Shown: positions 1-52,898, counted from the first letter of the stretch. The stretch is 52,898 nucleotides of DNA from a virus (IMGVR_UViG_3300025030_000139:1-52898); one strand, 5' to 3'. Numbers and translations are program-made. The notes: generated by a model from the letters alone, not told the origin.

Positions 1-152
1 AATTCTGTCAGCGTAAATCCAAAATATGTCTCCCCGCGCGTGACGGCCCGCATCCCTTCCAGCACGATCGTTCCTCCGATTCCGCCCGACGGGGATTCGA
101 TCTTGAGCGACGGCACGCCGCCGATCAATAGGTAGTCTACCGTCACGTTCGC
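1..152. repeat. Terminal direct repeat, left copy (circular assembly overlap)
   Basis: Bases 1-152 match 52747-52898 except A at 26 versus C at 52772. Confidence 0.97.
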
Positions 153-2279
153 CGCGCCGGCTATGCTCCGCTTGAACACCAACGACACGTTGATCGTGTC
201 TTGCCAGTCATACAGCGCATTGGCCTGCTTGATCGGCATCGGCCCAAAGACGAACAGCCGCGCCGTGCCGTCGGCCGCGATCGGAACAAAGTCTCCATCC
301 ACGTCGATCAGCCCGTAACTCACGCGCACCTTTCCGGTCAGGTCCGCGCCCGCGTCCGTGACCCTCGCCAGCACGTAGACCTCGCCCGCGGCCAACAGCC
401 GGTTATCGATCGTCAGCTGTGAACCGGTGAACTCCACCTCGGCCGTGTTGACCGACTTGGTTTCGGTCGATCCGAAGGTTAGTCCGTTCTGGTCCGGCGC
501 CAGAAAATCATCTAACGCAAATTGCGATAGCCACACCAGCGGCTCGCTGCCCGCCGACCCATACTCCAGTTCGATCCGCGTCCTGCCGGGCCCGCTGCCC
601 CCGATGCCGTCCACCAGCGCCCAATTGTCGTGTGTGCTGTCGTCGCTGTTATCGACCTGGCCGTCGCCGTCCTTCGTCCACAAAAACGGGATCGCCTCGC
701 ACGGCAAATCCTGATCGAGCGCCGCCTGCATCAACACGTCGTCCGCCGCGATCTGCTCCGCGCTCAAGGCTCGATCGTAGGTCGTGAAGCGCATGAAGCG
801 CCCGCCGCAGTTTTTGCCGCCGTCGTCGTCCGATCCGATGTACAGATACGTTTCGATCTCATTCGCAGCGTAATCGGTTCCACTGGCCAGCAGCGCGCCA
901 TTCATGTAGATCGCCAGCCCGCCCAGGCCATACACGAACGCCAGCCGGATCGAATCGTTGGCCGCAAAGGCGCCCGCCACGCCGATCACCTCGTTCGTGT
1001 TGTCGAAGAAGTGGAACGCATTATCACTTTCCTGATACCACGCCTGCAGCCCCAGTGCGCCGTTCCTGAAAAGCATTCGATCGTTCGTGTTCGTGCTGTC
1101 GTACCATGGAGCCCACGCCAGGACGATCGTACCCTCGCCCTCCTGCAGCGCCGCGCCCGCCGCAAGAATGGCCAGCTTGCCGGGTGTCCGCGTGCTGCTG
1201 CTCTCGTGCGCGGTTCCGTCCCATGCGCAGCCGATGAAGGAACCAACGCAGAGCGGTGTCGCATAATCCAGCGGCTCGAGCTGCGCCGCAAGCACATAGA
1301 TAGTATGGCCGTCCTGGATGGCAATCCCGTACTCGCCGCTGACATGCGTCGCGCTGCTGGCCGTGAGCATGTACAGACCGTTTCCAATAGATGAGTACAC
1401 CGTGTCAACCGGATCGCCGTCGACAATCAGCAAGCAGTCTGTAGTGCCGACCGCGGATTGGTCTGGCTTGATCACATACACGCTCAGCGTCACGGTTCCG
1501 GTCGTCGTGATATGTTGCGTAAATGAATTATCGCTCAACAGTGGCGACGTTCCGACGATTTGCGCGCTGCCCTTCGCGCCCGGATACACAAAGTGCTTAT
1601 CGGTGTTCTGATACACCACGCAGCCCGTGCCCGTGTTCCAATCCGTATCCCAGGCCGTGCTGTTTCCGAAGATCGGATTCGTGATCAGGTTCGTCGGCGA
1701 CGGCTCGAGCGTTGCTTCTGCCACCACCAGCCCGCGTCGCTCGTTGCCGGCCGCCCCGGCCCGCTCGTAATAGACCGCCCCGACGGCGCGTCCAACCCGC
1801 TGCTCTAGCCCGCGGGCATACGGCTTGATCTCCATGTCGAGTTTAAGGTTCGGCATCTGGTGCCACGATAACCCGCCCTGCCGCTCAAACTCGGCCCGGC
1901 CCTGCACCACCTCATACCGCAGTGGCGCGCCGAACTGCCCCCACAGCGGATCGGGCAGACTGTCGTCCAGCCGGTACTCAACCATCAGCGGCTCAACCTC
2001 GTCGCCCGCCTCATTCAACATCCGTTGCAGCGCCCGCGCTGCCTGCTGCGCCCCGCTCACCGTCTGCGGATCGAGGTCGATCCCCACGTCGAACGACCAC
2101 TCGCGGTTCACCGGCTTGCGGCTGATCAACCGTCCGCCCTCGCGGTTCAGCGCTGTCCCCTGCGCCGTCTGCACCTCGTGCTTCGTCGCCGGCGGCGTGA
2201 ACCCCCGCTCGAACTGATACACGTCCCCGCGCAGATTCAACACCCGCGCCCCCTTTACAAATCGCAATCCCGTCGTCAT
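1..2279 (-). CDS. Tail-tip protein (distal-tail-like) with LamG/ConA-like and carbohydrate-binding-like domains; 5' part, continues at 52746-52596 (about 809 aa in total)
   Basis: ATG at 2279 (MTTGLRFVKGARVLNL) is in frame with the 52596..52892 ORF across the overlap. LamG-like segment LAIYMNGALL...LYIGS...YDRALSAEQI. Lies directly downstream of the tape measure gene. Missing from the ORF track because it runs off the edge. Confidence 0.8.
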   Translation of the reverse strand, partial: MTTGLRFVKGARVLNLRGDVYQFERGFTPPATKHEVQTAQGTALNREGGRLISRKPVNREWSFDVGIDLDPQTVSGAQQAARALQRMLNEAGDEVEPLMVEYRLDDSLPDPLWGQFGAPLRYEVVQGRAEFERQGGLSWHQMPNLKLDMEIKPYARGLEQRVGRAVGAVYYERAGAAGNERRGLVVAEATLEPSPTNLITNPIFGNSTAWDTDWNTGTGCVVYQNTDKHFVYPGAKGSAQIVGTSPLLSDNSFTQHITTTGTVTLSVYVIKPDQSAVGTTDCLLIVDGDPVDTVYSSIGNGLYMLTASSATHVSGEYGIAIQDGHTIYVLAAQLEPLDYATPLCVGSFIGCAWDGTAHESSSTRTPGKLAILAAGAALQEGEGTIVLAWAPWYDSTNTNDRMLFRNGALGLQAWYQESDNAFHFFDNTNEVIGVAGAFAANDSIRLAFVYGLGGLAIYMNGALLASGTDYAANEIETYLYIGSDDDGGKNCGGRFMRFTTYDRALSAEQIAADDVLMQAALDQDLPCEAIPFLWTKDGDGQVDNSDDSTHDNWALVDGIGGSGPGRTRIELEYGSAGSEPLVWLSQFALDDFLAPDQNGLTFGSTETKSVNTAEVEFTGSQLTIDNRLLAAGEVYVLARVTDAGADLTGKVRVSYGLIDVDGDFVPIAADGTARLFVFGPMPIKQANALYDWQDTINVSLVFKRSIAGAANVTVDYLLIGGVPSLKIESPSGGIGGTIVLEGMRAVTRGETYFGFTLTE

Positions 2280-2291
2280 GTCACCACCTGT

Positions 2292-2422
2292 ATCATTCCC
2301 GCGCAGGCGGGAATCCATCATCCGTTGCCCCGCTGTTCACCTAACAAACATTACATACACTGCTTTTTCGTGTAGCTGTGCTACTTCCCCACCTGTGTCA
2401 TTCTGAGCGAAGCGAAGAATCT
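2292..2422. repeat. Intergenic palindromic elements TCATTCCCGCGCAGGCGGGAATCCA and GTCATTCTGAGCGAAGCGAAGAATCT
   Basis: Hairpin motifs; relatives at 5863-5915, 6406-6432 and 38989-39020. Confidence 0.75.
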
Positions 2423-2456
2423 CACTTTCCACTTCGCACTTCCCACTTTAGTCACT

Positions 2457-5400
2457 TCACACTTCCCACTTCCCTCCCATCCCGTTCCGCTCCGCCTCGT
2501 TCGCCATCTTCCCCAACCGCTGCGCGATGATCTCCGCCAGCCTCGCCTCGCTCATCCCCGGCGCCGCCGTCACATTGATCGTCGGCGCGATCGTAATCGA
2601 CCTCATCACTCCCCCCTCTCCCTGTGGGAGAGGGGCCGGGGGTGAGGTCTTAAACGCCTCCGCCGGCACCGCCTGCCGCCCTTCCCGCATCGCCTTGCTC
2701 AATACAAACTCATCGTCGTGCAGGTAATACAACCCCCGCATCACCTCCCCGCCGTACTGCCGGCCGGGCGCTCTCGCCGGGGCAGGCGCTCTCGCCGGGC
2801 CGCCTGCTGCCGCGGCCCCGCCCGAAATATCGGGTATCTCACCAACCGTCGTGATCTTGATCTTCACATCTATCAGGCGCGGGATCTTGTCAAGCGTGGT
2901 GATCACCTCGCCAACCCGCGTATTCGCCGCGGTCGACGCCGTCTGCACCACCACCATCGTGTCGCGGATCGCATTCTGCGCCCCGGTCGTCGCCGTCTGC
3001 ACCACCACCATCGTGTCGCGGATCGCATTCTGCGCCCCGGTCGTCGCCGTCTTCACCGCATCGGCCGCCGTCGTCGCCTTCCCCTTGGCCTCGTCGGTCT
3101 TTCGCCCGGCGTTCTGCCAACCCTCTCCCATATCAAGCAAATCTTGCTTGGAGAGTTTCTTGACTTTGGTCGACACCGCCTCCGTCCCGGACGCCACCCC
3201 GTCCAACGCACCTTTGCTATTCAGCAGAAGATCGTACCAGTTGGCCGCATCGGGGTTGGTCAAAGCGGCCACCAGTGTTTCCTGCTTGATCGCCGCGGTC
3301 AGAGCGCTCTGGGAATACAAATGCGTGATGTCATTCAGCGCCGAAGCCCGGCGATTGTATTCGTCCACGGACAAGGCACCAGTCTGCAATGCCTCTCCAA
3401 GTGCATCGAAGGCCGATCTCGCCTTGTCAACTTCACCCGCCCGCTGCATCGCGGCGATTTCCTCTTCCAGCGCGGTCTTGTGGTCCTGTTGAGCCTTCGT
3501 CGCCCCGCCCACCACGGCCGTGTGCTCGCCCAACTTCGTCGTCAGTTCTGCCTGTTGTTCTTTCAGGCCTGCCATGCGGGCGCCATATTCCGCGTCCGTC
3601 TCGTTCTTCTTCCGCTGCGCCAGCGTCACGTCTTCCGTGACGGCCGCCAGTTTCGCTTCGGCCGTCGCTCGTTCCTCGGCGCTCAGTTTCGCGTTCCGCA
3701 CCACAGCGTTGTGCGCCGGCCCCTGCGCCGCGATCTCTTTCTCCACGTCGCGCAGTTCCTTCATCTTCTCCGCCAGCGCCTTCTCTTGATCGGTGTATCC
3801 AATCGCCAGGCTGCGCGCATTCGTCACCGCGCCCCAACCGCTGGTGACTTTCTCCGTCAGATTATCTTGCGAATCGGCTAGATCGTCGGTCGCGCCATTA
3901 ACGATCATCATCGCAGCGGACATCTCGCTGTACGCTTCTGCCCGTTTCTTCGCCCCGAGCGCCAAATCCTCTTGTTGCTTCGCCAGTTTATATTGCGATC
4001 CCGTCATTTCGGATTGAAGACCAATGGCCTTCTTGATCTCATTGCTCACGGTTTTGGTTGCAGCGCTCAGTTCCCGCTGCACGCCTTGATACACTGCGCT
4101 GTTTTTCTGAATGCTGCGGTTGTGTTCTTGCTCCGCACGCATCTGTTTATACTCTGCTTCGGTCCTCTCATAATGGGCCATGACGGTTTTTTTGATTTCG
4201 CCGTTCATCCCCCGCGTCACTTCGATCAAGTTCCCTTCGGCGTCCACCTGCAGGCCGACCACATCCGCCGCCCGACGTACTTCCGCCTGATATTCTGCGT
4301 AGGTTCCCGCGCTCGAGCGCATCGCCACTTCGTGGTCGATCACCGCCTGGCGCAGCCGGTTCGTGCCATTGGTCACGATTTCGACGGCAGCTCCTGCTTG
4401 CTGCATGCGGTCATCGCGGTTGTTGGCCATCTTCAGCAGGTCTTCATTCGTCGCCCGCGAGGCATCGCCGATATTCTTAATAAGTCCGGCCACGAGAATC
4501 AATCCGGCGACGAGTAACCCTCCCGCGGCAAAGACCGTGCCCACCGTGGCCGCGGCCACGCCCATCGCATGGAGGCCCTGAACGATAAGCCCCAGGGTGG
4601 AAATGAACCGCCCGGCGATCGACAACAGCGGCCCGATCACCGCCGCCAGCGCGAAGAGTGTGACGATCGTCTGCTGCGTTCCCGACGACAGGTTCTTGAA
4701 CCACTCCGCCACGCTCTTGAGCGCATCCCCCAATTGCTTCAACACCGGCAGCACCGCCGGCAGCACGCTGCTCCCCAGCGTGATCAATAAGTCCTGCCCC
4801 TGTGCCAGTGCGGCCTGGAATTTGAACTTGGCCGTCTTGCTCGCCGCATCGAAGGCCTTATCCAGATCAGCGACCCCCGCCTTGGCGAGTTTCTGGAAGA
4901 TCGTGTTCGTCTTGTCCGCGTTCTCTCCCGTCAGCGACAGTAGCCCTCGGAAACCCCGGATGTTCGGGAAGATCGCCGCCAATGCCTCGTCGTCGTCGCC
5001 GATACGCTCGCGCAGCGTGTTGAGCACCGCCAGCAATCCTTCTTCCCGGATTTGCTCGCGCAATCCCTTAGCGGATAGCCCTACGCTTTCCAGTGTATCG
5101 CTCGCCTGCTCGCTCGGCTTCAACAGCGCCGTCATGATGCCGGACAGGTTCGTCGCGCTTTCTGCCGCATCAAACCCCACCAGCGTTTGCGCCGCCAGCG
5201 CCGCGCTCACCTGGTCGAACGAAATCCCCAACTGCGCTGCGATTGGGATCACGCGCCCCAGCGCCGGCGCGATCTCGTTAGCCTCGCCCTTCCCCTCGCG
5301 CACCGCCGCCACCAGGATGCCCGTCGCCGTCCCGGCATCCAGGTTGCTGTCCGCGTAGGCGTTCAGCGCGCTTGTCACCGCGTCCGCCACGATCTGCGTA

Positions 5401-5852
5401 TCGCCCAGACCCGCGCTCGCCGCCTTCGCGCTCTGCGTCAGCACGTCCATCGCCTTCGCGTCGTCGATGCCCGCGCTGGTGATGAAGTACAGCGCCTTCG
5501 CCAGTTCTGTCGGCGCCTTGCCGACCTTCGGCCCCAGGTCCAAAATCTGGTCCGACCACGCCTTAACCTGCTCCTGGCTCTTCCCGACCAGCCCCTCGAT
5601 CTGGCTCATCGACGATTCGAAGTCCATCGCCATCTTCGCGCTGGCCGCGCCCACTGCCACGATCGGCAGCGTCACGTCCCGCGACAACTGATCGCCGGCG
5701 CTCTTCATCTTGTCGCCGACCTTCTTCAGCTTGTCGCCCGTCGCGGAAAGTTTCCCCTCGAACTCGCGCAGCTTATCGCCCACCTTGGCCAGATTGTCCA
5801 GGGTGGTGCTGACATCAATTAAAATCTTCCCGTAAGCGCTGCCTAGTAGCAT
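2457..5852 (-). CDS. Tape measure protein (TP901-like), 1131 aa
   Basis: Ala-rich helical sequence with motif AMDFESSMSQIEG...ELAKALYFITSAG and a central hydrophobic segment; located in the tail operon. Confidence 0.95.
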   Translation of the reverse strand: MLLGSAYGKILIDVSTTLDNLAKVGDKLREFEGKLSATGDKLKKVGDKMKSAGDQLSRDVTLPIVAVGAASAKMAMDFESSMSQIEGLVGKSQEQVKAWSDQILDLGPKVGKAPTELAKALYFITSAGIDDAKAMDVLTQSAKAASAGLGDTQIVADAVTSALNAYADSNLDAGTATGILVAAVREGKGEANEIAPALGRVIPIAAQLGISFDQVSAALAAQTLVGFDAAESATNLSGIMTALLKPSEQASDTLESVGLSAKGLREQIREEGLLAVLNTLRERIGDDDEALAAIFPNIRGFRGLLSLTGENADKTNTIFQKLAKAGVADLDKAFDAASKTAKFKFQAALAQGQDLLITLGSSVLPAVLPVLKQLGDALKSVAEWFKNLSSGTQQTIVTLFALAAVIGPLLSIAGRFISTLGLIVQGLHAMGVAAATVGTVFAAGGLLVAGLILVAGLIKNIGDASRATNEDLLKMANNRDDRMQQAGAAVEIVTNGTNRLRQAVIDHEVAMRSSAGTYAEYQAEVRRAADVVGLQVDAEGNLIEVTRGMNGEIKKTVMAHYERTEAEYKQMRAEQEHNRSIQKNSAVYQGVQRELSAATKTVSNEIKKAIGLQSEMTGSQYKLAKQQEDLALGAKKRAEAYSEMSAAMMIVNGATDDLADSQDNLTEKVTSGWGAVTNARSLAIGYTDQEKALAEKMKELRDVEKEIAAQGPAHNAVVRNAKLSAEERATAEAKLAAVTEDVTLAQRKKNETDAEYGARMAGLKEQQAELTTKLGEHTAVVGGATKAQQDHKTALEEEIAAMQRAGEVDKARSAFDALGEALQTGALSVDEYNRRASALNDITHLYSQSALTAAIKQETLVAALTNPDAANWYDLLLNSKGALDGVASGTEAVSTKVKKLSKQDLLDMGEGWQNAGRKTDEAKGKATTAADAVKTATTGAQNAIRDTMVVVQTATTGAQNAIRDTMVVVQTASTAANTRVGEVITTLDKIPRLIDVKIKITTVGEIPDISGGAAAAGGPARAPAPARAPGRQYGGEVMRGLYYLHDDEFVLSKAMREGRQAVPAEAFKTSPPAPLPQGEGGVMRSITIAPTINVTAAPGMSEARLAEIIAQRLGKMANEAERNGMGGKWEV
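2938..3050. repeat. 54-bp exact tandem duplication inside the tape measure gene (TATTGAQNAIRDTMVVVQ x2)
   Basis: Direct repeat visible in DNA and protein. Confidence 0.9.
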
Positions 5853-5862
5853 TCAGATCCTC

Positions 5863-5915
5863 GTCATTGCGAGCGAAGCGCGCGGCCCGTCATTGCGAGC
5901 GAAGCGAAGCAATCT
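5863..5915. repeat. GTCATTGCGAGCGAAGCG(AAGCAATCT) palindromic element, two copies; a third at 6406-6432
   Basis: Repeated motif on both sides of the 5951..6394 gene. Confidence 0.8.
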
Positions 5916-5950
5916 CCAACTTCACACTTCACACTTCTCACTTCCCACTT

Positions 5951-6394
5951 CTACCTCACCAACTCTTTCAGCATGTTTTCCAGCACCGGCAGATTCCCCT
6001 CGAACGTCGACACCACGATCGCATACCGCGCCCCGTGGCTCAGTTCAAGGTACTTCCCGTAATACATCGTGTGGCTCAGCGCCAGCATCAGCGTCCCGTG
6101 CGGCGCCCGCTCCTCCACCACATCCGCTTGGCTTCCCAGTGATGGAACATCGCCGCTGATAACTCCGACGATCGGCGGCAGCCCAAGCCCCTCCACCGCG
6201 AAGAACATCCCGTCGCGCGCATTGCCCGTCCGGTGTGTCCACGGTGCGCCCATCCGCGCCTCGTTCTGCATCTTCTGCCCCACGTAAGCCGCCACGGCGT
6301 GCACCGCCGCCAGCAGCTGCTTGCTGTAGAGGCCCAGGTTATTTTTTAAGACAGAGGGCGGCGTAACCCAATACGCCCCCGTGCTCACAGCCAT
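5951..6394 (-). CDS. HK97-gp10-like tail completion protein
   Basis: APWTHRTGNAR and YYGKYLEL motifs; tail operon. Confidence 0.7.
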   Translation of the reverse strand: MAVSTGAYWVTPPSVLKNNLGLYSKQLLAAVHAVAAYVGQKMQNEARMGAPWTHRTGNARDGMFFAVEGLGLPPIVGVISGDVPSLGSQADVVEERAPHGTLMLALSHTMYYGKYLELSHGARYAIVVSTFEGNLPVLENMLKELVR

Positions 6395-6469
6395 CTCACA
6401 CCTCCGTCATTGCGAGCGCAGCGAAGCAATCTCCTCATCACCTAATATCCCTTATCCCCACTTCGCACT

Positions 6470-6880
6470 TTAGTCACTTTCCACTTTAGTCACTTTCACC
6501 TCTCTCAGCATCGACACCGGATTCACTCCCCACCGTCCATTCACGTCAGGCTTGAACGGCGCCGCCTCGCAAATCACCCGCGCCTTGAACGTTTTGCTCG
6601 CCACGCCGTTCTTGAAATTGAAATCGACCCGCACGGTGATGTCGCGCGTCACCGGCGAGATTTCTTCTACTTCGCCGATTGCCGCGTCATTCAATCGCAT
6701 CCACGCGAAGCGCGCGCGCATCTCCTCGATCGGCTCGGACCGGCTCTTGATCCACGTGATCTGGCACAGCTCTGCCATCTCGCCCCAGCGCCGTTTCTTC
6801 CACGCCGCGATGAACGAGGCGAGCGCTTTCTCAGCCGTTCCATCGGTATAACCTTCTGGCTTGACCATTTCATCCCCCAT
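6470..6880 (-). CDS. Hypothetical protein (possibly NTF2-like fold)
   Basis: Co-directional 136-aa ORF overlapping the upstream stop. Confidence 0.65.
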   Translation of the reverse strand: MGDEMVKPEGYTDGTAEKALASFIAAWKKRRWGEMAELCQITWIKSRSEPIEEMRARFAWMRLNDAAIGEVEEISPVTRDITVRVDFNFKNGVASKTFKARVICEAAPFKPDVNGRWGVNPVSMLREVKVTKVESD

Positions 6881-7682
6881 CCTTCTCGATAATCAACCCA
6901 TACGACGTGGTCACGAACTCGCCTAGCTCCAGCCTCAAATGCACCTGTTGCTGATACGGTGGCCGATCCACAGACCAATCCGCCTTTCCCGCCCCCAGAT
7001 TGAAACTCAGGCTGATGGCGTGGCACTCGTCCCGCAACCGCTGACCGATCCGCTCCAGGTCTTGACGCCGGTACAGCCCCGTCGGCCATGCTCTGCCGTC
7101 GCCCAGTCCGCCCGCCCCCATCGTCTCATCCTCAGAGGAGAGATTAAATTCGGTGGTGTGGACCGCAATCCCGCCCGGCCGCAGGCACTTCAATGCGTCG
7201 AAGATAAACGCCTCGCCCGCTTCCAAACTGCCCAGGTGCTCCAGCGAGCACGCCGACCATACAAAGTCAAAACCGCTCAAATCATCCGGCACAGCCCGCA
7301 TGTCCACGAACCGGAACTCGACCCGCTCGCTGAATTCTTTCGGCGGGCACAGCGCCCGCCGGTTCAACTCCGCCCGATCGGCCGCATGCATGGCCGCGTC
7401 CACCCATCCGCCCGACCGCGCCGCGTCTGTCGTCTGATCCGTCGCCGTGATCTGGCAGCCCAAACTGGCAAACAGCGCCGGCAGCGGCTCCTGCCCCACC
7501 GCAAACCCCAGCCCGCGCCGGCCTGGTCCCAACTGGCCCCGCTCCTGCAGCGCCTGCGCGATGAAACACCACTCCCACACCTTCCGGTGCAGATGCAGAC
7601 GCCGCTCGCCCATCCGCGTCGCCCATCCCTGAAACGGCTCAGATTCCAATTGCGCCTGATGGCATATGCCCGATCTCAGCAT
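6870..7682 (-). CDS. Class I SAM-dependent methyltransferase
   Basis: GLGFAVGQEP, FDFVWSACSLEH and LRPGG motifs; ATG at 7682 with a purine-rich RBS (alternative TTG at 7739). Confidence 0.85.
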   Translation of the reverse strand: MLRSGICHQAQLESEPFQGWATRMGERRLHLHRKVWEWCFIAQALQERGQLGPGRRGLGFAVGQEPLPALFASLGCQITATDQTTDAARSGGWVDAAMHAADRAELNRRALCPPKEFSERVEFRFVDMRAVPDDLSGFDFVWSACSLEHLGSLEAGEAFIFDALKCLRPGGIAVHTTEFNLSSEDETMGAGGLGDGRAWPTGLYRRQDLERIGQRLRDECHAISLSFNLGAGKADWSVDRPPYQQQVHLRLELGEFVTTSYGLIIEKDGG

Positions 7683-7735
7683 CTCTTTCCTTCTCCCATC
7701 TCCCTGTGGGAGAGGGGCCGGGGGTGAGGTCTTCG

Positions 7736-8026
7736 TCAATCCACCTTCCTCACTCTCTTAAACGGATACCGGCTGCGCACGCTGGCATACTTTCCGGCGC
7801 GTCCCTGTGCTCGCGGCATTTGATCCGGCGGTCCATCCCACAGCAATTGATCGAGGCCTTTTCCATCGGTCAACCCCGCCTCGACCTCGCGCCCGACGCG
7901 CAGCGCCGCCGTATCGATCTGATACGCCGTCCACGAATCGTCGATTTCCAGAAACGCGCTAGGCCGCTGGCTGTACGCCGTCCCCAGGTTGTGCAGCCTC
8001 CACAGGTTCCTCCGGCTCGCCGCGAA
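7736..8026 (-). CDS. Frameshift extension (GT-like part) of the tail assembly chaperone
   Basis: The +1 frame is open from AAA-TTT-CGC (8030-8022), reading FAASRRNLWRLHNLGTAYSQRPSAFLEIDDSW...RKVD to a stop at 7736; no independent start seen. Confidence 0.65.
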   Translation of the reverse strand, partial: FAASRRNLWRLHNLGTAYSQRPSAFLEIDDSWTAYQIDTAALRVGREVEAGLTDGKGLDQLLWDGPPDQMPRAQGRAGKYASVRSRYPFKRVRKVD

Positions 8027-8441
8027 ATTTTGCCAGCGGCGCGCCTCCCTGCATTGCCCACCCCAGGATGTCCACCTTATCCTCGACCGGCAGTTCGTCG
8101 ATGCCCAGCGTCGTCTCGCTCGGTTCGTCCGTGATCGGCGGATCGATCACGCACATCCGGCAGAACGAATTGATCAGCGGCATGAACTCCGCCAGGTTCG
8201 CCGCCGTCAATTGCCCGCTATTCTCGGACAGCTGATCGATCTTCGGCCCCAACAGCGCCGGGATCTCGCCCATCCCGATCGCCAGGTCGAGCACGCTGAC
8301 CCGCCGCAGGCGCACGGTCAGACCGCTCACCGGCAGCGTATGCTCTTCCCCCTGCCGGAACCTGGCCAGGTCGGCGCGTGTTTCATCACGCTGGCCGTTC
8401 TGCTTCGGTGGCGCCGTAAGTGGAACTGACTTCGTAGCCAC
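7959..8441 (-). CDS. Tail assembly chaperone
   Basis: Immediately downstream of the tail tube gene; ends LAKFR plus an acidic tail. Confidence 0.75.
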   Translation of the reverse strand: MATKSVPLTAPPKQNGQRDETRADLARFRQGEEHTLPVSGLTVRLRRVSVLDLAIGMGEIPALLGPKIDQLSENSGQLTAANLAEFMPLINSFCRMCVIDPPITDEPSETTLGIDELPVEDKVDILGWAMQGGAPLAKFRGEPEEPVEAAQPGDGVQPAA

Positions 8442-8442
8442 G

Positions 8443-8970
8443 TTAGATGATGGCCCCGAGCGCGGCCGCCGTCTCGTGCTCGATGAAATCCCACACCCCG
8501 TTCACGTCGTCGTCCACCGCGATCCCCTTAAACCCCGACGAGAAAAATTGCCCGTCGGCAAACGACCCTTCCAGCCCGCTGGTCAGCTTGCACTTGTACA
8601 GCACCACATGGATGTCGTCCGTCGCCGCCTCGCCCAGCGATCGTCCCTGCAGTTGAAAATACGGGAACGATTTTTGAGAGTCGCCCACCAGCGATGTCTG
8701 CTCGTTCGGCGTGCTGCCCGAAGTCGTCACCGTGCGGCCCGTCATCGTCGCATACGCCGCCAGCGAAATCCCGCCGCGCTCGATCTCGAAGTCGGCCGCC
8801 TCGCTGATCGACGCCACCGCCGACAATTTATCGCCGCCGCTCAGCGTCCCGGTCCGCAGCCGCTCCGTGAACTTCAGCGTCTGCTCGATGCCCACCGCCA
8901 CGCCCGTCCCGCCCGGCAGTGAATAAACCTTGATCTCTCGCAGCCCAAATGGCTTGTCACCGTAAGACAT
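8443..8970 (-). CDS. Major tail tube protein
   Basis: 175-aa beta-rich protein (PFGLREIK...HVVLYKCK) between terminator and chaperone. Confidence 0.8.
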   Translation of the reverse strand: MSYGDKPFGLREIKVYSLPGGTGVAVGIEQTLKFTERLRTGTLSGGDKLSAVASISEAADFEIERGGISLAAYATMTGRTVTTSGSTPNEQTSLVGDSQKSFPYFQLQGRSLGEAATDDIHVVLYKCKLTSGLEGSFADGQFFSSGFKGIAVDDDVNGVWDFIEHETAAALGAII

Positions 8971-8981
8971 GTCAGTCCTCC

Positions 8982-9287
8982 TCAGTCCTCAATAGTTTTG
9001 TGTTTGCGGCGCGGTTTTTCCAGTGCAGGACTGTCCGTCGCCGCAGAACCGGACAACGCCTGATCGATCACGGCCTGCACGATCTCCTCGGCCGTGTAAC
9101 TCGACAACAAGGGTTCGTCGGGCGACAGCGCAAAATCCGGCCGCGGATACGTCAACAGGTTCGCCGCGACGGCCAGATTATCCACCGTCGCCGTGTAACC
9201 GTTCTCCGCCGACCACCTGAACCGATCGACAATCCGCTCGCCAAACGCCCGCAGATAAACAATCCGTACACTCGTGATGGTGATCAT
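8982..9287 (-). CDS. Hypothetical protein
   Basis: AGGAGG RBS before ATG at 9287. Confidence 0.65.
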   Translation of the reverse strand: MITITSVRIVYLRAFGERIVDRFRWSAENGYTATVDNLAVAANLLTYPRPDFALSPDEPLLSSYTAEEIVQAVIDQALSGSAATDSPALEKPRRKHKTIED

Positions 9288-9336
9288 CCAGCCTCCTAAC
9301 TCCCTCTCCCTTTTAGGGAGAGGGCTGGGGTGAGGG

Positions 9337-10359
9337 TTACCCAACCACCCTCAGCAAATCTTCCGCCACGTCGCCCCACGTGCGCCCGCTCAACCACTGC
9401 GCCGCCTCTTTCCCGAACTGCCTGGCCTCGCTCGGATGCTCAATGCACCACCGCATCCTCACGATGCACGCTTCCACGTCCGGTTCCACCCACTCCCCGA
9501 TCGTCCCCGCGTCCCACCAGCCATACGCCGCCGGTGAGAACCTCGTGATCGGGATCGGCAGCGCCCAACGTTCGCAATCGACGGCCAGGCCGCCGTGGTT
9601 GGTTGCGATCACCGGCAGCCCCGTCGCGGCCGCCTCGCGCGGCGGCAGGCCCCACCCCTCGCCGCGCGATGGAAACACAAAACAGTCCGCGCGCGCCAGC
9701 AGCGATCGCCAGGCGTAGCGATCGAGTTTCCCGATCAGCGCCTTCACGTTCTGATCCGCGAACTTCGGATTGCCCGGCAGCGCCTCGCGGAAGTGCAGCA
9801 CCAGCTGCACGTCCGTGCGATCGCCGAACGCCAGCCGGAACGCGCGATACGCCACGTCCCATCCCTTGCGCAGGTCCGGCGTGCCTGACCACACGAACGT
9901 GTACACCTCTTTGTCGATCGCGCGTTCGATCGGGAAGTAATCGTCGAGGTTCAATCCCAACTCGACCACGGCGATCGGCTTTGTGATCCCGTTCGCGCGG
10001 AACATCTCCGCGCACCACTCGCTCGGCGTGACCAATTGGTCGCACCGCCGCTCGATCGCCTCCGCCCAGCCCGCCGGCAGCCGCGTCGCCTCGAACATCG
10101 TGTAGCCGGCCAGCGTCCCCGCGTCGATCAGCGGATACCACCTCGGCACGCACAGCGCCAGCGCCGCGCCGGGCCGCACGTCCCAATACCGCAGATCTTC
10201 CTCGTCCTGTTGGGGCAATCCCTTGCGGTTGCCCTCCGGCGGACGCATATCCATCACGTGAACCTCCGGCTGCAGCGCCCTCAGCGCCCGCCCGATCTCG
10301 ATCGTCGCCTCCCCGTACCCATCCAACGGCTCGAAAAATCCCAAAAATGAGAGCGTCAT
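9337..10359 (-). CDS. Glycosyltransferase family 4 (GT-B)
   Basis: GYGEA, TMFE, RKGWD and ADCFVFPSRGEGWGLPPREAAATGLPVI motifs. Confidence 0.92.
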   Translation of the reverse strand: MTLSFLGFFEPLDGYGEATIEIGRALRALQPEVHVMDMRPPEGNRKGLPQQDEEDLRYWDVRPGAALALCVPRWYPLIDAGTLAGYTMFEATRLPAGWAEAIERRCDQLVTPSEWCAEMFRANGITKPIAVVELGLNLDDYFPIERAIDKEVYTFVWSGTPDLRKGWDVAYRAFRLAFGDRTDVQLVLHFREALPGNPKFADQNVKALIGKLDRYAWRSLLARADCFVFPSRGEGWGLPPREAAATGLPVIATNHGGLAVDCERWALPIPITRFSPAAYGWWDAGTIGEWVEPDVEACIVRMRWCIEHPSEARQFGKEAAQWLSGRTWGDVAEDLLRVVG

Positions 10360-10448
10360 GCTTATCCCTTCTTAAGGCCTCTTTTCGATGTGCTTGAATT
10401 CATTCCCGATCCCCGATCCCTGATCCCCGATCCCCAATCCCTGCTTTC

Positions 10449-10874
10449 TCACCTCAACCGGTACACCTCAAACCGGCTCACATCCATCGAGCACTGCAAG
10501 CCCTGATCCTCTTCGTCGTGGATGTCGTTCGCGTGCCGCACCTCCCACACCCGCTGCCCGCTCAACTTCTGCCGGTGCAGGTCCACGTACACCTTATCCA
10601 GCGCCGCCACGATTGTCGCGTGCCCGCTGCGCTGATACCCGAAGATGCTCACCATCATCCGGCTGCCCGTCCGGTGCGGCGGAATATCCGCCTCCCCGTC
10701 CACCTTGATCAGCAGGCACGGCAGGATTTCCTTGTTCGCGTCGAACGCCGCCGGCGCGCTCTGCCGCGTAATCTCGCCGATGTCCTCCGCCGCATAAATT
10801 CCGCCCGTCACCAGCGCCGTCAGAGAACTATCAGCAGCTAATAGTGATTTGATGCTCTGCGCGATCGTCGTCAT
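10449..10874 (-). CDS. Tail terminator-like protein
   Basis: N-terminal LAADSSLTALVTGGIY pattern; size and position. Confidence 0.65.
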   Translation of the reverse strand: MTTIAQSIKSLLAADSSLTALVTGGIYAAEDIGEITRQSAPAAFDANKEILPCLLIKVDGEADIPPHRTGSRMMVSIFGYQRSGHATIVAALDKVYVDLHRQKLSGQRVWEVRHANDIHDEEDQGLQCSMDVSRFEVYRLR

Positions 10875-10920
10875 CTCTCACCACTTCGCACTTTAGTCAC
10901 TTCCCACTTCGCACTTCCCA

Positions 10921-12078
10921 CTACCCACTATACGGATCCCCAAACGCCCACTCCGTCAAATCCTGCGCCAGCCTCATCTTCGCCAGACTCACCAACGGAT
11001 CGCCTCCGATCGCGCTCGCGTACCCGTCCATCTCAGGCCACGCCTGCGATCCGTCCATCCAGCCGCGCAACTTCGTCGTCAACTCCTCCGGCTTAATCAA
11101 CACCGCCGTCTTGTAACACAGGCACTGCACGTGAATCGGCAAACTGATCGTCCCCTTCGGATACACCCCCCCGCCCTTCGGCCCGCCGGCCACCACCTGG
11201 TCGCACTCGTCGTCCACCGGATGCCCGCTGCTCAAATGAATCTGCTCTTCCTGCACGAACGGCAGCGCTTGCATCACCCGATCCGTCGCCATGTGGTGGA
11301 TCGTCTGAATCTCATTGCGCGCCAGGCGCAGCGCCTTATAAGCCACGCCCTGCCCCTTGCACTCCGCCCCGCTATACAACCCCGTCCGCCGCCCGCCGGC
11401 GATCTCTTTCTTGGTCAGCTTGTACAGCCGTGTCCGCGTCCATCTCGGACAACCCTGTGACGCGCCGAGGTATTGCTCCAACTGCTGCGCGATGTCCCAC
11501 GCGCTCGCCCCGTTCGCCGCGCCGGTATAGATCACCTGGTCGATCCCCGCGCGCGACGCATGATCGAGGTTCCAGATTCGTGTGCTCAGCGGAATGCCGT
11601 CGGCATACACCCTCTGATAAGCGGCGTCGAGCACCGCCTGGTGCTGCGGATTGAACACGTACTCGAGCGTGCTGCTGCGCCCCTCCTCGATCGCCCGTTG
11701 TGCCTTCTCATATTGCGGCAGAAAAAACCGATCGTGCAGCACCGCCCATGTCCCGAACGGGATCGCCGCCGCAGTCCTCAACCACTCCGTCAGTGCCGCG
11801 TTCCACTCCTTGTACGCCGCGATCCAGATGCGCTGCGCCGCCTCGTGCGCCCGGATCAGCCCCAGCCCGTCCAGCGTGTTCGATGAAGCGTGTTGGATCA
11901 CCGCGGCCCGCATCTTCGTCGATGCCTCTGCAAAAATCCGATGCGTCTCCCCGATCGAGTACAGGTGCAGCCGCGCCAGCGCCATCTGCTGCGTCTTCCC
12001 CACCTGCCCGATCGAAATATCCCCGATCGTCTTCCCTGCCGCTTCCGTGATCGTCGTCATCAATCCCACTTTAGACAC
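10921..12078 (-). CDS. Head morphogenesis / minor capsid protein (MuF, SPP1 gp7-like)
   Basis: LSTRIW, RLARNE, DECD and PIHVQCLC motifs; follows the portal gene. Confidence 0.8.
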   Translation of the reverse strand: MSKVGLMTTITEAAGKTIGDISIGQVGKTQQMALARLHLYSIGETHRIFAEASTKMRAAVIQHASSNTLDGLGLIRAHEAAQRIWIAAYKEWNAALTEWLRTAAAIPFGTWAVLHDRFFLPQYEKAQRAIEEGRSSTLEYVFNPQHQAVLDAAYQRVYADGIPLSTRIWNLDHASRAGIDQVIYTGAANGASAWDIAQQLEQYLGASQGCPRWTRTRLYKLTKKEIAGGRRTGLYSGAECKGQGVAYKALRLARNEIQTIHHMATDRVMQALPFVQEEQIHLSSGHPVDDECDQVVAGGPKGGGVYPKGTISLPIHVQCLCYKTAVLIKPEELTTKLRGWMDGSQAWPEMDGYASAIGGDPLVSLAKMRLAQDLTEWAFGDPYSG

Positions 12079-12116
12079 TTCCCACTTCTCACTTTAGACA
12101 CTTCCCACTTCCAACT

Positions 12117-13385
12117 TTAGTCACTTCCTTGCGCCGCCAACCGCTCCACGTCCCCGCCGCCCAGCACCACCTGGCTCAAATCCACGTCGGGAATGAACTG
12201 CCCGATCAGCGTCAGGATGATCTGATCGTCCAGCCCGAACGCCCGCAGCCGCAGGGCCGCGTCGGATAGATCGCGCAGCATCGTCGGCGTCAACACCTTC
12301 CGCTTGGCCCAGGCCAGCGTATAATCGGCGCTCTCCGGCAGGATGCCCGCCAGCAATAATTGCAAATCGATTACCGGCCGCACGATCTCATCCTCCACCC
12401 ACTTCGTGATCGTCGGCAAATCATCGTCGTATTGTTCCTTTTGCTCGTTCAGGATGTCGCGGTTGAGGTCCTCCCCATACCCGATCAAACTCATCGGGAT
12501 CGGCGAGGCCGTCCAGAACGATCGCAGGTGGTGCATCACGTCGCCGATCTGGTCGAGGTTCGCATCGCCCTGAATCGTGCTGATGCCGCCCTCTTTGTTG
12601 CTGAAGAAATCGATCTTCGCTGCGAACGGCTGATCGAGCGCCGCCTGGTTGAGCGTCTTGTAGCGCTCGATGTCGGCCTCGTCGCCTTCTACCACGTGGT
12701 GATACCGCATCCCCGCCCGCGTCTTGCGCCGGATCGCGATGTCGGTCTCGCCCTGGTCGAGCCGTCGATAGGCTTTCACCGCCTCCGCAAATAGCGGCGT
12801 CCCGTAGCGCTGCCCCTCGTCGTGCGCCCAGCGCGCGTGCACGATCTGCCACTGCGCAAACCAGATCGCCTCTTTCGGCGCATTCTGACCCATCCACAGT
12901 TGGTCCGACCACCAGAACGCCCTAAGCGGATCCGCGAATTGATCGAACACATCCGAGTTGCGCCGCATCTCCAGCGTCGGCTTGCGCGTCAATACCGTGA
13001 TCTCCGCCTGCGCGTTGACCCCGATCTCCAGCAGCATGTCGCCGTCGCGCAGCGCCAGCCGCATCCAGTCGTCCAATCGATCGAGCATCTTCACGCGCGT
13101 GATCATCGCCGTGGCCGCCTCTACCGCGCGCGCATCCTGGCTCTGCACCTCGAACCCGCCGCGCACCGCGTCACGCGCCAGCGTCCCGATGATGCGTTTC
13201 ACACGCATATCGCCGCGGTACATCTCGCGACACGCCTCGATAATGGCCGATCGCTCGCGCTCCACCCGGAACAACTCGGCCCCGTCGAACGGCCGCGTCG
13301 GCGTCGGATGCTCCTCGATCGTCGTCGGCGCCGCAGCCGGCTGCCGTTGCTTGAACAGGTTCGTGATGCGATCGATCAATCCCAT
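12117..13385 (-). CDS. Portal protein
   Basis: 422 aa with RDGDMLLE, WQIVHAR and RYGTPL motifs; upstream of the MuF-like gene. Confidence 0.8.
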   Translation of the reverse strand: MGLIDRITNLFKQRQPAAAPTTIEEHPTPTRPFDGAELFRVERERSAIIEACREMYRGDMRVKRIIGTLARDAVRGGFEVQSQDARAVEAATAMITRVKMLDRLDDWMRLALRDGDMLLEIGVNAQAEITVLTRKPTLEMRRNSDVFDQFADPLRAFWWSDQLWMGQNAPKEAIWFAQWQIVHARWAHDEGQRYGTPLFAEAVKAYRRLDQGETDIAIRRKTRAGMRYHHVVEGDEADIERYKTLNQAALDQPFAAKIDFFSNKEGGISTIQGDANLDQIGDVMHHLRSFWTASPIPMSLIGYGEDLNRDILNEQKEQYDDDLPTITKWVEDEIVRPVIDLQLLLAGILPESADYTLAWAKRKVLTPTMLRDLSDAALRLRAFGLDDQIILTLIGQFIPDVDLSQVVLGGGDVERLAAQGSD

Positions 13386-13436
13386 AGCCGTATCATCCCG
13401 ATCCCTGATCCCTGATCCCTAATCCCGGCTCACGTC

Positions 13437-13763
13437 TCATTCCACCCTCTCCGCCTGCGCCTGTGTCGCCGCCTGCCGGTTCGGGCTTACTTCGATCACG
13501 CGGTACAGCACCCCGCTCGCCGTGAACCGGTCCTCGACCTGAATGTTCAACGCCGGCGCGCCGAACACGATCACATGCGATCGATACTCCTGTGTCGGCC
13601 CGGCGTCGACTCGCTGCCCGCGTCCCGCGCCCAGCAACTCCAGGCGCACCGTCTGCGCGGCCAGCGTCGTGCTGCCCCGCCGGATCGTGATCGACACGTC
13701 GTTATCGTCGCGGATGATCACTGCATCCGCCTGCATCTGCGTCAAATCGTCGGCGCTCAGCAT
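13437..13763 (-). CDS. Head closure (stopper) protein
   Basis: 108-aa beta-rich protein with IQVEDRF...YRVIEV pattern. Confidence 0.6.
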   Translation of the reverse strand: MLSADDLTQMQADAVIIRDDNDVSITIRRGSTTLAAQTVRLELLGAGRGQRVDAGPTQEYRSHVIVFGAPALNIQVEDRFTASGVLYRVIEVSPNRQAATQAQAERVE

Positions 13764-13848
13764 GTCTCTTTCCTATTTCCCCTTTGCATCTTTGCGGCTC
13801 ACATGCGGTGTTCTTTCCCGTTGCGTGAGACATCTTTGCATGAGACCA

Positions 13849-14475
13849 TTATCCTGCCGTCACGATATGCCCGCGATGCACGCGGATCGCATCCTCATAC
13901 TGCCGCTCGTAACTCTCCGCCTGTGCGCGGAACTCCGCCGCCAGTTTCTCTTTGCTCACCCGCTCCTCGCCGATCGTATACTGCCACGCCTCGCGCGCCG
14001 CCGCCGTCGCCTGCAGCGTCAGCGCCTTGCTGGATGCCTTCAGCAGCACGATCGTCGCAATCTCCTCTGACATCACCGGGTAAGTCTCGCTCTCGTCAAG
14101 CACGTGCCCCGCCCCATAGCGCAGCTGTCGCGCCCCGCTATACGTCGGCGTCGGGACCAGCGTCAGCGTCAACCCCACGATCGTCTGCTGCTCGCTCCAA
14201 TTCGGCGGCACCGGCACCAGGCCTGCCCCGGTGACGAGCACGCCGGCGCTCGCCAGCGGCATCGCCAGATCGACCCACTTCACGAAATCATCCGGTAACG
14301 TGTAATCGGCCTGCCCACCAACCACATTGATCGTCGTGATCTTAATCGTCGAGGCGCGCCGGTTGAAATCGTGCACCCCGTCCTTCACGCATTGCTCATA
14401 TTGCCCGCTCGACGGCACGCTGTTCCGCGCCGGCACATCGGCGGTGAGACGACTGACGAGATCTGAAAGGTCCAT
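13849..14475 (-). CDS. Head-tail adaptor
   Basis: GQADYTLPDDF motif, C-terminal YTIGEERVS; position after the capsid gene. Confidence 0.6.
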   Translation of the reverse strand: MDLSDLVSRLTADVPARNSVPSSGQYEQCVKDGVHDFNRRASTIKITTINVVGGQADYTLPDDFVKWVDLAMPLASAGVLVTGAGLVPVPPNWSEQQTIVGLTLTLVPTPTYSGARQLRYGAGHVLDESETYPVMSEEIATIVLLKASSKALTLQATAAAREAWQYTIGEERVSKEKLAAEFRAQAESYERQYEDAIRVHRGHIVTAG

Positions 14476-14546
14476 AATCTTCGCTATCTAATGGCGGTTA
14501 GCTGTGCTACTCCCCTCCCCTTGTAGGGGAGGGGTTGGGGGTGAGG

Positions 14547-14858
14547 TTACTCCTCGTCCGATCCGGCATCCATCACCGATGCCGGGCGTGTCCCGCTCCG
14601 CCCGCGTCCCCGCGCCGGCTTGGGTGGATCCTCGCTCACGGCGCCGCTATCGCTCAGGATCGGCGGACTCGATTCCGGCCTGAGTGGCGGCGCGTTGATA
14701 GGCGCATCTTCCGTAGACGACAGCACCTTAAAGTATCCCGGATGCGCTTTCTCGGCTCGCTCCAGCGCTAGGGCCGTCACGGTGCGATGCTCGCCCGGAT
14801 AGATGAACTGCCTGTTCAATGGCACGCCCCTCACGCCGATGTTTTTCACTGTGACCAT
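14547..14858 (-). CDS. Small head-module protein with a Pro/Ser-rich tail
   Basis: Co-directional ORF with GGAGG RBS. Confidence 0.6.
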   Translation of the reverse strand: MVTVKNIGVRGVPLNRQFIYPGEHRTVTALALERAEKAHPGYFKVLSSTEDAPINAPPLRPESSPPILSDSGAVSEDPPKPARGRGRSGTRPASVMDAGSDEE

Positions 14859-14866
14859 GTGCCCTC

Positions 14867-15400
14867 CTAGTAGTCTTTGTACACCAGCTTGATGGTCGCG
14901 GTCACATCCTCATTCGTGCCCAGGCCCACCACGTTGATCGAATAACGCAGATACAGCCCGGCCAGCGGTATCTGTTGATATTTCGTGCCGTCCGCGGTGA
15001 ACACCAGGGCATAGCTGCCCGTATTGATAGTGTCCGATACCCACGTAAACGAGGCGTCCGCCCAGTTCGTTCTGTCTGTGCTGAACTGTGGAGTGAGCGT
15101 GATGGCGGCTGTCCCCGACAGGTCGGTTGTCACAAACACGTCCGCCGTCGCATAGCCGCCCGTCTGGCTCACGTCCAGTCCGCTGATGGTTCGCGGACTC
15201 GCGCTGTAACTCACCGCATCGGTCGTGATCACCGTCGATGGATAGAGCGTGATCGACGTCGACCAGCGCGATACCCCGCTGGCATTCTCCGGCGTGCCCG
15301 GCCCGGTGCCCGACGCCAACACGCCGCCCACCAGGGTGGCGGCCATGAGAAGCGTCACCAATACGACTGCCAACACGCGCCCATTGATTCTGAAGTTCAT
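14867..15400 (-). CDS. Signal-peptide-bearing beta-sandwich protein
   Basis: GGAGGA RBS, ATG at 15400, hydrophobic N-terminus ending VLA-S, Thr/Ser-rich beta strands. Confidence 0.7.
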   Translation of the reverse strand: MNFRINGRVLAVVLVTLLMAATLVGGVLASGTGPGTPENASGVSRWSTSITLYPSTVITTDAVSYSASPRTISGLDVSQTGGYATADVFVTTDLSGTAAITLTPQFSTDRTNWADASFTWVSDTINTGSYALVFTADGTKYQQIPLAGLYLRYSINVVGLGTNEDVTATIKLVYKDY

Positions 15401-15474
15401 GGTAATCCTCCAATTGGATGGACGGGGTGCGCACAGGCACCCCGTGACTAGAGATGACTTGACGACGCGCCGCA

Positions 15475-18400
15475 TTAGCTAATGCGCACGTAGCTGCCCT
15501 TCTCGGGTACTGGCGCAACCGTCGCATTGTGCTCTTCCTCGTACCACTGCTCCGCCGCCAACAACTTCAACGTCGAAGTATCGAACGAGGGGAATGGCCC
15601 CTTCAGCACCATCGGGCTGAAGACGCGATAGGCGACCAGCTCCCGGTTCGCCACCAGGATGAAGTCGTCCGTGAACTCCGTCGTCTCAAACACCGGTAGG
15701 CCCTTCAGTCGTCCCACGTATCCCTCGGCGTTGATGTCTTGGTCGGGCCGCGCGCCGCTGGCCGTGAAATTCTCCCAGTTCGCGGCCGTGTCGCTCATGG
15801 TCGTGCTCATCACGATGCCCGTCGGCTTGTAGTACCGGTTCGTCACCTTCACCCGCGCCACACCCACTTTGGCAACCAGGTCGGCGTAGTCCAGCGGACT
15901 CGCGCCGCTGTTCCACGTGCCGCCGCTGTTGTTCGCCACGCTCAACGCTGCGGACAGGCCCATATATAAAATGCCCTGGTCGATCTTGCGCTTGACCTGA
16001 TCGATCAGCATGCTCAGCGTGCGCGTCACCGCGTCCCAGCCCACCTGCGAGCGCGCGTACAACACCGCCTCGTTGCTGATCTGCGTCGCCAGCCGGTCGG
16101 CCTCGCAGGCCGTGTCGATGTACGCCAGTTGCCCCTTGCCCCGCTCGATTGGCTGCATCTCGCCCTTGCGGATCGCGCTGTAGGTGTAATCCACCAGCAC
16201 CGTGTCCGCCGCCCCGATCGTGCCCGTGCTCAGCGTCATCAACTTGCCGTTGGCGTAGTCGATGATGAAGTCGTCGTTTTCGTCGTAGGTCGTGCCGGCC
16301 GGTGAACTCGTCACCACCACCGTTCCGGGTGTGAGCCGTTTGTAATCCAGCGCCACCCAGGTATCGTGCGCCGTCACCACGCTCTCGTCCGTGACGACCG
16401 TCGTCACGCCCGTCTCGTGCGCATACGATTCGTAGAACACCCGCGTGGGGTTCTGGTCCGTCGGCGCGGCGTCGAACACCGAGACCGCAATCAATTGCGG
16501 TCCTACGGCCGCGATGATCGTGCGGCTCACGCTGTATGGCAGGTTGAGGTCGCTGGTCTGCTCGGCCTCTTGCAGCAGCCGCGACTCCTGCTTGAGTTTG
16601 GCCTCGTGCAGGGCGTCGAACCGCTCCAGCAGCCTGGCCGTCCAGGCTTCGTTCACCGTCTTCGGCGTTCGGAAGTCGCGCCGCTGGGTGTGGCCGGCTT
16701 TCACCAGCGCCTCGGTAAATTCGTGCATGCCGCGCGCGAACTCGGGGATGCCCAGTTCGCTCTCCAGCACCGGCGCGACGATCAGGTTGCTGCTGCCGCG
16801 CCGTCCCATCGCTGCCAGCCGCGCCTCGGCCGCGATCGCGTCGTATTCCTTGCGCTTCGCTTCCACGATCGCCTTCACGGCCTTCTCGTCCTGCGGATTC
16901 GCGCTGCGCACCGCCTCGACGAACGCCTTGTTGATGTTATCGCCATATGGCAGGCCCTTCGTCGCCTCCGTGATCGCCGCCTCGATCGTCGCCTTGTGCT
17001 TCTGCTCTTCCAACTGCTTTTTCGCGTCGACCGCTTCCTGCAGCGCCTTGCCCAGATCGGCATTGGCCTCGATGCCCAACATGCCGCGCACGCGCTCTTC
17101 CAGCGCCTTCAGCGCGTCGGCGCCCATCTTGTCCAGGTCCTCTTTGATGAGGCCCTTGAACAGATCGGGATTCTCCCCGATCAGTTTCTTCAGCTCTTCG
17201 AGAGTCATTTTCTCATCCTCCGTAGTTTGATTTTGAGATTCCACGATCGCGACGGCCGACTCGAAGCCGGGTTCCACCACGCCGTCGAAGCCGGTGATCT
17301 CAAGGTACGTCACCTCTTCCACGGACTGCCCGTTCTCTTTGATGATCTTGGAGTCGCCGTATCCCCGCATGCTCAGCGGGATCTGTACGCCGCCTTCCAC
17401 CAAGGCGAGCACGTCGCGCCCCTTGGCCGTCTCCAGGATGTGGCCCGCGACGGAGACGTGATCGCCGTCGAAGTCCACCTCGTCCCATTTGAAAACGGTC
17501 TCAAGCAGCGAGGGTTGTTTGCCCTTATCGGAAGGATGATCGATTTCGCCTAACACCTGAACGCGCAGGCGTCCCTGCCCCGCGCTTTCATGCAAATGAG
17601 TTTTGAGGCGCGTCGTCGCCTCGCGCAGCACCGCCGCCGGATAGCGGCGCCGGTTGCCGTTGGTCGTGTTGGCCGTCATCACCCGCCCGGCCTTGATCGT
17701 GCGGCCTTCGACGAATTGCAGGCTGCCGGTCAGTTGTTCGCTGATCCGTTTCAAATCTTTGCGATCGCGCGCCTCGCCGACGGGCGCCGGCTCACTCGTG
17801 GCCTGCGCGCTCTGCGGCTGATACGTCAACTCGACCACTTCCCATTGATCCTCTGCCGCGAACGTATACGCGCCGGCCGCGTCCCGGCTGTACGTCACCC
17901 GGTAGTATTCATCCGGCGCCAGATCGTTCCACTCGCCCCAGGCCCGCACCACGATCGAGTCGGCAAAGGTATCCACGATCGACCACGGACAAAACAGGGT
18001 GCCGCTGTAGGGCGAGGGCACTTTGAACGCCGCCTCGAACGCATCGCGCAGTTCGGTCATCGTGTACTCGACCGAGCCCTTCACCAGTTCCTCGAACGGT
18101 CGCCCGCGCCCGATCGCCAGCGCGGACTCTTTCAGAGAATCCGGCACCGTCTCCTTCATCTTGCGGTATAGCCCGCGCAGCCGGCGTTTGGCCGTGGTCA
18201 TCGCCGCATCCGGCATATCCGGCATGTTCCGCCCGCCGGCCATCGCCGCCGCGGCCGCGTGCACCCCGTTGCGGTTGGTCGTGATCGCGCCGCCTGAAAA
18301 CTCCGCAACCGGAAGTTTGCACAGCGAATGCTTGAACACCGGGTTCCCGTCGGCGTCCTTGTCGAAGGCCTCGTCGGGAACGTACAAATAGACCTGCTTG

Positions 18401-18516
18401 ATCTGTGCCCGCGTGATGTCGCCGCTCGCGAAGGCCTTCCCCACGGCATTCCCCAGTGCCGTCTTATCCACGTCGCCCCACGCCTTGCTGCTGATGCTCT
18501 TCGATAGAGTCGCCAT
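15475..18516 (-). CDS. Polyprotein: N-terminal domains, prohead protease, scaffold and major capsid protein (about 1013 aa)
   Basis: T4 gp21-like protease motifs (NGNRRRYP, LGEIDHP, LSMRGYG, FDG..EPG), coiled-coil middle, capsid-type C-terminus (YVGRLKGLPVFET) with an Ig-like insertion. Confidence 0.9.
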   Translation of the reverse strand: MATLSKSISSKAWGDVDKTALGNAVGKAFASGDITRAQIKQVYLYVPDEAFDKDADGNPVFKHSLCKLPVAEFSGGAITTNRNGVHAAAAAMAGGRNMPDMPDAAMTTAKRRLRGLYRKMKETVPDSLKESALAIGRGRPFEELVKGSVEYTMTELRDAFEAAFKVPSPYSGTLFCPWSIVDTFADSIVVRAWGEWNDLAPDEYYRVTYSRDAAGAYTFAAEDQWEVVELTYQPQSAQATSEPAPVGEARDRKDLKRISEQLTGSLQFVEGRTIKAGRVMTANTTNGNRRRYPAAVLREATTRLKTHLHESAGQGRLRVQVLGEIDHPSDKGKQPSLLETVFKWDEVDFDGDHVSVAGHILETAKGRDVLALVEGGVQIPLSMRGYGDSKIIKENGQSVEEVTYLEITGFDGVVEPGFESAVAIVESQNQTTEDEKMTLEELKKLIGENPDLFKGLIKEDLDKMGADALKALEERVRGMLGIEANADLGKALQEAVDAKKQLEEQKHKATIEAAITEATKGLPYGDNINKAFVEAVRSANPQDEKAVKAIVEAKRKEYDAIAAEARLAAMGRRGSSNLIVAPVLESELGIPEFARGMHEFTEALVKAGHTQRRDFRTPKTVNEAWTARLLERFDALHEAKLKQESRLLQEAEQTSDLNLPYSVSRTIIAAVGPQLIAVSVFDAAPTDQNPTRVFYESYAHETGVTTVVTDESVVTAHDTWVALDYKRLTPGTVVVTSSPAGTTYDENDDFIIDYANGKLMTLSTGTIGAADTVLVDYTYSAIRKGEMQPIERGKGQLAYIDTACEADRLATQISNEAVLYARSQVGWDAVTRTLSMLIDQVKRKIDQGILYMGLSAALSVANNSGGTWNSGASPLDYADLVAKVGVARVKVTNRYYKPTGIVMSTTMSDTAANWENFTASGARPDQDINAEGYVGRLKGLPVFETTEFTDDFILVANRELVAYRVFSPMVLKGPFPSFDTSTLKLLAAEQWYEEEHNATVAPVPEKGSYVRIS

Positions 18517-18525
18517 CTTGCCCTC

Positions 18526-18636
18526 CACTTCGCACTTTAGTCACTTCGCACTTCACACTTCACACTTTAGTCACTTCCAACTTCTCACTTCGCACTTTAG
18601 TCACTTCGCACTTCACACTTTAGTCACTTCCAACTT
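18526..18636. repeat. Long CACTT-based tandem array between TerL and capsid genes (one of about 16 arrays)
   Basis: CACTTCG / CACTTTAGT / CACTTCA units. Confidence 0.9.
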
Positions 18637-18675
18637 CTGCTTACCTAATATGCGTTAGGTGCTGAATAAAAACAC

Positions 18676-20436
18676 CTATAATCCCATCTGCTCCGCCGTC
18701 ACCACCACCGCCTTCGCCGTCGCCGTTCCTGCCTTCGCCTCAATCGGAATGTGCTGCGCAACCCGGCAATAATTCTCCGCGTGCGCCAGGTGATCGGGCT
18801 TTCCTTCCTGTTGGATGTAACGCGCGATCTGCACGCCGTTCGGCCCATTCTCGATCACGCGCACCTGCGCCTTCAGGTGGTCGTAATAATCTTTCACATC
18901 CCTGGAATTCGCGGGCAGGGTCGCCGTCTGATCTACGAATTCCGCGAACAGCGCGTCGAGTGTCCGCGTCCGATCGAGATTGACCACGCCATTATCCACG
19001 TCCGGCGCGATCGGCTCGATCAGTTTCGATCCGATCTTCGTCTGGCTGTAATAGGCCAGCCATACCACGCCCGGCGGAAATTCCGCCTGCACCTCGCGCG
19101 CCTTCGTCGTCTCAGGCAGCGCGTCGATGACGCACACCTGCACGTGGAAGCGCTTGATCAGATTCCCTATCTCCTCGAACGAATCGATCGCGCCCGCCCA
19201 GCGCTGCGGCCGCTCGCCCGTCTCCGCGTCGATCGGACCCCGGATAACCACGTGCTTCAACGTCCCCACGTCCACGCCCATCCACGTTTTTTCTTTGGCC
19301 CGCGCGCCGTGCGCGTAATCCCGCCGGCAGGCGTCCAGCACCTCGTCGCTCAATTGCCCGCCGCGCGGCGTGTACGGCTCGGCCAGGTCCTGATTGAAGC
19401 ATTCCTTGCGCTTGGTCTCGTCCACCTCTTGCAGCGTCTGCACCAATTCCAGCAGCTTGATCGCCGGGCTCATGAACTTGGTCACGTGGAATCCGGCGAC
19501 GTGGCCCGCCTGCGTGGCCACCCAGCGCCCCGTCCCCAGCCGATCGATCTCTTTCTGGCATTTCTGGCAGGCGACAAACGCGCGCCCCTCTGCCTGGCCG
19601 TGCCAGTGCACCGGCCGATCCAACTGATCGAACTCCGTCACGATCGAGCGGATCGTCATCACCTGCCATTCGCCGCACGAAGTGCAGCGCACGAACCACT
19701 CGCGCTGGTCGCTGTGCAAATACTCCGCGTGAATGCCGCGCCCCGGATACGTCGGCGTGCTCACCTTGCGCACCTCCGCGATCGCGCTGTGCCCCAATCG
19801 TTTCTCTGCGATCGTGATCGCGCGCGGGTCCATCTCATCCTCTTCGTCGACGATTAACACGTCGGCGTCCACCGTCTTCAATTGATCGGCCAGGCCGCTC
19901 GGATCGACCTGCCCGCCGCGAAAATAAATGAACCGCTTCCGCACGCGCTTCAGCGTCACCCGATCGGCTCCGCGTTTATCGCCGCCCTCCACCACGATGG
20001 CCTTCAGGTAATCACTCGCCTCGAGTGCCGGCCCCACCCGCGCCGATGAGAAATCGCTAATCACTCGATCGGTCGGCATCACGTACAGCACCGTCGCTTG
20101 GCGTTGGTCTGCCGCGTGGAACGCCGTCGAAATCAGATACTCGCTCGCGCCCATCTGGCTTGCCTTGTCGATTACCACCTGCTGCGCCGTGCAGCCGTAA
20201 ATGCCGGCCAGGTACGCATGCTGCCTTAAATCGAACGGCCGCTCAGGAATCAGATTTCTCCGGTGCATGATCGTCCACGCCAGTAGGGGCAGTCCCTTGC
20301 GGCTGCCCACCTGTTGGGACAGTTCCATGTGACTGCCCTTCTCCGCGCGGCTGTCCCTCTGCCGGCTGGCCTTCTCCATCAGGCTGGCCGCGTAGCGCCG
20401 TTTCAAGATTATGGATAAGTCGGTCGAGATCGTCAT
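18676..20436 (-). CDS. Terminase large subunit (lambda GpA-like); start uncertain
   Basis: Walker A KASQMGASE, Walker B LIVDEED, VSTPT, Zn-binding CxxC pairs, nuclease MGVDVG and C-terminal PDHLAHA. Confidence 0.93.
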   Translation of the reverse strand: MTISTDLSIILKRRYAASLMEKASRQRDSRAEKGSHMELSQQVGSRKGLPLLAWTIMHRRNLIPERPFDLRQHAYLAGIYGCTAQQVVIDKASQMGASEYLISTAFHAADQRQATVLYVMPTDRVISDFSSARVGPALEASDYLKAIVVEGGDKRGADRVTLKRVRKRFIYFRGGQVDPSGLADQLKTVDADVLIVDEEDEMDPRAITIAEKRLGHSAIAEVRKVSTPTYPGRGIHAEYLHSDQREWFVRCTSCGEWQVMTIRSIVTEFDQLDRPVHWHGQAEGRAFVACQKCQKEIDRLGTGRWVATQAGHVAGFHVTKFMSPAIKLLELVQTLQEVDETKRKECFNQDLAEPYTPRGGQLSDEVLDACRRDYAHGARAKEKTWMGVDVGTLKHVVIRGPIDAETGERPQRWAGAIDSFEEIGNLIKRFHVQVCVIDALPETTKAREVQAEFPPGVVWLAYYSQTKIGSKLIEPIAPDVDNGVVNLDRTRTLDALFAEFVDQTATLPANSRDVKDYYDHLKAQVRVIENGPNGVQIARYIQQEGKPDHLAHAENYCRVAQHIPIEAKAGTATAKAVVVTAEQMGL

Positions 20437-21016
20437 TGTCCAGCTGCGCCAGTTCGCTCCACGCCACAGTTTCGATCGGCCCGTCGTTGGGCCCGCTCAA
20501 ATTCAACGCCGCCCGCGGCCGGTAATCTCCCACCATCTCAAAATAGAGTTTCCGATCCTGATGTCCTTCCGGTATCGCCGTCGAGGCCACGTCGATCAGC
20601 GCATTGATTACATCCCGCCGGTACAGCAGCAGCGCCTCCGACCGGAACAAAATCACGCGCTCCTCGATCGCCGGGTACAGCTTGCGCCATTTGTAAATGA
20701 CCTTGTCGGACCGCAGCCCCAGCACGCTCGCCAGTTCCTTCAGCGTGGCCGGCCAGCGCCGCTGCGTCGGACTCGACGCCCAGGCGATGTAGGCCGCGAC
20801 TCGCCACGTAAACCCCTCATTGCGCAGATGCGCGTAATCGTCCCACCATCCGCACACCTCGTGATGCGCTTCAAATGCGGCGAACGCCTCGCGGCTTTTG
20901 GGCTGTCCCGGCGTCTGCTTAGAAGCCGGAAATGCCGTTGCGGCCTTCGTTCGCTTCTGAGTGGTTCGCCGTGTTTTTGGCTCATGTGGATTCGTCTTCT
21001 TCGTTCGCTTCGGCAT
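20243..21016 (-). CDS. Terminase small subunit-like HTH protein
   Basis: HTH TLKELASVLGLRSDKVIYKWRK, DRKLYFEMVG and LSGPNDGPI motifs; directly upstream of TerL. Confidence 0.8.
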   Translation of the reverse strand: MPKRTKKTNPHEPKTRRTTQKRTKAATAFPASKQTPGQPKSREAFAAFEAHHEVCGWWDDYAHLRNEGFTWRVAAYIAWASSPTQRRWPATLKELASVLGLRSDKVIYKWRKLYPAIEERVILFRSEALLLYRRDVINALIDVASTAIPEGHQDRKLYFEMVGDYRPRAALNLSGPNDGPIETVAWSELAQLDNDDLDRLIHNLETALRGQPDGEGQPAEGQPRGEGQSHGTVPTGGQPQGTAPTGVDDHAPEKSDS

Positions 21017-21059
21017 CCTGACCGACTTCCCAAAAGTAGAAAAAGTCAACTTCTACTTT

Positions 21060-21272
21060 TCAGCCTCTCCCCTGCTCGGCTGATACTGCACTCACTACGC
21101 GAACGATCCGCACCACCAGCACAACCGCCAGCGTGATGCCCACGCCGCACACGAAGACCGCCGCAGCCGCCACCGGAATCACATCCCGCGTCGCGCAGCC
21201 CACATCCGCATACAGCCCGCCCCGTTCGTCACCGTCACTTGAATTCGACACGTCTCTCTCAACCCGCCCCAT
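21060..21272 (-). CDS. Small membrane protein
   Basis: Hydrophobic C-terminal helix. Confidence 0.45.
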   Translation of the reverse strand: MGRVERDVSNSSDGDERGGLYADVGCATRDVIPVAAAAVFVCGVGITLAVVLVVRIVRVVSAVSAEQGRG

Positions 21273-21312
21273 TCGACAGCCCCGGCCTGCTCATAACGAC
21301 AAACGGCGAGCC

Positions 21313-21654
21313 TCAGCTCGCCGCCTTCAATGCTGCTTTCGCCGCCTTCACATCCGCCGGTTTCGGGATGATCCGATCGACGCCCTGGTTCGCCGTCCAC
21401 GCCAAAACGATCACGCCGGCCAGTTCCCAGATTCCGCCCGCCGGACAGGAAACAAACGTAAATCCGGTGCCCGGCGTGCAGGCCAGCAAATAAACCGCGA
21501 CCGCGACGACGGCCGTCGTGATCGCCATCACCGACTGCTTGACCTCCTCGGTCAGCCCGGCGAACCACACCCGGAAACCTGGAATGAGCGTAGCGAGGAT
21601 CGAAATCAGACCAGCCAGAATCGCAGAGAGAGTTGCCGGTGTCAATTGCTGCAT
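21313..21654 (-). CDS. Holin-like three-TM membrane protein
   Basis: CAGGAGG RBS, three hydrophobic segments, basic C-terminus. Confidence 0.6.
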   Translation of the reverse strand: MQQLTPATLSAILAGLISILATLIPGFRVWFAGLTEEVKQSVMAITTAVVAVAVYLLACTPGTGFTFVSCPAGGIWELAGVIVLAWTANQGVDRIIPKPADVKAAKAALKAAS

Positions 21655-21670
21655 GTTGGTTCCTCCTGAG

Positions 21671-21717
21671 AAAATAAAAAAGCGCCGTCACCCCCCGCAG
21701 GGGCACGGCGCCTTTTA
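21671..21717 (-). terminator. Intrinsic terminator at the head of the late operon
   Basis: Minus-strand hairpin GGCGCCGT...ACGGCGCT followed by TTTTTATTTT. Confidence 0.75.
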
Positions 21718-21775
21718 GATCCGCACAGATACCGCTATTCCACTTTAGACACTTCGCACTTTAGTCACTTCACAC

Positions 21776-21958
21776 TTAAAACCCGCTGATCGTCTCCTCT
21801 TTCTCAATCACCGCCGTCAAATGCCTGCCCCGGAACGAAAAACGCACCCCCACCGATCCAACCTGGATCAGCTCGGCGCGTTTCACAAGCCAGGCGATCA
21901 TCTCCGCCAGCCGTCCCGTCAACTCGTGCCTCTCACCACCGATCAGCACCGTCACCAT
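21776..21958 (-). CDS. Hypothetical 60-aa protein
   Basis: ATG immediately after the promoter, so possibly leaderless. Confidence 0.55.
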   Translation of the reverse strand: MVTVLIGGERHELTGRLAEMIAWLVKRAELIQVGSVGVRFSFRGRHLTAVIEKEETISGF

Positions 21959-21964
21959 ACCACC

Positions 21965-21992
21965 AGTATAATACGACCCCCGCCAAAGTCAA
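21965..21992 (-). promoter_or_regulatory. Sigma70-type promoter for the late operon
   Basis: TTGACT-N16-TATACT on the minus strand. Confidence 0.65.
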
Positions 21993-22075
21993 CCACTAAC
22001 CCACTGGCTGCACCCGATGGGTGCCAGGTTGCACCCCGCCCGGCATGACGTTTGTCGCTGCGCAGCTAATACCTC

Positions 22076-23797
22076 TTATTCAAACAGCGTTCCATTCGCT
22101 CGCAGCCGCTTCCCGTCCCGCACTGCCAACTCCAGCGTGCACAGCCTGCTCATCGCATTATTGATTCCCCCCGTCCCCGGCGCATACCCCGCCCGCTCCG
22201 CCAGGGCGTCCCGCTCGATCTCCGCCGGGTAAATCTCGATCAGCACGTCGAACGCCGCCCGCTCGGCCTTGCTCAGTTTACGCCGCCAGTAATCGATCAA
22301 ATCCTGCCCCGCCGGCAGCGGTTCAACCGGCCCCAGCGCATCCAGTCCATCATCTGTGATTTGCAGGTGCTCCCGGCCGCCGTGGATATACCGTCTGGAT
22401 CGCAGCGCCCCGATCGCATTGTTGAATCCGCCCGTCCCGATCGCATACCCGCTCAAGATCGCCACCTGGTTCAGCGTCCGGCCATCCGGGTACTGCGTCA
22501 GCACCGTCAAGATCGCCCGCTCTGCCCTCGGCAACCTCTCTCCCTCCCCTGTTCGCGCCGTTTGCGAATGGGGGAGGAGCGGGGTGGGGGTGAGGGCCAC
22601 GCCCTTCTCCCTATTAGGGAGAAGGGTTGGGGATGAGGGTCTAATCACCGGGGCTGAGGGTCTAATCTTCGTCGCCGCCTGAACCGCCTCCGTAATCGCC
22701 CGACTCACCCCGATCAACTGGTTCCCCACACCGACCAATTGGTCACTGACCGCCTCCAGCGCCTTGACTTCCCCATCCCGAAATATCGGCACCTCCACCC
22801 GCTCGACGATCGTCTCGATCTTCGGCACGGCTTGCGCCGTCTGAACCGGTCGCGTCGGCGCAGACCGCGCCATCATCTCGCGCTTCAAGCGATGAATCTC
22901 TTTCTGCATCGCCTCGATGGTTCGCACCTCCTCGTCGGCCTGTTTCGGAAGATCGCCGATCTGCGCCACCACCTCGCGGATCTTCTCCGAAGCGCGCGGC
23001 GCTTGTAGCAGGTGTCTCTGCCCGGCCTTGGGATGCGTCGTCTCCACCTCGTCCGATCGGAACCGCACCACCCCGTGCCCGCTCAGCGCCGGGCCGAACG
23101 CGAAGAACTCGCCCGGGTCCAGATCGCGCAGCGCCTGGCGATCGGCCTTGTTCATCCCCAGCAGATCGCCCGCCCGCTGTTGATCCACGTCGAGCCAGGT
23201 ACGCCCAATCACCACATTATTCGACTCCGCCGCGGCATCCTTGTGCAGCTTGCTCAAGCGCTGGGTGGACAGGATTCCCGCAAAGCCCCGCTTCCGGCCC
23301 TGGCTCATCATCGTGATGACGGCCTCGGTGGCCACCGACTCGCCGGCCGCTCTCTCCGGCGCGAACACGTGCGCCTCATCGAGCACCACCAGCAGCGGAT
23401 GCCATAGGTCGCGCCTCACGGTCATCAGCGCTTCCAGGAATCGCTTCACGAACTCGCGACGCTCGTGCAGCTTCAGATCGTACAGATCGACGATCGCGCT
23501 GATGCCGACCTCGCATAGTTTCCGCGCCAGCAGCGCCGCCGATCGCAGGTCCGTGGCCAGCTCGCCCCCCTGCCCCACCAGCGCCATATCCACCTTCTCG
23601 CGCAGCGTCGCAAATTCCCCCTCCGGATCGAGCACGATCGTCTGCACCTTGCCCGCCGTCCGCTCGCACATCAACCTCAGCAGCCAGCTCTTCCCGCCGC
23701 CGCTGTTCGCCTGGATCAGCATCCGCGTATCCACTAGCCGCGCCAGGTCGATTTTGACAGCGCCCTGCTCCGCTTTCCCGATCGTAAATGTCGTCAT
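22076..23797 (-). CDS. HerA/DUF87-like P-loop ATPase with C-terminal winged helices
   Basis: ANSGGGKS, VLDPEGEF, VVLDEAH, GRKRG and STQR motifs. Confidence 0.85.
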   Translation of the reverse strand: MTTFTIGKAEQGAVKIDLARLVDTRMLIQANSGGGKSWLLRLMCERTAGKVQTIVLDPEGEFATLREKVDMALVGQGGELATDLRSAALLARKLCEVGISAIVDLYDLKLHERREFVKRFLEALMTVRRDLWHPLLVVLDEAHVFAPERAAGESVATEAVITMMSQGRKRGFAGILSTQRLSKLHKDAAAESNNVVIGRTWLDVDQQRAGDLLGMNKADRQALRDLDPGEFFAFGPALSGHGVVRFRSDEVETTHPKAGQRHLLQAPRASEKIREVVAQIGDLPKQADEEVRTIEAMQKEIHRLKREMMARSAPTRPVQTAQAVPKIETIVERVEVPIFRDGEVKALEAVSDQLVGVGNQLIGVSRAITEAVQAATKIRPSAPVIRPSSPTLLPNREKGVALTPTPLLPHSQTARTGEGERLPRAERAILTVLTQYPDGRTLNQVAILSGYAIGTGGFNNAIGALRSRRYIHGGREHLQITDDGLDALGPVEPLPAGQDLIDYWRRKLSKAERAAFDVLIEIYPAEIERDALAERAGYAPGTGGINNAMSRLCTLELAVRDGKRLRANGTLFE

Positions 23798-23829
23798 GGT
23801 TACTGCGTATCTAATGAGGGTTAGCTGCA

Positions 23830-24297
23830 CTATATCCCGACATACAAATTCGAGAATACATTTCCCACCGCCGGCCCGACCAGCGCTAGAATCACGAGCA
23901 CCGTAATCGTCACCAGCGCCAACAGCAGCGCATACTCCACTACCCCCTGCCCTTCCTCCCCTCGCCCATTGGGAGAAGGATTGGGGGTGAGGGGTAATGC
24001 ATCCGCGTGCACCGTCGCCCACTGCGCCTTCAGATAATACCGGTGTCCATCATGGATCCGCTTCGCCGCCACATTCGGAACCGGCGATGGAAAATCCCGC
24101 GTCACTGTGCCCCATTCCCTCGCGCTGGGCCACGTGCTATCGCGCGAAATCTGTAGGTAGGTTTGCCCGTCCTTCACCATCACGTCCACCCGCAGGCCAT
24201 GCGCCAACGGCTGCCGCTGCGCCTGGCCGGGATGCTCCTCCGCCCGCTTGACCAATTGGTCGAGCGTTCGTGCGAGTCCGTGCTTCTCTTCGCTCAT
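23830..24297 (-). CDS. Soluble domain fused to a C-terminal Flp (type IVb/Tad) pilin
   Basis: C-terminal EEGQGVVEYALLLALVTITVLVILALVGPAVGNVFSNL matches the Flp G-X4-EY motif plus hydrophobic helix. Confidence 0.8.
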   Translation of the reverse strand: MSEEKHGLARTLDQLVKRAEEHPGQAQRQPLAHGLRVDVMVKDGQTYLQISRDSTWPSAREWGTVTRDFPSPVPNVAAKRIHDGHRYYLKAQWATVHADALPLTPNPSPNGRGEEGQGVVEYALLLALVTITVLVILALVGPAVGNVFSNLYVGI

Positions 24298-24623
24298 AAT
24301 ATACCTCGCTTCAGTATCGCATCGACCCGCATTCCGAAATCTGCCACCCATGCTTCCCATTCCTCGCGCGTCTCGAAAAATGGTGTGTTGCGCCACTCGA
24401 CCAATAAATCGCGCAACTCCGGCGCTGACGTCATCAGCAACGCATTTGCCTTCATTTCCTCCAGCTCGATCACCTGGCTATCGCGTCTCCATGTTCCGCA
24501 GTCCGCGAGCAAGATTTCCTGCTTCATGTCATGGACATTGATCGGAGCGCTGAAAACTCCGATGCATTCTGGCAACCCGATTCTCCACGGCCCCTTCGTT
24601 GTACTGCTCTTGGATTTATTCAT
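24294..24623 (-). CDS. Hypothetical phage protein
   Basis: TKGPW...ANALLMTSAPEL pattern common in small phage proteins. Confidence 0.7.
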   Translation of the reverse strand: MNKSKSSTTKGPWRIGLPECIGVFSAPINVHDMKQEILLADCGTWRRDSQVIELEEMKANALLMTSAPELRDLLVEWRNTPFFETREEWEAWVADFGMRVDAILKRGIL

Positions 24624-25567
24624 CCTTCATCCCTCCGCCTGCGTTCCTTCTTCGCCTTTACCTGCATGTCACTAACCGTCAACCCGCACACCTCCGCGAT
24701 CGTCGGCGCATCGATGCTGTACGTCCGCACCCCGCCCCACACCTGGTCGAACGCCACCGCGAAATACCGCAGGTCCCGCGTCACCACGAAATCATGCAGC
24801 ATCGCCAACGCCCACGCCGCCGCTAACCGGTTCACCATCAGCCCCTGCTCCCCCGCCGCCGTCAACTCCGCGCAGCTCTCTCCCCTCTCCTGTGCGCGCT
24901 TTTCCGCACGGGAGAGGGGCCGGGGGTGAGGGCCTTTCACCAAATCCGGCCACACTACGCTCGGCCCCGGCAGCCGATCCACCATCCCCAGCGCGATTGC
25001 ACCGTGCATAGCGCCCTTCTGCGCCACATTCCCGATGCACACCTGCCCGCTGTGGTTTTCATTGCCGCAATCGAGCCACCACAGCGCCCCGTTCGCACTC
25101 TTCACCGCCCGCGCCATCACCACCCGCGCCGCCGCATTATCCACCGCCCCAATCACGATATACAGCTCCCTTCTCCCCTCTCCTCTCCCCTCTCCTACAG
25201 GAGAGGGGCCGGGGGTGAGGTCCAACACATCCACCCTCCTCACCGCGCTCATAATCCTCATCCCGAACGCCGCGTTCAACCTCCCCGCCAGCGCCTCGGC
25301 CTTGTATTCGCCCACGTCGACCAGGCTAAACAACTGCCTCCCCACATTCTTCGGCTCAACCCGATCCGGATCGACGAACAGCATCTCTACCGCCACGCCC
25401 TTCTCCTGCAGCGCCTGCGCGATCGCCGCCAGCCCGCTCGCCATATGGCTCCCCGTCCCGCCGCACCCGACCAGCGTCAGATACACCCGCTTGAAATCCA
25501 CCACGCGCAGCGTCACCGGTGAAGCCGTGGAAGTAAGAAGATTGCTCATGCTTGATTCCATTCCCAT
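24620..25567 (-). CDS. PRTRC-type ThiF/E1 ubiquitin-like activating enzyme
   Basis: VGCGGTGS, DPDRVEPKNVGRQLF, GAVDN, WLDCGN and a candidate catalytic SCAE. Confidence 0.92.
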   Translation of the reverse strand: MGMESSMSNLLTSTASPVTLRVVDFKRVYLTLVGCGGTGSHMASGLAAIAQALQEKGVAVEMLFVDPDRVEPKNVGRQLFSLVDVGEYKAEALAGRLNAAFGMRIMSAVRRVDVLDLTPGPSPVGEGRGEGRRELYIVIGAVDNAAARVVMARAVKSANGALWWLDCGNENHSGQVCIGNVAQKGAMHGAIALGMVDRLPGPSVVWPDLVKGPHPRPLSRAEKRAQERGESCAELTAAGEQGLMVNRLAAAWALAMLHDFVVTRDLRYFAVAFDQVWGGVRTYSIDAPTIAEVCGLTVSDMQVKAKKERRRRDEG

Positions 25568-25577
25568 GACATTCCTC

Positions 25578-26453
25578 CTACTCGTGCGCATAAATGACCG
25601 CGCAATCGTGCCCGCTGAACCCCTGATACTCCGGCCACGTGCTGTGCGCCTCATCCATCGCCGCTTCCAGCGCGTCCTTCTCGTCCGTCGCCGCGATCAT
25701 CATCGCCAGAATCTGCGTATCGCCTGTCTTGTCTTTCGCATACAACGCACACCCCCACATCGGCCCCACGATTAGATCGTCGCTCCCCTCTCCTATAGGA
25801 GAGGGGTCGGGGGTGAGGTCCTCCATCCGATCCACAAACGGCCCCAGTCCCTCAAACACCATGTCCGCCGGCACCTCCATAAAATGCCCGTACACCCCCA
25901 CCCTCACCAATATCTCCGGCCTATCCGTGTCGATCCGCCCGATCACCGCGTAGAACCGCAATCCCTGCTCGTCCCGATCGTCCGTCTCGCTGAAGAATGC
26001 CGCCATGCTATTGTGGCTGTGCAGATCGATCACGCTGTGACCGCGATCGTCGAAATCGACCGCCGTCGGCGACGCTCTCTGTTTCGGCGCCACGCACCGC
26101 CAGGTGCGCATCTCGTCAAACACGAACTGATACATCGCCTCATTCGGCATCCGTTTCTGCGCGCTCGCCAGCACCGACCATAGCCACCGGTCCGACGCCC
26201 GCTCGATCTTCATCCTCACGTCTGGCACAACGATCGCCAGCCCGTTCAATTGCGCCGGCGCAATCTCCACCAGCGCCGTCATCCGCGAATCCTCCGCCCG
26301 GATGAACAGCCCGTTTCCCGCCACCACGTACTGATACATCACCTCCCCGATCGGCGGCAGACTCCCCTCTCCTACAGGAGAGGGGTCGGGGGTGAGGTCT
26401 TCAGCCATGATCACATCACTGATCTTCATAGCATGATCCGCTTCATCGGTCAT
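25578..26453 (-). CDS. JAB/Mov34 metallopeptidase (PRTRC protein A-like)
   Basis: PNE...DLHSHNSMAAFFSETDDRDE motif. Confidence 0.9.
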   Translation of the reverse strand: MTDEADHAMKISDVIMAEDLTPDPSPVGEGSLPPIGEVMYQYVVAGNGLFIRAEDSRMTALVEIAPAQLNGLAIVVPDVRMKIERASDRWLWSVLASAQKRMPNEAMYQFVFDEMRTWRCVAPKQRASPTAVDFDDRGHSVIDLHSHNSMAAFFSETDDRDEQGLRFYAVIGRIDTDRPEILVRVGVYGHFMEVPADMVFEGLGPFVDRMEDLTPDPSPIGEGSDDLIVGPMWGCALYAKDKTGDTQILAMMIAATDEKDALEAAMDEAHSTWPEYQGFSGHDCAVIYAHE

Positions 26454-27216
26454 CGTCCTCTCCATCCTCACCATATGCCAACTCGTAGGGATCAATCCCG
26501 TCCGCATACGGTTCGAGATTATCGCCCTCCGTCCACTCCCCATCCTCCGCGATCGCGCCCTGCCCCCGCTTCCCGCGGATGAACTCATTCACCGTCACGC
26601 CCGTGGCGACCAATTGGTCAGCCGGAAAAGTGCCCGCCTTCGAGCGCGAGAGTTTCCGCAGAAACGGCAGCAGCTCTCCCGTGCGAATCCTCCCGCCGGA
26701 TAGATCGTGGTTGAACAGGCTCTCGAAGAACAGCGCCACCGCCTGGCCCATCATCTCCGCGCTGGCCGCCGGGAACTGCACATTGCCCGCGCACACCGCC
26801 CCGTTCTCGTGCACGTTCGGCAGCGGCGCTTGATACATCATCTCGCGGCCCGTCGTCGGCCGCTCCGTCAGCGCGAACACGCTGTACTGCGTACCCTGCC
26901 CCACCACCATCAGGCCCGGCAGCGGCGCCGTCAGCGTTTCCACCTCCTCCGTCACCTGCAGGCGGATCGTTCGCCGCGCCGGCGATAGCCACACCCCGAT
27001 GTGCAGCACACCGCCGCGCGACGACCAGAACAGCGTGTCCGGCGGCAGTAGCCCGGTCGATGCGCCGAACTGGTTGAACGCATTGCACACCTCGCCGATC
27101 GCCGCCGGATATGTCAGCGCCGGCGCGCCCGTTCGATCGTGCCGCGTAATCCAGCACGCCTCGTCCGTCAGCGTCACCGTCACGCGCGGGATTCTGTCAT
27201 ATTCCTCGTCAGGCAT
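26443..27216 (-). CDS. Prokaryotic E2-like enzyme (PRTRC protein B-like)
   Basis: GLLPPDTL, PLPGL, APLPNVHENGAVCAG (candidate catalytic Cys) and FFESLF motifs. Confidence 0.85.
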   Translation of the reverse strand: MPDEEYDRIPRVTVTLTDEACWITRHDRTGAPALTYPAAIGEVCNAFNQFGASTGLLPPDTLFWSSRGGVLHIGVWLSPARRTIRLQVTEEVETLTAPLPGLMVVGQGTQYSVFALTERPTTGREMMYQAPLPNVHENGAVCAGNVQFPAASAEMMGQAVALFFESLFNHDLSGGRIRTGELLPFLRKLSRSKAGTFPADQLVATGVTVNEFIRGKRGQGAIAEDGEWTEGDNLEPYADGIDPYELAYGEDGEDDDR

Positions 27217-27297
27217 TTGTTTCTGCGCTTTGCATCTCACTTCGCACTTCCCATTTCCCATTTCCCACTTCCCACTTCGCACTTCCCACTTCGCACT

Positions 27298-28173
27298 TTA
27301 GACACTTCGCACTTTAGACACTTCGCACTTCTTTCTCACCAGCATGCTCGCCTTCGCTTCCGCATCCCCGCTCAAAATCCACAGCAGCAGCGGCACGCGC
27401 GGCCGCGGATCGATGTCGATGTAATCAGCCAGCGCCTCGATGCGCTGCCACACCGGTTTCGCGCGTTCCCACTCCCTGGCCAGCGCCCGTATCTCCCCGA
27501 TCGACCACGGCGGATAGCTTCCTCCGCTCTCCATCACGTCCAGGTGCGAATTGTCCAGCCAGAATAGACCCGTATCCATCTGGCAATATCTCACCAGATC
27601 GGGCAGCCCGTTCCACGGCGGCCGCCACACCTGGCCGCGCACCGGCGCAATCGAGGCCGGCTCATAATGCTGCGTATCGAACTCGCGCACCTGGTGCGCG
27701 ATCTTTTTCAGCGCCGGGTAGCATTCGAGTTCCGCGCTGTACGCAGGATTTTCGCGCAGCCGATCCTCGCTCACAAACCACTCCACCGCCGCAAACGCCG
27801 CGTGCCGATCATCACGATCCCGCTCGTCATAGTCGCGGCCGTATAAATTGACCGGAATCCCAAACTCGCCCGCTTCGTACATCGCATCCCAGCCGGGCGC
27901 GTCGTCAGGATCCTCGAACCACGGCTCGAACACCGGGAACAGCGTGCTAAGATAATTCAGCAATCCATAATAGGCCGCCATCCGCCCGCGCGCGTGCTCC
28001 ACCGGCCACGCCGGATCGAGCCGCGCCAGCAGCCGCGCAAAGCGATTGCAGCGCATATCCGCCTGGCGCAGCAGCCACGAACAGCGCACCGCCGTTTTGG
28101 GTAATGCAATCGTCGCAAACTTCATAGCATGACCCGCTTTATCGGTCATAGCATGACCCGCTTTATCGGTCAT
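27298..28173 (-). CDS. Hypothetical protein at the PRTRC protein F position
   Basis: Sits between Ubl and E2; family assignment is by synteny only. Confidence 0.6.
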   Translation of the reverse strand: MTDKAGHAMTDKAGHAMKFATIALPKTAVRCSWLLRQADMRCNRFARLLARLDPAWPVEHARGRMAAYYGLLNYLSTLFPVFEPWFEDPDDAPGWDAMYEAGEFGIPVNLYGRDYDERDRDDRHAAFAAVEWFVSEDRLRENPAYSAELECYPALKKIAHQVREFDTQHYEPASIAPVRGQVWRPPWNGLPDLVRYCQMDTGLFWLDNSHLDVMESGGSYPPWSIGEIRALAREWERAKPVWQRIEALADYIDIDPRPRVPLLLWILSGDAEAKASMLVRKKCEVSKVRSV

Positions 28174-28463
28174 AGCACCGTTCCCCGTTGTGTCAGCGCC
28201 GGCACATCCGCCAGCTGCTCCCGGATATTCTTCACCTGCACGATGCTCTTCTGCATCGAGAGCATGTCGTGCTCCAATGCCGCCAACCGCTTCCCGCGCA
28301 GCGTCCCCATCGCCGCATCTTCCACGCTGCGCGGCGCCAACCTCCCCCGCTTCACAGCCAGCAGTCGAATAATCACACTCCCTCTCCCTTTGGGAGAGGG
28401 TTGGGGTGAGGTTTTACCCCTTTCGGCCCGCCTTCTTCGTGAACGTGTACGTGACGTCGCCAT
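28170..28463 (-). CDS. Hypothetical coiled-coil protein; start uncertain
   Basis: Fills the operon gap; its stop overlaps the next ATG. Confidence 0.45.
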   Translation of the reverse strand: MATSRTRSRRRRAERGKTSPQPSPKGRGSVIIRLLAVKRGRLAPRSVEDAAMGTLRGKRLAALEHDMLSMQKSIVQVKNIREQLADVPALTQRGTVL

Positions 28464-28596
28464 TCTTCGCTTCCTTCTTATCCACCTGCGGATCCGCCAG
28501 CTCCGGGAAGTGCCGCGCCATCAACTGCTTCGCCTGCTCCAGCGTCAACTCCCCCATGTCCAACTCGCGATCGCCATACTTGATTTTGTTAGCCAT
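28414..28596 (-). CDS. Ubiquitin-like modifier (PRTRC protein C-like), 60 aa
   Basis: LTLEQAKQLMARHFPELAD...YTFTKKAGRKG with a free C-terminal Gly. Confidence 0.85.
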   Translation of the reverse strand: MANKIKYGDRELDMGELTLEQAKQLMARHFPELADPQVDKKEAKNGDVTYTFTKKAGRKG

Positions 28597-29122
28597 CGTC
28601 CACCTCGTCGCCGTCATCATCTCGCTTGTGCGGCAGACTGGCATCCATCTCTCTCGCCGCCTCAAGACTCAGATCGAACGCATCGTCAATCCGTTTATCC
28701 GCTGCCTCGTCCGTTGCCGCAATCTCAGGCAAGCTAATGTCACTTATCTCCGCAGCGACATCGTCCCCCTCGATCGCCGGCAGCTCCTCCCCCTCTCCCT
28801 TAAAGGGTTCATCCTTATCCGGCTCTCGATTACCAGGCTCTTCCTCGTCTGCGTCGGCCGTGATGCTCTTCGAATTGCCGGTCATCATATCTTTCACCGT
28901 CACCACCTGCGGATCGCGCCGGAGCACCGCCGCATACGCCCGATCCATCAGCGCATGCCGATCGGAAAATGCCCCCGTCAGCACCACCGGCATCTCGCCT
29001 TCCGGCGCCGCACTGATCACCAGCCGCCGCACCCCCTTCTTCGGCGGCAGAATCGTCGTGATGATCGTCAGCGCCTTCTCGTCTGGCTTCTGACTGCTGG
29101 CGACTGACTTCTTCTTACTCAT
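28589..29122 (-). CDS. PRTRC protein E-like protein with an acidic tail
   Basis: PVVLTG motif; directly upstream of the Ubl gene. Confidence 0.5.
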   Translation of the reverse strand: MSKKKSVASSQKPDEKALTIITTILPPKKGVRRLVISAAPEGEMPVVLTGAFSDRHALMDRAYAAVLRRDPQVVTVKDMMTGNSKSITADADEEEPGNREPDKDEPFKGEGEELPAIEGDDVAAEISDISLPEIAATDEAADKRIDDAFDLSLEAAREMDASLPHKRDDDGDEVDDG

Positions 29123-29805
29123 TCCGCCACCTCCAGGATGCATCCGCACATCTCGCAGAACTCCGCGTCCGCGCTCAAAATCGCCGCCCCGCACTCCGGG
29201 CACGCCCGCACGTCCACTGCGATCACCCCCACCATCACCAGCGCGTTGCAGTCCTCAGCCCCGCAGTGCCACCCGTCTGGAAGATGCAGATACGTGTCAG
29301 GCGTTCGCTTGCACTTCGGACACATATCACTCAATGTCGGCATCTTCGGCTTCGGCGGCTCTTTCGTCTGCTCAAACATCTGCTTCGTCTGCGGCTTCAC
29401 CTTGTCGACCACTTCCTGAATCTTCTCTGCCGTCGCCGTGGCCACCGACTGTCCGGCCTTCTTCAGACGCTCGTTCACCCGCTCGATCAACTTCGGATCG
29501 TGCGCCACCTCGCGCAGCACCCGCGCCGCCGCCTCGTTCCGCGGCCGCTCGCCGACGGCCTTCTCTACCTTCTTCGCCGTCTCTGCCGCCGCGATCATCC
29601 GGTACCCGTTCCGCTCGCTGAACCCAAACGTCTTCGCGCAATACTCGTCGAACGTCTTGCACTCGCGCAGCCGGAACCCGTTCCGGGCCTTGATCTCCGC
29701 GAGCGCGTTGCCCACCGCGACGAAACTGTCCAGGCCCCGCCGCACCTGGCCTTCCAGTTCCGTCAATCGCTTCTCAGTCATCGTAATCGCCGTTTCATCA
29801 CTCAT
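29119..29805 (-). CDS. DNA-binding protein (DUF3102-like) with a C-terminal double zinc ribbon
   Basis: VGNALAEIK...TFDEYC...FGFSERNGYRMI motif plus CxxC pairs. Confidence 0.65.
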   Translation of the reverse strand: MSDETAITMTEKRLTELEGQVRRGLDSFVAVGNALAEIKARNGFRLRECKTFDEYCAKTFGFSERNGYRMIAAAETAKKVEKAVGERPRNEAAARVLREVAHDPKLIERVNERLKKAGQSVATATAEKIQEVVDKVKPQTKQMFEQTKEPPKPKMPTLSDMCPKCKRTPDTYLHLPDGWHCGAEDCNALVMVGVIAVDVRACPECGAAILSADAEFCEMCGCILEVAE

Positions 29806-29839
29806 CGCAGTTCCCCTTTCCGAGATTTCGTTTGCCAGC

Positions 29840-30064
29840 TCACTTCCCACTTCCCACTTTAGTCACTTCCATATCCTCCATCAACAGCGCCATCTTGAAC
29901 AACAACTCCAGCGCCCCGTTCGTCGAAATCCGCACCGTCGGACACAGCCATTTCAACCCGTTCGCCAGGTGATCCGCCTCTTCGATCAGCATCTTCCGCT
30001 CCTCCGGCGTAAACACCTCCAGAACATCCCCCCACTTCGAATTCACCTCGGATCGAATCGTCAT
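29840..30064 (-). CDS. Hypothetical protein
   Basis: AGGA RBS, ATG at 30064. Confidence 0.5.
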   Translation of the reverse strand: MTIRSEVNSKWGDVLEVFTPEERKMLIEEADHLANGLKWLCPTVRISTNGALELLFKMALLMEDMEVTKVGSGK

Positions 30065-30082
30065 TTGCAAATTCCTGTTATG

Positions 30083-30250
30083 TCGATTACAGAAGTTACA
30101 GAAGTTACAGGTAATATCTAGAGGTCGATCACTTCTGAAATGCAGAAAAACGCATAAGTCAATCAAAACACGTTACAATAAACTCATCGAACTATCTGTA
30201 ACGACCTGTAACGGGTGTAACTTCTGGAACTTCTGTAACTTCTGTAACCG
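30083..30250. repeat. AT-rich iteron-like region, candidate replication origin
   Basis: GAAGTTACA repeats facing inverted TGTAACTTC repeats around an AT-rich core, next to the helicase gene. Confidence 0.6.
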
Positions 30251-30261
30251 ACATAAAAGAA

Positions 30262-31716
30262 TCATTCCATCAGCTCATACCACACATTGCCGCCCTCTCT
30301 TGCCTCTCTCACCAACCCGCTCGCAACCAGATCGCTCAATCTCTCGTGCGTGTGGCTTTTTGGCTGCCGGACGTAGTCCGCGATCGTCTGCAGCATCGCC
30401 CGTTTCAATTTCTCGACAGCCTCGAGCACTTCCTGCCGGCGCTGGGTCATCCGCAGCCCGGCCCCGTCGCCCTCGTAATTCCACAACCCAAATTCCTTAT
30501 CAAAGTTCAGCAGCAGCGTCGCCTCGTCGATGTCGCGCCCGGTGATGTTCAGCGTCGCCCCCATCTTTCCCCTCTCTCGAAACAACCCCCACATCACATC
30601 GGAGACCGCTGCCTTCGCCACCGATCCATATACATCCCCGATCGCGTCGCCGCTCTCCTGGTTTGTCGCCTTGCTCTGGTGATCGATGAACATCACGCAC
30701 GCATTCTGCGTTTGAGCCAGGCTTTGCAGCGCCGCCAGTGCTTTCGTGATCGCCCCGGCGTCATTGCTCTCACTGCTCCGCATGTGCATCCCGATCGCCT
30801 TGCTGAACGTGTCCACCACCACCAGCGCATACCCGTGCGCCTCAATCAGATATGCAATCCGTTCGGCCCCGCCTTCCAGTAGGCTGCCGAACTCCCGTAT
30901 AAACGCCTCGAACAACACAAAATCGATCGGCGTATCATGCGGCCACATCTGCCGATTGGCCCGGCTCTTCAACCGGCGTGGATGATCCTCCAGCGCGAAA
31001 TATAACACCCGTCCCGGATCGATCTTCTTGTCGAACACGCGCCCGCCCGTCGCTTTCGCGCACGCCACCTGCATCATCAGCCAACTCTTGCCGCTCTTCG
31101 GCTTCCCGTGCAGAAACCCCATCCCCGACGGCAGCATCTCCGGCACAATCCACACCGGCTCGGCCCACTCCGTGCGCAGCACGTCCCTGGCCGGCATGAT
31201 GCTCGACTCGCTGCTCAATCGCGCGATCGCCGCGTACCGCAGCGCCGTCAACCGGTTGCTGATCTCGCTCAGGCTCACGATCTCGTCGTCCGCCTCCGCA
31301 TAAGCCAGCTGCGCCGCATCGCTCAGAATCGCCAGCAGCCCCCGCCGCACGCTCAATCGCTTCACGGCCTTGGCGTAGCCATCCGCGTTGATGGCCGTCG
31401 GCGTCGCATTAAGCAAGCCCGAGATGTAGGCCGGGCCGCCCGCCTCGTCAATCTGTCCGCGTGCCGTCAATTCCCGGACCAGCGTCACAAAATCAATCGG
31501 CTCCTGCCGGTCGCGCATTGCCAGGCATGCCTCAAATACCCATCCGTTCTTCTCGATGAAAAAATCCGGTGGCGCGCACACCCGCGCCACCCGCTCCAGC
31601 GCCTCCGGATCGATCAAAATCGATCCCAACACCGCCTCTTCGGCTTCAACCGAATACGGCGGCATCCGCTCCACCACCTGTGTCCCAAATACCTGCTTCA
31701 CCAGGCTATCGCCCAT
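30262..31716 (-). CDS. Replication protein: DnaB N-terminal domain, RecA-type AAA_25 helicase and winged helix
   Basis: PPYSVEAEEAVLGSIL, GKPKSGKS, VLYFALED and VVVDT motifs. Confidence 0.9.
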   Translation of the reverse strand: MGDSLVKQVFGTQVVERMPPYSVEAEEAVLGSILIDPEALERVARVCAPPDFFIEKNGWVFEACLAMRDRQEPIDFVTLVRELTARGQIDEAGGPAYISGLLNATPTAINADGYAKAVKRLSVRRGLLAILSDAAQLAYAEADDEIVSLSEISNRLTALRYAAIARLSSESSIMPARDVLRTEWAEPVWIVPEMLPSGMGFLHGKPKSGKSWLMMQVACAKATGGRVFDKKIDPGRVLYFALEDHPRRLKSRANRQMWPHDTPIDFVLFEAFIREFGSLLEGGAERIAYLIEAHGYALVVVDTFSKAIGMHMRSSESNDAGAITKALAALQSLAQTQNACVMFIDHQSKATNQESGDAIGDVYGSVAKAAVSDVMWGLFRERGKMGATLNITGRDIDEATLLLNFDKEFGLWNYEGDGAGLRMTQRRQEVLEAVEKLKRAMLQTIADYVRQPKSHTHERLSDLVASGLVREAREGGNVWYELME

Positions 31717-31862
31717 CGCTCACGACCTCAAAACAGATTCGCACTTTAGTCACTTCCCACTCCCCACTTCGCACTTTAGTCACTTCGCACTTCCCACTTT
31801 CCATTCCCCACTTCGCACTTGCTCGTGTCCGTCTTTTTTCGACGGCGAGCCGCTTGGCGTAG

Positions 31863-32144
31863 TCACTCCCCACTTCTCAGGTTCACCTTCACGACAAACG
31901 GCTTCAACTCTCGCTCGATCGGCGTCCGGTTCACCGGCGCATACCCGCGCCGCCTCAACTCCGCCATCAACATCACAAACGACCCATCGTTCAGGTCCGT
32001 CGTCACCACCTGCCCGTGCACCACCTGGTCAGCCCACGCCATAATCTGCTCCGGCTTCACGGCCGGCTGTGGACTCAGTTGTGGCGCGGGCGGGTGCGTA
32101 ATTGGTTTCTTCATGCGGACGATTGAGGTTCGCACTTTAGTCAC
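31863..32144 (-). CDS. Hypothetical protein
   Basis: Co-directional ORF between two CACTT arrays. Confidence 0.5.
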   Translation of the reverse strand: MTKVRTSIVRMKKPITHPPAPQLSPQPAVKPEQIMAWADQVVHGQVVTTDLNDGSFVMLMAELRRRGYAPVNRTPIERELKPFVVKVNLRSGE

Positions 32145-32194
32145 TTCACACTTTAGTCACTTCACACTTGCTTCACTAAGGTCTATTAGCTGCG

Positions 32195-32890
32195 CTATGG
32201 CTGATGCCCGAACGGGATCACAATCGCCCCGTTCACGTCGCCGCTAAATGACTGCGTGAATCCTCTCCTCCGCAGCGCAACGGCCACAACGACCGCTATC
32301 AGCGCCAGGAGGAACGCCGCGGCGAAAACCAGGGCGATGGCCTTGAACACTGTTACCTGATCTGATAGATTCGCGTTCGCGCGCTTCATCTGTCCGATCT
32401 GCGCTTGCTGCGTATAGAACTTCACCGCATAATCGTCCGCCGCTTGCGTCGCCTGCTTCGCGCGCTGGGCATTGTCCTGCGCCGTTTGAGAAGCGGCATC
32501 TGCCTGCTGCTGTGCGGCTGTGGCCATCGTCATTGCTTCATTGGCCATGGCGCTCGCCTCGCCGGCCAGCGCGCTCGCCTGTTGGCTTTCCAGCGCTTGC
32601 GCCTTCTGCTGTGCGGCTGCTGCCTGCTGTTGTGCTTCAGCCGCGCGCCGTTGCGCCGCGGCCGCGTTGGCTGCCGCTTGCTGTGCCGCATACGCGGCCG
32701 CGTTGGCATTGGCCTGGGCCTGCTGCGCGCTCGCATTCAAGGCCGCCGCCTGCTGTTGCGCCAGCGTGACCGGATCGATCGTCGGCTGAGGGGGAGGAGG
32801 TGGCGTCACCGGCCCCTGCGCGTGAGCCGGCGAGGCCAGCAGGCAGAACAGGACCAACACCAAAAGGAAAATGAAGAGGTAGCGCGTCAT
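32195..32890 (-). CDS. Exported Ala/Gln-rich coiled-coil protein with a C-terminal TM anchor
   Basis: Signal peptide ending AHA-Q, coiled coil, TM segment followed by RRR. Confidence 0.75.
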   Translation of the reverse strand: MTRYLFIFLLVLVLFCLLASPAHAQGPVTPPPPPQPTIDPVTLAQQQAAALNASAQQAQANANAAAYAAQQAAANAAAAQRRAAEAQQQAAAAQQKAQALESQQASALAGEASAMANEAMTMATAAQQQADAASQTAQDNAQRAKQATQAADDYAVKFYTQQAQIGQMKRANANLSDQVTVFKAIALVFAAAFLLALIAVVVAVALRRRGFTQSFSGDVNGAIVIPFGHQP

Positions 32891-34734
32891 GGAATCAACT
32901 CCTGAATGATCTGGCGGAGCTCGTCCGCCGCATGCTGATAGCCCCGCCCGCCGGTCGCGCCCCACAACTCGTCGATAATCGCGCGCTGGCTCTTCCCCGC
33001 CTTCACCATCTCGCGCACGCGATCGCGCTTTTCCCCCGCTTCCACCCGCTCGGAATCCATGATTTCCGCCGTGTTTTCCGCTTCCCTGGAAACCATAAAG
33101 GGCGAAACGGGAAGCGGCCCGGAAGCGGCCCCGGAAGTGGCTATGGAAGCGGCGCCGGAAGTGGGCAATAACATCTCCAAATCGCGCTGCGTCACATTCG
33201 GGAACGTCACGATCTGCGCCGGCGTCGGGCCTTCCATCAGCGCATGTCCAACGGTCAGGTTGTAGACCTTGCGCGCCTCTTCCGGCTCGAACCCGATCAT
33301 GCGCGCCTGCCGATCGGACGTCTGGAATGCAAACCGCGCGCTGAACGAATCGCGCGCCCAACTGCCCTTGAACATCGTCGCCGGCGCGCCCTTCGCCGTC
33401 GCAAACTCAAACATGCGATATTTCCGGCCCTCGGCCACGATCCGCCGGATCGGCTCGATCACCTCGGGCACCGCGTCGGCCAGTGCGTTTAATTCGTCGA
33501 TGAGCACCATCACGGGACGCGCCTTATCGTGTTTCAGCCCGATCCGCTGCCGGTAATTCATCATCTCGATCACGCCCGTAGCCGATCCCTGGATTTCATC
33601 GCGCGTCGTCATCGTCCGCACGCCGGGCAGGTCGTCGGAAATATCGCCGTGCAGATCCCAGGCAATCACCTGCACACCCGTCATCACGCACTGGGCATAG
33701 ATGAGCCGGAGCAGCGTCGTCTTGCCCTGCCCCTGCCGGCCGATTACCAGGGCGCTCAACAGCCGATCGAGGCTCCCATAGATCGGCCGGCCCATCTCAT
33801 CAAATCCAAAGAGCATCTCGTTCAGGCTGGGCCGCCATGATCGCATGATCTCGGAGAAGGACGGCAGCCGCACCCGATCGGCAATGGCCGCCTGTTCGAC
33901 TGCCTGTCGATCACTCAACGGCAGCGTCTGCACGGCGCTTGACAGCAGCGCCGGCGCGCCGACGTTCTGCTGCACCACCGCGCTCGCCGCCTGGCTGGCC
34001 AATCGCGCCAGTTCGGGATGATCTGATCTCATCGCGCCGTTGATCAGCGCAAACGCCTGTTGCCGCGCCGTCACGGCCGCCTGCCCGTCACCCATCGGCA
34101 GAATCACCTGCCCATCGTTTCGGATGAATATCGCCGGCCCGGCCACGCGCCCCAACAGCATTGCTCCATTCCGGGTAATCAGGATCGGACCGGTATCGGG
34201 ATGAACGATCAACTTCGCCCGCGTACTGATAAACGCCACTGCCCCCAGCGCCGCGCCCGTCAACAGGATCAACGCCCCCAGCGCGATCGCCACATACACG
34301 CCCGTATCGCGCCAGGCGCCCGCCACGCTGCGCTGCGCCTCGGCCGCCATCTGTGCCACATTCATTTCACTGCTCGCCTGAATGTTGGAAACCGCCGCGA
34401 TGTGCTTCTCGTCCATCTCGTTCAGCCGCAGCGTATTGCTGATCGTCATCGCCGCCATCTCGCCCTGGTGGCGCAGCGCCTGCGCGTGCGCCTCTTCGTC
34501 GATCTGCTGCTGGGTCCGGGCCGTGATGCTCGCGGCGTCTGCCGCCGCCTTGGCCGGCGCGACCGTCGCCACGTAGATCGCGCGTTCCTGGTTAGCCAGC
34601 GCCGCCGCCGTCGCCGTCGGCTCGGCCAGCATCACGTCGATGCGCGCCGCGGCTTCCTCCCGCGCGCAGGAAGTAAGCAGCAGTAGGATCATCGGCAGCA
34701 GCAGCCAGGCGATACGAAAGCGTAGGATATTCAT
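32887..34734 (-). CDS. Membrane-anchored FtsK/SpoIIIE-like ATPase with a lipoprotein signal
   Basis: LLLTSC lipobox, TM helix, GRQGQGKT, VLIDE and EGRKY motifs. Confidence 0.8.
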   Translation of the reverse strand: MNILRFRIAWLLLPMILLLLTSCAREEAAARIDVMLAEPTATAAALANQERAIYVATVAPAKAAADAASITARTQQQIDEEAHAQALRHQGEMAAMTISNTLRLNEMDEKHIAAVSNIQASSEMNVAQMAAEAQRSVAGAWRDTGVYVAIALGALILLTGAALGAVAFISTRAKLIVHPDTGPILITRNGAMLLGRVAGPAIFIRNDGQVILPMGDGQAAVTARQQAFALINGAMRSDHPELARLASQAASAVVQQNVGAPALLSSAVQTLPLSDRQAVEQAAIADRVRLPSFSEIMRSWRPSLNEMLFGFDEMGRPIYGSLDRLLSALVIGRQGQGKTTLLRLIYAQCVMTGVQVIAWDLHGDISDDLPGVRTMTTRDEIQGSATGVIEMMNYRQRIGLKHDKARPVMVLIDELNALADAVPEVIEPIRRIVAEGRKYRMFEFATAKGAPATMFKGSWARDSFSARFAFQTSDRQARMIGFEPEEARKVYNLTVGHALMEGPTPAQIVTFPNVTQRDLEMLLPTSGAASIATSGAASGPLPVSPFMVSREAENTAEIMDSERVEAGEKRDRVREMVKAGKSQRAIIDELWGATGGRGYQHAADELRQIIQELIP

Positions 34735-34876
34735 ATGCTCTTTTTCATTTTGCACTTTCCACTTCGCACTTCGCACTTTAGTCACTTCACACTTTCCACT
34801 TCGCACTTCGCACTTTAGTCACTTCGCACTTCGCACTTCACACTTCACCATCTTCTGATGGGATAACGGTCATTAG

Positions 34877-35341
34877 CTATCCAGCGATGACCAATTGGTC
34901 AGCCGTCTTCATCGCCTCATCCGGATCGACCTCGAACGCCTTCGTCTCCGCGTTCCACTTCAGCACATTGAACCACCCGTCCAGGAATTGATAGTCATCT
35001 GGCGTCGCGATCACCGCCTCGCGTAGCGTGAACCCCATCACGCCGATCAGCCAATCCCGCACGATGTGCCAGGCTTGATCCTGTCGCTGTAATATCTCTG
35101 ACTTGCGCCCGTCCAGATCGTCGTTGTTGGGAAGTGTCTGCAGTCGCCCGATCGGGATGATGCAGAAATGCACGTCGCCCCAGACATCCGGTTGCGACAC
35201 GACGATCTCGTAGCGATCGACGCGCAGTCCGTACTGGCCCGGCTTGCCGGGCCGCGTGATCGGGCTGGCAAACACCGGCTTCTCCACCAGCATGGCTCTC
35301 GCCAAATCTTCCAGCGCAGCGTATCCGATGAAATTCGCCAT
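34877..35341 (-). CDS. Hypothetical protein
   Basis: GAGGAGG RBS, ATG at 35341. Confidence 0.65.
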   Translation of the reverse strand: MANFIGYAALEDLARAMLVEKPVFASPITRPGKPGQYGLRVDRYEIVVSQPDVWGDVHFCIIPIGRLQTLPNNDDLDGRKSEILQRQDQAWHIVRDWLIGVMGFTLREAVIATPDDYQFLDGWFNVLKWNAETKAFEVDPDEAMKTADQLVIAG

Positions 35342-35342
35342 C

Positions 35343-35873
35343 TCAGCCTCCTCGAATGAACTCTCCGACAAATTGGTCGAACCGCGCCGCATCCCGATAG
35401 TCCAGCACCAGCACCGACCAGCCCAGTCGGTGCAGCCGCGCGACCTTGTCCGCATCGTTCGCCGCCCGCGTGCCGGGCCGCCGCGCGTCGTCGAACATCG
35501 GATCGTAATGCACGGCGCCGTTCACCTCGATCGCCATTTTCAGCAGCGGAATCCCAATGTCGACGCTCAGGAAATCCTCGACTTCAAACTCTCGCTCGTA
35601 ATCCCGCGCCGGCTCAAATCCCAGCGTGCACAGCACATCCATCACCTGCTGCTCGTGGCAGCTCGGATGCGCCAATCGCCAGTCCCGGCAGATCCGGTAG
35701 AGTTTTCCGTAGCCGTATTTGGCGATGAACGCCTGCGCGCCTTTGTGCCCTATCGCTGCCATATCCCCCAGCGCTGCTCGCGCCTGGCCCGCTTTCCGCT
35801 GATGCTCCGCAAAATCCGCCATCTGCGCTCGCTTCAAACCGCCCCTCCGCCGCTGTTCGGTGGTGAGTGCCAT
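35343..35873 (-). CDS. DUF559/Vsr-like endonuclease
   Basis: HEQQV...VDI...AIEVNG..H...D..K...L...GWSVL motif. Confidence 0.75.
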   Translation of the reverse strand: MALTTEQRRRGGLKRAQMADFAEHQRKAGQARAALGDMAAIGHKGAQAFIAKYGYGKLYRICRDWRLAHPSCHEQQVMDVLCTLGFEPARDYEREFEVEDFLSVDIGIPLLKMAIEVNGAVHYDPMFDDARRPGTRAANDADKVARLHRLGWSVLVLDYRDAARFDQFVGEFIRGG

Positions 35874-36715
35874 CACTTCACCTCCCACCCGTTCCCGTTC
35901 TTATGCACGCGCCCGGCCTGCTCCAACTCGCCCAGGTACGTGTACACCGTCGACCGACTCGTCCCTATCGTCCGGCCTAACTCTGTAGGTCCGATGTCCC
36001 CATACTGTCTGAGAGTGTCCACTAATGCCTGTAGTTGGGCGTCGTGCTTCTGTCGTCTACTCATCAGCATCCGTGTCGTCCAACTGTCCAATTTCGAGTC
36101 GCCGGACGGTTCGCCGGACAGTTTCTGTACACTCTGTTGGCGTCTTGATTCGCGCTCTGTGCGCTCCGCTTTACGCTCGGCTTTACGTGCGGCTTCATCG
36201 GCCTGGCGCTCCAGATGCTCGTTGGAAATTCGCGCCAGCCGGTGCTTGTGCTGTGCCCTCAGAGCGATATTCACCGTCCCCACCACCGCCAGGATCGGAA
36301 AGATCGCCGGCGCAATCCTCACCAACTCTGTGTCCATCGCCAGCACCACCGTCAGCCCGATCGTGCTGATCAGATACACCGCCACCAGCAGCCCGGCCAG
36401 CCAGAACGGCGCCGCCGGCTCACCCTCCGGCTTCCGCTGATTCCACTCCCACAGCGTCAGCGCCGTGCTCGTCGACGTCAGCCCCAGCCCCTCGATGATC
36501 AATCCGGCGACGATCGCCACCGGCTCGCCCCAGCCCAGATACCGCATCGTCGCGTTGGCCACCAGCACCGCGCTCGGAATCGGCGCGATCCACGGCACCA
36601 GACCCGCGATGAAATCGGTCAGCCGCGCCTCGATCGACCCGCGCCTTTCTGACGACTGTCTACTGCCTGCTTCTGACGACTGTCTACTGTCTACTGCAGA
36701 CTGATTCGTTGACAT
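35873..36715 (-). CDS. Four-TM membrane protein with coiled coil and C-terminal HTH (Spd-like architecture)
   Basis: Four hydrophobic helices and TELGRTIGTSRSTVYTYL. Confidence 0.7.
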   Translation of the reverse strand: MSTNQSAVDSRQSSEAGSRQSSERRGSIEARLTDFIAGLVPWIAPIPSAVLVANATMRYLGWGEPVAIVAGLIIEGLGLTSTSTALTLWEWNQRKPEGEPAAPFWLAGLLVAVYLISTIGLTVVLAMDTELVRIAPAIFPILAVVGTVNIALRAQHKHRLARISNEHLERQADEAARKAERKAERTERESRRQQSVQKLSGEPSGDSKLDSWTTRMLMSRRQKHDAQLQALVDTLRQYGDIGPTELGRTIGTSRSTVYTYLGELEQAGRVHKNGNGWEVK

Positions 36716-36878
36716 ACGGTTCCCCTTCTGCTACACTATAGCTGCGACGCGGTTCCCCAACCTCTCGCACCCGGCGGCCAGGTCATTTGACCTGGCCTCT
36801 CCCGTCTCCCACTTCCCACTTCCCACTTTAGTCACTTCCCACTTCCCACTTCCCACTTTCCACTTCCCACTTTCCACT

Positions 36879-37499
36879 TCACACTTCACACTTCCCACAC
36901 ACGCACACCGGCGCCTCGCCCGCATCGATCGCCGCCAGCACGTCCCGCGCCTTCCTGTCCAGCTTGTCCGCCACCTCCACCACCGGCTTCACCTGCGCCA
37001 CGTACAACTCGTTCGTGTCGCGCGCCACGTACACCACCAGCGCGCGCTCATAATGCCCGTGCCGCAGGTAACACTGCACCTGCTCGAAATTCCTCATCGG
37101 AATGCGCTGCGTCGCCCGGATCGTATCGATCCTCGCCTGCGTCACGCTCTTGATCTCCAGCAGCGACCCGTCCAGCAGTTCCCCATCGATATGGCCGCGG
37201 AAACGCTCGTCGAACTCTGCCACCACCTCACGCTCGCTGAATTCGGCATATAGTCCAATGCCCTTCAGCCGCTCTTTGATGTCGCGCTCAAACAGGTATC
37301 CCAGGTAGCACATCATGTGGTGCGACACATCCCACTCGCGCCGGCCGTTGATGAAATCGGTATAGAGCACGCGCGGGCATTCATGGATCCGGCTCATCCC
37401 CAGATACGACCGATCCTCATACCCTGAGTGCGCGACCGACCAATCCACCAACCCCTGTTTCACCTGGCTCGCACTGAATCGCTTGTCTCTGATCAGCAT
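36879..37499 (-). CDS. Cas4-like PD-(D/E)XK exonuclease
   Basis: CPR, GHIDG, LEIKS, QVQCY and a C-terminal Cys cluster. Confidence 0.85.
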   Translation of the reverse strand: MLIRDKRFSASQVKQGLVDWSVAHSGYEDRSYLGMSRIHECPRVLYTDFINGRREWDVSHHMMCYLGYLFERDIKERLKGIGLYAEFSEREVVAEFDERFRGHIDGELLDGSLLEIKSVTQARIDTIRATQRIPMRNFEQVQCYLRHGHYERALVVYVARDTNELYVAQVKPVVEVADKLDRKARDVLAAIDAGEAPVCVCGKCEV

Positions 37500-37666
37500 G
37501 AAACTCCTCGCACAATACACACATCTCTGGAAACTTCCTCGACCGCCCGATGCCCATCTTCGGCACCGCCTCGAAGATCAACCCGCACAGTGCGCATTTC
37601 CCCTCTCCTTCCCGTGTCCCCGTAGGGGCGGGACGGCTGGCCGCTAGGAGAGGGGCAGGGGTGAGG

Positions 37667-38002
37667 TTAATCCCCGCCGTTCTGAAAAGCGCCGATTTCG
37701 ATCTCCCCGCCTCCATGCGCCTTGGCCTGGTGAGTGTGCAGGCCGTGCTCGTTTTTGAACCCGCGCTTGCATTGCTTGCACAGAAACGTCACACCCGCGG
37801 ACACTGATTTCTTGCCTCGCCTCTTCCCCGTCTTCCGCGTCCCGTTCTTCCGCTCCGCCGCCGGCGTCACAACACCGGCCTGGCTGTTCCCGCTGCGGAT
37901 CAACTCCATCGCCAGCTCGTTCGGATGCGCGATGAAGTGCTCCACCTCGTCGTCCGTCAACCTCAACACCGTCACCTGCTGCGTCACCGTTTGAATGTCC
38001 AT
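37667..38002 (-). CDS. Hypothetical protein with a C2H2-type zinc finger
   Basis: CKQCKRGFKNEHGLHTH; AGGAGG RBS. Confidence 0.7.
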   Translation of the reverse strand: MDIQTVTQQVTVLRLTDDEVEHFIAHPNELAMELIRSGNSQAGVVTPAAERKNGTRKTGKRRGKKSVSAGVTFLCKQCKRGFKNEHGLHTHQAKAHGGGEIEIGAFQNGGD

Positions 38003-38022
38003 GAGATGCCTCCTGCATCTGA

Positions 38023-38241
38023 CTACTGATTACTAACATCCTCAACCACAACAATCGCCCGCTGGCCGCGCGCCGGATGCCGCAGGTATCCCGCCGTGAC
38101 CAGGTAATCGACGTACAACTTCACGCTGTTCAGCGATCGCAATCCCACCCCCTCTCCAATCTCGCGGTATGTCGGCGGATACTTCTGCGCCGCGCTGAAA
38201 CTCCGCACAAACTCCAACACCTGTCTCTGCCTAGCGTTCAT
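38023..38241 (-). CDS. Stand-alone LexA-type DNA-binding domain
   Basis: RQRQVLEFV...YPPTYREIGEGVGLRSLNSV; no peptidase domain. Confidence 0.85.
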   Translation of the reverse strand: MNARQRQVLEFVRSFSAAQKYPPTYREIGEGVGLRSLNSVKLYVDYLVTAGYLRHPARGQRAIVVVEDVSNQ

Positions 38242-38359
38242 CACCGGCCTCACTTCCCACTTCGCACTTCGCACTCCCCACTTCGCACTTTCCACTTCGC
38301 ACTCCCCACTTCGCACTCCCCACTTCGCACTTCGCACTTCCCACTTCGTACTTCCCCCT

Positions 38360-38458
38360 TCACCATGTCACGTTATCCTTTCCGGCCCGCCAGGCCAGCA
38401 CCGCCAGGATGACGATCCCGACCACGACCAGGCCAATGAGTGCGGCATTAGTTGTCAT
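38360..38458 (-). CDS. 32-aa single-TM peptide
   Basis: AGGAG RBS; MTTNAALIGLVVVGIVILAVLAWRAGK. Confidence 0.55.
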   Translation of the reverse strand: MTTNAALIGLVVVGIVILAVLAWRAGKDNVTW

Positions 38459-38687
38459 TCAATTTCTCCTGCTTGTACTCGCCCTTGCGCGCATCCCTCA
38501 ACATCCGCTCCACATCATTCAGGTCTTCGCTCAGATGCGCCAGTGCCAGAATCAACACCGGATCCATGTTTCGATCCTCCAATCGATCGAGCGCCGTGCG
38601 CAGCGACCGCCGCATTCTCGCGCAGCCGCCCAGCGCGTCCTCAATCGACCAGATCGTCTTATTCGCCAGCTTTGTCGGAGTGCTCAC
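38448..38687 (-). CDS. Hypothetical protein
   Basis: Co-directional, translationally coupled ORF. Confidence 0.6.
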   Translation of the reverse strand: MSTPTKLANKTIWSIEDALGGCARMRRSLRTALDRLEDRNMDPVLILALAHLSEDLNDVERMLRDARKGEYKQEKLNDN

Positions 38688-38967
38688 GCCGCATCCGCAT
38701 CATCGTCTGCATATCCCGCAACTCGTTGATCAACGATCGCCCGACAATCGCCACCGACGACGCCCCGATGATGGCCGCCAGCGGCAGCCAGTAGCACATC
38801 GGCACCACCAGCAGTGCAATCAGCAAATCCACCCCCACGCCCACCACCACCGTCAGCCATGTAAACCGCGCCGCCAGGAACCTGCCAGGATATGTCTGCA
38901 GACACAGCGCCCAGACAATCCCCCAAATGGCTCCCAAAACTACCGCCAACACCGTCATCTCCGTCAT
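38659..38967 (-). CDS. Small multi-TM membrane protein
   Basis: Three hydrophobic segments. Confidence 0.6.
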   Translation of the reverse strand: MTEMTVLAVVLGAIWGIVWALCLQTYPGRFLAARFTWLTVVVGVGVDLLIALLVVPMCYWLPLAAIIGASSVAIVGRSLINELRDMQTMMRMRREHSDKAGE

Positions 38968-39117
38968 CTCGTGCTATCCTGTCATCAAGTCATTCCCGCA
39001 TGTTGTTGGCGGGAATCCAGTATCCGTTGATTCGCTGTCTATCCGTTGACACTGCTCAGCGAACCTAAACCGCATTAGCTGCGCAGGATTACATTGTTCA
39101 TTGATCATTGATCATTG

Positions 39118-40398
39118 CTAAAGCGCCTTCCGATGATTCTTCAAAATCCGATGCGCCCCAATCTTGTCGCTCACCCGGTTCACCGCATCGCTCATCCCCT
39201 CTACCTTCTTCGACGTGTAGATCAGCGTCGTCGCCAGGTTCCTGTGCCCCAGCTGCCGCTGCACCTCGTCGATGCGCGCCCCTTCTTCCAGCATCTGCTC
39301 TGCCAGCCCGTGCCGCAGGCTGTGAATACAATACTTCCCCTTGATCTTCGCCTTGTGCAGATACATCTGGAAGATCCGATTGACCTCGCTGATCGACAGC
39401 GGGCTCGTGCCCGGCGCCCAGTCCTCATGGCCCAGCCGCTTCGCCCGATCGGACGTGGCCGTGAAGATATATTCGTCGTCGCCCATCGTTTCCAGCCGTC
39501 CCGCCGCGGCCAGGTAATCGGTGATCGCCTCCCACACATCCGGCGCCACCTCGTCCTTCTTCCCCTCCACGTGATGCTTGCCGCGCCACGTCTGCCACAC
39601 CCGCCCGTCCACGTCAACCTTGAAATCCCCGAACTTCGCCGTGCGCACCTCGCTGTTCCGCCGGCCCGTCAACGCATACGTCATCAACAGCGCCAGGTGC
39701 ATCGCGCCCTGCGCCGTATCCGTCGGGATCGCGCTCAGCAGCCGGTTCGTCTCGTCCGGCGTCATCCCCTCCCGCTCGAACAAAATCTCGAACTTCGGCC
39801 GCGACACCGCCGCAAATGGATTGACCCGATCGAACAGCATCGCCTCGACGCCGCCCTGATAGATCGGGTAGGTGGCCGCCTTGGCGTAATACGACGACAG
39901 CACCGCGATCGCATTCGCGATCGACTTCGGGCTGAGCGCCTTGTCCGTTTTGGTGTTGGCCTGCAGCATCTTGCCCCGCTTCCCGATGCGCTGCTTTTTC
40001 CCCACTGCGTGCGTCCGGTTCTCCAATCGCACCTTGTACGCATTCGCCGCGCGCGCGTCCACATTCCACGGCTTCACCGGCGACGCATCGATCACATTCG
40101 CGATCCGCCGCGCCCGCTCGATGTCCGTCTCGAACGGCATCGCCTCGAACCGCCCGGCGGGGTCGTATCCGAAGAAGTCCAGCCACACATCGAAGTATCG
40201 TTCCTGGCTGCGCACACTCTGCAGCCGATCGTTGTGCCACAGCCACATCACCGTGAACTCGGCCCAATACTGGACCTGCTCCACGTAAGTGCGCTGCTGC
40301 GTCTGCCCGTTCGACCCGGCAACCTGCACCCCGTCGCCAAACAACGTGACGGAATAGTCTTCACCTTGCTCGACAATGAGTTTCAACTGCTCTTCCAT
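39118..40398 (-). CDS. Second tyrosine recombinase (Xer-like) in the early operon
   Basis: TGRRNSE, RGK, HSLRH and LGHRNLATTLIY catalytic motifs. Confidence 0.92.
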   Translation of the reverse strand: MEEQLKLIVEQGEDYSVTLFGDGVQVAGSNGQTQQRTYVEQVQYWAEFTVMWLWHNDRLQSVRSQERYFDVWLDFFGYDPAGRFEAMPFETDIERARRIANVIDASPVKPWNVDARAANAYKVRLENRTHAVGKKQRIGKRGKMLQANTKTDKALSPKSIANAIAVLSSYYAKAATYPIYQGGVEAMLFDRVNPFAAVSRPKFEILFEREGMTPDETNRLLSAIPTDTAQGAMHLALLMTYALTGRRNSEVRTAKFGDFKVDVDGRVWQTWRGKHHVEGKKDEVAPDVWEAITDYLAAAGRLETMGDDEYIFTATSDRAKRLGHEDWAPGTSPLSISEVNRIFQMYLHKAKIKGKYCIHSLRHGLAEQMLEEGARIDEVQRQLGHRNLATTLIYTSKKVEGMSDAVNRVSDKIGAHRILKNHRKAL

Positions 40399-40565
40399 TC
40401 TTTTTTCCTTTGCGGCTTTGCGACTTTGCGTGAGAAAGTTCTTCCTTCGCCTCGATCGGCCAGCCAACCCAAACCGGCCGACCGAGGCTACCCAAGGAGG
40501 AAAACACATCGGCCCACCGGCGCTGCTCCGGCATCAACATCGCCCGCGCCGGTAGGCCGACTTCC

Positions 40566-40832
40566 CTACATCATCTCGACAATCACAGCCCGATCGGATA
40601 CGTCGTTATAATCCAGCCGGTTCAAGTACACCAGCACGTCCGTCCCCAGCGCCACCGCCCGCTCGCCAATGGCCAATCCAAGAAAATCGGCCAGGTCGGA
40701 CAACAGAAACGCCACTGTCGGATCGCCGTCCGTCAGTGGCCCGCCATTCTCAATCTCAAGCACGCCGCGAAACTCGCTCAGCAGCGTCGCCAGAAACGGA
40801 GTCTGATACTTGTCAACTAAAACGCTCTTCAT
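40566..40832 (-). CDS. Hypothetical protein
   Basis: RBS plus an 88-aa ORF. Confidence 0.6.
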   Translation of the reverse strand: MKSVLVDKYQTPFLATLLSEFRGVLEIENGGPLTDGDPTVAFLLSDLADFLGLAIGERAVALGTDVLVYLNRLDYNDVSDRAVIVEMM

Positions 40833-40975
40833 CGCGGTTCCCCTTTTCCCGCCCTGGTCCTCCCCCTGTCGTGTGCCAGTGTCAGCGCAGCGGCTGGCCG
40901 CTTGGCGCTCCGACAGGGGGAGTTAGAGGGGGTTGCCAACACTTCCAGACGCCGATCGCGGCGTCATCCAGCGGT

Positions 40976-41028
40976 ACTCATGCCCGCGTGCTCACGCCCG
41001 CGTGCTCACGCCCGCGTGTACTCACGCG
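40976..41028. repeat. 14-bp tandem repeat CTCACGCCCGCGTG, about 3.5 copies, downstream of cro
   Basis: Direct repeats. Confidence 0.75.
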
Positions 41029-41303
41029 CCTTCACTCACCAACGTGCCCAGCTGCTCGATCTGCTCGCCCAACTCCGCGTTCTGCTGCTCCAGGTTCGCC
41101 AGCCACAACTGCCGCGCAAAAGTGCGCGCCCAATCCGGCAGGCGCGCATTCGTCGCCCACTCCCGGATGCGCTCCATCGGGATCGGATCGCCGGCCTCGA
41201 ACTGGCTCCACCGCGCCCGCGTCAGCCCGAAAATCTCGGCCATCTGTTCGCCCGTCAGGTCGCGCTCTTTGCGGACCTGCTTCAAGATTTGGTTTGGAGT
41301 CAT
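41022..41303 (-). CDS. Cro-like XRE HTH regulator
   Basis: LKQVRKERDLTGEQMAEIFGLTRARWSQFEAG; divergent from CI. Confidence 0.85.
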   Translation of the reverse strand: MTPNQILKQVRKERDLTGEQMAEIFGLTRARWSQFEAGDPIPMERIREWATNARLPDWARTFARQLWLANLEQQNAELGEQIEQLGTLVSEGA

Positions 41304-41336
41304 TCGCTCTCCTTTGCTCTTACAATCTGCTACGCT

Positions 41337-41403
41337 CTTTTATACTGCAAAGCAGTGAAATTGTCAAGAGGCAATTTACACGGCGAAAGAGTAGGGTTAC
41401 AAT
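41337..41403. promoter_or_regulatory. Divergent lysis/lysogeny promoters
   Basis: Minus strand TTGACA-N17-TATAAA; plus strand TTTACA-N17-TACAAT. Confidence 0.7.
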
Positions 41404-41776
41404 GAATCACGTGACTGAGTTCAAAACGTGGTTAGAACAGAAATACTTGGAGTGGCTTTCCAAGCGCGGACGAAAGGGGACAGTTCGCGAATTCAGTGAT
41501 CTTATTGGGGTAGATCAGCGGCTCATGGCAAATTGGATGAATGGAGATCGCAAGCCTGGAACAGACTACGCTGATAAGATTTCCATTTTCTTAAACTACG
41601 ACATGACCGTGTACGACTTGCTCGGTCTACCCCGACCAGCCAAAGAGCTGCTTCAACTCAAATCGCTCTGGCCGGCCATGACCGAGCGCGAGCGCGCCGA
41701 AGTGGGTAAGCTCCTGGAGAAAATCGAGCAGCGCAATGCAACGGACCACAAACGACAACCGTTACCGGAGGCTTGA
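41402..41776 (+). CDS. CI-like XRE repressor (start at ATG 41402 or GTG 41411)
   Basis: TVREFSDLIGVDQRLMANWMNGDRKP HTH. Confidence 0.85.
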   Translation: MNHVTEFKTWLEQKYLEWLSKRGRKGTVREFSDLIGVDQRLMANWMNGDRKPGTDYADKISIFLNYDMTVYDLLGLPRPAKELLQLKSLWPAMTERERAEVGKLLEKIEQRNATDHKRQPLPEA

Positions 41777-41924
41777 ATCCCACATCCGGCTTGGCACGAC
41801 GCTGCAGCCGGCCGAATCGCTCAAGGCCAGGCTCATTGCCGTGATGGTCAATTTGCGCCGGCGCAACACCGCGCGCCAGTGGCACACCGTCGAAGACTAT
41901 CCTGTGTTATACGTGTTGGGGTAG
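41736..41924 (+). CDS. Small hypothetical protein
   Basis: Co-directional ORF after CI. Confidence 0.4.
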   Translation: MQRTTNDNRYRRLESHIRLGTTLQPAESLKARLIAVMVNLRRRNTARQWHTVEDYPVLYVLG

Positions 41925-42092
41925 GGGAATGTCTTTTACCGCTGCGCTGGTTCTGGGAGGATCGATCATATATGCCTTTGTGCCAGGCAACGCCGGCGCG
42001 CTCATGATCGCCGCTGGCATCGCGCTGGAAGTGGTGCGCCTGTTGTACAGATATACAGCGTGGTGGTCTGCTGGAACGAAAGGAAAGAGCGC

Positions 42093-42434
42093 ATGAAACG
42101 CATCGTGCTATTCATCGGATTAACAATCGCTTTGGCAGCCTGCGTATCTGCCTCTCAGCCGGCCACTACGGTTCCTACATCCGTTGTTCTTCCGCAGCAT
42201 ACCGTCGCCAAAGACACGGCCATCACCAACGGCCGCCGGATTGAAATACACGTCAGCGATCCAAGTCTCACGAAAGACGAATGCTTGGCCTTGATCGTTG
42301 CCTACCGCGATAAGGCGAAACCACAAGGTCAAATCTCCGTTCGCAAGCCTGACAAAACAGGCGAACTGGTTCCCTGGTGTGTCGATAATATGGATGGAAG
42401 TCCTGTCATTTTCAATGATTCGTTTTTCAAATAG
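42093..42434 (+). CDS. Lipoprotein
   Basis: MKRIVLFIGLTIALAAC lipobox. Confidence 0.8.
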   Translation: MKRIVLFIGLTIALAACVSASQPATTVPTSVVLPQHTVAKDTAITNGRRIEIHVSDPSLTKDECLALIVAYRDKAKPQGQISVRKPDKTGELVPWCVDNMDGSPVIFNDSFFK

Positions 42435-42440
42435 ATCACA

Positions 42441-42959
42441 ATGAAACGCCTCATCCTGATTGGTCTCATCTCCCTGGTCGGCTGCAGCGTGCCCGCCTCG
42501 GCGCCCTCGCCGACGTGGACACCGGAAGCTACACACCGCCCGACGATCGCCATCACGATCGAAATCGCGCCGACAGATACTGCCACGTTCACGCCCATTC
42601 CAAAAACGCCTACGCCCACGTCGACCCGTACCATCGCGCCGACACGCACATCGACCCGAACGGCAACAGCCACCGCAACCGCCACGGCTACCCGCAAACC
42701 GACTGCTAGACCGACAGCCGCGCCTACCAGAACCGCGTTGCCGCCCACGGCGCCGCCGCCGCCGCCCAGTGACACGCCGACAGTAACGCAGGAGCCGGTT
42801 CAAAACTGTGACCCGGCCTATCCAGATTTCTGCATACCGCCGCCGCCGCCTGATCTTGACTGTAAAGACATTCCTTACGGGAATTTCACAGTTCTTCCTC
42901 CTGACCCACATGGCCTGGATGGAAAAGACAATGATGGGAGAGGATGCGAATCGAATTGA
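42441..42959 (+). CDS. Pro/Thr-rich lipoprotein with a C-terminal excalibur-like calcium-binding domain
   Basis: LVGC lipobox, PT linker, CDPAYP...DLDC...DPHGLDGKDNDGRGCE. Confidence 0.85.
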   Translation: MKRLILIGLISLVGCSVPASAPSPTWTPEATHRPTIAITIEIAPTDTATFTPIPKTPTPTSTRTIAPTRTSTRTATATATATATRKPTARPTAAPTRTALPPTAPPPPPSDTPTVTQEPVQNCDPAYPDFCIPPPPPDLDCKDIPYGNFTVLPPDPHGLDGKDNDGRGCESN

Positions 42960-43048
42960 ATCGCTCATCACCTAATTATTATTAGCTACGCTAACTAAAA
43001 ATTTAAGGCAAAATTAAGCATTATGCAAAGCATTTGCTCGTCATTCTG

Positions 43049-43057
43049 TGATATACT
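43049..43057 (+). promoter_or_regulatory. Extended -10 promoter (TGnTATACT)
   Basis: TG-A-TATACT five bases before the repeat array, with AT-rich upstream sequence. Confidence 0.6.
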
Positions 43058-43062
43058 AATCA

Positions 43063-43242
43063 TGGTATTCGCCCCGGCATTGCCTCTCCACTCCGCCGAT
43101 GCCGGTGTGGTATTTGCACCGGCATCGCCTCTACACTCAGCCGATGCCGGTTTGGTTTTGAATTACCTCCCCGGTCTTGCCCGTCTCCAAGGCCGGGTAA
43201 ATCACCACCCACGGATTGCCCGTCAATCCGTGGTTTTCTTTT
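43063..43242 (+). ncRNA. Putative structured repeat RNA: two 45-nt hairpin repeats, a third hairpin and an intrinsic terminator
   Basis: Units 43063-43107 and 43108-43152 with CCGGCAT...ATGCCGG stems; CCACGGATTG/CAATCCGTGG followed by TTTTCTTTT. Confidence 0.6.
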
Positions 43243-43258
43243 GCACCGGAGAGCCGTC

Positions 43259-43834
43259 ATGAGCGACGAACGTGTCGTCGTCTTCATCGACGGCTCCAAC
43301 TTCTATCACGCCCTCAAGTCTGATTTTGGAGACGCCAAGATCGACTTTGAAAAACTCGTCGGCAAACTCGTCGGCGCGCGCCGCCTCGTCCGCATCTATT
43401 ACTACAATGCGCCGGTCAATCAGACCCGCGAGCCTGATCGGGCCAAGGCTCAGCAGCGTTTTTTCGACCAGATTCAGCGCGTGCCCTATCTCACCCTCAA
43501 ACTGGGCCGCCTGGAGCCTCGTGGCGCCGTTCAAATCGAAAAAGGCGTCGATATTGTCATCGCCGTCGATCTCATAAAATATGCTCACAGCGACACCTAT
43601 GACACGGCCATCCTGATCAGCGGCGACAGTGACTTCGTGCCCGCCGTCATCGCCGTCCAGGACCTGGGCAAGCACGTCGAAATGGCTTGCGCCCATTCTG
43701 GCCTGTCGGATCTGCTGCGCAAGACCTGCGATCGTATCGTCGAATTGACGCCGGATCTGCTATCGGATTGTTGGCGTGACGGTCTCCGCCATGACTATCT
43801 CAATCCGAATCAGCACAAACATCGGAGACACTGA
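43259..43834 (+). CDS. NYN-domain (LabA/DUF88, PIN-like) ribonuclease
   Basis: FIDGSN, EKGVD and ISGDSDF motifs with acidic residues intact. Confidence 0.92.
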   Translation: MSDERVVVFIDGSNFYHALKSDFGDAKIDFEKLVGKLVGARRLVRIYYYNAPVNQTREPDRAKAQQRFFDQIQRVPYLTLKLGRLEPRGAVQIEKGVDIVIAVDLIKYAHSDTYDTAILISGDSDFVPAVIAVQDLGKHVEMACAHSGLSDLLRKTCDRIVELTPDLLSDCWRDGLRHDYLNPNQHKHRRH

Positions 43835-44063
43835 GAGAATCACTGGGAATTACACAACCGCCATACATCCGGCATCAAAACCGCCCGTTTTTCTGGGCAC
43901 TTTATTAGCTGCCCAACCGTGCACGGGCAGCCGGCCAACGAAAAACATTAGCTTTCCTGTCCAACAGGGGAACCGCAGCACACTCGTCTATTGCACCGCA
44001 CCGCCAATCGGGACGCGAAAACGGCAGCCAATGGTCTGCCGGTAGAGGCCTTTCGGAGAACAT

Positions 44064-44106
44064 CTGTTAACCGATGGGTTCCTGGTTCGAGTCCAGGCTG
44101 CGGAGC
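44064..44106 (+). other. attP core identical in form to the 3' half of tRNA-Asn(GTT)
   Basis: CTGTTAA anticodon loop, CCTGGTTCGAGTCCAGG T-arm and 3' acceptor strand; no 5' half; adjacent to the integrase. Confidence 0.88.
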
Positions 44107-44279
44107 TTTCATACGAGAATCTGCCGCCGCTTGCCCGGCGCCGGCAACCGATCGCCCATCGGTCGTTTTTTCGGGGTTCTCCGGTTGGGTACATACGGTG
44201 TCCTTTCCCGTATAAAAAAAACGCTTGTTCCGCTGGATAGCTAATGATGCTTAGCGAAGCAAGCAACCGGAGGCCCATA

Positions 44280-45227
44280 ATGTCCAACATCGCGTTACAA
44301 CACGCACTCACCCTCTCGCAAGCCATCGAAGGCGCCGTCATCGCCGCCCAGGCCCGCCGCCTCAGCGACAACACCATCCGCGAATACACCCATTATTACC
44401 GTAAGCTACAGACCTTCTACGCCCCGATCGATCCGCCCTTCATCTCGATCGATCGCGCGCAGCTGCAGCAGTTCATCAACAGCCTGACCGGGCTGTCGAA
44501 CAAATCGATCAGCAACGTCCGCGTCTCGCTCCTCTCCATGTGGCGTTGGGCCGTCTCGTTCGGCCTCACGGACATCAATGCCGCCCGGCAGATCGAACCC
44601 ATCAAGTCCGAGGTTCGCGCCGTTCATCCCTTCACCAAGACCGACGTGCAGGCCATGCTCTACGCCGTCGAAAAATCCAGGCCCTACACGCGCCCCGGCA
44701 AAGGAACCTGCTCGCACACTGCGCACCAATATCTGCGCAACAAGGCCATCATCTACCTGCTGCTCGATACCGGCCTGCGCAGTTCCGAACTGTGCGATCT
44801 GCAGATCAAACACGCCGACAAAAAAAACCTTCGCCTGAAAGTCTTCGGCAAGGGCGCGAAAGAACGGATCGTCCCATTCTCCTCTTCCACCGCTCTACAT
44901 CTCTGGCGCTACCTCGCCACTCGGCCCGATGCCTCCCCCGACGATTACCTCTTCGCCACCTCCGGCGATCGCCGTCTCGACAACCACAACCTCTACCACG
45001 CCCTCAAACTCATCGGCGAGCGCGCCGGCGTTGCCGACGTGCACCCGCACAGGTTTCGTCACACTTTTGCAATCAACTTTCTGCGCAACGGCGGAAACGT
45101 CTACACCCTCAAGGAAATCCTCGGCCACGCCTCGCTCAAAATGTGCCTGCGCTACCTTGAAATTGCCCAGGCCGACGTCGAAGCCAACTACCGCCTGGCC
45201 AGCCCCGTCAAAAACTGGGGCCTCTAA
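44280..45227 (+). CDS. int: Phage integrase (tyrosine recombinase)
   Basis: DTGLRSSEL, GKGAKER, HPHRFRHTFA and LGH...Y motifs; next to attP. Confidence 0.95.
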   Translation: MSNIALQHALTLSQAIEGAVIAAQARRLSDNTIREYTHYYRKLQTFYAPIDPPFISIDRAQLQQFINSLTGLSNKSISNVRVSLLSMWRWAVSFGLTDINAARQIEPIKSEVRAVHPFTKTDVQAMLYAVEKSRPYTRPGKGTCSHTAHQYLRNKAIIYLLLDTGLRSSELCDLQIKHADKKNLRLKVFGKGAKERIVPFSSSTALHLWRYLATRPDASPDDYLFATSGDRRLDNHNLYHALKLIGERAGVADVHPHRFRHTFAINFLRNGGNVYTLKEILGHASLKMCLRYLEIAQADVEANYRLASPVKNWGL

Positions 45228-45264
45228 CTCCCCTCTCCCCGTGGGAGAGGGGCAGGGGGTGAGG

Positions 45265-45293
45265 TTGACCATACACGCTAACGGGTATACAAT
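45265..45293 (+). promoter_or_regulatory. Near-consensus sigma70 promoter
   Basis: TTGACC-N17-TACAAT. Confidence 0.65.
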
Positions 45294-45316
45294 AAGAGTG
45301 GCACAGGAGGTACCCC

Positions 45317-45415
45317 ATGCCACTCTCGGACACCCGGCCCGCGCGGAGCGATAATGCCGATGATAAGGTTCGCTCCCTGCGGGCCGGCCGTTTCATCCTT
45401 TCGCCCTCTCCCTAA
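45317..45415 (+). CDS. Putative 32-aa peptide
   Basis: Promoter plus AGGAGG RBS plus ATG; MPLSDTRPARSDNADDKVRSLRAGRFILSPSP. Confidence 0.4.
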   Translation: MPLSDTRPARSDNADDKVRSLRAGRFILSPSP

Positions 45416-45728
45416 TCGGATCATGCACCGGATAACACGGCTGGATTCCCACTTCCAGCAGCTGCAGCCGCAGCGCCCCGATCGCCTGCACCAGTTCCAG
45501 CATGTACCCCCAAACCGGCTGCTCGTTGGGTCGCGACAGCACCGCATCCAACCGCTTAATGTCGTCCGCCCGGGTGCGCATCTCCGCCCACAACTCGGAA
45601 ATCTGCGCCTGCATCAGATCGTCCCGCTGTTTCGACGCAGACGTCACCCCCTGCAGACCGATCATCCACAACTTGACCACATCGTCCGGCAGCGATCCCA
45701 GCGCATCAATTTCGTCATAGGCGCTCAT
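45393..45728 (-). CDS. Hypothetical coiled-coil protein
   Basis: Last ORF of the late operon. Confidence 0.55.
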   Translation of the reverse strand: MSAYDEIDALGSLPDDVVKLWMIGLQGVTSASKQRDDLMQAQISELWAEMRTRADDIKRLDAVLSRPNEQPVWGYMLELVQAIGALRLQLLEVGIQPCYPVHDPIRERAKG

Positions 45729-45734
45729 CGTTTG

Positions 45735-46145
45735 TTATGCTTCCAACAACCATGCCAGCGCCTCACCCTCGTCGTTGAATGCCCGCATGTCGTCGTATCC
45801 CATTCCGCGCAGTGCGCCATTGAGGAAGCGTACTCGCTCTTCTGGAAAATTTCCGTTGACGTAGGCCACCCGCGTTCCCTTAAATGCCTTAACCGCGAGC
45901 TTCGCATGATCGGATAATTCTGAAATGGCATGATGATCGCGCGACGTCCGTTTGAGCACGACCAAGAAGTGTGTGACATTGACTTGTTCCCCTAACAACC
46001 TGAACATGAGCATGTAATCATAGACCTGATCGATCGCCAAAAAATGGTTCTTGTTTTTCTCGCGGCGAAATTCGCACCGGATGTATTCGATCTGGGTCTC
46101 ATGGTCGATCAGCCGTTCATAGGTCATCCAGACGTTCGCGCTCAT
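45735..46145 (-). CDS. STAS/SpoIIAA-like protein
   Basis: RVAYV...MRAFNDEGEALAWL C-terminal motif. Confidence 0.65.
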   Translation of the reverse strand: MSANVWMTYERLIDHETQIEYIRCEFRREKNKNHFLAIDQVYDYMLMFRLLGEQVNVTHFLVVLKRTSRDHHAISELSDHAKLAVKAFKGTRVAYVNGNFPEERVRFLNGALRGMGYDDMRAFNDEGEALAWLLEA

Positions 46146-46642
46146 GGCTTGCCGGACACCAGTGCACTGAGCAGCAGCGTGAGGACGGACGTGACTGCCG
46201 AAATAATCCCCACGGCAACCACCTGCGATCGCGTGATGCGTGCTGCCTGGATCGTCGAATCCTCGCGATGAATCGTGTCGAGTTTTCTCTCGAATCTCAG
46301 GAAGCGCTCGTCGATGCTATCGTTCAACCGCTCGATGCTCGTTTGAAACACCGCGCTCACCTCTCGAAACTGTGCGGTAATGCGCTCGTAGTCGGATGTG
46401 ACCATCGTCGTGCGCAAGTCGAAGAGTTCCTTGGCGCGTTCGATCGTCTCATTGCTGTTTCTGCCGTGCACGGCCAGCAGCGTCTTGAGTTGCTCGATCT
46501 CGGCCGTGTGCAGTGTCAACTGTCGCTGACTCTCGATCTGCGCGTCCTGCAGCGACTCGAAAAATTGCGCCAGATAAGCGGGGGTCTTGAATTCGCCCGA
46601 TCCGGGCTTCGGGCCGCTGGGAGAGGGTTGCGTGTCGGTCAT
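46142..46642 (-). CDS. Coiled-coil protein with a C-terminal TM (holin-like)
   Basis: Follows the endolysin gene; single C-terminal TM. Confidence 0.55.
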   Translation of the reverse strand: MTDTQPSPSGPKPGSGEFKTPAYLAQFFESLQDAQIESQRQLTLHTAEIEQLKTLLAVHGRNSNETIERAKELFDLRTTMVTSDYERITAQFREVSAVFQTSIERLNDSIDERFLRFERKLDTIHREDSTIQAARITRSQVVAVGIISAVTSVLTLLLSALVSGKP

Positions 46643-46645
46643 GGC

Positions 46646-47281
46646 TCATTGCGGTAATTTGATCCACAACAGCGGATCGACCGCGCCTTTCAGCGCTAAT
46701 CCGCAGCCGCGCGGGACGGTCGACACTGCACTGTCCAGCACGGTAATATGCAGGTGAGGCGCGGTGCTGTTGCCGCTCTTCAATTTGTCTTTTTTATCTC
46801 CGCCCGATGCGCCGATGACCTGACCCTGTTTCACGATCTGCCCGCTGCTAACATCTGCCCGGCTAAGATGAGCATAGCACGTCTTAATTGTTCTCCCTTG
46901 GAATTCGTGTCTGATCCAGATACGCAGACCGTAATCCTTGCCGATGCGCGCATCTTCCACGATGCCATCATACATACAATGCACGGTGCGTCCTACCGTC
47001 GCGGAAAAATCGATCCCTTCGTGATCGAACGTTGGCCTCTGCTCGCCAAATCGAGACGTGATCCTGAGTGGATAATCTGCCAGTGGGTAAATGAAAGGCA
47101 GCGCTATAACGGGCGGCTGTGCTGGAATTCCCGCCCGGGCCTGCGCATAAGCATCCAGCATCTCGTCAATTTGCGTATTCGCCATCCGCTTGAACTCCAG
47201 CAGCAGATTGCCCAGCCGGACGAACTCCCCTTCATCGCCCATCGATCCCTGTCTACTTGTTTCCTTGTTTGCTTCATTCAT
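46646..47281 (-). CDS. M23 metallopeptidase, probable endolysin
   Basis: HEGIDF, YAHL and GNSTAPHLH motifs. Confidence 0.9.
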   Translation of the reverse strand: MNEANKETSRQGSMGDEGEFVRLGNLLLEFKRMANTQIDEMLDAYAQARAGIPAQPPVIALPFIYPLADYPLRITSRFGEQRPTFDHEGIDFSATVGRTVHCMYDGIVEDARIGKDYGLRIWIRHEFQGRTIKTCYAHLSRADVSSGQIVKQGQVIGASGGDKKDKLKSGNSTAPHLHITVLDSAVSTVPRGCGLALKGAVDPLLWIKLPQ

Positions 47282-47289
47282 CGCAAGCC

Positions 47290-47718
47290 TCACTTTTCTA
47301 TCAACTGATTCAACTTCACCCACCCCACCATCGGATCGATCACCTGCCCCCACCCGACGTATCTCTCGTCCACCTCCACCCGGATCGGCGCCAGATACCC
47401 GATCTGCCCGACGACCGGCTCATTCTCGTCCGGCGCCTGATACACCTTCAACGTCGGCTTCATCGCCGCCAGGTATGTTTTCGCCTCGCGTGTCGGCGGG
47501 GGTGGCGGCGTCACCGGCGGGGGTGGCGGAGGGGGCGGCGTCACCGGAGGAGGGGGTGGCGGCGCCGGAGGGGGCTGAGGCAGCGTTTCGGACATCATCA
47601 CGGCCACCTGCGCAAAATCGCACTCGATGATCACGTGATTTCGGTCCTTCACCCTCGACGATAAATGCACCAAATGAATCGTCGCCCCGTCTGGATTCCC
47701 GATCGTCACCGTTTTCAT
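47290..47718 (-). CDS. Pro-rich protein with a C-terminal SH3b-like domain
   Basis: Poly-Pro linker; LKVYQAP...VVGQ...WGQV...GWV. Confidence 0.6.
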   Translation of the reverse strand: MKTVTIGNPDGATIHLVHLSSRVKDRNHVIIECDFAQVAVMMSETLPQPPPAPPPPPPVTPPPPPPPPVTPPPPPTREAKTYLAAMKPTLKVYQAPDENEPVVGQIGYLAPIRVEVDERYVGWGQVIDPMVGWVKLNQLIEK

Positions 47719-47735
47719 TGTGCTCCTAAGCCTAA

Positions 47736-48578
47736 TTAGCTATGCAGCCTCTCCCCTCTCCTCGTAGGAGAGGGGCCGGGGGTGAGGTGTCGTTCCCGCG
47801 TAGAGGTGAAGGTCATTTTTACCCCCGCCACCACTCCGCACATCCCCATCATCCACCACTGCCCCAACCAGGCCTCCGCCAGCCAGGCCAGCCACGATAC
47901 TGGAATCATCCATGCCGTCATCCCCGCCAGCAGCGTATAGTCATACGATCGGATAGCCGGGTTGAATGAGGTTACTGCCGTCACCCAATGCCAGCGCCGC
48001 GTCAGCGTCAGCGCCGCCACCACGCCAAACACCGCCACCGGCGCCACCGTCAACACTGCATTTGTCGCGCTGATAATCCGATCATCTGCCAGCACATTCC
48101 GCGCCCACAGCCCGATCCACTGCGGATACACGATCGTCGGCACGCCATAGATCAGCAGCACCAGCGCCGCCGTTTTTTTAAGCAGCGTGCGGTCGCTCAG
48201 CAATTGCGGTATCGCCAAAATGAACAATTGCGGCTTGAGCGATAGCAGTGCCAGGCTCCAAAATGTCCCCATCCGCCAACACGCCAGCAGCACAATATCG
48301 ATCTGGCCCAGCGCCAGCGTCTGCAGGATTGGCACATACCATATCCACCCCAGCGCCCGCCGCTTGAACATGATTACCAGCAGCACCGCCGATCCAACCA
48401 GCAGCGCAATCAACCCGACTTCTGGCGGAAATACGGCCAGCACCGCGAAGAACATCACCATCGGCAGCGGATACAGCGCCAGCGCCGAATAATGCCCCTG
48501 CCAAAACTCTTGCCCGATCCGGTAAAATATCGCGTAATCCGAGAACATGAAACAATCCCCATCTCCTGGTGGGATCAC
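47736..48578 (-). CDS. GT-C membrane glycosyltransferase (GT87/DUF2029-like)
   Basis: DYAIFY, YP.P, LGQID and LKPQL motifs; many TM segments. Confidence 0.7.
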   Translation of the reverse strand: MIPPGDGDCFMFSDYAIFYRIGQEFWQGHYSALALYPLPMVMFFAVLAVFPPEVGLIALLVGSAVLLVIMFKRRALGWIWYVPILQTLALGQIDIVLLACWRMGTFWSLALLSLKPQLFILAIPQLLSDRTLLKKTAALVLLIYGVPTIVYPQWIGLWARNVLADDRIISATNAVLTVAPVAVFGVVAALTLTRRWHWVTAVTSFNPAIRSYDYTLLAGMTAWMIPVSWLAWLAEAWLGQWWMMGMCGVVAGVKMTFTSTRERHLTPGPSPTRRGERLHS

Positions 48579-48826
48579 CCCGTCATCTGCGCCGGCGGCC
48601 CCTGCACCCGCCCGCTCGGCAGCGGCTGATACTCCACCATCACCCCGATCGCCGTCACGCGCATGTAGGGAATGCGATGGTACTCCACCATCGCCCCGAT
48701 CGCCGTCGCGCGCTGCACCGTCGATCCGCCATACTCCACCATTCCATCCAGCGACGTCGCGCGCTGCACCGTCGATCCGCCGTATTCGACTTCGGCCTGT
48801 ACCGCGGTAACTCGTTTGATGCTCAT
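48575..48826 (-). CDS. Small virion-module protein with four 17-aa repeats
   Basis: R(V/A)T...(M/E)VEY repeats; DNA repeats at about 48630-48790. Confidence 0.65.
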   Translation of the reverse strand: MSIKRVTAVQAEVEYGGSTVQRATSLDGMVEYGGSTVQRATAIGAMVEYHRIPYMRVTAIGVMVEYQPLPSGRVQGPPAQMTG

Positions 48827-49800
48827 GGCATCTTCACGCCGACTTGCAGCGCGTCCAACTCGCCCTGTGTCCAGGCCACGCTGGTGTTAGGGTTCGTGCG
48901 GTATTCATCCCCGACATAGCGCCCATACGAAGTCAGTTGTTGCTGACTGGCCGACCAATACGCGACGCTGTTCGTCTTCACCCCGAACTGCAACACGTCG
49001 CCCGCCGCGGTTTCCTCGCGCGTGCGCGCCTCGGCGTACACCCGTTTGATGACGTGGTTGGCCGGAATCGTGAAGGTCGTCGTGTTGTACAGGTCGACAT
49101 AGCCTGAAACATTCGCCGAATTGTAATCGGTGTCGGCGGTCGGGGGCACCTCATCAACGTTCTGCCAATTGCTCCCCGCGCTGGGTGTCCACTGGGTCGT
49201 GTCGCCCGCCGCCGACGGCGGCAGCATTACGACCTTTCCATCGCCGCACCACGAATTATCCACCCCGCCCGTCGTGTCGTTAAATGCCAGATCATCAAGA
49301 TACAATGTTCCGGTCGTGTATCCAATCAGTGCGTCAAACGTCGTATCCCCTCCGGGCTGCGTGTCCCCGGCGAACGAAACAAAGTCGACGCCGTCGATGC
49401 GCACGTCGATCGCGCCGACGGCGTCGCTGATCTTGATGTGCGTCTCCAGCAGGTAATGCGTAGTGGCCAGCAGCGAGTTCGCGCTGGTCGCGACCAGCGT
49501 TCCCGTTCCCGTGTAGATCTCCAATTTCGCCGTGGTAGAGTTCATGCGCACGCTGCCAAGAATTGTTCCGGCCTTGGTCCAGCGGATCAATTGATGCGCG
49601 ACCGCAATCGAGGTCATGTAGATTCCGCGCCGATCGTAACCCTCCGCCACGGCCGTGATATTTCTCGTCCCTGTCGCATTCGCGATGCTATAATGCCGAT
49701 TTCCGCTGCGCGGCGCCGTCGCGACGTTCGTCACGTTCCCACTGATGACGCTCCAAAATAATACATCCCCGATCTCTGCTCCGTCCGTGAATTGCCGCAT
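48823..49800 (-). CDS. Minor tail / receptor-binding beta-sandwich protein
   Basis: Thr/Gly-rich; LYLDD, NWQNVDE and PNTSVAWT..ELDALQVG motifs. Confidence 0.7.
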   Translation of the reverse strand: MRQFTDGAEIGDVLFWSVISGNVTNVATAPRSGNRHYSIANATGTRNITAVAEGYDRRGIYMTSIAVAHQLIRWTKAGTILGSVRMNSTTAKLEIYTGTGTLVATSANSLLATTHYLLETHIKISDAVGAIDVRIDGVDFVSFAGDTQPGGDTTFDALIGYTTGTLYLDDLAFNDTTGGVDNSWCGDGKVVMLPPSAAGDTTQWTPSAGSNWQNVDEVPPTADTDYNSANVSGYVDLYNTTTFTIPANHVIKRVYAEARTREETAAGDVLQFGVKTNSVAYWSASQQQLTSYGRYVGDEYRTNPNTSVAWTQGELDALQVGVKMP

Positions 49801-49809
49801 TTTATTCTC

Positions 49810-50340
49810 CTAGCTGTACACCACCGTGACCACCAGATCGCTCCCCGCCGTCCCGCTCCCCACCTGGTCGCGGTCCATCGTCAAATACGTATCGTTCGCC
49901 CACGACGGCGCTTCGATCGTCGTGCTGTTCCCCGCGTTCGCCCCGTCGGCAATCTGCGGCCGGTTGCTCTGCGTCGTGAAGATCGTCGTCCCGTTTTTGT
50001 GAATGTCGACAATGATCGCCGCGCCGACCGGCGCCGTGTTTACCTCGCAATGCACCTCGCTGATCGTCAGCGTCCGACCCGTCCGGTTCCGGATCCGGAT
50101 CGTCCCGCTGCCCACTGTCAGCGATCCCTCGATCGTAAAAATCGCCTGGCTCTTCTCCGTGATCGGCCGATAGCTTGCTGCAACCTCGCTGTCTCTCGCG
50201 ATCGACGCCGGAATATCCCCGTCCGCGATCGCCCCAAGCGCCCCCGGAATCGTATCGATCAAATCCTCGAACTGCGCCTGCGTCGGCGTGTCGCCCGTCT
50301 CAAAATAGGATTTCAGAACCGTCTTCGTCTGTGCCGTCAT
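49810..50340 (-). CDS. Minor tail / fibre-associated protein
   Basis: LKSYFETGDTPTQAQFEDLID N-terminal motif and a C-terminal beta domain. Confidence 0.7.
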   Translation of the reverse strand: MTAQTKTVLKSYFETGDTPTQAQFEDLIDTIPGALGAIADGDIPASIARDSEVAASYRPITEKSQAIFTIEGSLTVGSGTIRIRNRTGRTLTISEVHCEVNTAPVGAAIIVDIHKNGTTIFTTQSNRPQIADGANAGNSTTIEAPSWANDTYLTMDRDQVGSGTAGSDLVVTVVYS

Positions 50341-50376
50341 ATCTGCCTTCTGCCTACTGACTTCTGCCTACTGACC

Positions 50377-50940
50377 TCAGCTAATCGCATCGATCCCGCC
50401 CACGTCGCTGGCCCCCACCGTCCACACGCCCAGCGCATGCACGTAGGTGCCCGTCCGGTATGCCAGCCCGAACAAATCGAGGGTATCGTCCTCCGTGTAT
50501 GCCATGCCCTTCATCGCCCCGCTGAAAAACTGCCCGTCCTGAAACTCGCCCCGCAGCCCGGCTACCAGCTTGCACAACCCCGCCGCGAAACTCATCACCA
50601 CGTCGCCGCCGGCGGCATCCAGCGAGCGCACCTGCAGCCCGAAGTTCGGCAGCCGTTCCGCCGCGCGTCCCCTCAGACTCGTTGCCTCACTCGGCGTCGA
50701 TCCGCTCGTCGTGATCGTCCGCCCCGTCAGCGCCGCATATGCCGCCAGCGGCATCCCGCCCCCCTCGATCTCAAACTCGATCGATTCCGGCGCAGTCTCC
50801 ACCAGCAGGTTGCCTTCCACCTCCACGATCGCCGTCGTCACCACCTCTTTGAATTTGAACGCGCGCGGCGTCGGCAGCGGCCAATGTCCTCCCGCCTCGT
50901 CCAAAATCAAAACCTCATGCAACCCAAACGGCGCCGTCAC
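50377..50940 (-). CDS. Tail tube protein paralogue
   Basis: Aligns by eye to 8443..8970 (PFGL, LAAYA..TGRT.TTSGSTP.E.TSL, CKL..GL.G.F.DGQFFS). Confidence 0.85.
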   Translation of the reverse strand: MTAPFGLHEVLILDEAGGHWPLPTPRAFKFKEVVTTAIVEVEGNLLVETAPESIEFEIEGGGMPLAAYAALTGRTITTSGSTPSEATSLRGRAAERLPNFGLQVRSLDAAGGDVVMSFAAGLCKLVAGLRGEFQDGQFFSGAMKGMAYTEDDTLDLFGLAYRTGTYVHALGVWTVGASDVGGIDAIS

Positions 50941-50997
50941 CCTTCACCCTCCGATCCCTTCCCACTTCGCACTTTAGTCACTTTCCACTTTAGTCAC

Positions 50998-52599
50998 TTA
51001 CCTCACCTTCCGATCGTCCAACAGCGCCCTTCTCGCCAGGTACACCGCCAAATGATCCGGCACCCCCAGTGTCAGTCTCACCGTCTCATTGCTCGGATCA
51101 TACGACGTGCCCGTGATCAGCGATGTCAACCCCGCGCCCGAGACCCCCACCACGTCGCCCAAAAAATTCTCGATGCGCACGCGCTGCCCGGCCAGCACCC
51201 GGCACACCGGAATCTCAGGCCCGGATGCGGTGCGGATCGTCCCCTTCACCACGATCGGCGCCGTAACCCTGTACTTCGCGTCCTTGTTCGCGGCCAGCAC
51301 GCGCCGCGCGTAATTCAGCGCCGTCGCCTGGCTCGCCGTCCCGGCATCCAGCACCAGATGCTGCTCGCCGTACAACGCGATCGACGCCGCGTCTTTCAAA
51401 TTCGCGTCGTCGTCCGGCGTCAGGATGATGTTGCGGTTATTCGCGTCGTCGCGGTATTTCACGACGATCCAGTTGAACACGCTGCCGATGACCGCGCGCT
51501 TGATCTCGAAACTGCCGCTCACATTCGGCTCGTCCAGTCTCAGCGCATAATCGGTATTAGCTAATGACGGATAAGCCTGAAAGCACAGCACCGGTTTGCC
51601 GTCCGGCGTGGCCGCGCGATCGCTGCTCACGAAATACACCGCCCACGGGTTGAACGAATCATCCCCGAACGCCGCCGCCCGGACCAGGAGGCTGTTGATC
51701 GCCTCTGGCCCATCGGTCAGGAACGACTCCAGCACGAATGCATTCGTGGCGATCTTGGACTCGTCGGCGTTGATCTCGCTCAGATGTGCCCGCACATCCT
51801 GGACCACGCTTGTCGGCGTGATGCCGCCCGTCTCGCTGTACACCGTCATCCCGCTGATCCGGCCGTACACCGCCGCCGCCGGAGTCTGGCTCGCATTGCT
51901 CATAAACTGGAACTGCAGCGCCTGGCGCGGTGTGCCCAGCGTCACATCGTGCGCGCTCGGCGTGCCGTCGCTCGTGTTGTTGAACACGTTGCTCGCGCCC
52001 ACCGTATCGCGCATCCGCGTCTCCCAACTCTGCCCGCTCGTCCGGTTTTTGCTGTTCGCCACGATCCGTTTGATCGTCTCGCCCGTCGGCATCGTGTACG
52101 CAAACGCCGCCACGATGTCCCCGTTCCCCCACGTCCGCGTCTGCGGCCCCACGCTGATCCGGTTCTCCCGATCGATGTTGACCAATTGGTCGTAGTCGTC
52201 GTTCTGCGGCTGCCGCACCCACACATCCTCGCTTAGGCGGATGTCCGCCCAGACCTTGTTCCACGTGCGCGCTAACAGCGCCCCCCACTGGCCCACACCC
52301 TCCAGCACCATGCCCTGCTCGCGCTCTTCCACGCGCAGCGCAATCTCGCCGATCACGCCCTCCCACACGATCACCAGCCCGTTGAAGATGGCCATGCGCT
52401 GCATCTCGCGCACCAGCCAGGCCCGCGTCACCTCGCGCGGCGCGAAGACCCGCGCCGGTCCGTACAACCCGCCCGGATAGAACGTGCTGAAGGACTCGAT
52501 GACAGCATTCTCGATCGAGCCGTCCACGTCCAGCACCGGCGTCGTGCCGCTGCTGTAAATGACCACGCGCAAATCGTTGCCTGAAATCTGCGGCGTCAT
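50998..52599 (-). CDS. Tail-tip hub (Tal-like) protein
   Basis: VWEGVI and ASIALYG motifs; follows the distal-tail-like gene. Confidence 0.7.
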   Translation of the reverse strand: MTPQISGNDLRVVIYSSGTTPVLDVDGSIENAVIESFSTFYPGGLYGPARVFAPREVTRAWLVREMQRMAIFNGLVIVWEGVIGEIALRVEEREQGMVLEGVGQWGALLARTWNKVWADIRLSEDVWVRQPQNDDYDQLVNIDRENRISVGPQTRTWGNGDIVAAFAYTMPTGETIKRIVANSKNRTSGQSWETRMRDTVGASNVFNNTSDGTPSAHDVTLGTPRQALQFQFMSNASQTPAAAVYGRISGMTVYSETGGITPTSVVQDVRAHLSEINADESKIATNAFVLESFLTDGPEAINSLLVRAAAFGDDSFNPWAVYFVSSDRAATPDGKPVLCFQAYPSLANTDYALRLDEPNVSGSFEIKRAVIGSVFNWIVVKYRDDANNRNIILTPDDDANLKDAASIALYGEQHLVLDAGTASQATALNYARRVLAANKDAKYRVTAPIVVKGTIRTASGPEIPVCRVLAGQRVRIENFLGDVVGVSGAGLTSLITGTSYDPSNETVRLTLGVPDHLAVYLARRALLDDRKVR

Positions 52600-52898
52600 A
52601 GCAGCTCGTACCTCGGCGTGATCGTCACGCGCGTATAGTTCATCGTCTTCGTCAGCGAGAAAGCCTCGCCGATCTCACCCCGCGCCGTCAGCCAGAGATT
52701 GATGCGGTCCGGTTCTGCTTCGATTAGTGCACCTGTTGAACTCAAAAATTCTGTCAGCGTAAATCCAAAATCTGTCTCCCCGCGCGTGACGGCCCGCATC
52801 CCTTCCAGCACGATCGTTCCTCCGATTCCGCCCGACGGGGATTCGATCTTGAGCGACGGCACGCCGCCGATCAATAGGTAGTCTACCGTCACGTTCGC
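52596..52898 (-). CDS. 3' end of the tail-tip gene that starts at 2279
   Basis: In frame across the circular overlap; ends ITPRYELL. Confidence 0.8.
   Translation of the reverse strand, partial: ANVTVDYLLIGGVPSLKIESPSGGIGGTIVLEGMRAVTRGETDFGFTLTEFLSSTGALIEAEPDRINLWLTARGEIGEAFSLTKTMNYTRVTITPRYELL
52747..52898. repeat. Terminal direct repeat, right copy
   Basis: Matches 1-152 with one mismatch. Confidence 0.97.

Follow-up and report, generated by a model that had tools for sequence, protein, structure and literature searches.

The 52,898-bp genome of a temperate phage (IMGVR_UViG_3300025030_000139:1-52898; the window analysed here is the whole genome), whose host lineage is probably Chloroflexota, carries 14 regularly spaced copies of a 30-bp dyad, most of them located between genes. 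They are candidates for binding by a protein assembly with two-fold symmetry, and our preferred explanation, which we hold tentatively, is that the phage's own Xer/Cre-like recombinase uses them as core-type sites. The regular spacing is newly recognised in this analysis. A sequence-only reading of the same DNA had listed 14 copies of TAA-N6-TTA; all were recovered at the same positions, and they are the sole matches in the window.

The motif is far more frequent than base composition predicts. Among 100 dinucleotide-preserving shuffles of the window, TAA-N6-TTA occurred 0.99 times on average (sd 0.98, maximum 4) and never reached 14 (0/100), so that the comparison with shuffled sequence proposed in the sequence-only reading gives an enrichment of about 14-fold. 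Control spacings searched over the whole window yielded one or two matches each (N4 1, N5 2, N7 1, N8 1), and the reversed TTA-N6-TAA gave 1. The longer CTAA-N6-TTAG was found 8 times, versus 0.05 expected, and was the most enriched 4-mer dyad at gaps of 0-12. The full element is CWG-N3-AGCTAA-N6-TTAGST-N3-CWG, a 12-6-12 layout present in 14/14 sites, and both sides follow the arm pattern TTAG[C/G]T-N3-C[A/T][G/A]. In the 28 arms, the inner T1, T2 and A3 are found in 28/28, as built into the search pattern, followed by G4 in 22, T6 in 21, C10 in 22, A11 in 20 (T in 8) and G12 in 17; positions 10-12, corresponding to ±13-15, thus form a second conserved block. A conserved arm had been described before, at about 11 bp and on one side; the motif proves to be longer and two-sided. 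When up to 3 mismatches were allowed, the extended pattern matched 27 times, compared to 3.44±1.69 in shuffles, with 25/27 matches inside the 14 sites and the remaining two at 10836 and 27945. Enrichment of the arms is confined to pairs at N6. The half-sites listed earlier do exist as hexamers, but lone arms are not enriched (5 with a PWM score of at least 11 bits outside the sites, versus 3.6±2.0 in total in shuffles), and the one at 10836 is better described as a near-complete, decayed site. Most sites combine one consensus-like arm with one weaker arm; exactly one TTAGCT arm is present in 11/14 sites and two in 0/14 (P=0.035). This genome alone is known to carry the motif. A similar layout, with inverted arms of ~11-12 bp around a 6-bp spacer and inner ends of TAA/TTA, characterises the dif and pdif sites of XerC-XerD, including the Acinetobacter dif modules, of which one replicon likewise has many copies at the boundaries of gene blocks, each with two unlike arms (PMC13141974, in excerpt). 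The Xer-type architecture attributed to the sites therefore holds.

Site centres are non-coding in 12/14 cases, although only 7.9% of the genome is non-coding on our own ORF map (P=4.7e-12), in agreement with the earlier placement of most copies at gene junctions. The sites often overlap the upstream stop codon and lie 5-126 nt before the next start. From left to right, the first site (2333..2362, -; core 2339-2356) follows the tape-measure stop, precedes the next tail gene and has no TTAGCT arm, its orientation being set by a TTAGGT arm; the second (6434..6463, -; core 6440-6457) is intergenic, directly after a heptamer array. The possible decayed 15th site, 10836 (10830..10859, +), has TTTGAT replacing TTAGAT, is inside ORF 10449-10874 and occupies the sole 8-kb gap in the series. 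The site at 14480..14509 (-) lies 10 nt before the ATG at 14475 and follows a GC-rich hairpin, and that at 18637..18666, which has TTAGGT in both arms and no assigned orientation, is just past the TerL stop and is followed by a 107-nt heptamer array. Two sites flank a HerA-like gene: 22064 (22058..22087, +) overlaps its stop codon and faces against it, while 23803..23832 (-), an exact match to the extended pattern, is 11 nt before its ATG (23797). Sites 28732 (28726..28755, +; ORF 28589-29203, facing against the gene) and 51545 (51539..51568, -; ORF 50998-52599) are within ORFs. Heptamer arrays also follow the gene-junction site at 32168..32197 (-) and that at 34855..34884 (-), which overlaps the TAG stop of 34877-35455. 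The best match, 39063 (39057..39086, -; arm TTAGCTGCGCAG), comes 32 nt after the stop codon of the gene for the orphan recombinase. Site 42970 (42964..42993, -) is in an AT-rich gap after the stop of the lipoprotein gene 42441-42959(+); an ORF that would overlap it, 42120-42971(-), was rejected as a real gene given its flat GC1/2/3. Site 44239 (44233..44262, +) lies in the interval from attP to the ATG of the integrase gene (44280), and 47718..47747 (-) overlaps the TAA that ends 47736-48578 and precedes the ATG at 47718 by 5 nt.

Every module contains sites, including the lysogeny module. None is found between 39063 and 42970, the interval of the divergent switch at ~41304-41401 with its two XRE genes and sigma-70-like promoters, just as had been noted for the cI/cro region. 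The average distance between sites is ~3.8 kb. With the 14 sites on a circle, the coefficient of variation (CV) of the spacing is 0.40 (P=3.5e-4; P=4e-4 when placement is restricted to gene junctions), and it falls to 0.27 when 10836 is added. A 4-kb window catches a site from 90-97% of start points, compared to 65-68% for random placement. The orientations along the genome read - - (+) -. + - + - - - - + - -, with 10836 in brackets. Sites face with transcription in 11/14 cases (P=0.029), or 11/15 with 10836 (P=0.059), and three are oriented against it.

The spacer is 6 bp in every site and always different, as the sequence-only reading stated: 0/105 pairs among the 15 sites including 10836 differ by one base or less, and the minimum difference is 2. 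Given that chance predicts only 0.97 such compatible pairs, these private spacers are permissive, not diagnostic, of recombination. With no two spacers compatible, recombination between different sites of the genome is unsupported; in pdif systems, recombination was detected exclusively between sites whose spacers were identical or had one mismatch (PMC13141974, in excerpt). Moreover, the orientations do not alternate and so lack the arrangement of C/D modules. No recombination products were found in the contigs of four public runs from four studies, which are colinear across 5/7 sites covered, though contigs hide rare forms and allelic exchange is traceless. One short-sided contig joint, 34802 to 47749, connects repeat elements. 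The suggestion that the sites divide the phage into modules shuffled by site-to-site exchange is thus unsupported. Pairing with an identical spacer on a second genome copy may fit the spacer data, which cover this genome alone.

The orphan tyrosine recombinase of the sequence-only reading (39118..40398, -; 426 aa as called in the protein collection) is confirmed as Xer/Cre-like and is the candidate binder. Residues 118-407 give profile matches to XerA, XerD and XerC, below the cut-offs of these families, and the nearest folds to its predicted structure (pLDDT 68.6) are Cre, XerH and XerA over ~390 columns. The tyrosine-recombinase active-site set R, HxxR, H/W, Y is present, and R246/R247, H359, R362, H385 and Y394 are invariant in 22/22 homologues of 56-85% identity, by which measure the catalytic residues are intact; K274, a candidate for the catalytic Lys, is also invariant. 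The second enzyme, a Xer-like integrase of the lysogeny module (44280..45227, +; 315 aa), has its own unrelated attP, whose core (44064..44108, +) is the 3´ half of tRNA-Asn(GTT) and unlike the dyad motif, and so does not need the dyad sites. Contig loose ends at 44064/44097 fall within this attP core.

We infer that the orphan recombinase is the protein most likely to bind and cut the sites, and likewise the purpose of the recombination. One monomer would clamp each 12-bp arm, contacting TTAGST beside the spacer and CWG one helical turn outward, and strands would be exchanged across the 6-bp spacer. Private spacers would bar site-to-site recombination, which would delete or invert essential genes, leaving each site a single possible partner, its counterpart on another copy of the genome, which might be a sister, the genome of a co-infecting relative or a terminal redundancy. 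Monomers and multimers could thereby be interconverted, injected DNA could be cyclised and crossovers could become fixed at gene junctions, and the even spacing would place a site within reach in any ~4-5 kb stretch. The occurrence of sites in the lysogeny module and inside two ORFs fits such a whole-genome role. Also in favor of the recombinase, no helix-turn-helix (HTH) candidate of the phage fits well as the binder, and the recombinase gene adjoins the site with the best arm. This adjacency is weak evidence, since with 14 sites over ~70 junctions a flanking site is expected in about one third of cases, by our estimate. Against it, the arms beyond TTA are unlike dif arms, and the tendency to face with transcription is predicted by a roadblock model but not by recombination.

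We know of no active recombinase with many dispersed phage sites, and there is none among the literature matches listed. One of the closest parallels is Cre-loxP of P1, a simple two-domain phage recombinase, to which the predicted fold of the orphan protein is related, acting on a simple dyad. P1 uses it for cyclisation and multimer resolution, the same use that we propose here. However, P1 has one 13-8-13 site, while this phage has 14 12-6-12 sites with private spacers and a predicted function. Compared to dif and pdif, the probable enzyme is one Xer-like protein encoded by the phage in place of host XerC plus XerD, and the sites have arms that differ beyond TTA, regular spacing, no alternation of orientation, no matching spacers and no rearrangement seen in contigs. 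Proteins of the Xer or integrase fold do act at several dispersed sites: MrpR/SroF of SPbeta and phi3T have a tyrosine-recombinase fold and recognize an element, SPBRE, repeated at ~9-10 intergenic places of their own phage (PMC10516654; bioRxiv 10.1101/2025.11.27.690993; both in excerpt), and XerD is found at XDS sites (as cited in PMC11840125, in excerpt). MrpR/SroF lack catalytic residues and bind as monomers to an asymmetric 15-26-bp promoter box (PMC10516654, in excerpt), in contrast to the invariant catalytic residues and dyad site described here. This argues against the orphan recombinase, itself a candidate binder, being a catalysis-dead repressor of the MrpR/SroF type.

A close rival to the recombinase, and a quite possible one, is that a dimeric phage regulator (an XRE-type HTH protein, the LexA-DBD-like product of 38023-38337, or another small protein) binds the dyads as dispersed operators or roadblocks. 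Transcription would then be blocked or tuned along the ~48-kb leftward unit and ahead of int, in the manner of stoperators, P1 C1 operators and phiC31 CIRs. P1 and phiC31 are precedents for such operator sets, and CTAA-N6-TTAG is also the geometry of 434-type HTH operators. Many features are as expected of operators: one site repeated 14 times across the genome, 12 times in short intergenic gaps, often on the upstream stop and shortly before the next start; a tendency to face with the genes; and the pairing of one consensus-like with one weaker arm, as operators usually show. At 42970 and 44239, the sites would keep transcription of the lysogeny operon from running on into NYN and int, and the phage encodes several DNA-binding proteins with unassigned targets. 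Stoperators of Cluster A mycobacteriophages (L5 gp71) provide a precedent, with many copies over ~50 kb, short intergenic gaps and an orientation bias (PMC9283540, PMC6550527; both in excerpt). Stoperators, however, are asymmetric, ~13 bp long and monomer-bound, with a copy at the early promoter, whereas the phage sites are 30-bp dyads, none of which is at the divergent switch, an early lytic promoter or a repressor gene (39063-42970 is empty). In addition, a sigma-70 promoter scan (-35/-10 at 16-18 bp) gave no match overlapping any site, and the sole sigma-70-like promoter adjoining one is 72 bp away from 22064; for a simple HTH dimer, a 30-bp footprint that includes a conserved block at ±13-15 is long; two or three sites fall within ORFs; and three are oriented against transcription. 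We favor the recombinase over a regulator by a small margin. The interpretation offered by the sequence-only reading is thus partly supported, in its architecture and its recombinase, with its operator alternative a serious contender.

The other explanations are improbable to different degrees. Regular spacing, dyad symmetry and the presence of sites in all modules, ORF interiors included, would suit architectural or segregation anchors (parS-, matS- or XDS-like) for a bridging, partition or SMC-interacting protein, with ~3.8-kb loops. The Bacillus subtilis terminus has several such dif-like XDS sites, where XerD binds without recombination and unloads SMC (as cited in PMC11840125, in excerpt), but these belong to the chromosome, where host XerD binds them, and cluster in ter, and binding of the phage sites by a Xer protein is a candidate feature. 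A Pfam scan of 58 products revealed no ParA/ParB, integration at a tRNA gene frees the phage from any need of partition, and anchors lack precedent in a phage of this size; we consider them improbable. Slightly less probable still are activator-dependent promoters, or activator sites, for middle or late transcription, one per gene block. The sites do lie after hairpins and before 5´ leaders, with a tendency to one orientation and a regular spacing as in phage-specific promoters, but the element is two-fold symmetric, lacks a -35/-10 at constant distance (17 nt upstream of GCTAAT, the hexamers bear no resemblance to TTGACA), and in three sites is just 5-11 nt from a start codon; no phage RNA polymerase or sigma factor is among the scanned products. 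We give very little credence to pdif-like modules moved by host XerC/D, with blocks exchanged or inverted. The layout and inner ends match pdif, but the incompatible spacers, the orientations and the colinear contigs argue against it, and since the sites are mostly in direct orientation, recombination among them would remove essential genes. Two genomes from the order to which the host probably belongs (5.6-6.6 Mb), perhaps incomplete and standing in for the true host, whose dif may differ, each have 2 copies of CTAA-N6-TTAG, none with the outer arms, and 0 of CATAA-N6-TTATG; the comparison with host dif proposed earlier therefore gave no matching arms, and the idea that host Xer acts on the sites is unsupported. 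Least likely of all is an RNA hairpin acting as a terminator, processing site or translational operator. The sites are between genes on the transcribed strand and weak stems are possible, but 34-nt windows fold at 0 to -9 kcal/mol (mean z -0.76), folds vary between sites, the recurrent arm mismatch (C-type versus G-type) is uncompensated, there is no Rfam family match, and a terminator scan showed no enrichment, with 39063 alone scoring, via a different stem.

If the sites do serve the orphan recombinase, a fuller model, which we offer as speculation, is that ~15 evenly spread lox/dif-like sites with private 6-bp overlaps each recombine solely with their equivalent on another copy. Such a system would allow RecA-independent cyclisation of circularly permuted, terminally redundant DNA, the building and resolution of multimers for packaging, and crossovers between relatives at addressed junctions. 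TerL belongs to the gpA family and shows a distant resemblance to phages with fixed ends, which leaves a permuted, terminally redundant genome hypothetical. Were the model true, a redundancy of ~4-5 kb would always contain a site for cyclisation, and the phage would possess a built-in means of modular exchange with related phages free of ectopic deletions.

The genome contains exactly 14 copies of the TAA-N6-TTA palindrome, each at the coordinate given in the sequence-only reading (core starts 2339, 6440, 14486, 18643, 22064, 23809, 28732, 32174, 34861, 39063, 42970, 44239, 47724 and 51545). In 100 dinucleotide shuffles the count was 0.99±0.98, with a maximum of 4, and the alternative spacings N4, N5, N7 and N8 match 1, 2, 1 and 1 times. 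CTAA-N6-TTAG is the most enriched 4-mer dyad of the genome (8 observed, 0.05 expected). Aligning the 28 arms gave the consensus TTAG[C/G]T-N3-C[A/T][G/A], with T1, T2 and A3 found in 28/28, G4 in 22/28, T6 in 21/28, C10 in 22/28, A or T at position 11 (20/28 and 8/28, respectively) and G12 in 17/28. Given that both arms carry this extended consensus, the element is a 30-bp dyad, CWG-N3-AGCTAA-N6-TTAGST-N3-CWG. The extended pattern, at three mismatches or fewer, has 27 matches against 3.4±1.7 expected; 25 of these fall inside the 14 sites, frequently in both orientations. Lone arms are not enriched (5 outside the sites, compared with 3.6±2.0 in total in shuffles), and the unit is therefore the arm pair. 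A possible decayed fifteenth copy, near-site 10836 (10830..10859), has one good arm and another with TTT for TTA. The two arms of a site tend to be unlike: exactly one is TTAGCT in 11/14 sites and both in 0/14 (P=0.035), the partner mostly being TTAGGT or TTAGAT.

The centres of 12 of the 14 sites are non-coding, in a genome that is 7.9% non-coding by the ORF map of this analysis (P=5e-12); sites 28732 and 51545 fall within ORFs. Commonly, the upstream gene terminates in or just ahead of the upstream arm (stops at -18 to +3), and the next start codon lies 5 to 126 nt from the site. The TTAGCT arm is upstream relative to gene direction in 11/14 sites (P=0.029), or 11/15 when near-site 10836 is included (P=0.059). 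A long - strand ORF, running from 2321 down to 1, reaches a stop 8 codons past the junction once the ends are joined, and the record, in which there is no terminal repeat, thus reads as a circle. On that circle the gaps between sites range from 1.3 to 8.0 kb, with a CV of 0.40 compared with 0.91 for random placement (P=3.5e-4), and the regularity holds against placement confined to gene junctions (P=4e-4). The decayed site 10836 bisects the sole 8-kb gap, which brings the CV to 0.27. This regularity is the most unusual and most testable property of the site set.

The window, a single contig of 52,898 bp comprising the whole record, is a tailed temperate phage of 61% G+C, with a + strand strongly C-rich relative to G and the majority of genes on the - strand. 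Its genes include those for a tape measure protein (2457-5852), a prohead protease fusion (15475-18528), a gpA-type TerL (18676-20436) and DnaB (30262-31716), together with a HerA-like ATPase, an M23 peptidase and a divergent pair of XRE-type HTH genes around 41304-41401. Adjoining genes for a ThiF-type E1 (24620-25654), a JAB peptidase (25578-26588) and a Prok-E2_D protein (26443-27282) make up a phage-carried ubiquitin-like conjugation set in the early region (24620-27282 (-)). C-terminal IclR-type winged helices (Pfam HTH_IclR, E about 1e-4) are present in the DnaB helicase and in a 280-aa replication-type protein (35873-36715), both on the - strand. The lysogeny module, on the + strand, holds two lipoproteins, an NYN protein and the Xer-like integrase (315 aa, 44280..45227), whose attP at 44064-44108 is the 3' half of a tRNA-Asn(GTT). 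This 43-nt piece has an exact match in two Chloroflexota MAGs of one order (L020 and L021, 61-63% G+C), which suggests that the host is probably a member of this phylum; no prophage lies beside the matching tRNA in either MAG. Groundwater and soil runs from 13 studies contain DNA near-identical to the window, and no RNA dataset was listed as covering window positions 30000-39999.

The dyad sites share their junctions with two other repeat families, in no fixed order. Fifteen arrays of a heptamer, (N)GAAGTG, mixed with a 9-mer, ACTAAAGTG, fill 5' leaders and the gaps at gene junctions and lie without exception on the coding (-) strand (2423-2474, 5925-5953, 6459-6498, 10882-10919, 12067-12129, 18526-18632, 21741-21780, 27266-27333, 29841-29871, 31742-31823, 32133-32172, 34753-34848, 36810-36896, 38251-38349 and 50963-51002). 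AAGTG occurs 141 times on the - strand and 17 times on the +, and the arrays have no Rfam match. The 35-kb viral contig L004/G001 (L018+L019; 60% G+C) has a similar habit with different units, AGAGATT/GGAGATT arrays ahead of start codons, and also one GAAGTG array; it has three distant genes in common with the window and lacks CTAA-N6-TTAG. GC-rich hairpins, CCCCTCTCC(T)...AGGAGAGGGG, are scattered across the genome (2613, 9302, 14512, 22602, 25175, 25785, 26364, 37600, 45230 and 47753), and resemble a REP-type element from the lineage of the host; two of them sit immediately upstream of sites 14486 and 47724. Another hairpin, ATTCCCGC-N4-GCGGGAAT, is found at 38989-39023 and about 2290-2320; the 35-nt piece at 38989-39023, a short element widespread among soil bacteria, has a summed depth of 370-417 in two soil runs and is flanked on each side by many loose ends. 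The gap from the orphan recombinase stop codon to site 39063 is filled by 3.7 copies of CAATGAT (39092-39117), a possible accessory binding array. A 45-bp tandem repeat (2.1 copies, 43063-43156), with a hairpin in each copy, lies in the interval from site 42970 to the NYN gene; after it, at 43209-43233, comes a strong terminator-like hairpin.

Several simpler identities were set aside. RNA hairpins are disfavored, as 34-nt windows have folding energies of 0 to -9 kcal/mol (mean z -0.76) and varying structures, and no Rfam family matches at the sites. Promoter-scan matches overlapping the sites number 0, which argues against sigma-70 promoters, and a terminator scan showed no enrichment for intrinsic terminators. 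The attP of the integrase is the tRNA-Asn piece instead, and the half-sites near it (43905 and 43948) were rejected as arm-type sites because isolated half-sites are not enriched overall. Nor is the element a host sequence: in the order that probably includes the host, two genomes (G003 and G004, from L020/L021; 5.6-6.6 Mb, possibly incomplete, and not necessarily those of the true host) have two CTAA-N6-TTAG each, without the outer arms, and no CATAA-N6-TTATG. The density of CTAA-N6-TTAG in the phage is ~500 times that in these genomes; a reversed-pattern control gave ~60 against 2 there, an unfair comparison given that the control has no stop-codon words.

Relatives in which to compare the junctions were few. 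Searches with TerL gave only this phage itself (L001), a short piece of metagenome (L005) and two contigs, L002 and L003, which match TerL at 58-59% identity and have no other gene in common with the window; genome_contigs and INPHARED gave no matches. Searches of viral_contigs with the orphan recombinase, a Xer/Cre-like tyrosine recombinase (39118..40398 (-), 426 aa), and with an alignment of 22 sequences gave no close match; the recombinase likewise had no match in the Chloroflexota genomes searched (401 at phylum, 401 at class and 22 at order level) or in INPHARED. The protein collection yielded 21 homologues (56-85% identity), on contigs as long as 61 kb. Three of the contigs (24048, 2370 and 2335 bp) apparently combine the recombinase with the gene on the far side of site 39063, whereas other large ones (61156, 48988, 19322 and 12591 bp, among others) show no homologue of that gene; this contig comparison, which gives no breakpoint position, hints at mosaicism near the junction. 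P0093, a relative of the 47736-48578 (-) product, is 99% identical (244/246 residues), and its C-terminal tail differs over the last 24 codons, starting ~70 nt short of site 47724 and outside the spacer. In the window this tail reads through the GC-rich hairpin element into the dyad arm. Taken together, the two junctions suggest that gene junctions vary in this phage group. The stringent arm pattern TAA-N6-TTAGCTGCGCAG had 12 single, unrelated matches in viral_contigs, with no enrichment; CTAA-N6-TTAG occurs 0 times in G001 and G002, and no other dyad of a comparable kind is present in G001. Thus, the dyad is not shared with the few relatives compared (G001 and G002).

The sequence-only reading took the sites to divide the phage into exchangeable modules, recombined by the second recombinase or by host Xer. 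This interpretation is borne out in part; what is left of it is a narrower idea, in which each site would pair only with its own counterpart on a second genome copy. Mutual exchange is not supported, as no two spacers among the 15 sites differ by fewer than 2 bases, and the recombinations detected in the pdif systems described in PMC13141974 were always between identical or one-mismatch spacers. Site orientations do not alternate either, and most sites are direct repeats flanking essential genes. Across sites 28732, 32174, 39063, 42970 and 44239, the contigs of four runs, which come from four studies, follow the window colinearly with 0 differences; among the contigs listed, none bridges 34861 or 47724. 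The sole near-site joint, 34802 to 47749 (contigs X5 and X7), runs from a heptamer array into a hairpin repeat, with 38-40 nt on either side, and was not counted as a recombination product. Host Xer is likewise disfavored, because the CTAA-N6-TTAG copies of the two host-order genomes have no outer arms.

We tentatively favor, at somewhat below an even chance, the reading that these are core-type sites of the orphan recombinase with self-only pairing, in which each site would pair solely with its own copy on another copy of the genome. In its 12-6-12 layout and in the TTA that borders the spacer, the element agrees with the pdif/dif sites tabulated in PMC13141974, and two conserved blocks per arm, one turn apart, would suit a two-domain clamping protein. 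Residues 118-407 of the recombinase match the XerA, XerD and XerC profiles, below the family cut-offs, and its predicted model (pLDDT 68.6) is nearest Cre, XerH and XerA. R246/R247, H359, R362, H385 and Y394 are invariant in 22/22 homologues, which points to selection as an enzyme that would need a substrate; with these catalytic residues retained, a dead recombinase like MrpR was rejected. The best-matching site, 39063, lies 32 nt beyond the recombinase stop, and no other distinctive dyad is near the gene, although this adjacency is weakly significant. Regular spacing would be rational if any stretch of ~4-5 kb, such as a terminal redundancy, must hold a site: with 4-kb windows, the observed placement covers 90-97% of start points, compared with 65-68% for random placement. 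However, the orientation bias is unaccounted for, and the unique spacers are what chance would give (0.97 compatible pairs expected, 0 seen). The TerL is 25-28% identical to the terminases of certain phages with fixed ends, which also weighs against this reading. No phage is known to us in which an active recombinase has many dispersed sites, and none is described among the papers listed by a literature search.

The orientation bias, the gene-junction position and the pairing of a consensus arm with a weaker one would instead suit dispersed operators or roadblocks for an HTH regulator, a serious reading that is only slightly less likely. Some sites are so placed that they would halt read-through into NYN and int, and the phage encodes several DNA-binding proteins without a known target. 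There are good precedents for dispersed phage operators in stoperators, as these have been described, and in the P1 C1 operators and phiC31 CIRs. Yet no copy lies at the switch that holds both XRE genes and sigma-70-like promoters, scarcely any promoters are close to the sites, and the 30-bp footprint and the location of some sites within ORFs also count against operators. On both of these serious readings the sites are predicted protein-binding dyads, and the set is a variant of dif/lox-type sites or of dispersed phage operators, both known kinds. The two can overlap: the integrase-fold proteins MrpR/SroF are reported to bind SPBRE without recombination (PMC10516654; bioRxiv 10.1101/2025.11.27.690993), as is XerD to bind XDS (cited in PMC11840125), likewise at several dispersed sites where no recombination is described. 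By analogy, the orphan recombinase may bind all of the sites and recombine at few. The remaining probability is spread over architectural sites, activator sites, host Xer and RNA.

Should the sites be recombinase targets, the phage would to our knowledge be the first with genome-wide, evenly spaced, self-only recombination sites, a finding that would bear on two long-standing questions: the circularization of permuted phage DNA without host recombination, and the possible existence of site-specific "boundary" machinery behind phage mosaicism. As operators, they would represent stoperator-like silencing with a symmetric 30-bp site in Chloroflexota, a phylum whose phages are almost unstudied. 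Under either reading, the regular spacing of ~3.8 kb is a concrete, testable feature.
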